A DNA stretch of 64,000 nt from Schmidtea polychroa (taxonomy: Eukaryota): the NCBI GenBank assembly GCA_044892525.1, contig CM097886.1:153140001-153204000 (forward strand). Reading direction: 5' to 3'. Positions within the stretch are counted from its first letter, which is position 1, and the number at the start of each line of letters is the position of its first letter. The notes beneath the pieces were generated by a model. That model had not been told where the DNA came from. It worked only from the letters and a program-made list of their open reading frames with translations, and did no database searches. Below are positions 1-64,000 of the stretch, piece by piece. The position numbers were made by a program, and so were the translations under genes.

Positions 1-59
1 GTATACTTTACCCAAATTATTGTTCATCGAAAGAACATGATAATAATTGCCATTCTATA

Positions 60-3000
60 ATGGAGAATTATTATACGAAAAAATATTATAATAAAACTTA
101 TTTTATATGTCCCGTATGTAAGACTAGTGACCCCGTAACATATAGCGTTTTTTATAATAAACATAAAAATCATTTAGATAGGTTTAATTTTAAAAAAGAT
201 AGTGTTTTTAAAAGACCCTCAACTATAGAAAAAAATAATAAAAATAAAAAAATTAAATTAGATACTTCTTCTTTTGAATCCCAGGTCGGATTGCCTTTTG
301 TGGAATCCAATGATGGATTGGTTGTCGAATCCCATGATGGATTGGTTGTTGAATCCCAGGTTGGATTAGATAATATTTCCCTTGACTCTTGGGATGGATT
401 AAATATAATACAAATAGGTGGAAATGTTCCAATAATACAAAAAGATCTAAGAGGTACCCATCAAATATTAAGCTTAAATACAAGCGACTTAAATATAAAA
501 GAAATAATATTTCCTGAACAACTAATAAAAAAATTACGAGATATTATTAACGAATTAGGCTCCGTCAAAATTCAATTCGGAATAACAATCGAATTTGAAA
601 AAGACGGGGAAATAAAGGTTAATAATATCTCAAATTATGCAAAGCCTTTAACTGCATCATTTTTTGATGAAGGCATTAAGGAATTAAATGAGAAAATTAC
701 TAATATTACTGAGTTAGGAAGCAGTTGGAATATAAAAAATATCACTGAAATACATTTCACCATAACAAAAATAAGTAGGCTAAGTAGATTAAGTGGTAGG
801 AGTTTCATTGAAACACCTACTTATCTAAAAAATAAATATTGTTTAATTAATATAAAAAACACCGATGATTCATGTTTTTTATATAGCATTTTAGCTATTT
901 TAAAATATGATGAGGTTAGTAGTTATGCTAGAAATAGGACATCCAGTTATAATTTATCTGAATTAATATATAATCCATTGGACTTACCCATGAAATTAAA
1001 AGATATTAGAAAATTCGAGGCCAAAAATCCAGGCTTAATAATTAACGTTTTTTCTTATGACAATAACAAACAATTAATAGATAATTACGTATTAAAACAC
1101 CCACATTTAGATATTATACATCGTTCCAAAGTTTTAAATGGAACTGTAATTAATTTACTATTATTAAATAAAGGAAACAATTTCCATTACGTTGCTATAA
1201 GTAATTTAAATAAGTTAATGAATTGTCATATCAACACTAGTTGTCCTACACGCATACGTTCATTATGGTGCCATCGGTGTTTGAATGGGTTTAATAATAA
1301 ACACGCACTAGAAAAACATGAAATATTATGTAAACGTAATCAATTAGGAACAACTCTTTACACCTTCCCTCAAAATAAATTATTACAGTTTACTGACTGG
1401 TCGAAAACAGTAACTCCGCCTTTTGTAGTTTATGCAGATTTTGAGGCTATTTTACCTTCTGATAATGATCATTTCCAACGACACATGCCAATATCTGCTG
1501 GTCTTTTACTTGTAAATAACTTTGACGGATCTAAATCTTATCAGCAGTTCATAGGTTTAGATTGCGTCGAGAGTTTTTTAAGTGCTATAGAGGATATAGC
1601 ATTAAATAAGGTTCTTCCTTTTTATTATAAAATGGGTAGGAAACCTATGATGAAATTAACAAAAATTGAACAACGTCAATTTGTTAGTGCATCTGTTTGT
1701 TATCTTTGTATGAAATCTATCGTCGATCCTGTTAGAGATCACGATCATTTTACGGGGAAATACTTGGGTGCAGCTTGTAGCACATGTAACGTAAATAGGA
1801 AAATAAATAAAATTTTGCCTATCGTATTTCACAACTTGAAGGGATACGATATGCACCATATACTTAAATATGGATTAAATAAATTTAAAAATTGGAATTT
1901 AGGGTGCATCCCAATAACTACGGAAAAATTTATATCTTTGATTGCTCATTTAGGTAAAATTAGCCTAAGATTCATTGATTCGTATCAATTTGTCAATGAT
2001 TCTTTGGCTAAAGCAGTCAAAACTTTGAATTCTTTGCCTTTTACTAATTCTGCTTTTTCTGGCACCATAGTAAGTGAAAAAGGAATCTTCCCTTATAATT
2101 TCGCCACTTCTTTAGATATTCTCCAAACTACTTATGAATTACCACCAATCTGGGAGGGTGTCACTGAGCTTGAGTATGAAAAAGCTCAGGAGATTTGGGT
2201 AGAAACTAATTGCGTAACTTTATTAGATTATATGATGATCTACCTAAAACTTGATTGTTTTCTTTTGGCTGATTTCTTTCATCAGTTTCGGTTGAAATCC
2301 ATTGCTCACAATAGATTGGAACCATTGAATTATTTCGGAATTCCAGGCATGTCTTGGTCTTCTGCATTAATGTCTTTAAATGAACCAATTGAACTCATAA
2401 CTGAAAACGAAATGTTTAGCTTTTATGAGGGTGGAATAAGAGGCGGTCTTACTTTTGTGAATAAGCATTACGTAAAAACCGACGAGAACACTGAGTTACT
2501 ATATATAGATATTAATAATCTTTATGGCTGGGCTTTAAGTCAATCATTACCTTGTGGCGAATTTTGTTGGGTTCTTGATGGATTTGATAAAATAATGGAT
2601 GAATGTAGGAATTTAAATCTTGAATCTTTGTCTTATGGATACACACTTGAAGTTGATCTTGTAATTCCTTCTGAGCTTCATGATAAGTTGGATGATTTCC
2701 CTGTAGCTGCTGAAAAAATGAAACCTGCTGGGTCTAAGGTTGAAAAATTATTATTAACTCATCTTCCAAAATCTAATTATGTTATTCATTGGAGATTATT
2801 AAAATTATATTTGGAACTTGGTGTTAAAGTAACACGTGTAAATAGGGGTGTAAGATTTAAGCAATCACCAATTTTTAAAAAATATATAGATACAAATACC
2901 GAATTAAGATCAAAAAGCGTAAATAGCTTAGATAAAAATTATTATAAATTGCTAAATAATAGTTTATACGGCAAAACAGTTGAAAATTTAAAGAGAAGAA

Positions 3001-3848
3001 TGAATCTTCGTCTTTGTACAACTGCCGGTAAATTAGTTAAATATTCGTCAAAACCAACTTTTAAAAAATCTATTAAAATAGCAGATAATTTAATTGCAGC
3101 ACTATTGAATTCCGATTCTATATGTTTAGATAGACCGAGTTACATTGGTCAATCTGTACTTGATCTATCTAAACTTAGAATGTATGAATTGCAATATAAG
3201 GATCTGGAATCATTTCGCAATGAGTTTAATTGTAAAATTAATATCGTTGCAGGTGATACAGATTCTTTTTTCCTCGAAGTCATTAACTGCAAACTTGAGG
3301 TTCTTTTACCTGCAATGGTTCGAGATAATTTATTGGATACTTCCAATTACAATAGTTGTCATTCCTTATATAGTAAGAACCTTGATTCAGTCATTGGAAA
3401 GTTCAAAGACGAGAATAAAGGTCTTAAATATAAGGAGTGGGTTTTTCTTAGACCTAAATGTTATAGCTTGTTGGGTGATGAGGAAACAAAAAAGGCTAAA
3501 GGTGTAACATTGAAAGGTAGTGACATAAAACATCAGTCATACCTGGATTGTTATAACACTAACCAGATTTTTTCGGTTCCTCAGACTAAAATAACAAGCA
3601 AAAATCATCAAATTTTTACAATTAAAAACACAAAAATAGCACTAACTAACAAAGATGACAAAAGGGTTTGGGTGGGGCAAAATACTAGTCTTGCATATGG
3701 GCATGTAAGATTAAGTGAATTAAATATTGCAGAAAATGTTTCAGAAAATGTTGGAGAAAATGATGGAGAAGATGAGGAAGAATTAAATGAAGATTTTGGA
3801 GAAGATGACATCGATATCGATGACGTTATTTTGTCCGATGAGGACTAA
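60..3848 (+). CDS. Protein-primed family B DNA polymerase (pPolB) of a Polinton/Maverick-like element
   Basis: Uninterrupted 1262-aa ORF. Exonuclease motifs: ExoI VYADFE, ExoII FHNLKGYD, ExoIII YLKLDC. Polymerase motifs: GGIRGG, motif A YIDINNLYG, motif B KLLNNSLYGK, motif C GDTDS, then GKFKDE, RPKCY, KAKGV, DDKR. Confidence 0.95.
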   Translation: MENYYTKKYYNKTYFICPVCKTSDPVTYSVFYNKHKNHLDRFNFKKDSVFKRPSTIEKNNKNKKIKLDTSSFESQVGLPFVESNDGLVVESHDGLVVESQVGLDNISLDSWDGLNIIQIGGNVPIIQKDLRGTHQILSLNTSDLNIKEIIFPEQLIKKLRDIINELGSVKIQFGITIEFEKDGEIKVNNISNYAKPLTASFFDEGIKELNEKITNITELGSSWNIKNITEIHFTITKISRLSRLSGRSFIETPTYLKNKYCLINIKNTDDSCFLYSILAILKYDEVSSYARNRTSSYNLSELIYNPLDLPMKLKDIRKFEAKNPGLIINVFSYDNNKQLIDNYVLKHPHLDIIHRSKVLNGTVINLLLLNKGNNFHYVAISNLNKLMNCHINTSCPTRIRSLWCHRCLNGFNNKHALEKHEILCKRNQLGTTLYTFPQNKLLQFTDWSKTVTPPFVVYADFEAILPSDNDHFQRHMPISAGLLLVNNFDGSKSYQQFIGLDCVESFLSAIEDIALNKVLPFYYKMGRKPMMKLTKIEQRQFVSASVCYLCMKSIVDPVRDHDHFTGKYLGAACSTCNVNRKINKILPIVFHNLKGYDMHHILKYGLNKFKNWNLGCIPITTEKFISLIAHLGKISLRFIDSYQFVNDSLAKAVKTLNSLPFTNSAFSGTIVSEKGIFPYNFATSLDILQTTYELPPIWEGVTELEYEKAQEIWVETNCVTLLDYMMIYLKLDCFLLADFFHQFRLKSIAHNRLEPLNYFGIPGMSWSSALMSLNEPIELITENEMFSFYEGGIRGGLTFVNKHYVKTDENTELLYIDINNLYGWALSQSLPCGEFCWVLDGFDKIMDECRNLNLESLSYGYTLEVDLVIPSELHDKLDDFPVAAEKMKPAGSKVEKLLLTHLPKSNYVIHWRLLKLYLELGVKVTRVNRGVRFKQSPIFKKYIDTNTELRSKSVNSLDKNYYKLLNNSLYGKTVENLKRRMNLRLCTTAGKLVKYSSKPTFKKSIKIADNLIAALLNSDSICLDRPSYIGQSVLDLSKLRMYELQYKDLESFRNEFNCKINIVAGDTDSFFLEVINCKLEVLLPAMVRDNLLDTSNYNSCHSLYSKNLDSVIGKFKDENKGLKYKEWVFLRPKCYSLLGDEETKKAKGVTLKGSDIKHQSYLDCYNTNQIFSVPQTKITSKNHQIFTIKNTKIALTNKDDKRVWVGQNTSLAYGHVRLSELNIAENVSENVGENDGEDEEELNEDFGEDDIDIDDVILSDED

Positions 3849-3889
3849 TTTTATTGAATAAATTTTATATCTTTACATTTGTTATTTGG

Positions 3890-4010
3890 TAAATTTTTAT
3901 GTTTGTTATGTGTCTAGTTCATTTTTATGTGTTTAGTTAATGTTTATATGTTTTGTTATGTGTCTAGTTATTTTTATGTGTTTAGTTAATTTTTTATGTG
4001 TTGTATAGTA
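3890..4010. repeat. Two ~51-bp tandem copies in the subterminal region
   Basis: TTGTTATGTGTCTAGTT..TTTTTATGTGTTTAGTTAAT occurs twice in tandem. Confidence 0.8.
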
Positions 4011-4035
4011 TTTGGTTGATATATTATTAATATTA

Positions 4036-4073
<38 letters not shown>

Positions 4074-4329
4074 TCATAAAAATTTTCATTAAAAATTATC
4101 TTAAAAATTATTCTATTAAAATTTCCATTAAAAATTACCATTGAAAATTATTCATAAAAATTTCTATTAAAAATTACTTAAAAAATAATTCATTAAAATT
4201 TCCATTAAAAAATTTCAATTCTCAAACACCTTCTATTTTTGTTAATAAATTTAAAAATCTTACTTTAATTTACTTATTACATTACTTTAATTTACTTATT
4301 TAAAAATTATTACTTTAATTTACTTATTT

Positions 4330-4885
4330 AACTTTAATTTAAATTTTTTTTTACCATTGATTATTTAATTTTAAAATTTGGACCTTAATTAACTTTAATT
4401 TAATTTTTAGAACCATAATTTACTTTAATTTTAAAATTTTTGACCATTATTTACTGTAATTTAATTTTTAGAACCATTTACTGTAATTATTTACTGTAAT
4501 TTAAAATATTTGGACCATTATTTACTTTAATTTAATTTTTTAGAACCATTATTTACTTTAATTTAAAAATTTGGATCATAATTTACTTTAATTTAAATTT
4601 TTGGACTGTAATTCAAAAATTTTGACCATAATTTACTTTAATTTAATTTTTAAGAACCATAATTTACTTTAATTTAAAAATTTGGACCATAATTTACTGT
4701 AATTTAATTTTTTAGAACCATTATTTACTTTAATTGAAAAATCTTAGCCCATAATTTACTTATTTAGACCATAATTTATTTTATTTCAAAAATAAATCTG
4801 AACCTTGATTTACTTAAATTTTTAGACCCATCATTTACTTTATTTTTAAATTTTAGACCCATAATTTACTTTATTTTAAAAATTT
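4330..4885. repeat. Degenerate ~30-bp tandem array (about 18 units)
   Basis: Repeated unit like GACCATAATTTACTTTAATTTAAATTTTT, with (G/T)GACC and AGAACC variants largely alternating. Confidence 0.85.
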
Positions 4886-6796
4886 ACTATGCGTTTTTTA
4901 ATGTAAACCACCTTTTCTATTGAAATTCTCATGACCAAGAAGATCCCCTCACTATAGTGTGAAAAATCCATGCTTTTTTATTGAAGACTACCTTTTTCTA
5001 TTGAAATTCTCAGGACCAAGGAGACCCACCCAAATAATATTTATCCTTGGCTTGTTTATTGAAAAAAAAAAAAAAAAAAAAAATTTGTATTTAAAATCCC
5101 AGAAAACATTGGGCATTACGGCAACAATTATGTAATCAAAATAATGTCTACGGAAAAAGTTATGCAATCAAAAGTTTGCAACATTTGTTACCCCCCCCCC
5201 TATTGCTGCCGCGGGCCACTAACTCCCTACTGGTATTGATTCTGACTTCTCATGCTCTTTGTCTCAGTTATCAAGATAAAACCAAACACAAAACAGTTTA
5301 TTAAATATCAACAAATTTTGATACAAAGTTCTCAATTACACTCTTAGTTCTGAACTATTTAATAAAAATTAAAAGCAGGGAGACCGATTTATTCAGATTT
5401 GACAATCATTTTTATCTTTTTTAAAATTTGAATTGTCTCAGCTTCTTACTCTTTAATCACAATATAGTACTTTCCTCGCTTACACCAACTGGCCTTTGTC
5501 CAAAATAGTTGTTTACTTTTACTTATTCTGCTTACATGCACGATTAAATCAGCATCGATCAAAATTTCGAAAAACCGAATAATTAAACAGGCACCATCTC
5601 ACTATTTTCTATTTTAAAACTAATTATATAAAGATTCTGGCTTTTACGTGTCAGGTTTTTTGTGACCATGGGAAAAAGTTTGCAACGACTCACTATAATA
5701 TTTCTATAATGACTCATGACACATAGACTGAGTAATGCTTTTATTCAGCCCTTCTAAAGCTATAGCATCAGATTCGATTAGTCAACTTGCTTGAGATGTT
5801 CTCAAACCTGTCCCTAGATCGAGAAGACTTATTTCAATTGTATCAACGAAATACGAAAGACTGTAAAGTGGAATATCTAAGTTAAATTATCAAAAATTCT
5901 ACGGAACCATTAAAAATAACTGAATATTACGATGAATAATTGTCCGGTAAAATTTTTTGTGTTTGATTAAGTTCTCGATTTTCAGTAAAATATCTATATA
6001 TGACATCAAGAATTTGGTGAAAGAAAAAATCAGTTAGTATTAAATAATTTCTCACCCAAATAAGTTGACTTTTGTCGTAGTTTTCATTAAGCTCTTTTAT
6101 AGAACATTATGATTCCAATTAGAAACAAAATTACAACATCAAAACAAACAATAATAATATTAATTTTAACTAAAACCTCCGGATATTACCTATAATAATG
6201 ACAATATTCCTGGCTCAAACAGATCCTCGATAATATTAATGGTGCTAATTAATGACTAAAAATTATCATTAGATAATTTAAAAGATTCTAACATTGTGCG
6301 GTAAAATAACTAAAATACTTTAGTATTTTAAATTATCATATTTATCTTTTAATTTCACCTTTGATCATTTATTAATTCATTAATTTTCATATTATTATTT
6401 CAAATAATTTATTTGTAAGACTAGATCAATTAAAAATTTATGGAACACAGTGTTTATCAAGTGTGTATTTCAATCGTTATATAAATTTAATTTTAAAGTG
6501 ATTTTATTGGTTAAAATTTTATTAATTTAATTATAATTTAATTTTGAATTATATAAAATTTTCGGAGAATTGAATGTTAATAGATGATTTGTGTTTTTAA
6601 TGAATTTTTAAATCTGTATTTTAAATCCAATAATTTACCACTGAATCGGCCAAGTTAAACAAAAAAAACCAATCGTTTATTTTGTATTTTCAACATTAAT
6701 TTAATATAACATAACCAAAAGAAAAGAATTTTGAATAACTTTAATAAATTATTGTGAAATAAAGTTAAAAATCAATAATTCCAAATTATTAGTTTA

Positions 6797-9700
6797 TCAA
6801 TACTGTGAACGCTTAACAACTTTTAATAAAATTGGTGTAATAGGCGCAGTCAATCCGAATTTTTTAAATTTCATTTCATCCTAAAACAATATCAATATAA
6901 AAATGGTAGAAATATGTTTTACGAGAGTTTCTGAACAGGGCACGATTTCAAATTTTTGTAAAATAGTCACAATTGCCCATTTCACCTCAAGAAGAGCAAA
7001 TCTCATTCCAACACAATTCCTTGGTCCCATTCCAAACGGCATAAAAGAGTAGCCTCCACGAGTTTTCTTATTTTCATCATCAAATCTTGATTTATAACAT
7101 CAATAGTCAATCTTTCGACATTTCAATGCACATAATTTAACTATTATAATAATTGTATAATAAAATCTTATAAACTTGTGAAATCAAATATCAACGTGGA
7201 ATTTTATATTGGAAAGAATACCAATTCAGAAATTTTGGTAGTTAATCTAAACCCGCCAAACTTAATATCAACGGCCACCCACCCACAAACAAGTAGAAAT
7301 TTTCGGGAGAAGGAGAGAAGCAAAAAATATCAAAAGGAGAGTGTGGCAAAATACGAGAATTAGAGCAACAGAAAAAGAACCCTCAATTTTATTCGGTTTT
7401 TTTGATCCTAACAAATTCATTATTAGGTTGGTGATAAAATTAAAACTCTTACTCTGACTCCAAGCGTGTCTTTAACTAACCCATAAATAACACTTGACAA
7501 AAGAAGTCTATATTGATAATCACAAAAATTTCCACTTTACACTGCCAATAATTCAACACACCGCTCGGTGACTATACGATGATTATTGCAACATTTAGTA
7601 ACGAATAGCACTTGTGTACAATACCGGATTGAAAGATTACTAACTACTGATTTGTTTATCAACTGGGACTTTGAGTTGGTTGTTTTCTTTGACCTTCTTC
7701 GAAAACTTTATTCAAATATTCAAATAACTTCTTTTCGTTTATTTCTCAACTAATTATGTCAAAAACGGAGCAATTACAACGATTATTGGAGTATATAAGA
7801 AAACTCCAAATTCATATAATCGGCAGTAGCGTTGGTAGGGACGAAGAAACCGAGAATAGGAGTTTGGGGAAAAGAAGCAGAAACTGTTCATGTTTAAATT
7901 CAAGATAACGCATAATAATTTTATTTCCATCCACAGAGCCAGTTTTGAATAACAACAGTTTGTCCATGTCAATACCATAAGATAATGCCATCATTGAACA
8001 ACCTAATGGTCGCATCTCAGTTAATTGGGTAGAAAGCTGCTTAATATCCGCAATAGAACGACATATTATGTCACAAGGCATTTCATATCCATGTTTATAT
8101 CTAAATCGAGCTGCTTCCATTTGTGCACGACATACTTGAGATCGATAATCAGGGATCATACCAGTCATAACACCTCCAGTACTTTCAGTAATATTAAACA
8201 ATCTTGTAGCTGAACTCTTCTCAATCATTTTATCTGGAACCTTTCTTTGTGTAGCTACTACATCACAATTATTGCATCGAATACCAACGGAAATCCATCC
8301 ACCAAATAAATTTAATATTAATTGGCCAAAACCCACCACTAAAGTTATCAGATTCATACATTTCTTTATTAAAAGCAGCCATCATTAACAACTCTTTCCT
8401 TAAATCGAAACATAACTCATTCCAATACAATCGATCGATAAAAATCTAAATCTAAAAATTAGAACAAAATTACAACAACTAATTCATAAAAATTGCCATA
8501 CCTATTGCTCGCGTCTGTGTGCGCATACAAGCCAAAAACAAAGAAAAGAAAAGCGCACACAGACGCGAGATAAACTAACAACCCAACACAAAAATGACAT
8601 TGCTCGCGTCTGTGTGCGCACACAAATACAACGCACACACAGATGCGCATTGAGCTCACAATTTTCCAGAAACTGAAAACGAGAATTATAAAAGGAGCTG
8701 AAGGGTTTGAACGAAAGAGATTATCAAAGGAATTCGGATCAAAGAGTGAAAAAGAGAATCACCAGGTGAAACTTAGTTTAAATCGAACAAGGTCGAGACA
8801 TTACAGAGCGAAGCTCGATCCGGTATTGTAACGACTGTTGCTGATTGAAAATTGTTATTTATCACTGAGAGTTGTAAAATTGTAATAAACAAATATACGT
8901 TGGGAATTTTTGTTTATCGATTTTGGAATACGTGAAGTCAGAGTTATTAACGGTTGACTTTTCAATGTTACAAAACCCAACATTCGGTTACAGGAGGTAG
9001 GAAACGGATAATTATGCTAGGAGATTCAAAGGCGATATAGCCTGAAAAAAAAATCATGTCTCATAACCTAATTGAAGACGTGTGTTTGTCATACAAATAT
9101 ACGAAGCATTAAAATGATCGCTAACATCCTCAATTCGATGAGTCATGCTTTCCATCAGTCAATCAGAACGCTTTATGCCAGAGAGCTCACGTCTACCTAC
9201 TCACATCAGTGACGAGAAAATATAGAATTCATAATCGAGACATGTAAGATAATGAAATACCAGCTGACTAATGTAATCTTTGCGTCACCCACACACGTCG
9301 AATGTTTATTTATCTATCACACAACACAGCGAGAACCTTCTATCATACACACATTAGACACGACGCCCAAAAATTCAAAATTATTGTTAACTATGGCTGA
9401 ATATCGTCGATGAGGATGTATGTGGTAGTTAAAAATCTAAGAGAGGATTCACGAACGACACGAGAAGTTTGATTTTCAAATTTAGTAGGGAATTAAATTA
9501 TTAACGTAATAATAAAATCAATAAAAAAATCAAAGTTTTATCAAGGTTCCTTTAATTTCAACGAAATGAATTATAGAGATTTCTCGGGCAGACCAGTAGG
9601 TGACGATGAAACAAGTACAAGTGCAGTAGACGCGAACGGAGAAACGGATCTAGAGAAACTCAAGAACAGGTATCAACCAATGGAGAGCACCTGGTTTCAA

Positions 9701-10920
9701 CCTGTGGTCATGAGACTACAACACCAGTTGATCGAACAATTACAAAACCAACTCGACCGTTAAAGATGAGAGAGCGACAGCTAGAGAATTAAAGAAACCA
9801 GGCAGAGGTAAAGAACTAAGTGCCTGAGGAAATCCATCTAATGACAGAAACAGAAATATTTACGGTGGACCATCCGAACCAATGGGTTGTAGAGTCAAGG
9901 ATCCGGCTGACCCCGGCCGACATAAGAGAGTGCCCCAATGTCGAGCTCACAGGGAGGCGAGCATAACAGGTTATACCTGCCGAAATTTGAAAGTGTCAAG
10001 GCACCTGAGATGCCCGATGATCTATCAAGACTTGTAAATAAAAAATAAAGTTTTTTTAAACAATGGACTGAGTCTCCTTCTGTAGGCCAGTCATCGAATA
10101 ATTTATACATTATACATAATAATAATACATTTAAAAATATAACATTTTACTCAATTTTAATTAAAATTCACTGAAAAGAAATTAGACACAACAATCCTTC
10201 ATTCAAAAATCATTCTTTTGATAATTTAATTTTCTTATTCTCAATGAAATCATGGTGATTTGATATTCGCTTCTTATTTTCATTTAGACTGAAATTATAA
10301 TCAGCTTTGATTGTAAAACAAATTATTTGAATACACTAAATCCTTTTTATTCTGAAAACTTCCTATGTCTATTCAGATAAGATTTTTATAGATTTAGATC
10401 AAACCGCCCAACATAACATAACATCAGGCCACACGGAAAGTCGCAAAACCCACGGGAACCCGGAAAGTCACAGTAAATGAAAAATATAGTTATGAAAATT
10501 AATATTTAAAAAAAGTAATTTTTTTTCTTTTGTTGAAAATAGAAAATAGGATTTTCTTATTGATATAAGGAATTTATTTAGAAGTATGATTTATTTACTG
10601 TGGCCGCTGTATGAGAAATCAAATAATAACTCGATCTAATCGTACGTGTTTAAAAGGATTCTTTCCGATTTGGCGAACCCAGATTTTGTTTGTGTGTTAC
10701 ATTATTTATAGCTCATTTTCTGTCGGGTCTAAAAAGAATTAATCGAGGTTGTGATAATATTACGGCTGGTGGTGGATTTAGAGGTGTTTGGTCCGAATTT
10801 GCAGTTTGTAGAAAAATTATTGTTCAACTAGCTGTTTTCTTTTAGTTTTCGGGTTCTCCCAAGTCACATCCCAATAGAGGGTAATTGACTTTAGTAATCA
10901 GGGGCATCAGGACGTTGAGA

Positions 10921-10959
<39 letters not shown>

Positions 10960-13664
10960 GGTGGGTCGAAAAATTTTTTTTTCTCCAAACATGCCTAAAA
11001 AGTTGTGCTTATGCTAGAAAATGAAATATCCCTGCAAAAGACTGCTGTTTAAAAGGGTTTACAGGTCCCAACTTTTGTTTGTATGTATTAGTACTATCCC
11101 AGTAAAAATGCTCGCACACGTGCCATTGTAAATTCATCCTGCAATTTCATACTGGCTTTAACGAACAAGCAACTCTTTTCGCAAAAAAGGTGAAGGAAAT
11201 TTATATGAAGGCAAGTATCCCAACTGTTGAGTTCAGTAGTATTGTGGTTCGTGTCAAGCGACTAATATCAAAAGTGCGTGAATTAGAGAAGTATCCAGAA
11301 TGCAAGAGGTCATCTGCCAAATTTCAAGATAAGTTAAGCTCGTTTTCCAAATTGTTTGACATATGTTGCTGCAAATGTTTTAATGATGGTGCTCGTGGAA
11401 GAAGTCAGTGTACATGCCGATTGGCCTTGAAAATTCCTACCTTAGAGTGGGAGTTCTGGATTGACCAACAAACTACCAGAAACATGAAAATCGGAAATAC
11501 GGACAGACAGGAAACCTCAAAATTGAAGAGAAAACAAACGAAAAGCAGCCCTACAGGAAAAGGAAAACAAATGAAAAATGAAATAATGGACACTGAAGTT
11601 AACGATCTACATCCGACCTCAAGAAGTGACACGGAGAGTGAAGCCGCTAGTGATGAAAGTAAAGATAAGTTAGACAATTCAACAGAAAGCTCAGAGTCAA
11701 GCGTAGAAGAATGTGATGAATTTCAAAATAGAAGACATTATCCTGAATTAAGTAAAGCTGTTGACAGATGTGGTGTGAGCAACAGAGACACGTGTTTGCT
11801 AGTAAACGCTTTTCTGAAAGATATGGAACTGTTATCCTCTCAAACAATCATCGATCCCGCAAAATTACGGCGTCAGAGAAAGTACTGGAGGGAGAGAGAA
11901 ATTGAACAGCATTCAGCAGAAGCGAAAAACTTGATTTGCCTCGGTTTCGACGGGAAACAAGATTCCACCTTACTTCATAGAAGGATCCTAAAAGAGGAGC
12001 ATTATGTGATTGTCGCCTTTCCAGGGGATACATATATCGATCATGTTGTACCTCAAAGTAGTAAAGCTGTGGATATTGGCAAAGAAATCATGTCAATCAT
12101 CGTTAGCACGCAGTCCTCACTGACCCTTCAAGCAATTGTGTGCGATGGAACCAATACAAACACCGGAAAAAATAATGGAATAATCAGAAGACTCGAAAAA
12201 AGCCTAGGGCGACCTCTACAATGGCTGATATGCTTGTTGCATGCAAATGAATTGCCATTCAGGAAGTATTTTTCAGTCGTCGATGGTGGAGAAACAAAAG
12301 GTCCAAAAACGTCATGTGGTGAAATAGGAAGCGTTCTTGATTTTGATCCAAAAGACAAGCCCGTAGTAGCCTTTATGTCCCTTCCTGGAAAGGTCGTAGA
12401 TATTAGTGAAAATGTCAAGAAAGAATTGAACACTGATCAATTGTATTTCCTCAGAGTATGCTTGGCAGTCCAGAAAGGGTACCACAACAACAAGGATGTC
12501 CCTTTTCTACAAATGGCACAACCAGGAAATTTGAATCACAGTCGCTGGCTAACGAAAGCTAATAGAATTCTGCGACTATATATGTCCGAAACTGCTCCAT
12601 CTGAACCTCTCATGCGAATAGTGAAATTTATTGTCAATTTCTATGGACCGTCATGGTTTTATATAAAGACTCACTCGTCATGCCAAGATGGTGCAAGAAA
12701 TATTTTTTATATGCTCCAACTTCTGCAGGATTTGGATCCATCAGACCAAGAAATCATCTTTCCTGTCATTCAGAACAACAATTACTTCTCACATCCAGAA
12801 AATATACTCCTAGCTGCTGTTGGTGATGATGATGAAGAAATCAGAAAGTTTGCAACAGAAAAAATCATAACTGCAAGACAAAATTTTCTCCCTTCCGAAG
12901 TGATTCGCACTATGGACAAGAATACTGTCTTTCTTCAGTCGTCTGCTACATCATATGTTGACATGATTGACTGGACAAAATGTAATTTGACGCCTCCCCC
13001 TCTTTTATCTCATATATTGGATCATGAATTGAAGATGAATAAGAAAATTACATTAGAACAATTTCCCTGTCATTCTCAAGCCGTTGAAAGAGCCATCAAA
13101 GATGTTTCTTCTGCCAGTTGCAAAGTGTTTGGTCACAAGTCCAGACATGGTATGGTACTACTGTGTAAAAAATCAAGGAAGGAATTGCCCAAGGTGCAAA
13201 GCAAAGCTGATTTCATGTGACTTCTTTTTATGCCCTCGCTAATACATTTCTAAACTTTTGGCTGGATGTTTTTAATAAAAAATAATTTCGAAAGTTGATT
13301 TTTGTCTTTGAAAAGGATAATTCAAATTTGGCCCTTCCTAATCACTGACGTTGTCAGGATATATTTCAATGCGGGATGAGGACACAGAATATACTATCTC
13401 AGCCCAAGAGAGTAAATAATATACTTATAAGCTCTTAAGAAAGCTACATCTAAATATGGACAAAGGCGCAAAACACATTCCGACACTAGCCAAATTACAT
13501 TGTTTTCACACTTATGTTGAACTGCATTTTCGGAGAAAAGTTGGGAGCAGTAAATGTCCATAAATCTAAGTAAAATGGTTTGATTCGATTTTTCTATACC
13601 AAAATACAACTTTTTAACCATGTTTCCTTTCTTGAACTCAAAATTTATTAACATTCGACCCACC

Positions 13665-13710
<46 letters not shown>

Positions 13711-16700
13711 GAATCTGCACCTGTTAGGATATTTTACTTCAAAACTCAAAAAAGTATCGAAAGGATGGCATCACTACACGAAAAGAAATTACAGATAATT
13801 TTATTGAAATATTTAAAACTATGGCAACTTTTTTCAAAAAGCAATTAAAAGCATTATATTCAAGGATATAGATGAATCAATTTTTAAATATTTAAAATTT
13901 CGACGAGAAAACTCATTATTGTGGGAAGTCCAATTTTTATATTCAAAAACAAACATTTGAGGGAAATATTGTTATGGTTGGGTTTGAGCTCACTTGGGGC
14001 TTGCTTAGACAGTATAATAAGAAATGTATTAGTCGTTTAGAATAACTTGAGTAAATAGATAAAATAGAAATAGAAATAATAAGAATAAAAATAATTATTA
14101 TAAATAGATAGAAAATATAAATAGTAGTTTAAATAATATAAATAGATATAAATATTTAAAATTTAGTAATAATTAAATAAATATAGTACAGGTAACCCTC
14201 CTACAACGCGGCAGTTTTTAGGAACCTATCTACCGCGTTGTAGGAGGGTTACCTGCATATAAATATTAATTTAGCCTTGAATATAAAAGGACTTATTTTT
14301 TAGTAACAAGGTCGACAAATATTAGTCAGCAACGTGAAATAAATATTTAATCAGTGACAGCTTGGAAGATATTGAATTTCGGGAATATTGTGAGCAATTG
14401 TAAAGTCAACAGCTGGCCGATCAATAAACTAAGATAGTACTTAAAGCGAGAAATTTTTTGGAAATCATTTGTTAGAGTAAGTGAAAATTTACGAAAAGTT
14501 GTTGATTAGAAATAAAGTTCAAACTAAAAAGATAATTAACGTTATAAAGGTTATTTTGCCATAAATCGTAACAAAAGCCGTTTTTTATTTACAAAAACAG
14601 ATATTAGTTATCGATTCTCATCGATTAAACTAATTGTAACAGTTTTGAGGCTTGGGATAAAATTAATGTCGGTAATCTCGGCAATAGTTTTTTAAGGAAA
14701 CTGCATTGCAAGTGTTTATTAATTAAATATTAGAGGGTAGGTATTTAGGCAAAGTTACTATCATTTTGGATAGTAATCGATCGTGTTAAACTTCGGGTAT
14801 CCCTTGTGTTTTGCCTTTCACTGTTTAGCGTGCTGTTGATCAATTAGGATCCTGCATTCGCCGTCTTAGAAATACCTGAGGACGGTTTGTATAACCGATA
14901 TCTTTGCTTCTGTTTTATTGCGACAACCTTTTTTGGGTAACACGTTTTGTAATTTTTAAATGTATATCATAAACCATATTTGTATTTATTTGATAAATAA
15001 AGTTTATTATCTTAAGCGAGTGTGTTATTATTTGTGAAATTAACCAATCAAGAGAGCGTGTGTTAGTCGTATACCCACTTACGAACCTAACAATATTACA
15101 GAATTTGTGGCTCGTTTAATACAGCATGCTAACGATTGTTATTAATAACCTAAAGAAATGTGACTCACTTTAGGAAGAAATAATAAAATTGCAATGGTGT
15201 TGACATATATAAATAATTAAGAGGAATGTAATGGAGTTAGACAACTTGTCAATCTAGATCAGTTGAATGAAGCACACACAAAATATTCACAAAATATACC
15301 ACAAAGAACTCGCATGTGATTTCAAAACTCGCGAATAAATAAGTAATTAGCAGCGGGGAAATTCAGCACGTTTTACGAAGTATAATCAACGACAGTTTTA
15401 ACCTACAATTTGGGCAGTTGATTATCATTTCGGGAACTTCTCTTTGAAGAGTGTATGTTTTATTTGGTTTAGTTTTGATATACTAATATAGTTTTGGTAT
15501 GAATTTTTAAAATTAAATTCAGAAATACAATATAGCGTCACGAAAACCAATATTATTACGATAACATGGAAAATTTGCTTGTTTGGTGTTTAACCAAATA
15601 CATTATTTTTCCTTTAAATTCGTCTCTACTATCATATAGTATTTGAGCTTTGTTGGGAAAGTTCAAATCCATAGCATAAGATCTCGTAAACATGCCAATG
15701 CATCAACTCAGTCAAAGATATTAGAAAAATAATAAAGTTAAGGAGATATTATTAAACGAAGACAAGAAAGAAAATAATAAAGAATAAAATAGAAAAGAAT
15801 AACCAGAGCATTTTATTTTATTAGAATGGCTGAAACATTTATAGTATAAATTTTATAAATAAAATCAAATATTGTTAAATTTTTAAACATTTTATGAAAA
15901 TTATTTTCAGCGCAAAGATAAACACTATGACGAAGAGATTATTAAAAAAACATCAACTGATACTGGTCTCTATACTTCATTTTAAGGTTTTTGTGAATTT
16001 AAGGATAAGAAAAATATGGCGAAGAGATTGATTTATCATTCATTGTCTTTATCTTTTACTTTTGAAAATTCGAACAACTTATAGCAATATATGGACCTAC
16101 GATTGTATTATCCAGTTCAAACATGGCCATCATCCAGTGTTTTGATGATAAGTTGTGACCAAAAAAGAGAGAAATGTTTGCAAATTGTGATGGAAGAACG
16201 CGGAATCATTATAAACAATATCTCGCAGCAGTTGAATATAAGTAATATAGGTATATATAGTAACATAGCATCCTAAATAAATCTGGTGTAATAAAATTGG
16301 CATTCAGGTTCATCCCACACTTTCTTTCCTGAGATATGTGAAAAGAGTATGGAATGACTAATTCCTCAGAAGTTTAATAACTGTGGATGAAACCCCTCTA
16401 TCCTTGTATGTCTCTGAAACAAAGCGTAAGTCCAGCGAATAGAAACTCCTTGGAGAAACAAGTTCCAGGAAGATGCGAACTGGAACATGTTACCGAAAAT
16501 CAAGTTCATAATTTTTTGGGAAATATGTGGCATAATCTGTTGGGATTTCGTTGGAAAAGGCCTGAGAATTAGTTCTACATACAACAACGACCTCGTGGTC
16601 ATATTAATAAATCTATGTCTCTGGTTGGACTATGTTCTGATCTCGTTTATCAATTTACATGTAATAAGTGTCTTGACATGTGCACTGAAGAGACTTCTCG

Positions 16701-19700
16701 TCATCTCTGTATTAGAGCTTGTGAACATTATTGACTGAAAGCATTAACCAATATTATTGAGCACAATCAGGACTGTATGAGTAAAGTAGACATGTCAGAT
16801 TTAAAAAATTGGAAACGTATAATTTATTAAGCTTTGTTAATATAGTCATTGAACCTAAAATTAATGTACAATATTCTATGAATGTGTGTTTTGAATGTCT
16901 TTAAATAATTTGGATTGTAAATTCATTGTATATGGATTATTGTTTATTTCAAATACATTAAATTATTGAGTTAAATAATTTAAAATTTAAATTTTAAAAG
17001 GGTTTATAGATTGTAATAAATTAAATCTTTAAATTAAATTTTTAAAAAATTAATAAAATTTATTCATAAATCAATAATATTTATAGTTTTCTCTATCCTA
17101 CCTGATGATAACAGGAAAACTGTAGAAATATATCGTAAAACGAATGTCTGAGTAGCCCTTTGTAATAATTTATGAAACATTAACATTTTATAAATAGAAT
17201 TTTATATATAAAATAAACCAATTAATGATATGTTGTATTGAATGATTGTAGAATANNNNNNNNNNNNNNNNNNNNNNNNNNNNNNNNNNNNNNNNNNNNN
17301 NNNNNNNNNNNNNNNNNNNNNNNNNNNNNNNNNNNNNNNNNNNNNNNNNNNNNNNNNNNNNNNNNNNNNNNNNNNNNNNNNNNNNNNNNNNNNNNNNNNN
17401 NNNNNNNNNNNNNNNNNNNNNNNNNNNNNNNNNNNNNNNNNNNNNNNNNNNNNNNNAAATATGTTAATTGAAACGAGGAAACAAATACATAACAAATCAA
17501 TGATTGATATGATTAATACAGGGTTTTAAGTTGTATTTTGACAAGCATAATATATTTTTTGACAATATTAACCAGATAATAAACAATATTAAATCTATTA
17601 TTGACAATATATACTAAATTAATAACAATAAAAGCTTTATTAATGACATTATAAATATATTTTTAGACATTCTATGCATGGCTCGACAAATAAATCAATT
17701 TCCTGCTTCCATAGCAAATAATACAGAAATAGAAGTCGAAAGTGATAACACTGCCGAACCAGCTATCCGTAACACTTTTCGAGTACAACGAAGAAATAGT
17801 ACAACTTCAAATGCTGATAGAGATCGTGTTATTACAGCATATGATGACGGGACTTCAATAGTTGATATTTCTCGAATTTTATCAATAAAAAGAACTACAA
17901 TTTATGGTATTTTGAAGAAGTACCATAACACTGGAGTGGTGGAAGCTGATAAGAGAGGCGGCGATCATCCACAAAAATTGACAGAGAATCAAAAAAATCA
18001 AGTAAAAGAGTGGGTTGATAATAACTGCCAATTATTGTTGAAAGTTTTAGCGGAAAAGGTATTTACAGAGTTTCAAATTAGAATATCCACTACTTATGTA
18101 TATAATTTATTATCTCGTTTTCATTATTCAATGAAAAGACTTCATTTAATTCCAGAGAGAAGAAATTCAACAGAAGTAATTGAAACAAGAAAAGAATATG
18201 CACTTAACTTCTCTTCTATACTAAGTATATATTCAGAACAAGAATTAATATTTATTGATGAGGTGGGATTCAACGTTTCTATGAGAACAACAAGAGGAAG
18301 ATCACAAATAGGCACTCCTGCAACATTAAATGTGCCGACCATACGATCAAGAAATATATCTATAGCATGTGCAATGAACAAAAATGGGTTATTGTTTTAT
18401 AAATCTTTTAATCGGGCCCTCAATAAAGAGAAGTTTATCGAATATATAACAGAGCTAAAGGAAGTTTTAATTGATAAAGAGATTCACAGATGCGTATTCA
18501 TAATGGATAATGTTAAGTTCCATAAAAGTCCTGAAGTGCTTAGCGCTATAAAAAATGAAAATACAACTGTAAAATTTCTTCCACCGTACTCCCCTTTTCT
18601 CAATCCTATTGAGAACATGTTCAGCAAGTGGAAGGAAATCACCAAAAGAACCAACCCCAGAAATGAAGATGATCTTAGGCGAGCAATTGAAAATGGAAGT
18701 ACCCTAATATCTTCACAAGACTGTAGTAATTATGTGCGAAATATGTGGTCATATATACCAAGATGTATTGAGGGAGAAATTATTCTTAATTAAATGTCAC
18801 TTAATTTTTTTGTCATTAATATATTATTATTGTCATTAATATTATTTAAACTGGCATTTATTTTATTAATATTGTCATTAATGTATTTAACATTGTCAAA
18901 GATTATATTAAAATATTCAAAAAATATGTTATGTTTGTCATAATACGACTTGAAACCCTGTATCTCAGTTGATTAAATTTCAAAGAAATGTTTATTATCA
19001 GGAATAATGATGACTTACCTATGAATATCAAACTTGTTTGGATTTGGCCAAATTGATGAATCCATATGAATGGAATAGATAGGTACCGTAAATACATCAC
19101 CTTTTTTCGCCATAATTTTACTTCCATCAGATGCTGTTAATAAGATATCTTGTGTGCAAGTTCTATCTATTCTAGAAGCAGGTGGGCAAATTCTAAGAGT
19201 TTCAGAAATTGCAGCATCAAGTGAATGCATTGTCATCAAGGTTTCATAAGTTATTTCACCCTAAACATCATGAAAATATGTTTTATTAATTTTGAAAATA
19301 TGATTGATTCAAGGTTGAAATGAAAAAAAAATAGTCATAGGAGATTGATTCACCTCCATAGAAAATTTTATAACCACTTAGGATGGTTTAGGATGGTTTC
19401 ATCGATTTACTGACATCATAAGCGTTTGAATCGCATATTGTAAATTGAAATCATTCGAAGTAGACCATTAGGTCTTTTCAATTTCTAGTAGCTAACACGA
19501 TATTCAGTAGTGGAAAAGGTTATTTGTAAAATACATTTTGGAACTTCATGAAAGATTAAAAAATACATTTATATTATATTTAGGGTTACCAGACATCGCG
19601 GTTTTCTGGTTCGGCGTGGTAAAAGTCTGGTAACCATATTATATTAAATTTTTCCATAGGAGATTTGCGAATTCAATCTTGATTGTTATAGAAAAATTTT

Positions 19701-22700
19701 AATATTTTTCACATGTGATAGATATGAATTGAAAAGTTAATTCATTTTCTTATATTAAGTTTATAAATCATTATAAAATCTTTTTATAAAATAGAAAAAA
19801 TTTATATCGAAAAATATGTTAGAATTAAAATATAATTCAAAAGGGGTAATGAGAAAAAACTTTTTTATCAATTATAAAGAAAATTCAATAATTCTCGATT
19901 TATTTAAATTAATTTATTATTTGACTCGAATTTAATAATATTCAATATTTTGCATTATCCACATATCTGATATTAAAAATTTCCCGCAGACATGACAGTA
20001 CAATTATTATCCACGTTCCTCTCCAATACACCGCTGCCGTCTGCTACTAGTTGCTAAGATGCCACTAAATCATGAATACTGTCTGTATACCACATCCACA
20101 GCCAACCATACAAATAACAGAAATATATGTGCATTAACTATTAGTTGAACGAATTTTATAATAATTGAACTTTAAATTATGTATCTATTGTCTATATTCG
20201 ATAAACTTTCTCTGTTGTAAAAGTAATAATAAAAATACTTCCACGCCATATCGAGGTGTTGTCAGTTGCTCTACGTGGCCTTTGTTTAGACCACTAACTC
20301 AGAGTAGTTAGAACTAGTATTGAAGCATTTGGTGTGGTATCCTTTAGAACATTTTTGTTTGATTTTGTATGATTTTGGAAAATAATGTCTAATGAAGACC
20401 TCCTACTAAGACTGGTGTCGTTTAAAAATTTACCGAACTCGATTCATACTTCAACTTTACATTACTCTTCAGCACTAACTCCGACTCCGACTCCGACTCA
20501 ACTTTTAACAATTTAAAAAAGTGCAACTAAATATTTTCTAATGAATAATATTATTTCCGTACACATACCAGCGATCACATTATAAACTTAAATCAATTTA
20601 ATATTTAACTAACAAAAAATGAGCGTATTAACTATTACCAATATTTTTCAAACCATTCATTTGTAAACGCGTAAATATCATATAATAAAAAATGAACCTA
20701 CACCACGTTCAACGAAAACATCTCATATATTGAACTAAATTAAGAATAACAAATATTTAACACGTTTTGTTGTGATAGGCAACATTTAAAATTTTTACGT
20801 TAAAAATTATTTATTCGAAGATATTTACCTTATTTCAATCATTCTAAAAATATAGTAGTTCAATTCCTGGGTGACCATTGCAGAGTCTCACTTAGAAGAA
20901 AAGCACCAGTCATATATGATCGTCTTTTAAAAGAAATAATACAATATTTTTGATACCATAATGCCTTTATTTTTATCATCTCTAGTCCCATCTTCTGAAC
21001 TACTACTCAGTCGTTATAAATAAACATTACATGTATATTATCGATAGATTAAAAAAGAAAATAATTAAAAAGTTCGAGTTGGTCGATTATTGACGACTCT
21101 GACATCAGTTATTCCAGTTAATTTTTTTGATATTATATAACACTTAACGAAAATCTACAAAATATTCAAGTGAACCCTGAACCAAAAGAATATTAAAGTG
21201 TAGTGACTTTTAGTCAAACTATATTAAATTTTGATTGTTTCACTCCTAATATTGTGCGACAATTTTTTGAAGTATTCTAATGTCTTGTTTATAGTGACTA
21301 GAAACTATGTAATTAAAATATTGATTTGGTTAATAAATTTTTTGAATTGTTAACCTGGTTTTATTATCATTATTTTTATGCTATTCATAATCATTATTAT
21401 TATTTTATTTATTATTACTAAAATGATCAGAAACGCCTGGATAATTGAATGATAACTTGTCATTGACAATGTTTCTCGTAATACCGAAATTCAACTTTTA
21501 TGTGCAAGCAAGCCTAAACAATATAAAGATCAGCAGAATCCAGGAAACTGTTCCTTATTTACTGGCATAGACTTATGTTAGAAATCTGATTTGAAAAACA
21601 TTATTGTTTATAATGTACTTCTATGAAGACATCGAAATCCGAAGTGAAATCAAATGCAAATTCAAAAAATATCAATATTTAACTTATTGCGAGAAAATTT
21701 CCAATTTAATTCTGAAAGCAAACTCAAGAACAAAAGACTAGTACAATTATCTTCGAGAACTGGAAGAGAAAACGATTGTAAAAGGCTTATCGTAATAAAA
21801 AATAAGCCCGACAAAAGAAGAATCCTTTGCTCATTTATCTAAATACAGAAGGCTATTTAATAAAGTTTTAACCATTGGAATACATTATTTATTTATATAT
21901 TATTTGATGATTTTATGGTTATATTCGCAATAAAAAGGTTTCGTTTCTGTTTTGATTTGAATCATAAAACTTAAGTACAATGTATATTAAAAGCAATTTG
22001 TTGTGAGAGGTTTATAGGTTTTACGATTTGTGCCAACCATTTTAACTCTAAAAATTAATCTTTTTAATTATTGTGATTTTAATTAGGTTTGGTACCTTAT
22101 TATCAACTTATAGCAGATGACAAAACTTTATAAACAAAGAATTATATCTCCAAGAAAAAACTATGACATTTGTGAAATACATGTTAAACTCAAATAAATA
22201 GTTAATAATTTATTATTTGTATACATTTTTGGCGCCCATCTTAAAATATTCTGTAAGATATACAATTATTCATTAATTGTTCCTATTTGGAAATGCGGGT
22301 TTGTGAATGGGTTAATATATATAATTTTATGAATTCGGTAAAATTTGATGAATCGAATTTTTCGAATTATGAGAATCTTACAAATAAAACTATTTAATCA
22401 ATGATTAAAAATAGAATTCTATTAATATCGAAAAATCTTTAAAATTATACTGGTTAATTGTTAATTGTCATTATACAATTCATTAAATAATTTTGAATTA
22501 CAAAAAATATTTACAAAAACGTGAAAAATACGAAACTTATAATAAGTATAATATGTTACTTAAAGAAAAATCAGAAGCTAAATTGCAAATATTGTAAATG
22601 GTTTTAAAGGATTGTTAGAATTCTCCAATATTTATATATTCTTGAAAATTCTGCATCATTTATCAATGAAATTACAAAATTTGTAAGAAGGAATCATTAG

Positions 22701-25700
22701 AATTTTGACCTATTTAGGTAACAATAGAAAAATCCAATAATAACAAGAGGGAATAATTTTCTACTCGTATATGTCAGTAAAGTAGTAACCAGTGGTGATG
22801 ATGTAGACATCATTTCGAAATGTTATCAATTTTGTTTTACTTGTGCATCTCCATCACTGAAGATATCTACCAGTCAACACTGATAACAACAATATTCGTA
22901 TATCCTTACACTAAACAATCTGTAGAAATGACATTTATTTTGAGTTTATTTTGATATTATAAACAAAAAAATGTCAATAACAGAAATAAATAGTTAATTT
23001 TATCTTTGAAATGTTAAGAACATTTCAAATTTGATATTTTGACAAAAATTCCAATTGTTTTGCAAACATTTCACATTTTTACATACTGTACTGGACTCAT
23101 GGATAATGATAGAACTTGCGTGGATGTTGTTTCTTTGTTAATCATGGTGCAATACTGGCGTGTTTATTTGCTTGGCGTTTAAGTATGTTTAATCAGATTT
23201 TTCAATTTTGTTGGCATGCCGCTTGAATTTGTGCTTAGTGAAAAAGGAAGGCTAAAATTAACTGACTCGGGTCATCTATTTTTTAAGGATGTATCTTCAG
23301 GAGATAAAATATTTTTGAAATGCGACTATTATCAACGTCTTAGGTGTAGAGCATGCTTGCATACTTACAATGATCAAATTATTAAACGAATTGGAGATCA
23401 TAATCACGCTGGAAACTCTGCTAGAATTGACGCAGCAAAAGTCGTTAATGAAATAAAGGAAGAAGCAAAAGTTACACAAAATTCTCCTCGTAGAATTGTT
23501 GCTGATTCCTTCACAAAACAAACAGTTCCAAACAGTTGTCGGTCAGTTGTCGATCAGTTTCCGCACTGAAAGATACGATCCGAAATTCCAGGCGCCTTGC
23601 TGATCTACCACCACCAAACTTTTTGATCGATTTGCATATTCCTATGAACTATCATGTTACTCACAATGACGAGCAGTTCTTATTGTACGATAGCAATAAT
23701 GGTCCAGAACGAATTCTTATTCTTTCAAAATAAATAAATCTACAACTGCTTTTCCGTTCCCAAAATCGCTTTGCCGATGGAACCTTCAAACAATTATTAT
23801 TCACTTATTTCATCAGTTATATACCATTCATGGAATTACCAATTATCGAGCAATTCCTGCTGCCTTTGCTTTATTGCTGTCAAAAAGCGAACAAATTTAT
23901 AAACAGTTATTTACCCAGCTGATAGACTTGCAGCCAAATTTATCTTCATCATCAATCACAACGGATTTTGAATTGGCTGCTATTAATGCCTTACATATCG
24001 TGTTTCCTGCCTCAAAGCAGAAAGTATGTCTTTCCACTTTAGCTAGTGTCTGTGGCGAAATATCAAAAGAGGTATGAAAGAGACCCAGATTTTGCATTGA
24101 AAATTCGAATGATTTCGACATTAACTTTTGTCCCACCTGATGACATTGTGCAAAGTTTTCAACATCTTTCCAATGATTTTCCTGACGAAGGTCAGCCTGT
24201 ACTACTCTATTTTGAAGATAGGTGGATTGGCATTCCCAATTGGAGCCAACGAAGCCCACCGCGCTTTCCCCACAGCCTTTGGAATAGTTACGAAGATTTC
24301 CTTACGGCTCGTCAAAAATAAACAATTCCTTTAAAGGATGACTTAGGGCCTTTAGTGAACTGATTATTGCCAGCCACCCAACAATGTGGGAGTTTACTTC
24401 CGCACTGAAAAAGAACAGGTACTTAATGAAGGAAAAATCGAACAACACATCAGTGGAACTAATACTCTTGCAGTAAAAAAACGTTACAGAGACAGTGCTC
24501 TTCGTATTCAACGTATTGTTCGAGATTATGATAATCGTGACCGAATGGATTACCTTCGTGGCTTAGCTCATAATTTTAACTTTTAGTTATTTTATTTAGT
24601 TATTTTATTCAGATTAATTTTTTTATTATTTTTGATAAAATTAATAAACCATGTAAAAGTCAAATAAAAAATATCAAGATCTGTAATTTCCTGGAAATTA
24701 CAAGTTTTTGAATTTTCGAGGAATTTCCCCGTGATGAATTTGCCGTAAACCTTATTTCGACATGAGACCAATAACTGAACATAATTCTGCTACATTCACA
24801 CAGCATATATTATAGTATTGCCGAATTTCAGAAGTATTCAGTTAAAAAAATTTTTGGATATTTTATCTATGTGATAACTATATTTTATTATTTTAAACAA
24901 ATGTTTAAAAAAATAGGAAAATTAAAATCATAGGATAGATTATCGTGATATGAATATAGGTATTATTGAAACCGATACATTTATTATTGTTTTTATTATT
25001 CATTTAAAATTAGATACCATTACAATCTGATTTCAGGTTTATTGTGCTGATGTGAATATAATTATTTAAATCTGACCTCAATATCGAATTGCTACTGCAT
25101 AAGCCGTTTAGTTTCACTATTCACGAAAACGTCGAATGCACAATTAAAATTAGGGTTTTCAACATTTATTAAAATCTGTGTATTTGATTTAAATATATTT
25201 AATAACAATTATTCGAGGAGTACCGCGCGATGATACTGAAACCCCTAGATTTGCAAATAATTGATAAACTTTGGGAAAGAATTTTAGTTGAAATAAACTA
25301 TGTATGTAGCTTGTTAAAATGTAATAACGCTTGTTTACAATTATTTGGAGATTTTTATTTTTGAAAGGCGTGAGACAAAGAAATTTCTTAATGATTCACT
25401 TTCAATGTTTGAGGAAAATCGAAAAGCAAAAAATTATTTTATAGTTTCTTGAACCATAGAAAAAAGTCTTAACTAAAGCAAATATTTATAACTGGATACT
25501 GAGTTATTCGTTTGGCCGAATAAGTGCAATGAAAACCAGAGAAATGAGATGCTCGTAAAAATATACGACAGGTGAGAGAAAGATTATCAAAATGGAGTTG
25601 TCTGTAAGTCTTTATGCTTAAAAGAGAATAGTAGAATTTCAGCTAGAAAGTTGTAATACATATTTTTTCCAGAATTTTCAACGGCGGAAATAAAGACATG

Positions 25701-28700
25701 AAATAAAGAATCTTTACCCGATCGATGACATTAGTATCTGTTTTCTGCTATATATCTTAACCTAAAATGAAACACAACTTACTTTAAACTGAATCTAGAA
25801 AGTGAAAAAGCGCCAAAAGTGATCCACTCAGACACTAGTCTTACTAAATTTGTGATAATGAGTGTCTTCCAGGAATTCCAAACAGTTAAAAGGGTATATT
25901 TAACCAAGGATTACTGCATTTTACTAGTAAAATAGAGTAAAGTTTATAAATTATATTTGCCGCGTGAAAGCGTTCATATTCACACATCCCACCAAACAAT
26001 GTGAATTTCTACACCTTCATCATTTCCCCTGTAACACAGATCAGGTGCATAATAATTCTTAGTCATTTAGCTAATCGAGAAAATATTAGCAGTATTAATT
26101 TGAATTTAAAAATCTAAAGGAAAATGTAGAAAAGTTTATCAAAATATAATTTGATTGGTATTTAGAGTTTATTGACATTTTGAATTCGTTAAAAATAAAA
26201 TATAATATAATATAATATCCCATTACAGGTCCCAACAGTTATCGAATGCTAAACCAGTTAGTAAAGAAAGATTTTGATCAAATGTAAGTCAGAAACACTT
26301 TGAACCTGACGAAAATTAGATGAAAGAAGCTACGAAATAAAATTAAACAATGGAATGTTCAATGTGATTTTAAATCCATTTCAACGAGAGATATGTGAGA
26401 AAATAAAACATCAATAAATGCAAATTTTATTAGATGAGGATTTTCGACTATGAAATAATTCTTTCCAAGCAATTTCACAATAAAGTTTTCAGCTCAATAC
26501 AACTTGCAACAACTTATTTTTTCAGTCATTAATTGCTTAACATTTAATTTATGCTGCTACATAGAATAAATAAAAGAAATCATCAGTTATCATAGTTATG
26601 GTATTAATTGAAGTGTCGTTTATAAATAATTATAATATTTAAAAACTGACATTTTTATTAGAATTTTAAGTTTGCTTTAATATTTCTGATTGATATTTAT
26701 GATAAATTGATATTTATGATAATATAAATATATGATACCCGTTGCACATATTGCACATTGCTGCAGTTTGATTATTAAGATAACCGACAACCCTACATGA
26801 GAAGAGTGATTCAAATGGGTATCACCACTTGAATTATTATCAACATTTTCATAAAATAATTATGAAGGCCCACAAAAAAACCAATGATTTAATAACTAAT
26901 AAAATTAATCAGCAAATATTATAAATTTGGAAGTAAAAATATCAAAAGATGAAATTTTCTCAAAATTTTGTTTAAAAATTTATTTAATGCGAAATTTTTG
27001 TGAAATTTATATCGATTTATAGAATAATCGTATTTTTTTTAAATTGTAAAAACTATAACTTAACCCTTTTGTGAGAAAGTATTTTTTACAGTTTTATATC
27101 AGTTTTGTTTGGAAATGAATACTGATCGCATGATATGAATTTCTAATTGATCATTTACTTATAAACAATATAAAAATGTTACAATAATAATGAAATTTTA
27201 GATATGCGTGCGATTCATTTATAATTTTCGGTGCTGGGTTTACATGTATCTTTGGATCTCTAAGATCAATTGAACCAAGAACAAATGATCTTCGAATTAA
27301 AATAAAAGTTCATCAAATTCGGATTACTAGTCTAATGAAAGAATGTCCAATTATTAATATTGCATATTTTGTTAAAATTTGGTATTTCCGGATCAATAGT
27401 ATTTGGCCAGACTTTACATAACTAACAAAAAGTTTCCTAAAATTCGGTGACAATGCCATTATAAAGTTTAGATGATTCCATTCAGTCCAAAAGGTCCGAA
27501 GATAACATCAAGCCAACATGAAAATGAAAACTTATGGAGTTTTCCAGGATGAAAAGATAATCTGTGCCAATTACTTTTAATGTAATTAAATATGTAATAT
27601 CTGTTTCCGCGGCTCATGAAATGATTAATTGATTTTGAAGTCATTTGTTTTGAATTTTAGTGAATTTTAGAAAATAAAAATTGATCGTGAATTTATTTGT
27701 TTTATAGTAAATCATATTATAAAGCGAAAAGTCTAGTTTCTTTATTAAATGAAGAAGATGACATTTTCAATAAGTGTGCAATAAGATTTTATATTTTATA
27801 ATTTTTGTTCTTGTCTTATGTATGTTTATCAAAAACTAGATGGGAACGTCAACTCGAAAAAGTGAAATGTGTAAGATATCCCAGTCTTTAAATTTTCTTT
27901 TCCCCTGAAGCCGTGATATAAAAGTGCGAATTCATTTGTTTTTTGATCGAGTTTAGTCATTTGTAATTATTTATTAATGTTAATTTAGTAAACAAGGTAT
28001 TAAAAAACCCTGATATGGATAATGAAATCACGAATTTACCATTAAAGAAGCTTATTAAAATTTTTCACCAAACAAATCTTTCTAAATTAATGCAATGAAT
28101 TACTGTAGAATTAGAGCTAGAATTTGAAATACAACTGACTGAGGTTAGAAACAAAGTAGTTTCCTTACTCTAAAAACAAATCCAATTTCTTCAATAGATG
28201 ATCATTTCCGCATTAAATACTTTATTAAAATTAAAATTGATAACATTAAAATACTTGTAAATTTCTTGAAATTTATTTTTGTTTTCAAAAGATCCTATGA
28301 GATTCACTATGGACAAACATCAATTGTAAACGCCCGAAAATCCTTGAATTTTATTGCACTATCATTTTAATAAGTACTATAAGAAAAAACCAGCACCCAG
28401 TAATTCTAAAACCATCATTTTGGCCAGGAGAATCCGGGCATGGTGATCATTTTTCGGACTCTGAGTTGACAATAAATTTATTCTGGTTGGATCAGTGAGG
28501 TAATTCAAATTTACAATTTCGTTTATATTTTCAATGTAAACCAGAAACTAAACACAATATGCAAGTGACCAATAAGTAACATTGGTTCCATGAATGAGAC
28601 AATAGATACCACCAACGGTGCAATAGTCTGGAGACTGGCAGTATGTATAATGTATAATTTTTAGAAAATAATGTATAATAAAATGTTTTTCAGTTTTTAT

Positions 28701-31700
28701 TTTTTCTGCTTCACTTATTGAATATATTGTGCAAAAATTGTAAATGTTTTTATACCAGTGTTTCGAACCCGAACCCGAACCCAAAACCCGCTCCGGTTCA
28801 AACAAATTTGTGAACCCGAACCGAACCCGAACCCATTCAAAAACCGGGTTCAGGTTCAATAAAAAAAACATTTTTTTAATTTTTTTTAATTTTTTTTGAG
28901 AAATTTTTTATTCCTGAATAACAAAAAAAATTAAAAAATGTATTTTTTTCTAAGAAACATCTAAAATGTAAGAAATATTATTAAACGAGAAAAATCATTT
29001 ATAGATAATGAACTTTTAAACGCCGCCATATATTTAGATCCTAGATTCAAATTGATGCTTAATGATGATAATACAACCAAAGCTCAAAATCACATTTTAT
29101 CCACAATAAGAAAATTAATAGATTTACATCTGGAAACTGAAAATAAAGCACGAACTAGCGAAACTACTATCACTTCCAATTTAATCTCTATTTTCCTCAG
29201 ATGAAGAAGCAGACATGCTGGAAGAAATGCTAAAGAACAAAGAAAAAAATTCTATATCAGGTGCAGCATCAATGCCGAAAATTTTTAACAAATCCAATGC
29301 TTGTATGGCTTTCAAAACCGAAATCGATATTTATGAAACCTATCCCAGGCTTCCTAAAGACAAAAATATTTTAGAATTCTGGGAGCAAAAAAAATGGAAA
29401 CACCATTACTTTATGAAGCTGCTCAGATTGTATTTGCTGTTCCTGCTACACAAGTCAGCGTCGAGAGGGCATTTTCTGCGCTGAAACTAATTTTAGCTCC
29501 ACAAAGAATACATTTAAGTGTTGATTCTTTAAGAAACATTTTATTTGTTAGACTTAATGAAAATTTTTTCCAAAAATAAATTAAATAATATTATATAATA
29601 CTTTAATACTGATATATATTTCTATATATTCAAAATAAAATATTAATTAAAAATTTCGCTTTTTTTAATTTGAACCTGAACCCAAACCCGAACCGAACCC
29701 GAACCCATTAAATTTTATTCCATTGAACCCGAACCCGAACCCGAACCCGAACCCATAATTTTCGGGGTTCGAAACACTGTTTTATACAGTAAGAAAATTC
29801 TTTTTCGCCGGGGTAGCATTGACTCAGTGTTGGCAACCCTATAAATACCACCCTAAACTCCGACAACCAAAGAGTTTACTATAGGCCCTAGTTCGAAAGT
29901 GATGTGCAATTTAAAAAGCGCTATGTTTTTATTAACAGTTGATTATATTTAAACACATTGTCTGTGCTAAATGCCGGAAACGAAAAACTATGTTACATAG
30001 GCTACATAAAGCGCTTAAAATCTAGGAATTATACGAAAAAATATATATTTTTACATTGTTTTTCCTAAATAATTGTTATTAATTCATAGAAACTGGATAT
30101 ATGTACATTTAAAAGCAAGCATTAATTTAATTCAATTAAATGTTGTGTGAAATGAACTAAAAAAACAAAAATTTTTATTATTTTAGGAAAATGTTATATT
30201 TAAGTATTAACTTTTAAAGTTAAACCATTATCTACCAGTGTCCTATTTGTAGGACAGCTAATTATAGTAAAGAAATAAATTTTGGGATAAGAATTTCAAC
30301 AAAAGGTTTTAGATATAGTGACATATTGGCTTTTATTAATTAAAACAAGGATTTTGAACAGAAATATTGATCTAATGAAAATTGTGTAATGAGAAAAAGT
30401 CTTGTAATTGAACTTAGCATCGAATGCCATATAAATCTATGGACTTATACGAAATTAATTTAAGATAAGCATATGTAAGCATATACAACGGTAATTATTC
30501 AATTATATTAGCAAGGAAAATTACAGATAAAATAAGAAGGATAAGAAATAATTAAATATTAAATTATATTGTGACCTTAAATAAAGGTCATCAGGAGATT
30601 GATTACTAAATTTCCCGTATTTAACCTTCATATAGTCATATAATATTTATAACCACAAAAATAATGTCTAATATTGTAACAATAAATACTTTTGTTCTTG
30701 TTTTGTAATTTTAAGATATTTAAATTCAAATTTAAAAATTAAAAAATTAACTTAATCTACACATTATACTCCAGTATCTACGGTAGGTGTTATTAGAAAT
30801 GGTGTTTGTGAGAATTTAAAAACGATGATAATATAAAAAAGAAAACCTTTTACTAACTGTCATTTTAAAATTGTGATATTTCATTGATATTGTTTTTTCA
30901 AAATTTTATATTGAAATAAGTTTTTTTAATTTGTTATTAAATGAATTCCGATTATAACTAAGATTATTATTTAGCATTCAACTAAAGAGCAAAAGAATAA
31001 TGAACCCATAATGATTTCATCTCGCACAACAAGTCGCAAAAAAATAAATAAAAAATTCCGTATGGTAAGATATATGTAGATCTAAGCCAGGGGTACTTTT
31101 TCCCCGATTTCAAAATTCCTTTTCCTTTTTGTACTAATTAATTAGTAATGACCTTGGTTTTTATTTTCCTGTTTGATTCCTTTTATTTCCTTTATCTTTC
31201 TCATTTTTAATTTCTTTTTACTTCCTTTTTCTTTTCTGAGTTTCTATAGATCGTCCCATTTGTCATGGCGATCTTCCCCCCATGTAATTTTATTTATTTC
31301 TTTATAAATTGCTATTTAGGTATCCTCAACAAAATATAAATAAAATATTCCGTTCAAAGTAATTTTTTAACTAGGTGATTTTGCTTAATATTAAATATTT
31401 CATAGCATTGATCACGCATAGGGATGGCAATCCGGATAATATTCGGTTTGAACTATCCGGATATTTTCTGAATTACGGATAATTCGAAATCCGGATATTT
31501 TGAATCAATTATCCGGATATTTGATTTTCGAAAAAGTAAATTTTTATCGTTTCAGAAATTTGATTTTTACAGGGTTTTTCATCGTATTTTGACAATGTGT
31601 CAACCAATTTAAAAAAAACAATGCTTTTACGGTTAGTTTTTTATTTATTTATTTCCAGCCTCTATTTGAGCTTTTTCCATGAAAAATTTAAATAACAAAA

Positions 31701-34700
31701 CACGGTCTCGATTCCCTCCAGTAAAAGTTTGAAAACTTATTATAAAATTAAAAAGATTGATGTAATAATTATTACACCGAAAATTGTAAAAGGAATAACA
31801 GAAATTAATATCAAACTGGCAATTACATAATTAGTCGGTAAAAGAAGATACCGTATTTTTACGAGTATAAATCGCACTTTTTCTCAATTTTTTGAAAATT
31901 ATTAACATGTGACTTATGCAAGCCAAAATTTCTTTAAATTGCAAACACAAGAATACGATTCATACATTGACAATGTTGCAGAAGACGGCAAATATGTTAA
32001 CAGTCCTATGTATGATGTGTTTCTTGCTAATTCTGCTAATTAAAACAAACATATATTAATTACAAATGAGCTATATGGTCAGTAATAATATTTTTCAAAA
32101 GATTTTGTCCATAAATTGAAATTGCATTATACTAGTAAAAATACGGTATTTTAGGCAATTGAATTTGTATTTTGTGAGTATTTAGTGTATTTTAAACTTT
32201 CGTTATTTACTAAAAAACAATTAACAGTTCGTTTATCATTTGTTTCTTTTACACTCGTAGATAAATAAATCGGCATTCGTGTATCCCGTAATTTACGTAG
32301 ACGCACCCCAGCTGTTCTAAAACAATATTTATAAGAGATTAGACTGGACTCTATACTTCTATACACAATATAATAACATAGTTTTGTAATTATCAATAAA
32401 TAAAATCATGTTTTAAAGAACCAAAAATTTTTTATATTTTGTTTTTATTTCGATTTTTTAAAGTAAAGATGAGTAAAAAATAATTTAATTTGTTAGGGTG
32501 TTTAACATTCCAGTTTTGCATCTGCACTGTGATTATCAGTGGTACGCTTGGATAATACAATTCGGAATTTGATGACTCGTTTTAAGCCTTCTTTGGTTTA
32601 TTATAGAAATCAATGATTTTATTTGACAGCGTAAATACAGATTTAGAAACATCGACTGGTAAACATTCAACACAAATAAGAGTCTTCATTGTAAAGGATA
32701 ATGAAGAAACAATTTATGATTCCTTAAAAAATTCCAATAATTCTCGAAATCTCACCTTTTTTATAATAATAGAAAACCAAAATAATGCCAATAGTTTATT
32801 TAAATTTTAAAAAAAATTTCTATTTTGTATTTTATATTTTAAATATATATTTTTAATAATGGGCAATATAGAGGACTTAATGAAACATCGATAGAATAAA
32901 TATATCATGTAAAACTGATAAAAATTCTCGATGATTGATGGTGTTATTTAATATTTGTACGAAATAAATATAATAGAGAATTTATATCCTAAAGAAGATA
33001 CTGCTTACATCGACCCCAATAGAATCGACAATTTCATCGTAAACCTCTCGTTGACTATCTGGATTTTTCGCTAAAAAATAAGAAAGAAACGTCAATGTTG
33101 CGGCGGTAGTTTCAAATCCTGCCAATAAAAATATTAATGATTGAGCCATTATTTCCTGATTTGTCAATGATTTTGAATCCATGTTTTGTGATTGATTTGG
33201 ATCACTTTCATCGACTTCTTTGTGAACTCTTAGCATCAAAGCCAGGAAATCATTGTACTCCTGAATATCAGAAATACGAATTTAGATTTTCTTACAAAAA
33301 CGAACTTTTCCATCATATGCCAATTTTGCTCTTTCTTCAATAGCTTTGTTTAGGTTATCGTTAAAAAATTGAAAAGTAGCACGGCCAAAAAATTCCGATT
33401 TCGGAACAATTTTTCTAACTAATCCAGCAAACTCGGGAAAAAATACTAAAATACTAAAAGTAACGAAAACGTTTGAATATATAAAATTTCATACAGAATA
33501 ATAATATTAGAGGATTTATAGCAGATACGTTAAACAACTTCTTAGCTTGGATCATAAACATATTATTAGGATTCGTCTGTGTATCGATGTGCATTCCAAA
33601 CATGGTTCGTGCAATTACATCCATTGTTAAAGACCCAAAAAATCTAAACGTTGAACTCTAAGTCAATTTGTTTGCAAATATTTATTCGCTCTCAAGACAG
33701 GTAGATAATTAGAGCCAAAATGAAGTTACACTTATTAGAAAACACATATTGCACATTTATGTATACGACAAAAAGTTTTATAAATGTCTAAATTAAATAA
33801 TAATAAATTATCCATTAAACAAAGATTATCTATTTACCCAGCTCATCCTATACCAATGGTATCCAACTGAACGTTTTCCTATTTAACAACATTGTTTTAT
33901 TATATTGACTGTCATTTTATTCGGTTCTTTGAAATTTTAGTTTGATTAATACCAATTTTAATAAAAGCTACTTTTTCAAAAATTTGATATCATCGAAGTG
34001 GTCGGACTTTACCACGTGCAAATCTTATTAGAAAAAAGAGAATGCTATAGTTAAATGTTTTTAATATACATAAAAAAATACGAAATCGAGTAGAATTTGA
34101 ATCATATTTTATAAAATCACATTGTAATGGTCATTTTACAAACAATTTATATCATGAAGTTGAGGAAAGTTCTATGTAATAGTGAGACATTTGGCCAAAA
34201 TCTTGGAAATTGTTCATAAAAAGCACCTAATTTAATTAAATACTGTCTCAAAACAGTTGTAACATATATCACAACTGAGGTTATACATCAAAAGGTTTTA
34301 TAATAAAAATAACAACTCACTCTTTAAAATCAATTGGTGTATCATTTGGATATTCAATAATTCGTTTTTCTAATAAATTAACACCGTCAGCTATTAACGG
34401 AGACATCTAGAAAAAATATTAATAATGTAGAAAAAAGCTGTGGCCTCAGGTAAACTCTTAAAAAATAAATACTTCATTGAATAAATTAATATTACATTTT
34501 TATGATTATAGCCTATATCTTTCATAAAAAGCACAAAATCATCATGAGATAATTTTGAAAATAATATCGTGATTAGTATTAAAACATTCTACGATTTCGG
34601 GAATATTTGAGTAGTATTACTAATTATTTATTCATAAATAAATTAGTAACTAATGGAATACTGAATATCAATATCACAAAATTTTACCATAAAAAAATTT

Positions 34701-37700
34701 ACAATAATTAATACTGATTCAAAATTTTTATAAGTTGATGGGCATTTAAATGGGTTATTTAAAATCTTTAATTATATTTACTATAAGTTGAAATAGAATT
34801 GATTAATTAAATTAAATTAAAAAATAAATAAATATTGTTCATACAATCGATAATGATTAGTTTTTGCTGTCCTATTTGACTATGACAAGAAAACTGTCGA
34901 AATATATCGTAAATCGAATGTTTGAGTGGCGCTTTCTTCTAATTAAATCATTGGTATGCTTATTTAATTATTAATTTAATATAAACAGATGGCCTGTAGG
35001 TTCTGTAACGACTAGCATCAATATCAGTTCGAAACTATTGCATATAAAAGCTGGAAATTTACTCTCTTAATCTTGGTGTCGAAAATATTGTGACCAACAA
35101 CGGATGGTTAAATAAATGAAAATTAAATGGAGTTTGTAATAAAATATCATGGTGAAAATATCAAATAGTTAACCATTGAAAATATTGAGTTGAGAGTCAA
35201 TGAGTAATTGGTGGTAATTCTACAGTTATCAAACATATATAACATTACCAACCAGGACAAAGGAAGATAAAAATTCCAGTCAAGATTGTAGCCAACGACA
35301 ATGATTTAAAAAAGTATGAACAGTCAATTCAAAAGAGGAAGCAAGTGAAATCTACGATTTGATTTTCGGTTAACAATGGTGAAACTAAATGTTATATCAG
35401 AAAAGCAGAGTATAAAAAATTAAAACGTAGTCATAGTCTGAAGGTTATTCATTTAATTTTTGTGAGGAATTTTGTGAATTTTTGAAATTTGAAAAGTTGT
35501 TTTCTACATGAAGTTTGCGAATTTTGATGAATGAATTGAATTTAGATTGTGGTTCAATGTTTTGAAATTTTATAAAACCAAATAATCTGTTTGATAATTA
35601 TTGTAAAATATAAAAACCTTAACTAGAAAAAAAATGGAAAAAAATTTATTTTTAAAAAATTTAAAAAACGCAAAAAATGTAATTTCTAAATTAAATCACG
35701 ATTCAATCAAAAGTCAGATAATTTAAACACAAAAGATCACAATCTTCATAGTTTTTCTTAGACTGATTCAACAACTCTTTCAGAGTCGAAAATTCTCAAT
35801 TTTTCTTTAATAAACTTGAATCTTGCAGCAAAGGCTTATCATATCATTTACTAACCATTTTGTGAATTAATGTCACTACTAATAAACCATCATTCTATAT
35901 CTATAAATTTTACAAACAAGAATTGTATTTTTTAATAAAAAATCCCGTATTTAATGAATGCAAATATATAGTTTCACACTTAACACATTAAGTCCAAAGT
36001 TCATTATTTTATTTTATTTATTCTTAGCATTTATATTAGATAAATAAATTTCAGTAGTTGATACTTTGACAAATTTCAATTTTCGCATTCTGTAAAAAAT
36101 TCTGCGGAAAAAAACAGGGCGAGAATTTAAAAGGGTTTAATTGAATTGAATTTCAATGTGAGTATAAAATAAAAGAAAAAATTTAATGATCTTATAAAAT
36201 AAACTTAAATTCACCTATTATTTCAAAAATTTGGCGAGTATAACTATTAAAACTCCATTAACAAGATTTTTAGTTCATCCAAAAAATTATGATTATTAAT
36301 AGTCGAAGATTAGTTAAAGATAAATAAGGAGGTATTAAGGAGGTAAGGAGTAGTAGTTGAAAATGATTTATTAAAATGGCAATTAAATAACGAAAACATT
36401 CATTAAAAAGTAAACAGATTGTAATGTTAACAGGTTAAGAATAAAAAATAATTCAGTTAATCAAGGATCAATAAACAATATATAATTAATTATAATATAC
36501 TATTTACAATAAGTGCCAAATAAAGATATTATATATGTATGCACCAGTGCCGTATTTACCATTAGGCCAATATTAACCGGCCGAGATGAGGTACATGTCA
36601 AGGTACGACGAAAGCAGGAATTAAAAATGTAAATAATAAATTATGTAACAAGCCACGGTGGATCTAGTTCATTGTACACATACAAAGCGAAATTAGTACT
36701 CTTTGGATTGAAGTATTAATATTAAACTGATCCATAATTATAGAACATTTCCGGAAACTCTTTAATATAAATGGTGAAAGATAGTAATTATTGTTGATAT
36801 CATTGTTTACGAATTTAACTTTTACTCTTAGTCAAAACAGAAATGCTTCTAAAAGCAGACAAGTCAATGTAGCCTTGAACTTTATGATATTTTGCTGTAG
36901 TAAGAATATTACCAATAAATTAATGGTTCCAGGCCGCTTGTTAGGAACCCCCCCCCCCTTGTTAGGAAAATAAAAATTTTCAAAATGTATTCTATTATTA
37001 TAAAACTTTCTTTTTATAAATTTAATATTAAATTTTAAATTAATCAATAAAAATAGCATAAAAATAAATGAATTATATTTATTTCTTGATTCAAACGTTT
37101 TTAAATAAAAATTCGTTTTATTTATCAAATTTTATTTTGTATGCTCAATGAGAATATCTTGATCAGTATAAGAGCGCGGAACATACTAAGCCCATGAATA
37201 CAAAGGAAAGATATAATTCTGGTACTCTAGCTCTTGCTAATTTGATTAAATCAATGAGTAGAGCAATTAAACTTAGCTTAGGAAATTAAATAAAAATTTA
37301 TTTAATTTATATTTTGTTCATTTTAAATTATTTTTTTGTTAATAATAAAATTTATGTAATGAAAATATTTATTATAATTAAATAAATTTTGAAATTATTT
37401 TTACCTAGCAAGGGGATTTTCTAACAAGGGGCCGACACGTAAACTAATAAAATAAATAGTATGTCAATAATTTTCCAATACGGTGGATATAATATAAAGA
37501 CACCAACTCAACGGCCTTGAATACAGAAAACGGGGTAAAAGAAAATGGATCAACTAGACGTAATGAGTAAGATAATAAATTTGGATTCGTTTCTTCGGCG
37601 ATGTCGCTGGGCTAGATATGTTGAATACTTATGTCATGACTACAAGTCTGTTTACGAACTTGAATTACTTTATTATGACAAACCTAATAAATCTAAATCA

Positions 37701-40700
37701 AGCATTGATTATCACAATAATTCTTTGTTTCTGTTGATAAACTTGAAACTTACAATAAAGATATTTTGGATATACAAGGGTTCATTAACACTAAGTGATG
37801 ATCATGTTGACTGGATAATTAATGAATCTACAATTGAGTATTTGTTGAGAAATAGAATCAAACAAAATCTTGCAGACTTTATTCGGCGATTTGTAAATGA
37901 CGAAGTCACAGCCAGAGTTTTTCTTGTATATTCACCTAGTCATATATTTTAGGATGCTTACATTTTTTTATAATTCAAGTTCAATAATGTGCAGAATGCA
38001 CATTGCACATGACATGTTATAACTTGTACAAGTATTGACTAAGGAAGAAAATCCAAGAAATGTTTAAACATTATGTTATTAAAGTTTAAACTAATAAACT
38101 CACTAAGTTACTAATACTTAATTTTTTACACTTTTGTTTTAGATTTCTCTTTCCAATATTTATGTTAACATTTGTGGATGTCATATGCAATTTTAATTTT
38201 GGATAGGGCGAGAAATTTGCTGGAACTTAAAACCTAGATTAATATATCCATATGCTATTAAACTCAATTTTTAATATAAATATGGTTTCATTCATTTGAT
38301 TTGCTATCTAGATTAGGGCCCTTAAATAAGTGTTGATACGGGGGTCCTTATTCCGGCAATGAATGTAAATTATATAAGTATACTTTTTTCAATTTTCCAG
38401 AAGTAAAAGTAGGTGAAACTAAATTTCTAACTCTTTCCCAATCTTTGCCTTTCAAAATTGTCAACATTTTTTCAGTACTTTTTCCGTTGAATCCGATATC
38501 CTAAAAAAATATTCCTATAAAGAGAAAATTATAACAAAATATATTAAATATTTATTCGAAGGAAAATAGAATTTGAATAAGAAAATATTTCATGTATATA
38601 AAAACTTATTAGATTTCCTTCAATATTTAACTTTCTCTAACAAGTACCTTCCACATTAATAAAAATATCAATTTAATAATTAAATTTAAAATATATTATT
38701 AAATTAATTAAATTAAAATTAAATTAATTGTAACTAAAGCAAATTAAAATCGTTGTTTAAATAATCTTTTCTTTAAAAAAACGAACAATATATAAAACAA
38801 CTCATGAATCATTCGACATCTCAAGCGTTAACTCTCATCAGAACCAATAAAGAAAATATGCCAAACATTCAAGAAGCTGAAGCCTTCGTTTTCCTAGCTG
38901 CGATCTCTATGTTAATTAGCTTGATCATCAACACCTATTCAACCCAAGAAATAATCCTTAGAATACTAATTCTCAATTCTAGTGATTCTCCTGATAAAAT
39001 TCGTTACGAGAACCGTACTGACCTATCATCCACATTCAGTCAAAAGAAGTTAATTAACAATGTTATTACAGATAAAGATTCAAATACTTTCACATCGTAC
39101 GATACTTGAGTCTAAATGCCTAAATGCAAAATCATCAACAATCTCAGTACAATTGTCTGATCAAGTTATCGTGCTTTCGCTAAAACACTGACAACTGGAT
39201 CAAATATTTCCATGATTTCTTTCAATGTGGTTTACATTAAATCTTTATTCAAATTAGTTTTATGTCCCGACACGAGTAACCATAATTTATCAAAATTTTA
39301 AATATTTATATATCGAGTTTTCCAATTTTTCAAATATTTTAAATTCTTTTCATATTATTTTGAATGTTTTCATATTATTTTGAAAATTATAAAGATTTTT
39401 TTAAAGTATTCATTCTGTTGTAATAATTGAATAGGACTGTGTAATAATATTAAAGAATTAATATTATTATTCTTGTTTTAATTTGTGATAAAAACAAGAA
39501 TATATAAATTTGAATTTGGTCATTTTTTGAATTGTAACAATGGCGTCGCGAGCAGGATTTCCAGTATTAGATCTCACAAATGCAGATCAATGTCAAACAT
39601 GGATGATGACATTCAGTGCAATGACTCGAATTAACAAATGGGTTGATTCGGATAAACAGAATGTAATAACAGACAATTTCATTGCCGTATGCGGGTACGA
39701 GGCCCTTGGCAAAGTCATATCAATGCTGTCCCCGAGAAATATTCAAACAGTCAAATATGAAGAAATCGAAAGAACTATAAAATCGTTCTTACAACCAAAG
39801 ACAAGACTAGTGATAGCAGAAAGAAATAAATTTTTCTCATTAAAGCAGAAGGAATCATAAGGAATCAGCGATTTCATTCTCAGACTAAGAAAGGGAGCCG
39901 AATTCTGTCAATTCTCAAAACTAAAGGAATCAACAGATCCGACAGAAGACATGATTACAATGTCACTAATTGCAGGATTACATGACAGTGAATCTAAAAA
40001 GCGTTTGTTAGAAAAGATAGGCCATTCGGAACCAAGCGTCGACGACATCAAAGAGTTCGTTCAAAACATGGAGCAATTGAAAAGCTTCATCAACAAGAAC
40101 GTAACCCCTGCAGAATCAGAAGAAGAAAGCTCTACAGAATTGGACATAGGATCCATATGTGCAGTAAATTCATGTCACAAAGAATTGGTAAGCTGCTTAA
40201 TAAACTCAAACAAAATTCAGATGCAAATCGATACGGGAGCAGATGTCTCTATAATTTCGTCGAAACTTTGGAAAGACTTGGGTGAACCGAAGCTAAAACA
40301 TCATAATATGAAACTCACAGCCTACGACTGTCACATTATGAAATGCCTAGGTTACTTCACAGCAGAAGTAGAAACGGAAAAAAGAATTCATGCTATCAAG
40401 TTAACAGTTATTGAATCAGAGAAATCATATGGATTGTTGGGACAATATATTATTGAAGATACTATGACCATCAATTCAGCAACAGCAAAGAATAAATCGA
40501 GCAAATTCCTTCCAAGTATACGAGGTGTACAGGCAAAAATGGAACTCTTAAAAGATGCTAATAATTTCTTTTGCAGAGCAAGACCAGTACCGTTAGCATT
40601 AGAGAGCAGAGTCAACGCTGAGCTCCTACGCCTAGAAGAAATGGGTAAAATCTCCCCTTGTCGCGATCCAGTTGCCAATTGTTCACCAGTTGTATGGATC

Positions 40701-43700
40701 AAGAAAGACAATGGGGAATTGCACATGTGCGTTGATTTCAAGGTCCACGTAAACCGTAAGATTAAAACTGAAACGTATCCTCTGCCAAATATTGAGACTA
40801 TTTTTGCCCGTATGAAGAATGCAAAAAGATAAGCAAAGATAGATCTGAAATCGGCATATTGGCAAATCGAACTAGACAATAATGCAAGGCAACTTTCCAT
40901 CATAAATACCTCGAAAGGTCTATTCTACGTCAACCGCTTACAAATGGGTATGAAGAACTCATCTATATTCCAGAGAACAATGGAAGACATACTAGCCGAT
41001 ATAAAAGGCATTTTAATCTATCAAGACGATATATTAGTCTTTGGAGAGAATGACGAGGTTCTAAAAAACGATTAGAGGCGGTAAAGCAAAGATTAAAAGA
41101 AAAAAAAGATTACAATAAACAAGGAGAAATCAATCGAATATGTCGACGAAATAACGTTCCTCGGATTCAGTATTTCAAGCCGAGGCATCCAACCGGACCA
41201 AAAGCTGATCAATAAAATACAAGATATATCAGTGCCATCCAACAAAAAAGAAGTTGAAAGTTCTATAGGCTTAGTAAATTATTTCGGCCGGTTGATACCA
41301 CAATTCTCGAATAAAATATCACCGATAAATAACCTCCGAAAAAAAAGAAGCTCAATTCATATGGTCAAAGGAATGTCAAGAAAGTTTTGATAAGCTAAAA
41401 ACGGAACTAAGTTCCCATCCCATAGTTAGATCGTATTGTCTAAAAAAAGAAGCAACATTAACCACAGATGCATCGAAAGAAGCCATAGGAGCAGTCCTCG
41501 CACAAGAAGGACATCCAGTCATATTCGTCTCGAGGACATTATCGATAGCAGAAAAGAACTACTCTAATATAGAAAGAGAAGCATTAGCCATAGTCTGGTC
41601 AGTTTCAAGATTAAGCCACTTTCTATTAGGGCGAAAATTTACATTACAAACTGACCACCGCCCGCTCATATGTTTATTAGGAAGTAATCAAGCAATACCC
41701 GATCATACTTCTCTGCGAATTACGAAATGGGCTTTAAATCTGATGCAATATGATTACATCATTACACATGTTCCAGGAAAAGAAATTACTCATGCGGATG
41801 CATTGACGAGATTACGATTTAGTAATCAAGCGGTCGATTTTAAGACATTGAGCTATGCTAGAATGCACAGTGTCGTCTTTCAAACAATTTTAAAACCCCA
41901 AGAAGTAAAATGTGAGCTACAATTAGACACTCGTATACAAGGAATTATGAACAGGGTAAAACGTGGAAAATGGTCAAAATGCAGTCAGTATGAATCCTCA
42001 CTTAAGGCGGTTTCAGCATCTCTCACAATCGAAAATGGAATGCTATATAAAGGATCTCGTCTATTCATACCAGAACGTTTAAGACGAAAGGCGATAGATT
42101 CGTTCCACAAGGAATCTCACAGTGGCATCCAATCATCCTGCAGGATGATTCAAAACGCAGCATGGTGGCCTGGTATAACGAGAGACATCGAACAATATGT
42201 GAAAAAATGTGAAATATGTTCTACATTACGCCCCCAGAAACAGAAGACAGTCCACGAGTGGCCAAACGCCACACCCTTTGAAAGACTTCACATAGATTGG
42301 GCGTACTCCCGAGACGTCGGAAACATTTTAATAATCGTTGATTCAGGATCGGGATGGATCGAAGCCTTTAGAACCAAAGAACGCACAACTGAAAACGTCA
42401 TCAAATGCCTACGAACAGTATTCATCAGATTCGGAATACCAGAATGCATAGTATTCGACAACGCTCCTGAGTTTACATCAAAAGAATTTTTAGCATGGAT
42501 TGAGAATCAAGGAGCTCGAAAGATAGAATCTCCACCTTACTTTCCAATGGAAAATGGGAGGGCAGAGAGAGCTGTCCAGACAATAAAGAAGAGGATCAAA
42601 TGTTGGAAGCTAAGCCAGTGTCATATGGAATTTGACGTCTTCCTCCAGAAGATGTTATTTTATCATCGCATCTCAGCAAACTATTATGGTAAATCTCCGG
42701 CGGAAATGGTTTTTGGAAGGCAGATTAGAAGACCAATAGTGAGCACATTCGACAAAGGCCAATCAGTCGGATACAAGCCGTCCTCCAATCATGAGTTAAC
42801 AAATCAGAAATATCTTATGCCAAAAGGAAGAAACACGTCGTGGATAATGGACGTCTAGGGAGATGAGCCTGTCTTACGACTATCAAGCAATAATCAAATA
42901 TACTCCCCAGGCACCAAAAAAGCAACAGAAAAAACATTTACTTCTCAGGAGAACGCCGAGGACAATTCATATCAGCCTTCTCTCTTAACGGAGACTATGC
43001 CCGACGGCGATAACCGAGTGAGAAGTCAGAGATCAAGAAGACCTCCGAACCTTTACGGCGAATGGACACTAGAGAGAGACATGTAATAATATTAAAGAAT
43101 TAATATTATTATTCTTGTTTTAATTTGTGATAAAAACAAGAAAATATAAATTTGAATTTGGTCATTTTTTGAATTGTAACAGACTGCCACTAGGAATACA
43201 TGTATAGTTATTATCATTAGAATAAATAAAAAAATATTTTTAACTATTGATAACAAAATTTTGAATAGAGTAAATATGAAAGTATAATTTATTTGTTTGG
43301 AAAAATTCAAATTTTGGATTGTCTTTAAAATGGGGAAAATCAAGAGATGACGATTTAATTTCATTTATATTAAATAAAGTGTTTGAATCATAGCCATTCA
43401 AATAATTGATTTGGATCAAATATAGTTTTATAATGCGTTTTTTAATACTTGTGTGTGTGTGTGTGTGTGTGTATTATACTTGTCAGTAAATCAATTAAGA
43501 TAAATTTTTAATCAGTACTTAATTATTATTTATGACCAGTAATAAATTTTGACCAATGATAATTTTTAGGTGTTACTTTTTATGGAGTTTTAATGACTGA
43601 AACATCAAAAATATTGTTCCCAAAGTATAAACGTAAATTCCAAGGGATAAATATGTTTCGAATGACCGTTACCAAAAGAATCAATAACATATGTAATAAT

Positions 43701-45391
43701 ATAATGGAGCAATTAAAAACTAAAGCCAAAGAATTTAAATATTGTACTTTGTTGATAAATAAAAGTAGACATTGGAGATATCTAACAATTAATTGTCTGT
43801 TTAGAAAATAATTGACAGCAATGCAGCCTATTAAAGGAGCAACGGATGGTGTGGATATTATGAGAATTTAAGAATTGTTTCTTATCATTGAATATTTCCT
43901 TTAAAAAGATTTGCAATATCACTACTGATGATGCATCGATCATGAAGGGAAAAAATTTCGATTTTCAAGGCCAATTTAGAAAAAAATATAATCCATTTTA
44001 CTACTTGACATAATCCAGCAAGATTCTCTTTGAAAAGCCGGATTATAAATATGCGATATGTTACTAAACATAACCAAACTTATCAATACCATTTGTGCAA
44101 ACAGCTTAAATCATAGGTTGTTTAAAGAATTTGTTTAAGAATCTACTATACAAGTTTTTGAAAGAATATGGAACCTCCGGAATCAATTATTTGATTTTTT
44201 CGTGAGAATAACGTGAATAGAGAATTACTATATGTATATAATATTGATTGAGTAATAGAATTGGTCTTTTATACTGATATTTTGTGCTATATGAATGAGC
44301 TAAATTTGAAACTAAAAAGCAAAAACCAACTGATTGAAAATATCTGTAATCATTTACATTACTTTTGAATGCAACTACATCAATTTATTTAGTAAATGAT
44401 GGGTGGCATAGTTATCCAGATTGCAAAAAAAACGCTATTAACATATTTGACTTCAGATGTGTGCAAAATGTTCCTCTGTGATGAAAAAAATATTATCAAA
44501 ATGCGATACTCGTTTTCAAGATATCAGGGAAACTGAAAATGACATCAGATGTACTAAAAATAGCTTCATCTCTACAATTGGAATTAATCAAATTGCAGTC
44601 ATACATCTTCAGCAATAATTTCGTAGTAACAATCAGGAATTTTACCGAAATCATGACAATAATTTTCCATTTGAAATACAAAATTTAAGGTTTGGCTTAA
44701 TTTAATTTATATAGTAAACAAACGTGACAATATATGGTTACTAAGACACCATGAAACATTTAGTAATCTTTTGATAGTCTATCTTTTACTTTCCCAAACC
44801 CATATAGTCAATACCTTGAATGATGCATTATAATATAAAAAAATTCCAACGGTTTATATAAATTTAATTTTGAAATTAAATATACAGGTTAAATGTAAAA
44901 AATAAGGTATTAAAATATTATTACTTTAAAATGGTTTAAAGTATAAATAGAATAACAAAACATTAAAACTTGCCAATCTGTCTGTGAAAGATTTAGCCTC
45001 TTTAATTAGGATTTGTTTCAACATTTCTTCATCTGACACGATACAAGATCTAATATTTCCCAAATAAAATCTATTATAAATCACTATAAAAATTTCATTA
45101 AATAATTCATAATATTACGGATAAATATTTCCATATTTTTGATGATTTAATTTATCCATTTCATGAACACCAAATCTAAATAAATCAATAAAATTTCCAA
45201 TGTATGGCCATGGTGGTGGACCTCTGTGACCAAGTTTTATATGAAGGTTTTGTTTACTTTGCCCATATCTAAAATTAAATAAAATATAATATCTTTATTA
45301 AATATTGCTGATACCTGTATAATAAATAAAGTCCAAAAAGAAGGAGTAAAGATTTTATATCCAAAATATAACTTAGTAAATATTGTATCAT
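6797..45391 (-). CDS. Cytochrome P450, clan 3 / CYP3A-like (CYP-A), 11 exons, 518 aa
   Basis: Exons: 45391-45315, 45268-45119, 45070-44974, 38500-38384, 34406-34321, 33643-33495, 33445-33306, 33260-33009, 19260-19019, 7085-6923, 6880-6797. They sum to 1557 nt with compatible phases and no internal stop. Motifs: TM anchor, GPPPWPYIGN, WERVR, AGFETT, ETLR, FGMGPRNCVG. Intron 9 crosses an N-gap. Confidence 0.88.
7927..8303 (-). pseudogene. PSMA6: Truncated intronless proteasome alpha-6 (alpha1) subunit fragment
   Basis: Translation ...VATQRKVPDK...LFNITESTGGVMTGM...RSQV.RA..EAA.FRYKHGYEMPCD....IADI.Q..TQ..EMRPLGCSM matches the PSMA6 core. The N-terminal DRHITIFSPEG region and the C-terminus are absent. 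Confidence 0.85.
8505..8648. repeat. GC-rich inverted plus direct repeat (double hairpin)
   Basis: CTCGCGTCTGTGTGCGC (8508-8524) is the exact reverse complement of 8553-8569. A 21-bp direct copy at 8600-8620 has an imperfect partner at ~8631-8648. Confidence 0.9.
10923..10956. repeat. (TA)n microsatellite, left flank of the hAT-like element
   Basis: Direct reading. Confidence 0.95.
10957..13667 (+). mobile_element. hAT-superfamily (hATm-like) DNA transposon inserted in a (TA)n microsatellite
   Basis: Perfect 15-bp inverted ends TTAGGGTGGGTCGAA (10956-10970 / 13654-13668), with (TA)n tracts directly on both sides and an internal transposase ORF. The subfamily label is from recall. Confidence 0.8.
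11190..13220 (+). CDS. DDE transposase (hAT-like), apparently intact
   Basis: 676-aa ORF (first ATG at 11205) with GFDGKQD, CDGTNTNTG, the CxxH motif CLLHANELP, and C-terminal PCHSQAVERAIK. Confidence 0.85.
   Translation: MKEIYMKASIPTVEFSSIVVRVKRLISKVRELEKYPECKRSSAKFQDKLSSFSKLFDICCCKCFNDGARGRSQCTCRLALKIPTLEWEFWIDQQTTRNMKIGNTDRQETSKLKRKQTKSSPTGKGKQMKNEIMDTEVNDLHPTSRSDTESEAASDESKDKLDNSTESSESSVEECDEFQNRRHYPELSKAVDRCGVSNRDTCLLVNAFLKDMELLSSQTIIDPAKLRRQRKYWREREIEQHSAEAKNLICLGFDGKQDSTLLHRRILKEEHYVIVAFPGDTYIDHVVPQSSKAVDIGKEIMSIIVSTQSSLTLQAIVCDGTNTNTGKNNGIIRRLEKSLGRPLQWLICLLHANELPFRKYFSVVDGGETKGPKTSCGEIGSVLDFDPKDKPVVAFMSLPGKVVDISENVKKELNTDQLYFLRVCLAVQKGYHNNKDVPFLQMAQPGNLNHSRWLTKANRILRLYMSETAPSEPLMRIVKFIVNFYGPSWFYIKTHSSCQDGARNIFYMLQLLQDLDPSDQEIIFPVIQNNNYFSHPENILLAAVGDDDEEIRKFATEKIITARQNFLPSEVIRTMDKNTVFLQSSATSYVDMIDWTKCNLTPPPLLSHILDHELKMNKKITLEQFPCHSQAVERAIKDVSSASCKVFGHKSRHGMVLLCKKSRKELPKVQSKADFM
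13668..13707. repeat. (TA)n microsatellite, right flank of the hAT-like element
   Basis: Direct reading. Confidence 0.95.
14189..14255. mobile_element. 67-bp mini-MITE (pogo/Tigger-type CAGGT ends)
   Basis: Perfect 23-bp inverted repeat CAGGTAACCCTCCTACAACGCGG with a 21-nt spacer. TA on the left flank, CA on the right. Confidence 0.75.
14635..15100 (+). mobile_element. Probable solo LTR
   Basis: Begins TGTAACA, ends ATTACA, and contains AATAAA followed by GT-rich sequence. Flanks TAAT/GAAT are a near-TSD. The right end is uncertain by about 8 bp. Confidence 0.5.
16090..16600 (+). pseudogene. Decayed mariner (Mos1/SETMAR-type) transposase remnant
   Basis: Fragments ITVDET..LYVSETKRKS and IIFWEICGIICWDFVGKGLRISSTY match mariner VT.DE.W..Y.PE.K and VFWD..GII..D.L..G..INS. 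Many stops and frameshifts. Confidence 0.7.
16620..16880 (+). pseudogene. Penelope-like GIY-YIG endonuclease 3' remnant
   Basis: CSDLVYQFTCNKC...EETSRHLCIRACEH and a later PKINVQ match the Penelope EN pattern VY...C..C...Y.G.T.R.L..R..EH...P.LN.Q. Confidence 0.6.
17256..17456. other. Assembly gap (N run)
   Basis: 201 N. Confidence 1.
17519..18960 (+). mobile_element. Tc1/IS630-like DNA transposon, full length
   Basis: About 44-bp TIRs starting CAGGGTTT (5 mismatches), TA on both flanks, subterminal TGACA/TGTCA repeats, 1442 bp long. Confidence 0.9.
17678..18793 (+). CDS. DD34E transposase (Tc1/IS630 family)
   Basis: 371-aa intact ORF with an HTH region, FIDEVGF and IMDNVKFH...LPPYSPFLNPIE. 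There are 34 residues between the second D and the E. Confidence 0.92.
   Translation: MARQINQFPASIANNTEIEVESDNTAEPAIRNTFRVQRRNSTTSNADRDRVITAYDDGTSIVDISRILSIKRTTIYGILKKYHNTGVVEADKRGGDHPQKLTENQKNQVKEWVDNNCQLLLKVLAEKVFTEFQIRISTTYVYNLLSRFHYSMKRLHLIPERRNSTEVIETRKEYALNFSSILSIYSEQELIFIDEVGFNVSMRTTRGRSQIGTPATLNVPTIRSRNISIACAMNKNGLLFYKSFNRALNKEKFIEYITELKEVLIDKEIHRCVFIMDNVKFHKSPEVLSAIKNENTTVKFLPPYSPFLNPIENMFSKWKEITKRTNPRNEDDLRRAIENGSTLISSQDCSNYVRNMWSYIPRCIEGEIILN
19581..19638. mobile_element. 58-bp hAT-type mini-MITE
   Basis: TAGGGTTACCAGAC ... GTCTGGTAACCATA (13/14 inverted match). An 8-bp ATTATATT direct repeat flanks it within +/-1 nt. Confidence 0.6.
23216..24586 (+). pseudogene. Mutator/MULE transposase with FLYWCH domain, disrupted
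   Basis: FLYWCH-like N-terminus (...KC..Y....C.A........HNH), DGTFK, QLYTIHG, TDFELAAINA, YFE..WIG, P.F....W and SHPTMW. Split by several stops and frameshifts. Confidence 0.85.
28756..29779 (+). mobile_element. Non-autonomous hAT element (internal-deletion derivative)
   Basis: 15-bp TIR CAGTGTTTCGAACCC, perfect 8-bp TSD TTTTATAC and subterminal GAACCC repeats. Internal coding remnant: YLDPRF...EFWEQ...VPATQVSVERAFSALK (hAT dimerisation domain). Confidence 0.93.
31419..31530. mobile_element. Left end of a hAT-type MITE (fragment)
   Basis: TAGGGATGGCAA start followed by repeated ATCCGGATA subterminal motifs. No partner end seen. Confidence 0.45.
31851..32146. mobile_element. pogo/Tigger-type MITE
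   Basis: CCGTATTTTTAC ... GTAAAAATACGG perfect inverted ends, TA on both flanks. Confidence 0.8.
36932..37433. mobile_element. MITE with imperfect long TIRs
   Basis: GGCCGCTTGTTAGGA..CCCCTTGTTAGG pairs with CCTAGCAAGGGG...CTAACAAGGGGCC. No TSD found. Confidence 0.55.
39440..43181 (+). mobile_element. Ty3/Gypsy LTR retrotransposon, compact and disrupted
   Basis: 100-bp LTRs at 39440-39539 and 43082-43181 (1 mismatch), 5-bp TSD GACTG, PBS TGGCGTCGCGAGCAGG and a purine tract before the 3' LTR. Domain order is gag, PR (IDTGA), RT (YQDD), RH (TDAS..A, TDH.PL), IN (HHCC, D-D-E). Confidence 0.95.
39540..42858 (+). pseudogene. Gypsy gag-pol with in-frame stops and frameshifts
   Basis: TAA at 39858 and 40830, and frame changes near 41065, 41105 and 41345. 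The integrase portion 41743-42858 is open. Confidence 0.9.
43449..43472. repeat. (TG)n microsatellite
   Basis: Direct reading. Confidence 0.9.
43590..44620 (+). pseudogene. hAT-Charlie (GTF2IRD2/EPM2AIP1-like) transposase remnant
   Basis: Fragments TVTKRI..I..N..EQLK, MQPIKG.T.G.DI, ITTD.AS.M.G and YTDI..YMNELNLKLK.K. Heavily disrupted. Confidence 0.75.
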
Positions 45392-47844
45392 TGATATTTT
45401 AAAATGGTGATTAAAATACCATATACAAACACATCTTATAATAATTGTTAAAATATTCAATCCTTTAACGCTTAAATAAATATTAAAATTAATAATTAAT
45501 GAAATATTTTCATTAAATAAAATCATAGAGAATCTTCCTTTTGGTAAGTATAGAATTTTAATTTCAAAATAATCTTTACATTGTAAATTAATTAATGTAT
45601 TTATGTTTCAAGTCTATTTCTTTGTTCAACTTAAAATTACAAATAATGCATATTTCATAAATAAAGATTGATTCTAAAAGTTGACAAGCAAAACAAATAA
45701 GCCATAAACACTGTGGATTTCAGCTTTGGAATGTTATTTGGCTGCTAAAATTGTCGCGGCACTTCGACAAGTGGGAGATTTTCCAACGAAGCTCATAGGC
45801 CTGGGCTGGTTGTAGCCACATGGCTTCCATTAAATTAATCTTTTACTGCAATTTAGGAAGTGTTTCCCTCGCTTGTCGACTTTCTATCAATTCCTCACCA
45901 TCGTAGTGACCAAGTGTCTTTACAGTAAGCTCGTTTGAAGTATTCATGACTGTAATAAGGAGAGATTTAAAAGACCTTCGGCTTGTTTGTGTCAAAAAAT
46001 ATATATATAAGACCATTAACTTAATTATGAAAATAAAATTTAAATCTACTTACTACGTTAATGTTAACCAGTAATTCGCTCAACCTTTTTTCTTAATTTG
46101 GAAATGACCCTTCTGCATATTTAGTGATTTCAACATTTCGTTTTAAAAATCTGTGTGTTTATAATGCTAACATAAATCGTTATTGTAACAAAGGTAGCGA
46201 ATTTTTAATTTCCCTAATTTTTCTGTCAGTTAAATTGTTTAATTACTTAACATTTAAATTTCTATTTAAATTATGTTTTAAAGTTAAAATAATTAATTGG
46301 AAATTGACTAAAGTAATTTCTAGTACGCAGATTTTTTACTCAATAATGATTTACTTATGTAGACAATTTTATGGAATGTGTCCTACATTGGTGATTGTCA
46401 TCATTTATGAGTATAATCTCCTATAATATTACAGTTCGCTTCATTCAATTTGCGAAAATTGTTGTTACAGGCATATTGGTTTTCGTTGAAAGGCTGATGT
46501 TCTTCAAGCGAGAAATATTCTTCATCAGAATCCAAGTCACATTCCAATTCACCGCTGTTGTATCTACTTGTTGGTTCATTCTTCATTTCCAATTGCTGTA
46601 CTCTTTCTCTGTCCACTGATATAAATGTAACTTGATCGTTGCTATACATTAGATCGTCCATAAACGTTCTTCTAGTGTCTTCTCTATAAAACTTTAGTTC
46701 TCATTTTGAGGGTTCGATGTACATATCTGCATTGATGTCATTCTTAATTTCTTCTGTAGATGGTGTGCAAATATTTTCTTGGATCTGAGGTTTTTTAAAG
46801 TTTCGAAGGTTGTAATTGATTATCTTTCCCCACTATTGTTCTACGATCTTTGGTTGAGAATGGGTCGGGTCACTTAAGTATTTTGTTCAATTTTTTATCT
46901 TTATACAATCTCTTGTGATATGTAATCACCCTGTATACCAAATTGAATGATCTAATTTTCTGAAGGGGTAAGTTTAGTATAAATGAATGCAAAAACTTGT
47001 CCTCTGACATCTTTCTCACTTCCAGTACGTTAGATGTACCAAATTTGAGGGCTTTTAGTTAACTCATGATTTCGTATCCAATGACAATTTGCCCATATCG
47101 AATTTTCAGAATAATATTTTTTTGTAATGTGGTATTACTCTGACAACGGGTCTACTAATTCTAATTAATTTATTTATTTTTAATTATTGACTTTGTGACC
47201 CAACACTTGAGATAACGCAATTGAATCCATCATTAGGATTCCTCACCAGTCATTTGAAGCCTGGAGTACAAAGTTATTTAGTTTCTAAATTCAAAGTTGC
47301 AATAAAAAGGGAATCACTGTGCTTGATAAATAATAATGGTTCTAGTAAATAATTTTAATAATAAAAATATAAATGACCATATTTTACAATGAAGCTTTGG
47401 GAATATTGAAAAGAACTTCTCTATGTATTTCGAAAACACCGAAATTTGACCTGTTAACGTGACAGGCATGCGTCCTTCCACGTTCGAGCTTGTAATAATC
47501 TTTAATAATAAGATTTAAAGAGACAATTCTTATCATAAACAGACGGCTAACAATCATATATAAAGAATAGATCAATGAAATCATCAATCTGATTAGTTGT
47601 TATTGACCTTAAGAATCTTTTCTTTTAAAAAATAATATAAAAATACTAGATCAAACTTTAATGAAGTAAACTTTTAGAGATCATAAAGAAAATTATAAAT
47701 TACTTATGGAAATAGTCATTAAAAAATTTTTTATAAATATTTTATGATATTATTTATTAAAAGAAATTTTTTTTGATTTGAATTGATTTTTTTGAATTTT
47801 AGAGGAAATTAATTTTAGAGGAAATTAATTTTAGAGGAAATATA

Positions 47845-48926
47845 TTGCAGATACAAGACGACATATTGATGATTAATACAGATGGAAAAATTGCAGTTGT
47901 AGTACCTGACACGTACGTAAAGACATTAGTAAATTATTTTCGTATTGAATTATGCCATCTGGACATTAAGAAGACCTTATGTTATTTAAAAGATTTTTTC
48001 TTTTGGCCATCCATGAATCAGAGTATTACGGAATGTATTAATAAATGCAAGACCTGTGCTAGTAGAAAGATTGATCAAAGAAGAACAAAGGAAATCCTTT
48101 TGCCAAGAACAGGAGAAAGATTTTTAGAACAGATAGTAGTGGATATTGCATATATGGAAACAAAAGCAAGTAAGAAATATATGATAGTGATAATAGATCA
48201 GTTTAGTAAATTGGTCAATTTATCAGCAACAAGTACACAGGAGGAATCAACGATTTTCAATGTCATTCTGAATAATTGGATATATCGGTTTGGTAGACCA
48301 GAAAGCATTCTTACAGATAGAGGAAGAATTTTTGAAGGATCAATGTTTCGTGATTGACTGAAAAATTTGGCATAAAACAAGAATTTAGTTCACCATACCA
48401 ACATCAATCAAATGGTTTAGCTGAACGAATAATAAGAACATTTCGGGACATGCTGGCAACATCATTGACAGATATTAGAACAGAAAATAATTGGTGCAAA
48501 TAGTTACCAAAGATTGAATTTAGTTTGAATGCTACAGTACAAAACTCAACAAACCTTTCCCCCTTTGAAATTGTATATGGTCGGAAGATTAATTTATATT
48601 TTTTTTATATTTACATACAAAAAAGCCGAGAAGAAATTGTAAATAAAACAAAAACAAATTTAGAGAAAGCAGTGACAACAATGAAAAATAGAGATATAGA
48701 CAAGTGAGGTACTCAGGTACTCATGGTGGGAGAGGAAGTATTAGTTCGTTTGGAACCACATAGACAAAAAAAGGAGGGAATTCAATATGAGGGACCTTAC
48801 AAAATTTTAAAATTCTTATCACCAAGAGAAGTTGAATTACAATTTTCAAACTCAATCAAATCAAGAAGAATTGAATGGCTGAAAAGATGCAAAGAAAATG
48901 ACAAGGAGGAGAGTGATGTTCAATAA
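47845..48926 (+). pseudogene. Gypsy integrase remnant
   Basis: CHL..KKT...K..F.WP.M....C..CA zinc-binding region, IVVDIA, ILTDRG, SNGLAER and YEGPYKI. Contains stops and frameshifts. Confidence 0.85.
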
Positions 48927-49044
48927 TTAATGTTTATTAATTATATTTGTTTTAATAATACAAAGAACACGTTGGATTAGAAATTTAAATATACTTCATT
49001 TATTAATTGTTATTTATTATTATGAGTTGTGAAGAAATTGTAAC
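48917..49044 (+). repeat. Single LTR between a PPT and a PBS
   Basis: Preceded by the purine tract AAGGAGGAGAGTGA, starts TGTT, ends GTAAC, and is followed by PBS-like TGGAGACCACGCCGAG and a gag-like ORF. Confidence 0.65.
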
Positions 49045-49105
49045 TGGAGACCACGCCGAGAAAATCGAGCCGATTCACGTAGTGACAAGAAATCAACATT
49101 GAAAG

Positions 49106-49375
49106 ATGGTTATGGAATCTTTACCTAAACAGGCAAAAGATATTTTAAATTTTAATATCAGAAGATTCGATGGCCGAAGCACGATAGAAGCAGTGAAATG
49201 GCTCAAGGATATTGAAGATTGGATGATCCTTAATGATCTAAATTTAGTAAGTATTTTTGATTTGTTATTGTCTGAAGAAGCATCTATTCTCTGGAAAGAA
49301 TTTAAAGACATCTTAACAACAAATGAAATAGCTCGTGAATGGTTTAATGACACATATACACCCAGTGTAAGTTAG
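49106..49375 (+). pseudogene. Retrotransposon gag N-terminal fragment
   Basis: IRRFDG......KWL..IE......L....L..EA..LW pattern, located directly after the PBS. Confidence 0.6.
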
Positions 49376-49583
49376 AAATTGTAACTATGTTATAATCATA
49401 GCATAATCATAAATTTGATGAAATCAATTCTAGAAGCATCGATAAATAATTGAAAAATATCAAACTCCATAACTCGATTACTCACTTCTACCGCAGTCAA
49501 GAAGTGTATGCAAACAGACCAGAGTAGTCAGAATTAACCAAGTTTAGTTTAATTAATTGTGTAATATTTATGTATTTTATATG

Positions 49584-49633
<50 letters not shown>
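49584..49633. repeat. (AAT)n microsatellite
   Basis: Direct reading. Confidence 0.95.
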
Positions 49634-50329
49634 TACAACACCTTAAAATTATAAAAGTATGTAGATTAACACTTTTCACCCGTTTTTTTCCTGATGCTCT
49701 TTTTGATGAACTTTTGTGTGTAGATCACATTTTTGCCGTCGGGGTTAAAAAATTTTGATAAATAGTTCTTCACTCATAAGGGTTAAAAATCATATATATC
49801 GCAAAATATGATCTAGGTGTTTTTTTAGTTTTCTAAATAGTTTTAAGCTTATATTCCTATTTACAAAAATTGAAAAACCCTAATTTCCAAGTAACATGTT
49901 ACATTTAAGAAACTGTCCTACGAGATTGCCGATTTTTATATTTTATACCTCCAATTCTATAATGGAAACAATGAAAAATGTGATAATTCTTAATTAATTT
50001 TTCTGCTAAATAACGTTTAAAAATTAAAAATTAAGTTCTGATTTCAGCTGAAAGAGCTAATCGTGTTATAAATAGGAATCTTATATTATAGGATGTTGTT
50101 AAAATAATGTTTATTTTCCCGCTAATTTAGGTGCATTCTCATTACTTTAAATTAAAACTTCCAATTTGTGAGTTCATTTGAATTTATATAAACTGCAACG
50201 AAACAAAAGCGTCATGTCAAAATTATCGATGAATATTGTCGAGAGAAGTTTTAAAACATAACAAAAGAATTTGAAAAATCAAGTATAGAATACAGTACAG
50301 CAGTTGTAGAATTCAAATAGTTTAACAAC

Positions 50330-50700
50330 CACTTGAAATAATTGCTGCTTCAACTTAGTTCTCCTCATCTATTTCATCAAAATTCCATAGAACTTCAATT
50401 AAGTTACATGTAGAGGAAACAGCTTTAAATTTACTCATAAATCCATCTATAAATGGTACAGTGATCTCGTTAAAATTGTGATTGTGAAAATATACTTCTG
50501 CAGGTCCTTATTCGGCGATTTCTCGCAAATTCTGCAACAATTTCATTAGATGGTGCTATTTGCTTTGACTCGGACTGAACCGAATCCCAAGCATTTTTAA
50601 TTTTCTTTATATTTTCAATAAGTGTATCAATATTAATTTTTTCTGTTGTCAATGTTGATTTTTGCACTTGCCGAATTAAATTTGTTTGATACCAGAACCT
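50330..50700 (-). pseudogene. hAT (Tip100/ZMYM1-like) transposase fragment
   Basis: QKS..........NAWDSV..E.KQIA....I..EF...RR and VPFIDGF...F resemble the hAT C-terminal half. Confidence 0.45.
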
Positions 50701-50719
50701 TCATCCAAATATATATAAC

Positions 50720-51237
50720 ACGATAGAACTCTCGAGCAACGTTCGAATATAAATGCCTCATCGCGAGAGGCTGTCCGATCTTTGGCATTTCGTAGTATAA
50801 GCAGCAGCATGGTTCTCAGATCAGAATTTTAATGGGCATGTTTATGTCGAACTCCTTAGTATCTCTAAATCCCGATATAAGAAGGCAATAAAATGCTTCA
50901 AAAGACATTGGTTAAATGAAGAATCAGTTATTGATGTTTCCCTTTCCAATAGTGTGACTGAAAGAGCAGTGAAGATGATAGAAGACCTTTCGAGAAAATG
51001 CAAAAATGACGAATACCTAAACCTCAGATTTGTAAATACAAATTTAGAATTATAAACATTGTAATTAATAAATGTTTGAATTTTTGAATATAATTGAATT
51101 TCTGACTATATGTTTTAAGTGTGGTGCGCGACGTTTTTGAATATTTATCACTAAAAAAAGTCATATATGCTATTTTTATATAAAACTTCATCTTATGCTG
51201 CTACAGGCTTCTCTTTTAAAAAAAAGTCATAACCCTA
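50720..51237 (+). mobile_element. 3' remnant of a second hAT-like element
   Basis: HW....SVIDV..SN...ERAVK..E.L..KCK.D.YLNLRF, followed by a candidate terminus ...ACCCTA at 51237 (reverse complement TAGGGT). Confidence 0.5.
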
Positions 51238-51880
51238 TACATTTTAGAGTTTGTGATGACAATGTGAAAGTTGACAAATATTGTGATAATAAAGGATGTA
51301 TGGTTAATAAAGCTGAAATTAGTTTTTAAACACCAATTTGACCTCTAAAGAGAGGGGAGGTTCTGATGGTATTGAAATAACTCAAGTCACTACTAACATT
51401 TGTTATGTATTTCCCCTCTGTATTGTTATGTATATAATGTAATAATTTAAGCTTTCGTGAATAACATACGCATTATATACCTGTTGTTTTATATAATAAC
51501 TTTTTATATAATAAAAGACAAAAATAAATCACATTGAATTTGCAATTTACTGTGAAACAAGAATGATTCACCACTAGTTTAAAAGTTGAACCATGGCAAT
51601 AAAATGTGAACGTCGAAATCAGAACCCGTTTTATTTCATTTTAGGCTGGCAAAAAATGACCATAATTTGATAGCTTATATTCACTATAATTTATTATTGT
51701 AAACAAGCATCTGAGGGTTTATTTGCTCAGTGCACGTAATTAAAATAAAATATATGCTTGAAAATTAATAATTTCAAAACCCTCTAATTAAAGAAATAAT
51801 ATTCAAACAGTGCAAAGTTATCACAATTCTAATTATAAACCAAACAGAAGGCTAAGCTAAAGTCGGTTCATAAAAATTAG

Positions 51881-54800
51881 TTATGGTCTTCTAATAATTT
51901 TGAGTATAATTGGTCTTTCTGGTCCACCAAAGCCAGTTTTTTTGAATTTAATAACATCCTAAAATAATTATTAAACATCAAAAAAATTTACAAACTTGCC
52001 AATGTTTCAGCACAGGGTACCAATTCAAATTGTTTTAGTATGTTCACTAAGGCCATTTTAATTTCTAAAACCGCAAAACGCATGCCTACACAATTTCTGG
52101 GACCCATGCCAAAAGGCATAAAGCTATATATGCTTCGGGTCTTTTTATTTTCGTTATCAAATCTGAATCAGATGTATAAATTATGCAAATAATAACAATA
52201 ATAATAATAGACCTATGTAAATCGAATTTATGTGGATCTGGCCAAATCTCTGGATCCGTATGAATCGCGTAAATAGGAACAGTAAAAACATCTCCTTTTT
52301 TAGCATTTATCTTTTGATTATCCGAAGTTACTAGAACAACATCTTCTGTACACACGCGATCTACACGGGACGCTGGAGGACAAATTCTTAGTGATTCATT
52401 AATTGCTGCTTCTAATAGCGGTAAATTCGAAATTTTTTCATAGGAAATTTCTCCCTTTGATAAAATTTTTTTAATAATTTTTTATTTGAATTATTGATAT
52501 ATTGAAATAATGTTTGATTAACCACTTGTGTTGGAATGACGCAATATGCGCGTTGACTATGACCTGTGCCAAATGTCGATGTATGATTTAATTATAACGA
52601 AATTTATCAATTAGACTGTAAGTGATTAATTTCAAACAAATTAAATAATACATTCAAATATATTTTGTTTGAATTGTGATAAAAAAATTAATATTTAAAA
52701 TCTTCAATGTCTTCAATTAAAGAAATTCTAACAGTTGATACTATATATTTTCACTTGAAAAAGGCAGTGCCGAAAATTCGTGAGTATCAACAAACATCGA
52801 TATATTACTGATTTATAGTCTTANNNNNNNNNNNNNNNNNNNNNNNNNNNNNNNNNNNNNNNNNNNNNNNNNNNNNNNNNNNNNNNNNNNNNNNNNNNNN
52901 NNNNNNNNNNNNNNNNNNNNNNNNNNNNNNNNNNNNNNNNNNNNNNNNNNNNNNNNNNNNNNNNNNNNNNNNNNNCGTAGTTCTATCAACATTGACCCAG
53001 CTATATTTTAAGATGCCCTCTTTTTCTTAACTTCATCTTTTAATATATAGGAAAGATCTCTTTTTGAAAATGTCCTCTTTTCCTCTTTCTGGGTATTTAA
53101 ACAAAATAATATAATATATATGCATGAAGTGGAGGCACTACAATTCCAATCATTATGTAACTGAGTAACTATTAACTAAAAATCAAGATTACGTTAATAG
53201 ATTGAAGGATAATCAAAGAGAAAAAGTTTAAAAAATAAAATCAATATGTTTTAACTATAAATGAAATCTTGCAAAATTTGACAATTTGAAAAATAATCAA
53301 AGAATTTACTAGTAGATGAACATGCATTTAGATCATGTAATAACAAGCATGAAACGCTTCTCCAAATCTACAGATGACTATAATTTCTGAGAGACTGTTC
53401 GAACAATACAGTAGCTATCTCATATTCGAAATTTTTATTTAATAAAAGCTAGTGGAATTTATTTAATATTATTATTATTAATAATAAGGACTTTGCTTTG
53501 TGTTTAAAGATGTATTTATTTTAAAATATGTTATTTAATCAAAATTATTAAATTCACATAAACACAAAAAAGGAATAGGGTCAAATCTAATATTAGATTA
53601 CTTTATTTTGAATTATACTTTTGAGATCATATAATGAGTTATTAAAGTATTTACAAAGGACACAAATTTAGTTTATACGCCAAATAACTTAGGTCTTACA
53701 CGAAAATTTCTATTAATGAAACAATTTTATATTTAAAAATTCATCAATTTAATTTAATAAATACGATTATTGTCAGGTTGCTATTTAGAAAATTTATTAC
53801 ATCGATTCCTTTTCTTATTTCATTACAAAAACTGCTTATTAGTGTGCTGGTCACAATATCAGAATTATCATACAAAATTTATTATTATTTATAAGATATT
53901 AAAATATTAAAAATTAAATATTATATTAAGTAATTAAAATATATTTGTTTATCTATACACTTTAATTTTACTTTTCCGAAATTCAAAAATCTAATTCAAG
54001 CATGTCCAAAAAATCAGTGAAGTTGCTGAAGAAATTGAATCATCAGAAGTAGCTGCTGAAGTTGAAGAAACCGAACAAAGCCAATCAACAGATTGATAAA
54101 TATATCTTGGATTTTATTATCAAATTATATCTTATTACAATTAGTTATTCACAATGAACGAACTTTAATTTTCTTCATTCATAATTTTTTTTTCTTCATA
54201 AATGCTATCGGCAAATTTTTGTGATTTTAATCACGAATTTTAGTGATCTATTATATTAAACAAGAAATATTGAAAAAGAAAACCCGATACTTTGATATTT
54301 TAATTTAAAACTCAAAATTAATAATATAATAACTAAATCTTCAATAAAATGACATACATCAATTCCAAAAACGTTGATTATCTCACGATAAACGTCTTGC
54401 TGAGCTTCTGGATTTTTAGCCAAAAAATATGCTACGTAAGTTAATGAAGTCGCGGTAGTTTCGTAGCCAGCCAATAGAAAAAGGAAAGATTGAGCGATAA
54501 TTTCAGAATTGGTTAAAGATCTTGAATTAAAATTTTGCAATTGTTCAGGATCAGAATCATCGATGTCTTTTTTTGCTTTCATCATTTCCGACAAAAAGTC
54601 ATTGAATTGCTGAATTAATATTATCTCAATGATCAAATAAATATCTTGTAAATTTAAATAATTTTTATACACTTTTTTTAATGTTTTACAATAATTTTTC
54701 ATTAACAGCATTTATCAATTAAAATATAAATTAATTGTCTAAATTGTTGCGCGCAACAGCTGCATAGTTCTGACGCAGCCTTGCTTCTTCTTCCAAATCA

Positions 54801-57800
54801 CAGTTTGATTATCTCACGATAAACGCCTTGCTGAGCTTCTGGATTTTTAGCCAGAAAATATCATTTTATATTCCTAAAATATTTGAATTTGTTTTAATTT
54901 GCGAGCAAATTTTCTTACACCAAATGAAATAGAAAATGAACAAAAGGAAACTTTTTTGAAATTCCTAAAACAATATCAAAACGTTTTCTATTTCAAAATT
55001 TATTATCAAAGTCTTTTCTCAAATTTAATATACATATTTTCGATAAATGTTAAATAATTTTCTAAATTAAATAAACAATCGATAATTTCACATACAATTC
55101 ATCAAATAATCAATCACGCGTTTAATAAAAGCTCTAACGCAAGTTGTGATTATTAATTAATAATGACTAAATTTTTATGATTATCATTATTTAATTTACT
55201 AGTTTTCTTCAAACTAGCATCATAAATTATTTTATTGATCTATTGTCATTTAACGACTGAAAGAAATCTATATTTTCGAAAATTGGTGAAAAATAACAAT
55301 TGTTCAAATATCGATCTAAGTTTAACCCGGGAAAATCTAAATGACTTAAAATATCACTTCTACTTTACTAAACAACAAAAGAAACACAATGACCAAAAAA
55401 TTCATTATTAATTACATGGAATGTTGAAAAAGGCTTAACTTTAGGGATATGTAGTACTCGTCAAGAAGCATAAAAGCAAGTATGGGCATGAAAATGCTTA
55501 CTTTAAAACTTATATTAAGTTTGATTAATAAAAAAAGTTATTATAAAATATGTTAACATTAATTTTATTTACAGAAGATTTAAATATGTTCCCTGTTCAT
55601 TTCAATACACAATGTAGTACACTTCATCATTGAAGATCGAACACTTTCAAAGATTTCCAGCCTTTTTTTTCGTTTTTCCCGACAACAGTATTATTATCAT
55701 ACAGAATTATCATAAAAAATTTTTTATTATTTATAAGATATTATAATATTAAAAATTAAATATTATATTAAGTAATTAAAATATATTTGTTTATCTCATT
55801 TTTGTTTATACACTTTAATCTTACTTTTCCGAAATTCAAAATTCTAATTCAAGCATGTCCAACAAAATCATTAATTTAATATTAATTATACTAATTTAAC
55901 ACTTTAATTTATTTTATTTTTTTTCCACTTTTTTATGAGTAATAAATATTTATAATTGATATATAAATTTTACATAAAATTATTCTTACATTGATTTGGG
56001 CATTTTTCAATTGAAAATGCGCTTTGAAACACTTTACAGTGAATTACTATTAATGCAAAAAAATTACTTCCGGTGATTTTTGTCTTTCCTCAATGGCCTT
56101 GTTGAGGTTTCTGACGAAAAATTCCATTGTTTTTCTTCCAAGAAATTCCCAGTTGGGGAAAAATTTGCGAAGAATTGGTGAAATTTCAGGAAAAAACACT
56201 AAAAATTATAAATAATTCAAAAATGCTATTGTCAATATTTACAAATTATGATGAGCATTGGATTGAATAATGAAAACTTGAATAACGCTTTGGCATTAAT
56301 AATAAATTGATTATTGGGATTTGTCTGTGAATCGATATGCATTCCAAACATCGTCCGGGCAATCATATCCATTGTTAATGCCCCAAAAACCCTTAAATAT
56401 AATATTCAATTTTAAAATATAAATAATTGTATAAACTCATGTGTAACATAAACTTTATGGTACGATAAGTGTCAGTGAATTCATTTAATACACAAAACAG
56501 TAATAAATAGTAAAACTTTGGAAAATATTATCCAAGGACCAATTCTATAATAGTGTTTCGGTTTTCCAGGTAAGCCAACTATTTAATATTGGAAGGTTGA
56601 ATGTCTACAAGCCTTTCATTAAACAATTGCAGAAAGTCAAATTGTTTAAATTATTTAATTCCTGGAAAAACTCCAGTATAAAATTCTTTCTTCTATGTCT
56701 TCATTTAAGTCAAGCTATTCTTTAAAATAATTCTATTCTCGGTTTAGTTATAAAGATATACCACTCTGATTAATTTCTAGTAAATCAAAAATAGAGGAAA
56801 TTCGTATTTCTTTTACCATATTTAACACTAGAAATTTTACTTTTAATATCTTTAAAATTATTTGCATTCTTTGCACATCCTGGTAATAATATCAACTCCA
56901 TACTATCGTTTACTTCCAACGCCCATAACACATTTCGAACTTTCTCCTCATCTGTTGAAATGTGGGTCTCTAATGAAAATTTCGAGATCTGTAATAGACT
57001 TAGACGCATTGACACTAATGTAAATTATCTTTTCTAAAAATTTTATTATTCCTTATAGAAAAATACTAAACTCTGCTTGTGGCGCCGTTATACAAAGACT
57101 AAAATTAAATTTAAAATTATATTTATTATCATGGGCGTCCACAGGAATTTTTCCAAGGGGGCGCAAAAATATATTTATATAAATATACAAAATAGAACTT
57201 TTTTTCATTAATTTACAAAATAAAACACTTTTTTTAAAACCAGAACGTTTGAAAGTTTTTATACAAATAAAATGATTTGAAATCATTGATTTCCAGATAT
57301 AATTAATAACATTAAAAAAAACAGGAAGCCTCTTTAAATTAAATTTTTTTGTCTTGGGTTTTTCCAACATTGTTTGAGCGCATCTATTAAAATGTGTTTA
57401 AATTAATCGAAAAATAGAATAGTTTGGTAAATTCAGGATGAGGGCAAGTGCCAACACTTGCTCCCCCCATTTCGGACGCCCATGCTCATTATACACAATG
57501 AAATTCTGTCGTTTTCTAATATTATTTAAATACATTTTTTTAGAATATTTTTTTCTTGCGACTACAGATCTTTTCAAACACATGCTTTGTGTTAAATTGG
57601 AAAAATTAAACATTTGTCTATAGTTGTAAAGAAGATAAATTTTTTTAATTTGAAAATTCTATCAAATTAACAGATTTTAGTAAAGTTTTATTAATTTAAA
57701 TCATTAAATATTTAATGCCTGAATTTAAATAAAATTTTGTTAAAATCATTGATTTTTGCACCAACTTTTAAAGTAAAGGTTATTTTAAAAAGTATTTTTA

Positions 57801-60800
57801 AAAAGTTGAATAATCTATAAATATTAGAAATATGTCTAATAATACCTTTAATAATATTTAATTTAATTTATTTTATGCATATTCTTTATAAGTCTTTATT
57901 AGTATTATTTTTTATTTTAAATGCTTAGAATTGTGATGTAAAATGTCAGGGTTATTATCAACTGTAGAATTGACTTCATTCTTTATTTTATTGAGATCTC
58001 AAAATTCAATGTCCTATATGTAATATTAATCAAAACTTTTATGTCTTAACACTAAATTTTGTCTATAATAATTAATTAATGATAATTAATTATTTTAGCC
58101 AAAATTTGTGTATAATAACAATAAAATTACATGTGAAAAGGTTAAAGAATATACATACTCTTTTACATCAATTGGATCCTTTTCTGGAATATCTGCCAAC
58201 CTTTTATTCAGTAAATCAATGCAATCTTTCATTAACGGAGACATCTAAACAAATACAATATAAAAAAGTAAAAAATTCCTAAATATTACAATTATACAAT
58301 TGGAACTTAATTTTTAAAAAAATTCAATAGTTATTTTTTTCTAATTTATATCTATATATATCTAATTTATATCTATATATATCTATCTTTGTTAGTAAGT
58401 CAGTTAATCTCTGACCCCTTGTATTCCCTTTTATAAACCAAACGACTAAAACCCAATAGAGAACAAATTTATAGTCACAATATTTGAAATCTTCTTTCCA
58501 AAACAAATTTTTACACTTAAATCAGAAAACCCAATGGACAATAAACCTTTTCTGGTACGTCTATTTTTAGTAAAGAACTCGTTTACAATTATTTTGCCTC
58601 TTCGCCTGTTTAATCCTTTTGGCGCTCTAACTTTATTTCTGATATTTTTCGACCAACTGGCAATTCATTTCTTTTCCATGTTTCTTTTTATACTGTTGTT
58701 AAAATGATGATTTGATTAATATCAGGCAATTATTTCCGAATTTTGAATTTAATTGTTATCAAAACAAATTAATTTGCCCCGTCTTTCCACCTGACGCCTG
58801 GACCGTTTATCAACAATTATTTTGGTGATTATTCGGGTTTCAACATATCTTGGCTCTTTATACAGCTCAAGTTTTCTACATTGCTCGAGTTTCCCATTAT
58901 TGGCTTAATTAATTTTAATATAATTTTCTCTAGGGATTCCTCACTAAATTATTATTATTTTTGGGTTTGCCTCATGATTCGGCGTTCAACCATACCCATT
59001 CCCCATGTACAATATTCACTTTCAATTTTTAATGAATATTGCAGTTTTATTATCTTGTTTTTATATTGGTTTTTACCGAGCTCTTATTTTATTTTTTTGT
59101 GCCTTTTTAATATTAAACCCAACATATATATTGGATAATATCAAATTATTCCATAACTATTAATTTAAATCGACAAAATGACATTTTTATTTTAATTCTA
59201 CCTGAAAATCCACTGATCTTATTGAAAGATACATAAAATTTCCTATTTTTCATTTAGTAACAACTTAAATATTTAGAAATTTTATTTTTTAACAATCAGT
59301 TCTCCAATTGCTTTACTGAGATTTTGTTTTAAATGACTTCTTACAAATCAATTTTCTGATAAAACAAAAGATAATATATTATTTTTATTATCAAACCATT
59401 TCCCTTAATGAACTGATATAAATTTATTAATTTAATTAATTTAATTATAATGATTAATTTATGTTTGGATAAAAGACAATGTATTATTTTGTAATTAAGT
59501 CATTAAACTCTTTGCATTTAAGCCTTAGAAGAATCCCAAATGCATTATCCTAATGTTGCGTCAATTTACTTTATCACTAATTACATTTTTCTTTCTTTTT
59601 CCAAAAAAATTATTGATTATTCTCCTTTAGTTTGGTGAATTTAGTTAATTTTTTAATTAGGTAGTTTTGGTATTACTCAAACAATTTTGAGAGAATGTAT
59701 TCTTATTATATATAAACAATTTTTTTCGAAAATATAGGTACAATTAAGGTACAATAAAGGCAGGAACAATAAATGCGCAGATAAATCTATATCGAATCGT
59801 GAATTAAGTATTTATAACTAGATTCTAAAAAATGCATATAGTGATTAAAAAAGGATATATGGACTAGCTGGAGATATTTCCTGTTTTATCTGCGGTTTTA
59901 TTGTTCGCGCCGTTTTCACTGAGCCGTTATTGGGGTAAACCCATTTATAATATATTAAAATATTAGACGCAAATATTTACTGGTCATAGGGTGATTTTCA
60001 AAATACAAACTCCCAATTAATTTGTGGACCAGAATACCAAAATTCAAATAATTTTACTGTAATATTAATTTAAATGTTTAATTATTACCTTTCTCAATTT
60101 TCCAGATGTAAAAGTCGGAGACACTAAATTACGAACTCTTTCCCAATCTTTTCCTTTCAATATAATCAACATTTTCTCTCCTATTTTCCCATTTGATCCA
60201 ATATCCTAAATGATTTGATTTAAAATTTTTTGATTATCTTATTTAATTCAATATAAAAAGGACATCAATAGACATTTTGAGTTATTACGATATCTCATAA
60301 AAAGGAATAGCAAAAAACTAAAAATTTGGGTTTTGGTTTTTGTATTTTAGTTTGTCCGATTTTGTTAATATTTAGGGGATTCACACAATTTTATTTGGGG
60401 ATAGATTTGTACAAACAAAGAATCAATCATTGTTCCTTGTTGAAATAGTTTCTACTTATATTTTTGTTATAATTACTAAATTCGTAATAAAAAAAATTCA
60501 GAATGAAAAGAAAGTGTAAAAGATAAAATAATAAAATAATAGTGATATGCCAATGAGTCAAGCAATCATAATAGAGAAAGCAAAATGTTAATTTGAGGAG
60601 TTAGACAAAGATAACTCTGAAGAACCTTGCACTAACTCATCAGTAGAAACGTTTGCATCAAGTGAGGATGGTTCGAAAAGTTTAAGGTTCGTACTAATAT
60701 TCACAACATAAACATTTGAGAAGAGGCTACTAGTGCCGATGTAGGTGCTGCGAAAGAATTTACTCGTTAATAGTTTAAAAATATTCTCCAGAATTAATAT

Positions 60801-63623
60801 TCATAAAGAAAAGAAGAAAAACGATCTCGATTTAAGGCGGTCAGAAATCGGCTTACGCTTTTATTATGTGAAACGCTTTAAGCGATTTTAAATTGAAATC
60901 TTTGTTGCTGTATAACTCGGAAAACACTCGGGTAATGAAGGCATACTCCAATCATAATTTACCCGTGATTTGGATGTCTAATAATAAAACCTGGGTTACG
61001 GCTACTGTTCATGAGCATTGGTTTGTCAATTATTTCTGCCCAACTATCAACGTCCCATAGAATTACTGCTAGAATAAAGTGCCTAAGCTTTCTATCATGT
61101 TTTTTATTAAAATAAATTTTTTTAAAATGGACAATAAATAGACCAAATTATGATTTGAAAATGTTCAAAAAGGCTTCTAAAAATATTTAATAACCTTTTT
61201 CGCATAGTGAGTGTTTTATAAATTTAGATTCGGGTAAAAAATTGATATTTTAAATTTACATCATGCTGGAATACTTGGAAAAGACTGAAATTTCTTGTCA
61301 AAAAATATAATTTTCAATCGTCAGTTTCTCAAGAATGATTTCAGCAAAAAGTAAACCCAAATGATCCTTAAATGGATCAATTCATACAAAAAAGAATTTT
61401 CATTAAGTTAGTGGACAGGGAAAAAAATTAAATTTTACAAAGTTTTCAGTGGGTAAAGGAACGAATAATTTCCAAGCATCGGCAGGCTGACGTGAACGTT
61501 TTAAAAGCCATTAAAAATCTAGTATTACGGAATATAAACGTCAACAAAAAAGATACCTCTAAATGTTGTTAATATTTCAAACAAATATTTACGAATAATT
61601 TACGGCTATTATTACAATTACAATTTTTCAATGCACCAATCAATTAAAGATTCGGAATCGTTTACAATGCTATAAAAGTCTAATAAATCCATGACCATTT
61701 TAAATTGTTAAAATTATTAAATATAATTAATTTAAACACAATTAAAAGTGAGTATACTATTGTACATAATAGCCCAATTTACAATATAATTGAGGAAAGG
61801 AAAATTAAACTATGCAAAATTATTAACTTCGATCAAGTTCTTCGGTATTTTAAGTCTGAAACCAAAATCACCATTACTTCTAAAAACAAATATCTAAAGT
61901 GTTAATGAAAAATCCAGGGAAGCTCATAAACGGTTCACAACGACACTGACAATAAATTATAAAGGGAAATATTCGAAACCACATTTTCTGTTCTCAAATT
62001 AGAAAAAGAAACTTGTGGTAATTAATAAATGTTTTATTGATATCAATAAAACTGGAATGTTTAATGATGAAATTATGAAGATCTACTTAAAAGTACTTCT
62101 TAGTCGACCACAAACGCGTTTCACGAGTGAGCCTGTGTTATTAATAATGGATTCGTATGGAAGTCATGTTAAATTATATAAGAGTAAATATCTTGAAAAG
62201 TACAACATATTTGTTGTGCTAATTTCACCCAATTTAACTAACCTATTGCAACCATTTTGCTACCAAATTTATAATACAATATATGATGAATACATTGCAA
62301 ACGCAATAGAAAATTTTGACATACGGACCCTCTAAGGTAATCCAAAAATTACTAATCAAAAAATAATAAGCGATTGAATAATTGATTCGATCGCCAGTGA
62401 AATCGAGAACTTCGTTATGAATGCTTTCAGTACGTAAAGAAGATTTTATGAAAAAGAATTTACATATAATATTACAAGAAAGTGTTCAAGATAATTTATT
62501 TATGATTAATTAATTCAGATTAATCCAATTCCGTTTTCAGATTAATTAAACTATTTTAAGGAAACTGGAGGTCAAAAAATCCGTTTACAAGTTTTTTTGA
62601 ATGCCTATAAAAATTAAAAGTGAAAAAGTCGTCACTAAAAAGGGTCATCAACAAGTAGTTTAAAAAGTGTTGCACGAATGGAAAATTGGAACATAACAAT
62701 TATTGATTTAGACGAGAGATTTTGCATTACTTATCTGGCGGATTCCAGAAAAGAGACGTTCTCTTGATGTATCAAACTTTAAAAAATATTTTAAAACTTT
62801 CCAAATCTAAAAATATAAATAGGCGTTATATTCGTAGGGGAGCTGTCTTCGAAAAAAAGAAAAATTTTAAAATCAAATAAAAAAATTATATTCAAATACA
62901 ACGCCTTGGCTTTATGCGTTCGGGGGGAAATTGTATATTGCAAAGAATGACCTTCACTATACAAGAGTATAATCATTACAGATAGGCGAATAATTAGCCC
63001 AATATTGTGTTCAGTGGAAGTGAAGAATGATGTCTTTGCAAAGGTTTGTAAAACCATCGTAAGTAATTCGAAATTCTGTCTTATAGAGAGCGATAACTCT
63101 CTGTATCAAAGCACAAACATGGATATAATATGTTTTTATTTCTTTTATTATTATTCGATTTAATTTATCAGAAACCAATTTCTATAAAATATGAAAATAA
63201 TGCTTAAAAATCCAATACCAATCTGTCAGTGAAACATTTCGCGTCTTTAATCAAAATCTGTTTCAGTAACTCTTCGTCTGATACAATGGAAATTGGAATA
63301 CCACCGAAATAGAATCTAAGGAATACTTTAATTGTGACAAAAATCATTGGAAATCACTAAATTACGGGTAAATTTTCCCATATTTATCCCGATTTATAAT
63401 GTCAAGTTCATAAATTCCGTTACGGATGATATCGACGAAGTTCCCTATAAAAGGCAAAGGCGGTGGACCCTGATGATCAAGTTTCTTGTGGAGATTTTGT
63501 TTCACTGTTCCTAATCTTTATTACATTATTAGTTTCATATATAATGTTAACATCTTACTTATAAATTAGAAAAATAACCACAAAACATATAAGCAGCTTA
63601 TAATCAAAGAAATATTCAATCAT
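51881..63623 (-). CDS. Cytochrome P450, clan 3 / CYP3A-like (CYP-B), 11 exons, 509 aa
   Basis: Exons: 63623-63559, 63515-63366, 63315-63219, 60205-60089, 58244-58159, 56391-56243, 56198-56068, 54609-54358, 52454-52213, 52162-52000, 51958-51881. They sum to 1530 nt in frame. Motifs: GPPPLPFIGN, WERVR, AGYETT, ESLR, FGMGPRNCVG. Eight of nine internal exons have the same length as in CYP-A. Confidence 0.92.
52824..52975. other. Assembly gap (N run)
   Basis: 152 N. Confidence 1.
57130..57484. mobile_element. hAT-type MITE
   Basis: 11-bp TIR CATGGGCGTCC / GGACGCCCATG. Flanks TTTATTAT vs CTCATTAT match at 6/8 (an eroded TSD). Confidence 0.65.
61440..62340 (+). pseudogene. pogo/Tigger (CENP-B HTH + DDE_1) transposase remnant
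   Basis: NFQASAG...RFK, LLIMDSYGSH and V.ISPNLTNLLQP. Many stops. Confidence 0.75.
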
Positions 63624-64000
63624 TTAAATTATTAATAATTACAAGGTTACCAAACTAGTAGTTATAAACATTTAAAAAATAGTTAATTTTATTCTTGATT
63701 GCAATTTAAAGGTCAAAACTTTGTGTGTTTTTGCGGCAAAATTTATGCATTTTTAATATTAATAAAGTTATTAAATTTAATTTCAAATAGCCATGTCGAA
63801 GAATATTAGCAAATTTACAGAGTTAAAAAATGAACTAAAAAATATATTCTGATTTAAACATGCCAACATTCGAATGAAAAATATCTAGTCAATTTATGTC
63901 ACAGAACTTTACAAAAATTTGAGCAGCGTTTCAATATATTTCAATGTTTAATGTCTTTGATGTATCTCATTTAAAATACGTGTTTTATTCATCTTCAATG

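Follow-up and report, generated by a model that had tools for sequence, protein, structure and literature searches.

The window, a 64,000-nt stretch of the Schmidtea polychroa genome (contig CM097886.1, positions 153,140,001 to 153,204,000, forward strand), contains a monomeric copy of a mostly palindromic family of mobile elements. We consider it probable that this family is a polymerase-only Polinton derivative, its palindromes likely generated by single-strand fold-back and its copies likely integrated by the integrase of a helper Polinton. The element carrying the window protein-primed family B polymerase (pPolB) is approximately 7.9 kb in length; its two Polinton ends are unlike each other, and a single 6-bp target duplication flanks it. 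From left to right it comprises a 1,197-bp mini-element, an arm with pPolB (from L031:1490) and a different right end. L031 denotes the sequence from G000:C2:153137001 onward, which covers the stretch upstream of the window; all other coordinates are those of the window.

L031:293-1489, + strand: left end and 1.2-kb mini-Polinton (1,197 bp), about 2.7 kb upstream of the window
3849..5231, + strand: AATAAA at 3857, AT-rich subterminal repeats and element right end (...CTCCCTACT at 5231); this end recurs genome-wide
5232..5237, no strand: target-site duplication GGTATT, repeated directly 5' of the left end, 7,939 bases upstream

The mini-element has short inverted ends of about 60 bp. The left end of the element, AGTAGT, fits the (AGT)2 or (AG)3 end motif of Polintons, and the right end reads AGTAGG on the opposite strand. 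The two ends of the monomer have only 5 bases in common and form no terminal inverted repeats; in dimers, the repeat spans the entire arm. The 20 kb upstream of the window pPolB held no gene for an integrase, ATPase, protease or capsid protein, and no ORF of 100 aa or more lies between the element ends besides pPolB and a short overlapping frame. Because the rve integrase, packaging ATPase, protease, and major and minor capsid genes are all absent from the window element, we regard it as a Polinton derivative and not as a complete endogenous virus. An earlier note on this DNA had proposed a recently active endogenous virus-like element. A refuting case that it had named itself, a lack of Polinton genes upstream, was borne out: the upstream 20 kb is free of Polinton core genes, and the left end lies 2.7 kb away. 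Recent activity is supported by the window copy, which differs from its nearest copies at 2 of 2,862 bases. A second monomer with its own target duplication was identified (L041). A further hunt with an end pattern, which is blind to ends preceded by G such as those of L041, gave 19 matches (the window, 4 pairs and 10 singles) and no additional monomer among the 10 singles.

The pPolB ORF (60-3848, + strand) is uninterrupted and encodes 1262 aa, with the following features on the same strand.

1..3848, + strand: predicted last and main pPolB exon, presumably spliced; frame open 3-3848, first internal ATG at 60
1..50, + strand: extra C-x6-C-x4-H-x3-C motif, predicted zinc-binding, its first Cys codon completed only by predicted splicing
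108..173, + strand: CxxC...HxxH finger-like motif, aa 17-38, present in about half of the homologues aligning there
492..773, + strand: terminal-protein domain, predicted little-finger/PAD-like, aa 145-238 (4ir1_F, Z 6.7, rmsd 2.8, 81 aligned)
816..1214, + strand: predicted vOTU-like cysteine protease domain, aa 253-385, with Cys272/His376 (8c83_x Otu2, Z 7.0, rmsd 3.2, 94 aligned)
1269..1331, + strand: C2HC zinc-finger motif CHRC...HEILC, aa 404-424, kept in 106-107 of 107 homologues
1431..2255, + strand: 3'-5' exonuclease with ExoI, ExoII and ExoIII, split by the nuclease module (ORF motifs and homologue alignment)
1638..1805, + strand: predicted beta-beta-alpha-Me (HNH/EndoVII-like) module with zinc ligands, aa 527-582, core 1698-1790 (structure model 2)
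2508..3266, + strand: polymerase motifs DINNLY, KLLNNSLYGK and GDTDS (ORF translation and homologue alignment)

A search of 5.8 billion proteins revealed 713 relatives, and the best 120 of these were aligned; residue counts omit gapped rows at each position. The protease pair, Cys272 within NTDDSCFLYSILA and His376 within NFHYVAI, was near-invariant among the best 120 of 713 homologues (96/96 and 105/105). The same 120 retained the C2HC finger (C404, C407 and H420, 107/107; C424, 106/107) and the nuclease core (C547 and C550, 119/119; H561 and C576, 120/120; N577, 119/120; D560, 101/120). The N-terminal finger CPVC...HKNH, which begins at nt 108, was patchier, with C17 found in 26/54, H35 in 19/35 and H38 in 18/32 ungapped rows. 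The nuclease core CYLC...DHDH...CSTCN (aa 547-577, nt 1698-1790) lies between YADFE (aa 458), the ExoI motif, and HNLKGYD (aa 591), the ExoII motif; DINNLY, KLLNNSLYGK and GDTDS represent polymerase motifs A, B and C. By its motifs and its homologues, the window element encodes a protein-primed family B polymerase, as Polinton/Maverick elements do. The motifs are not due to chance, because they are near-invariant among the best 120 of 713 homologues, and this alignment points to the HNH module as a family-wide trait of this polymerase clade.

Two regions were modelled, aa 145-597 (model 1; 453 aa, 89 sequences, pLDDT 90.6) and aa 511-602 (model 2). The terminal-protein (TP) region models as the little-finger/PAD domain of Y-family polymerases; the chain that it resembles, 4ir1_F, likewise serves as a match for Polinton TPs in section 7 of 10.1101/2024.03.18.585575. 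Matches to OTU proteases reached Z 7.0, which is under the Z 8 caution line, yet many OTU chains fill the list for this range. The top four matches of model 2 were Hpy99I, Gme HNH (a nickase), T4 EndoVII and McrA, at Z 5.1-3.6; Hpy99I aligned over 54 residues (Z 5.1, rmsd 1.9), T4 EndoVII over 64 (Z 3.9, rmsd 4.2), and PacI was a weak match (Z 2.9). In model 1, too, the exonuclease insert resembled a beta-beta-alpha-Me nuclease. With the aa 511-602 model, Foldseek placed EndoVII in the top row at E 0.086, and neither this model nor the 453-aa one had a match at E ≤0.001. Searches of PDB sequences, run with the whole protein or just aa 521-590, returned nothing useful. The window protein scored 18.3 bits against PF02945, under the gathering cut-off of 23.6, and by hand count about 55 of the 120 best homologues (of 713) bear a precomputed PF02945 mark. 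D560, H561 and N577 are conserved, and the residue three past N577 is Arg, where T4 EndoVII has Glu.

The modelled fold families agree with the conserved residues, though the Z values are middling, and together they support the predicted domain order TP, OTU, zinc finger, exonuclease with inserted His-Me nuclease, and palm. The earlier note had placed two fingers, Cys272/His376 and a CYLC...DHDH core between ExoI and ExoII, and these positions were borne out. Its suggestion of retained catalytic residues is matched by the near-invariant OTU Cys/His and nuclease core, both present in the window copy, and domain-by-domain structure prediction gave models that resemble a PAD-like TP, an OTU protease and a beta-beta-alpha-Me nuclease. 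The domain set cannot be taken as a special feature, since it is already published for Polinton pPolBs and near-invariant across the homologues; because the domain order and the HNH insertion are both in the literature, the window pPolB is an ordinary member of its clade.

The start of the gene likely lies upstream of ATG 60, in three further exons.

L031:2529-2583, 2628-2684 and 2731-2794, + strand: predicted leader exons, upstream of the window and presumably spliced

These leader exons (55, 57 and 63 nt) precede the main exon and are bounded by GT-AG introns. The frame is open from nt 3, and a pyrimidine tract ending in AG lies directly 5' of window position 1. The ORF of 60-3848 stands as an open frame but is likely not the complete gene. 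A C-x5/6-C-x4-H-x4-C motif occurs at the matching place in homologues P0017, P0022 and P0026, where it is intron-free. The leader was in phase in 14 of 18 fully readable arms and out of phase in 4 of 18, including the window copy, in which a frameshift in the third exon may be a sequencing error. An in-phase leader combined with an open main exon was present in 6/47 arms; the leader start was unfound in 22/47, and 7/47 were unparsable. One contig from run X10 (depth 5.6; RNA status guessed) is without exactly intron 2, retains intron 1 and departs from the element at the third leader donor. Its sequence past the exon-3 donor had no match in this genome, and a junction between leader exon 3 and the main exon was absent from the run contigs examined (RNA status guessed). 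The X10 contig thus hints weakly at real splice sites and does not prove that a polymerase mRNA exists. Reinitiation after termination, at the overlapping TAATG (nt 58-62), was also considered and rejected; the in-phase spliced reading and the homologue N-termini fit better. Separately, runs under a second organism label contained 0.76-0.80 of the words sampled from window positions 1-3900, which may point to a sister species that carries a nearly identical element, to transfer or to a problem with the label.

The family comprises at least about 180 copies, mostly 13-15-kb palindromes with pPolB in each arm. Genome-wide, 183 + 184 copies of the 22-base outer end were counted (reversed control, 0), a lower bound because variant ends exist. 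The arm is joined to the CTACT end of the mini-element at one nucleotide in 663 places (333 + 330), a count that takes in relatives with other polymerases. Only two arm starts are without a preceding T, and both are inside a palindrome. The first 100 ends listed, on contig C1, resolved into 43 pairs and 14 singles. All 43 pairs were palindrome-type, with a median of 13,757 bp, as called from fetched sequence (25), a central junction motif (17) or opposed pPolB matches (1); one had a truncated arm and one a nested unrelated Polinton. Of the 14 singles, 12 came from palindromes in which the opposite end was variant, lost or nested; the others were a truncated arm and the monomer L041. A perfect 6-bp direct duplication flanked 19/19 elements whose fetched stretch contained a single left and a single right end (chance about 0.0008 each), a count that skipped stretches with zero or two such ends.

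Three layouts of the same module carry target duplications: the monomer, a head-to-head dimer sharing the mini-element, which is the great majority, and a tail-to-tail dimer. The tail-to-tail element L149-L150 has the order mini-arm-arm-mini and its own target duplication. L139/L142, apparently one locus assembled twice, is also tail-to-tail, with a near-perfect hairpin junction at the outer-end tip. Other polymerase-only palindromes or part-palindromes were observed at L093+L088+L094 (G000:C1 ~10.205-10.219 Mb) and L089 (G000:C1 ~15.071-15.078 Mb), with pPolBs 50% and 57% identical to that of the window, respectively. The former shares its centre and inner arm with the window family; the latter has a different 160-bp centre, yet the same CTACTGTTTT arm start. 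An unrelated Polinton inside a palindrome (L048-L050, G000:C1 ~97.905-97.922 Mb) encodes a pPolB of 1463 aa with 28% identity; the 5' end of this gene recurs inverted at the opposite end, and no integrase-like ORF was recognized by eye in the list for this element. At L045-L047 and L084-L087, several arms together with flanking DNA form higher-order inverted duplications, about 30 kb long or longer, which are possibly misassembled.

At the centre of the palindromes lies a remnant, 1 kb long, of a helper Polinton that encodes a capsid, and the ends of the mini-element are those of this 15-16-kb helper family, so that the module consists of a 1-kb mini-element made of helper ends and an arm with pPolB and its own end. 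Helper copies were seen in L051-L052, L081-L083, L138, L141 and L147-L148. The helper encodes an rve-chromo integrase, an A32-like ATPase, a TBP and its own pPolB, which is 59% identical to the window pPolB; a further helper protein is nearest to double-jelly-roll (DJR) clusters at a score of 0.98, this recognition being under the tool's line. The outer ends of the pPolB family diverge from the helper ends after the first 5 bases. One family palindrome is located inside a helper Polinton. The TATA-binding protein homologue of the helper is 154 aa in length (L051:3469-3930, - strand; PF00352, E 2e-15). Gene-less palindromes of 10-15 kb with helper ends, mostly with perfect 6-bp duplications, were also observed (L057-L070, L143-L146), one such palindrome being nested in a pPolB arm (L024-L025).

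Sequence variation was surveyed over 2,862 coding bases in 47 arms. Arms within one element differed by a median of 0.5 SNP (16 elements), compared with a median of 42 between elements. In 3/16 palindromes the arms were 14-49 SNPs apart, and therefore recombination between copies takes place too. Variants present in at least two elements, which occur in lineage blocks and are not independent events, comprised 59 non-synonymous and 115 synonymous changes (pN/pS 0.13), and variants restricted to a single arm comprised 28 and 10, respectively (pN/pS 0.70; Fisher P = 9e-6 against shared variants). Pairwise dN/dS against the most distant sublineage (C1 197.7-Mb locus) was 0.07-0.09 at dS 0.18. These ratios indicate purifying selection on the polymerase between sublineages that lack capsid genes. 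Because the distant sublineage has the same arm/mini junction where read, the polymerase has likely been kept by selection without capsid genes. If the sublineages stem from unseen parents, part of this selection could be older than the loss of capsid genes; a search by end pattern, by junction pattern and among the first 100 ends (C1) turned up no capsid-encoding parent with the same polymerase.

Adenovirus offers a parallel in the repair of minichromosome ends and in snap-back defective genomes: a linear DNA with a single origin folds back on a short inverted repeat and becomes a symmetrical molecule with two origins. A comparable route would produce the layouts described here, with the difference that the window family integrates in the germ line, retains a polymerase gene and has reached high copy number. 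We infer that the mini-element inserted once upstream of pPolB in a parent Polinton, separating the polymerase end from the capsid and integrase genes. From what is known of the family, the spliced pPolB would be a polyprotein from which the vOTU frees the terminal protein, and the freed protein would prime strand-displacement synthesis at AGTAG ends and set free single strands. A monomer strand, which cannot pair its unlike ends, might then fold at its outer tip or on the mini-element's short inverted repeat. Extension of the folded strand would give a dimer with two identical ends, which may replicate well and so dominate. The rve integrase would be supplied in trans by the capsid-encoding helper family, and intact copies may provide polymerase to broken ones. 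The direction from monomer to dimer is the flexible part of this scheme, since monomers could instead be dimer resolution products; 2 SNPs separate the window arm from dimer arms. Some loci are inverted duplications that include flanking DNA, which simple fold-back does not account for.

A rather unlikely variant makes the dimers ancestral and has monomers arise from them by a cut at the end of the mini-element, for which the HNH module or the integrase might be responsible. Monomers are indeed rare (one among the first 100 ends and none among the 10 further single ends) and nested among dimer sequences, and the left end of the window element matches dimer centres; however, L041 and the tail-to-tail dimer have the helper-type outer end and not the head-to-head centre type. 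This variant would alter the order of events and not the nature of the element. A more elaborate proposal, which we judge doubtful, is a self-replicating satellite class in which the spliced polyprotein of a single polymerase gene provides priming and copying, its EndoVII-like module nicks hairpin and cruciform intermediates and the dimers travel as helper-packaged satellite virions; the 13-15-kb dimer would then dominate because it fits the capsid of the 15-16-kb helper. To the same doubtful proposal belong the ideas that several polymerase lineages in this genome adopted the same plan and that the three layouts pass into one another through the nicked intermediates. The EndoVII-like fold of the window module does not in itself imply junction cutting.

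The family may conversely be a passive satellite, with the helper performing all replication and integration and pPolB a young passenger. Most arms are broken at the 5' end, gene-less helper-ended palindromes have spread too (6/15 of the larger helper-ended elements fetched) and the single-arm variants look neutral, but the dN/dS of about 0.07 over dS 0.18 between sublineages, one of which (C1 197.7-Mb locus) has the same junction, and outer ends that differ from those of the helper beyond the first 5 bases make this improbable. Still less credible is an origin of the palindromes in the chromosome after integration, by inverted duplication or template switching at replication forks, or as long-read assembly artefacts. 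Arms that are often 100% identical and the higher-order inverted duplications with flanking DNA would suit such an origin; direct 6-bp duplications, differing from site to site, bracketing the whole palindrome in 19/19 cases, the same module as fold point in hundreds of copies and the independent breaks often present in arms argue against it. Least plausible is an intact, complete endogenous Polinton with its multi-domain polymerase as the special feature. All domains and catalytic-type residues are present and the copy is young, but the element ends enclose no other Polinton gene, the motifs are family-wide and published, and for the window copy this view is refuted by its ends and target duplication.

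The polymerase-only, fold-back reading was compared with known systems. The nuclease module shares its core fold and zinc-ligand pattern with the His-Me finger nucleases T4 endonuclease VII, Hpy99I and PacI, but is only about 55 residues in length, lies inside an exonuclease and has no dimerisation domain. Animal Polinton/Maverick elements (adintoviruses), as described in the main texts of PMC8097293 and PMC8502044, likewise have an OTU-bearing pPolB, AGT-type ends and a 6-bp duplication. In contrast, the window family is without integrase, ATPase, protease and capsid genes and occurs as an unlike-ended monomer or a whole-element palindrome; intact vertebrate Mavericks are described there as intronless, whereas the window family likely has introns (three predicted). 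A TP and vOTU are described for Polinton pPolBs in the text of 10.1101/2024.03.18.585575 and PMC8502044, and polyprotein cleavage by the vOTU is a hypothesis in the former too. The TP-vOTU-Exo-Palm polyprotein of 10.1101/2024.03.18.585575 has the same domain order, PAD-like TP and Cys/His pair, to which the window pPolB adds N-terminal zinc motifs and a likely spliced leader. A zinc-binding HNH insertion inside a Polinton pPolB, as in the window pPolB, is described for nematode/oomycete pPolB2 (10.1101/2023.08.22.554363); the main text of that paper confines it to pPolB2 of these groups, whereas the window-type motif is near-invariant in the best 120 of 713 homologues. C. elegans has pPolB with a terminal repeat and no integrase at 10 loci (10.1101/2024.01.15.575659). 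These are polymerase-only remnants and are called remnants, not an amplifying palindromic family, in the main text of that paper, in which 'palindrom' has 0 occurrences.

The pPolB domains are therefore already known, and the palindromic polymerase-only family is undescribed in the literature searched. Neither literature searches nor word searches of the main texts of PMC8502044, 10.1101/2023.08.22.554363, 10.1101/2024.01.15.575659, PMC8097293, PMC11410931 and 10.64898/2025.12.11.693146 brought up polymerase-only Polintons in palindromic form; one may be described in Repbase reports, subscription papers or supplements. Polinton replication has been modelled, and direct observation is absent from the literature examined. 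A young family with monomers and both kinds of fold-back dimer may preserve natural traces of intermediates in which a single strand folds back. In addition, it shows that an integrase accepts unlike ends and that a polymerase can apparently remain under selection when no capsid or integrase gene lies in cis. Both the stability and the assembly of this genome may be affected by hundreds of 13-15-kb palindromes.

Several further features were observed elsewhere in the window. A 676-codon ORF at 11190-13220 (+) had no Pfam match above cut-off, and a 181-aa ORF at 7812-8357 (-) matched Proteasome subunit (E 2e-23). A DDE_3 transposase that has an HTH, frames for a retrotransposon protease and integrase, and part of a cytochrome P450 were recorded at 17678-18793 (+), 39951-42858 (+), 47845-48357 (+) and 54256-54711 (-).

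What the first reader, a model, noticed from the sequence alone, without database searches (positions are those of the whole stretch)
6797..45391. A P450 gene inflated to 38.6 kb by TE-filled introns next to a paralogue with a 50-bp homologous intron
Seen in sequence: CYP-A introns are 46, 48, 6473, 3977, 677, 49, 45, 13748, 11933 and 42 bp; CYP-B introns are 43, 50, 3013, 1844, 1767, 44, 1458, 1903, 50 and 41 bp. Intron 9 is 50 bp in B but 11.9 kb in A, while intron 7 is 45 bp in A and 1.46 kb in B. No intron falls between 50 and 677 bp. All exons stay in frame. Inference: minimal introns can flip to giant TE sinks after one insertion, so the spliceosome handles both ~45-nt and >10-kb introns in one transcript.
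Basis: partly seen in the sequence, partly recalled or inferred. Interest (0 to 1): 0.72.

Follow-up and report, generated by a model that had tools for sequence, protein, structure and literature searches.

The report
Planarian P450 gene with transposon-swollen introns
This is a real, expressed cytochrome P450 gene of the flatworm Schmidtea polychroa whose tiny (~45-base) and huge (up to 13.7-kb, transposon-filled) introns are spliced from one transcript, but this two-size pattern is already published for planarian genomes, so the case is ordinary.

Summary
CYP-A is 518 aa and CYP-B 509 aa. Both are intact CYP3-clan P450s with the same 10 intron positions and phases.

RNA-like contigs from two studies join CYP-A exons 4 to 8 across introns of 3977, 677, 49 and 45 bp. 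Their overhangs match the end of exon 3 and the start of exon 9. This confirms the 6473-bp intron, which has a GC-AG donor, and the 13,748-bp intron.

The exon 9-to-10 junction, which crosses the N-run at 17256-17456, was not seen directly. It rests on indirect evidence only.

Introns 3, 4, 8 and 9 hold multi-copy transposons, many of them young. The 677-bp intron 5 is single-copy.

The assembly statistics match schPol2, the published Schmidtea polychroa genome. Sharply bimodal planarian introns and transposon-driven intron growth in this genus are already published (PMC4978528, PMC11410931).

Four further paralogues in the same cluster span about 14-28 kb, have introns up to 17 kb, and include intermediate introns of 72-287 bp.

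"Flip after one insertion" is not shown. The long introns carry several transposon generations, and the direction of the size changes is ambiguous. Verdict: real, already known, low interest.

The parts
6797..45391 (-). CYP-A, a CYP3-clan cytochrome P450 gene of 11 exons and 518 aa. Exons (high..low): 45391-45315, 45268-45119, 45070-44974, 38500-38384, 34406-34321, 33643-33495, 33445-33306, 33260-33009, 19260-19019, 7085-6923, 6880-6797.
   Evidence: Model and translation. Pfam p450 on exons 8, 9 and 10, covering consecutive profile positions 240-307, 312-386 and 388-439. Spliced RNA-like contigs.
51881..63623 (-). CYP-B, the tandem paralogue, 11 exons and 509 aa, 64.7% identical to CYP-A. Exons: 63623-63559, 63515-63366, 63315-63219, 60205-60089, 58244-58159, 56391-56243, 56198-56068, 54609-54358, 52454-52213, 52162-52000, 51958-51881.
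   Evidence: No RNA check was made for B.
38501..44973 (-). CYP-A intron 3 (6473 bp), a GC-AG intron with donor ttg|GCAAGT.
   Evidence: The contig overhang behind 38501 matches the last 30 letters of exon 3 at 30 of 30. The paralogue B has GT at the same site.
39440..43181 (+). Young Ty3/gypsy-type LTR retrotransposon, antisense, inside intron 3. It has 100-bp LTRs at 99% identity, and its gag-pol is broken into several frames.
   Evidence: LTRs: (D5). Aspartyl protease, RT, RNase H and integrase domains. At least 30 genomic copies at 96-98%.
34407..38383 (-). CYP-A intron 4 (3977 bp), which contains high-copy repeats such as 34770-34966.
   Evidence: Joint 34406->38384 seen in X1, X2 and X3. 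DNA-run word depth reaches 6029 against a background of about 10.
33644..34320 (-). CYP-A intron 5 (677 bp), single-copy sequence with no recognisable transposon.
   Evidence: Joint 33643->34321. The only hit in the genome is itself.
33261..33305 (-). CYP-A mini-intron 7 (45 bp, donor GTTCGT). Mini-intron 6 (49 bp) lies at 33446-33494.
   Evidence: Joints skipping 45 and 49 letters in X1, X2 and X3, absent from the DNA run X5. The exon 7/8 join also appears in the related protein fragment P0001.
19261..33008 (-). CYP-A intron 8 (13,748 bp).
   Evidence: The overhang before 33008 matches the start of exon 9 at 29 of 30 letters and is unique in the window. 4241 first-look repeat candidates in the genome.
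23183..24583 (+). FLYWCH/MULE transposase remnant, antisense, in intron 8.
   Evidence: Pfam FLYWCH and MULE. Copies at 77-85%.
28973..29786 (+). hAT-derived element of about 810 bp, antisense, in intron 8.
   Evidence: hAT dimerisation domain. At least 20 copies at 96-99%.
7086..19018 (-). CYP-A intron 9 (nominally 11,933 bp, including the N-run). This junction was not seen in RNA.
   Evidence: Model. Parity of exon 9 and exon 10 copies in the cluster. Contig lengths.
17256..17456 (.). N-run (201 letters) inside intron 9. Continuity across it is untested.
   Evidence: The flanks do not overlap each other, and no repeat copy spans it.
17503..18963 (+). Complete Tc1/mariner transposon with an open 391-aa transposase, terminal inverted repeats and TA flanks. 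It is antisense and ends 55 bp from the exon 9 donor.
   Evidence: DDE_3 and HTH domains. At least 25 copies at 96-99%. Element ends read.
10923..13707 (+). Very young high-copy element with a 704-aa ORF of unknown family, antisense, in intron 9.
   Evidence: At least 35 copies at about 100% identity and 12,226 first-look candidates. No Pfam match. The atlas finds only unnamed eukaryotic clusters.
7815..8381 (-). Proteasome alpha-like ORF. It is a passenger fragment of a high-copy LTR element, not a nested gene.
   Evidence: Pfam Proteasome. At least 1562 first-look loci, of which 150 were scored at 81-97%. Earlier notes from this scan.
16602..17170 (.). Old dispersed repeat just left of the N-run.
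   Evidence: 3657 first-look candidates, with copies at 68-75%.
52824..52975 (.). Second N-run, inside CYP-B intron 8.

Best explanation
CYP-A is one real, transcribed, intact CYP3-clan P450 gene of the planarian Schmidtea polychroa. It sits in a tandem cluster of at least six paralogues. It has the intron architecture typical of planarians. One class of minimal introns (41-51 nt here) is presumably recognised across the intron. A second class runs from hundreds of bases to more than 10 kb, and its length is set mainly by accumulated transposon insertions, which are almost all antisense to the gene.

CYP-A is the largest of the cluster only because four of its introns have taken in several transposons, many of them recently. 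The same pre-mRNA is spliced at both kinds of intron, including one GC-AG intron.

Shown: the gene model, splicing of introns 3-8, and the transposon content. Inferred: the exon 9-10 join across the N-run, the recognition mode of the short introns, and the history of the size changes.
For: - All intron lengths were reproduced and the frames are open, with the I-helix AGFETT, ETLR and FxxGxRxCxG motifs present.
- Pfam p450 matches exons 8-10 on consecutive profile stretches.
- The nearest named relatives are CYP3A-like, and the best PDB matches are CYP3A4, 3A5 and 3A7.
- Contigs of 1538 and 1549 nt (X2, X3) and 755 nt (X1) carry the joints for introns 4-7. Their overhangs equal the end of exon 3 and the start of exon 9. 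The DNA-like run X5 lacks these joints.
- The contigs extend 327 nt upstream of exon 4 (exons 1-3 total 324 nt) and 465-476 nt downstream of exon 8 (exons 9-11 total 489 nt). This fits the full model. An unspliced run-on would have entered a 25+-copy mariner after 55 nt.
- The cluster holds six exon 9 copies and six full exon 10 copies, each pair in the right order and orientation, with no orphan.
- Transposon identity and copy numbers.
- Genome identity: total length, contig count and the 189,691,935-bp scaffold match schPol2.
- Published background: sharp bimodal introns in S. mediterranea (PMC4978528), small versus large intron classes in planarians (bioRxiv 10.64898/2025.12.11.693146), and intron expansion by transposons in Schmidtea (PMC11410931).
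Against: - The exon 9-to-10 junction was never seen, and the N-run lies between those exons.
- Orphan copies of partial exon 10 plus exon 11 exist elsewhere in the genome (C4, seven copies at 91% to CYP-A). Stray 3' fragments of this gene type are therefore not rare.
- The runs are only guessed to be RNA, and they come from a strain with a few differing letters.
- CYP-B has no RNA check.
- Intron 5 has no transposon.
Confidence: 0.85

Rival explanations
1. The N-run hides a misjoin or missing sequence. Under this reading, exons 10-11 at 7085-6797 belong to another paralogue or are an orphan fragment, and CYP-A's true 3' exons lie elsewhere.
For: The junction was not observed. The flanks of the N-run share nothing and no repeat spans it. 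Orphan exon 10-11 fragments exist on C4 and at C2:153.538 Mb.
Against: Exon 10 here is full length, with an AG acceptor and the right phase, and it restores the conserved H-R-F-D join. The orphans lack its first 9 residues. The cluster has exactly as many full exon 10 copies as exon 9 copies, each paired in cis. There is no second exon 10-like frame anywhere in the CYP-A span. The RNA contigs run 465-476 nt past exon 8, as the model predicts.
Confidence: 0.07
2. The two size classes are an attractor that works in both directions, not a one-way sink. Long introns can also collapse back to the minimal length. CYP-A intron 7 (45 bp) and CYP-B intron 9 (50 bp) would then be secondary contractions.
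For: Each of these is the only short intron at a position that is long in the other five paralogues. One-way growth needs at least 8 changes across the variable positions 2, 3, 4, 7 and 9. Allowing contraction needs about 5 (my own count). The protein tree is unresolved.
Against: The tree is a star, so the event counts are soft. Transposon insertion is clearly frequent: copies of the elements found here are 96-100% identical. Independent expansions are therefore cheap. Intron sequence between the old paralogues is saturated, so ancestry of the long introns cannot be read from it. Even the 91%-identical pair P3/P4 shares only 70-220 bp next to the exons.
Confidence: 0.3
3. One reading: each giant intron arose when a single transposon insertion flipped a minimal intron into a sink.
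For: Transposon units of 0.8-3.7 kb are far larger than 45 nt, so one hit does cross the empty size zone. The mariner sits only 55 bp from the exon 9 donor.
Against: Intron 9 holds at least four elements, whose genomic copies are 68-75%, 81-97%, 96-99% and about 100% identical. Intron 8 holds at least three. Intron 5 has none. The paralogues have introns of 72-287 bp. No empty-site allele or target duplication bracketing a ~45-nt remainder was found.
Confidence: 0.15

Closest known systems
Bimodal intron length distribution of planarian genes (Solana et al. 2016, eLife, PMC4978528; Dugesia/Schmidtea comparison, bioRxiv 10.64898/2025.12.11.693146)
   Same: A tight class of minimal introns plus a class of 1-10 kb, in the same genes. 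The split between small and large lies near 300 bp.
   Different: The short class here peaks at 41-51 nt, whereas the 2016 paper gives 57 bp for S. mediterranea. Two introns exceed the stated 1-10 kb range. This is a single gene family, not a genome-wide count.
Intron expansion by transposon insertion in the genus Schmidtea (Ivankovic et al. 2024, Nat Commun, PMC11410931)
   Same: Same genus, and by its statistics the same assembly (schPol2). DNA and LTR/gypsy elements inside introns lengthen the genes.
   Different: That paper argues from genome totals, chiefly for S. nova and S. lugubris. Here the individual insertions and their relative ages are laid out for one locus of S. polychroa.
CYP3-clan P450s (vertebrate CYP3A4/5/7, thromboxane synthase CYP5A1, arthropod 'CYP3A-like' genes)
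   Same: Pfam p450 match. The best named relatives and the best solved structures are CYP3A. The heme-binding, ExxR and I-helix motifs are present, as is an N-terminal membrane anchor.
   Different: Only about 35-43% identity to named proteins, measured through the planarian relative P0005. It probably needs its own family name. No substrate is known.
GC-AG introns
   Same: The donor GCAAGT follows an exon-final G, the acceptor is a normal AG, and splicing is confirmed in transcript contigs.
   Different: Nothing unusual. At the same intron 3 position, paralogue B has GT; B's own GC donor is at intron 10.

Membership tests
Cytochrome P450 (PF00067) | Profile match above Pfam's gathering score | tested here: met
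   Exons 8, 9 and 10 score 50-63 bits each against a cut-off of 22.8, on consecutive profile stretches.
Cytochrome P450 (PF00067) | Heme-thiolate loop FxxGxRxCxG, the ExxR of helix K, and the I-helix (A/G)GxxT | tested here: met
   FMPFGMGPRNCVG, ETLR and AGFETT can be read in the 518-aa translation.
Cytochrome P450 (PF00067) | Monooxygenase activity and bound heme | not testable with these tools
   This needs expression and a CO-difference spectrum.
CYP3 clan | Nearest characterised relatives are CYP3A/CYP5A-type | tested here: met
   All 14 PDB matches for exon 9 are CYP3A4, 3A5 or 3A7. The named hits of the planarian relative P0005 are 'CYP3A-like' proteins or thromboxane synthase.
CYP3 clan | More than 40% identity to a named CYP family (nomenclature rule, from my own knowledge) | tested here: inconclusive
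   The best named hit is 43% over 60% of P0005, and most are 35-40%. CYP-A itself was not searched at full length, because it has no single reference.
Planarian two-class intron architecture | A tight short class and a separate long class within one gene | tested here: met
   Across A and B, 9 of 20 introns are 41-50 bp and 11 are 677-13,748 bp. Six paralogues.
Planarian two-class intron architecture | Both classes removed from the same transcript | tested here: met
   Single contigs carry the joints of 45, 49, 677 and 3977 bp, plus overhangs across the 6473- and 13,748-bp introns. Intron 9 was not seen.
Ty3/gypsy LTR retrotransposon (39440-43181) | Two LTRs flanking protease, RT, RNase H and integrase in that order | tested here: met
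   Target-site duplication was not tested.
Tc1/mariner transposon (17503-18963) | DDE transposase with an HTH domain, terminal inverted repeats, and TA target duplication | tested here: met

The most novel reading that the evidence does not exclude
Within this P450 cluster, intron size class switches in both directions. Long, transposon-laden introns are occasionally cut back to almost exactly the minimal ~45-50 nt: CYP-A intron 7 and CYP-B intron 9 are each the lone short intron where five paralogues are long. This would point to a strong deletion or selection attractor at the minimal spliceable length, not a one-way transposon sink.
Probability: 0.3. Interest if true: 0.45.

Novelty: already known. 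Interest (0 to 1): 0.17.

Why it matters
The value is as a worked example. It shows, insertion by insertion and with transcript support, how a planarian gene grows to 25 times its coding length while the neighbouring introns stay at the minimum. The six-paralogue table could be used to ask whether minimal introns can re-form from long ones. It does not open a new question. The bimodality and the transposon-driven intron growth are both published for this genus.

Tried and rejected
- **Exon 9-10 junction through protein databases.** A search with exon 9 found no candidate of 44-140 aa. A search with the 360-aa planarian relative P0005 found no full-length CYP-A or CYP-B, only P0151. P0151 is 66% identical to CYP-A, and the own-genome search shows it comes from another species.
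- **Continuity across the N-run.** The flanks share no overlap. The old repeat on the left ends at 17170 and the mariner on the right starts at about 17503, so no element spans it. I read no letters for the gap from other copies.
- **The single read-laying run** went on 32800-38700, within the operators' 6,000-letter limit.
- **Proteasome-like ORF as a nested gene or retrocopy.** Rejected. It has more than 1,500 loci and is a known passenger in LTRs.
- **Polarising intron-size changes from intron homology.** Even the 91%-identical pair P3/P4 shares only 70-220 bp next to the exons.
- **Tree of the paralogues.** It is unresolved.
- **The look-up of sequencing runs** failed twice as busy before it answered.

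Full report
**1. The observation**

The heme-binding motif and all P450-like frames lie on the minus strand. A frame-by-frame comparison of the two halves of the window paired ten coding blocks of a gene at 45.4-6.8 kb (CYP-A) with ten blocks of a gene at 63.6-51.9 kb (CYP-B). I read the boundaries directly and assembled both models.

The models give 518 and 509 aa with no stop. CYP-A introns are 46, 48, 6473, 3977, 677, 49, 45, 13748, 11933 and 42 bp. CYP-B introns are 43, 50, 3013, 1844, 1767, 44, 1458, 1903, 50 and 41 bp. All ten positions and phases are shared.

Three details were not in the finding. A intron 3 and B intron 10 need a GC donor (ttg|GCAAGT). A intron 7 has a weak GTTCGT donor. 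A second N-run (52824-52975) sits in B intron 8.

**2. The N-run, tested first**

The N-run at 17256-17456 lies inside intron 9, so reading frame is not the issue. The issue is whether exons 10-11 are linked to exons 1-9.

- The two flanks share no overlap.
- The left flank is an old dispersed repeat that ends at 17170.
- The right flank is 46-60 bp of low-copy sequence followed by a complete Tc1/mariner at about 17503-18963.
- No repeat copy spans the N-run, so continuity could not be shown this way. I did not look up the missing letters.

The indirect evidence favours the join:
- The whole genome holds six exon 9 copies and six full-length exon 10 copies in the C2 cluster. Each pair is in the right order and orientation, with intron 9 at 50 bp, 1.4, 2.4, 2.6, 4.2 and 11.9 kb.
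- There is no other exon 10-like frame in the CYP-A span.
- Exon 10 is complete and restores the conserved H-R-F-D join.

One caution remains. Orphan copies of partial exon 10 plus exon 11 exist: seven on C4 at 91% to CYP-A, and one on C2 with a stop.

**3. Transcript evidence**

Four runs that hold only the exonic share of words (0.50-0.67) are probably RNA. Four others hold all words and are probably DNA. I laid three RNA-like runs and one DNA-like run on 32800-38700.

- Contigs of 1538 nt (X2), 1549 nt (X3) and 755 nt (X1) carry joints skipping 45, 49, 677 and 3977 letters. All are CT..AC on the plus strand, which is GT..AG for the gene.
- The DNA-like run X5 covers the introns continuously and lacks these joints.
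- The overhang before 33008 equals the start of exon 9 in 29 of 30 letters. The overhang behind 38501 equals the end of exon 3 in 30 of 30. Both are unique in the window.

Introns 3 (6473 bp, GC-AG), 4, 5, 6, 7 and 8 (13,748 bp) are therefore removed from one transcript.

The contigs extend 327 nt beyond exon 4 on the 5' side, where exons 1-3 total 324 nt. They extend 465-476 nt beyond exon 8 on the 3' side, where exons 9-11 total 489 nt. This fits the full model. An unspliced run-on past exon 9 would hit the 25+-copy mariner after 55 nt, and a word-based assembly would be expected to break there. That last step is inference.

**4. What fills the introns**

- **Intron 3:** a Ty3/gypsy element at 39440-43181 with 100-bp LTRs at 99% identity, carrying protease, RT, RNase H and integrase. 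It has at least 30 copies at 96-98%.
- **Intron 4:** stretches with DNA word depth up to about 6000 against a background of about 10.
- **Intron 5:** unique in the genome.
- **Intron 8:** a FLYWCH/MULE remnant, an ~810-bp hAT-derived element (at least 20 copies at 96-99%) and a 255-bp repeat.
- **Intron 9:** the mariner (at least 25 copies at 96-99%, open 391-aa transposase), a 2.8-kb element with a 704-aa ORF (at least 35 copies at about 100%, 12,226 first-look candidates), an old repeat (68-75%), and a proteasome alpha-like ORF. That ORF has more than 1,500 loci. Earlier notes of this scan identify it as a passenger fragment in the LTRs of a pol-less BEL/Pao family.

Every transposon coding remnant with a Pfam domain in the introns of A and B lies antisense to the gene. 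So does the domain-less 704-aa ORF. This is the familiar orientation bias.

**5. The wider cluster**

I fetched 140 kb of the cluster and modelled exons 2-11 of four more paralogues. They span about 14-28 kb. Introns 2-10 are:

| Paralogue | Introns 2-10 (bp) |
|---|---|
| P3 | 46, 1047, 843, 1170, 42, 7793, 2378, 4214, 51 |
| P4 | 46, 3656, 287, 17109, 47, 786, 3024, 1421, 51 |
| P5 | 6893, 83, 45, 4056, 72, 1192, 2484, 2596, 47 |
| P6 | 3129, 86, 49, 1718, 72, 2313, 3221, 2353, 47 |

- CYP-A is the largest of a set of similar genes, not an exception.
- The empty 50-677 bp zone is not absolute.
- Size class varies at positions 2, 3, 4, 7 and 9.
- A's short intron 7 and B's short intron 9 are each alone among six.
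- The protein tree does not resolve the order of the lineages.
- Intron interiors are unrelated even between the 91%-identical pair P3/P4. The direction of change cannot be read from these data.

**6. Identity and what is known**

G000 has 781,270,316 bp in 1012 contigs, and the window's scaffold is 189,691,935 bp. Table 1 of Ivankovic et al. 2024 gives schPol2 (Schmidtea polychroa) as 781,290,622 bp, 1013 contigs, N50 189,691,935 bp and GC 28.11%. The window is therefore from S. polychroa.

- That paper attributes gene lengthening in the genus to intron expansion, partly by transposon insertion.
- Solana et al. 2016 report a sharp bimodal intron distribution in S. mediterranea, with one mode at 57 bp and another at 1-10 kb.
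- A 2026 preprint splits planarian introns into small and large at 316 bp.

The proteins are CYP3-clan-like. The best solved relatives are CYP3A4, 3A5 and 3A7. The named relatives of the planarian homologue P0005 are 'CYP3A-like' proteins or thromboxane synthase at 31-43% identity.

**7. Verdict**

The structure is an instance of a published, genome-wide property of planarians. The evidence points instead to cumulative insertion, with the direction of class changes left open. The one unverified link is exon 9 to exon 10 across the N-run, which I rate at about 0.9.

Noticed in passing
G000:C4:89949807-90832630 (seven loci, e.g. 90007772-90008010) and C2:153537919-153538143: Orphan copies of partial exon 10 (91% aa identity to CYP-A), a mini-intron and exon 11. 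No other P450 exon lies within 10-20 kb. The seven C4 copies are near-identical and 22-33 kb apart within two groups (89.95-90.03 and 90.78-90.83 Mb) that lie about 0.75 Mb apart, as if carried by a larger repeat unit.
   Followed up: partly
window 7815-8381 (-): A proteasome alpha-like ORF inside CYP-A intron 9. It has more than 1,500 loci in the genome at 81-97% identity. It matches the PSMA6 passenger fragment that earlier agents placed in the LTRs of a pol-less BEL/Pao retrotransposon.
   Followed up: partly
window 10923-13707 (+): A 2.8-kb element with an open 704-aa frame and no Pfam family. It has at least 35 copies at about 100% identity and 12,226 first-look candidates, so it looks currently active. 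Other copies carry about 458 bp more at one internal point.
   Followed up: partly
window 3-3845 (+): A 1281-aa open frame that runs off the window start. It has a weak Endonuclease_7 match, and its atlas neighbours (score 0.97) carry DNA_pol_B_2. It is probably the protein-primed polymerase of a Polinton/Maverick-type element just downstream of CYP-A.
   Followed up: partly
G000:C2:45.36-45.94 Mb, C2:156.8-158.8 Mb, C1:3.2-4.9 Mb, C1:209.3 Mb: Many intron-less open frames of about 480-527 aa that match a P450 end to end at 23-27% identity. They form a second, single-exon P450 clade in tandem arrays, in contrast with the 10-intron cluster studied here.
   Followed up: no
window 44972-44973 and 51998-51999 (-): Two GC-AG introns with the same donor, ttg|GCAAGT: CYP-A intron 3 (6473 bp, confirmed in transcripts) and CYP-B intron 10 (41 bp, model only). 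At each position the other paralogue has GT.
   Followed up: partly
window 54805-54861 (-), inside CYP-B intron 7: A 57-bp copy (96.5% identical) of the 3' part of CYP-B exon 8, lying 431 bp upstream of the real exon. A 157-169-bp repeat is shared by introns 7 and 8 (53860-54016 and 55702-55870, 90% identical).
   Followed up: partly
window, introns of CYP-A and CYP-B: All six transposon coding remnants (gypsy, the 704-aa ORF, mariner, MULE, hAT and DDE_1 at 62003-62332) lie on the plus strand, antisense to both genes.
   Followed up: no
window 47803-48354 (+): An integrase fragment (zinc-binding and core domains) in the 6.5-kb spacer between CYP-B and CYP-A.
   Followed up: no
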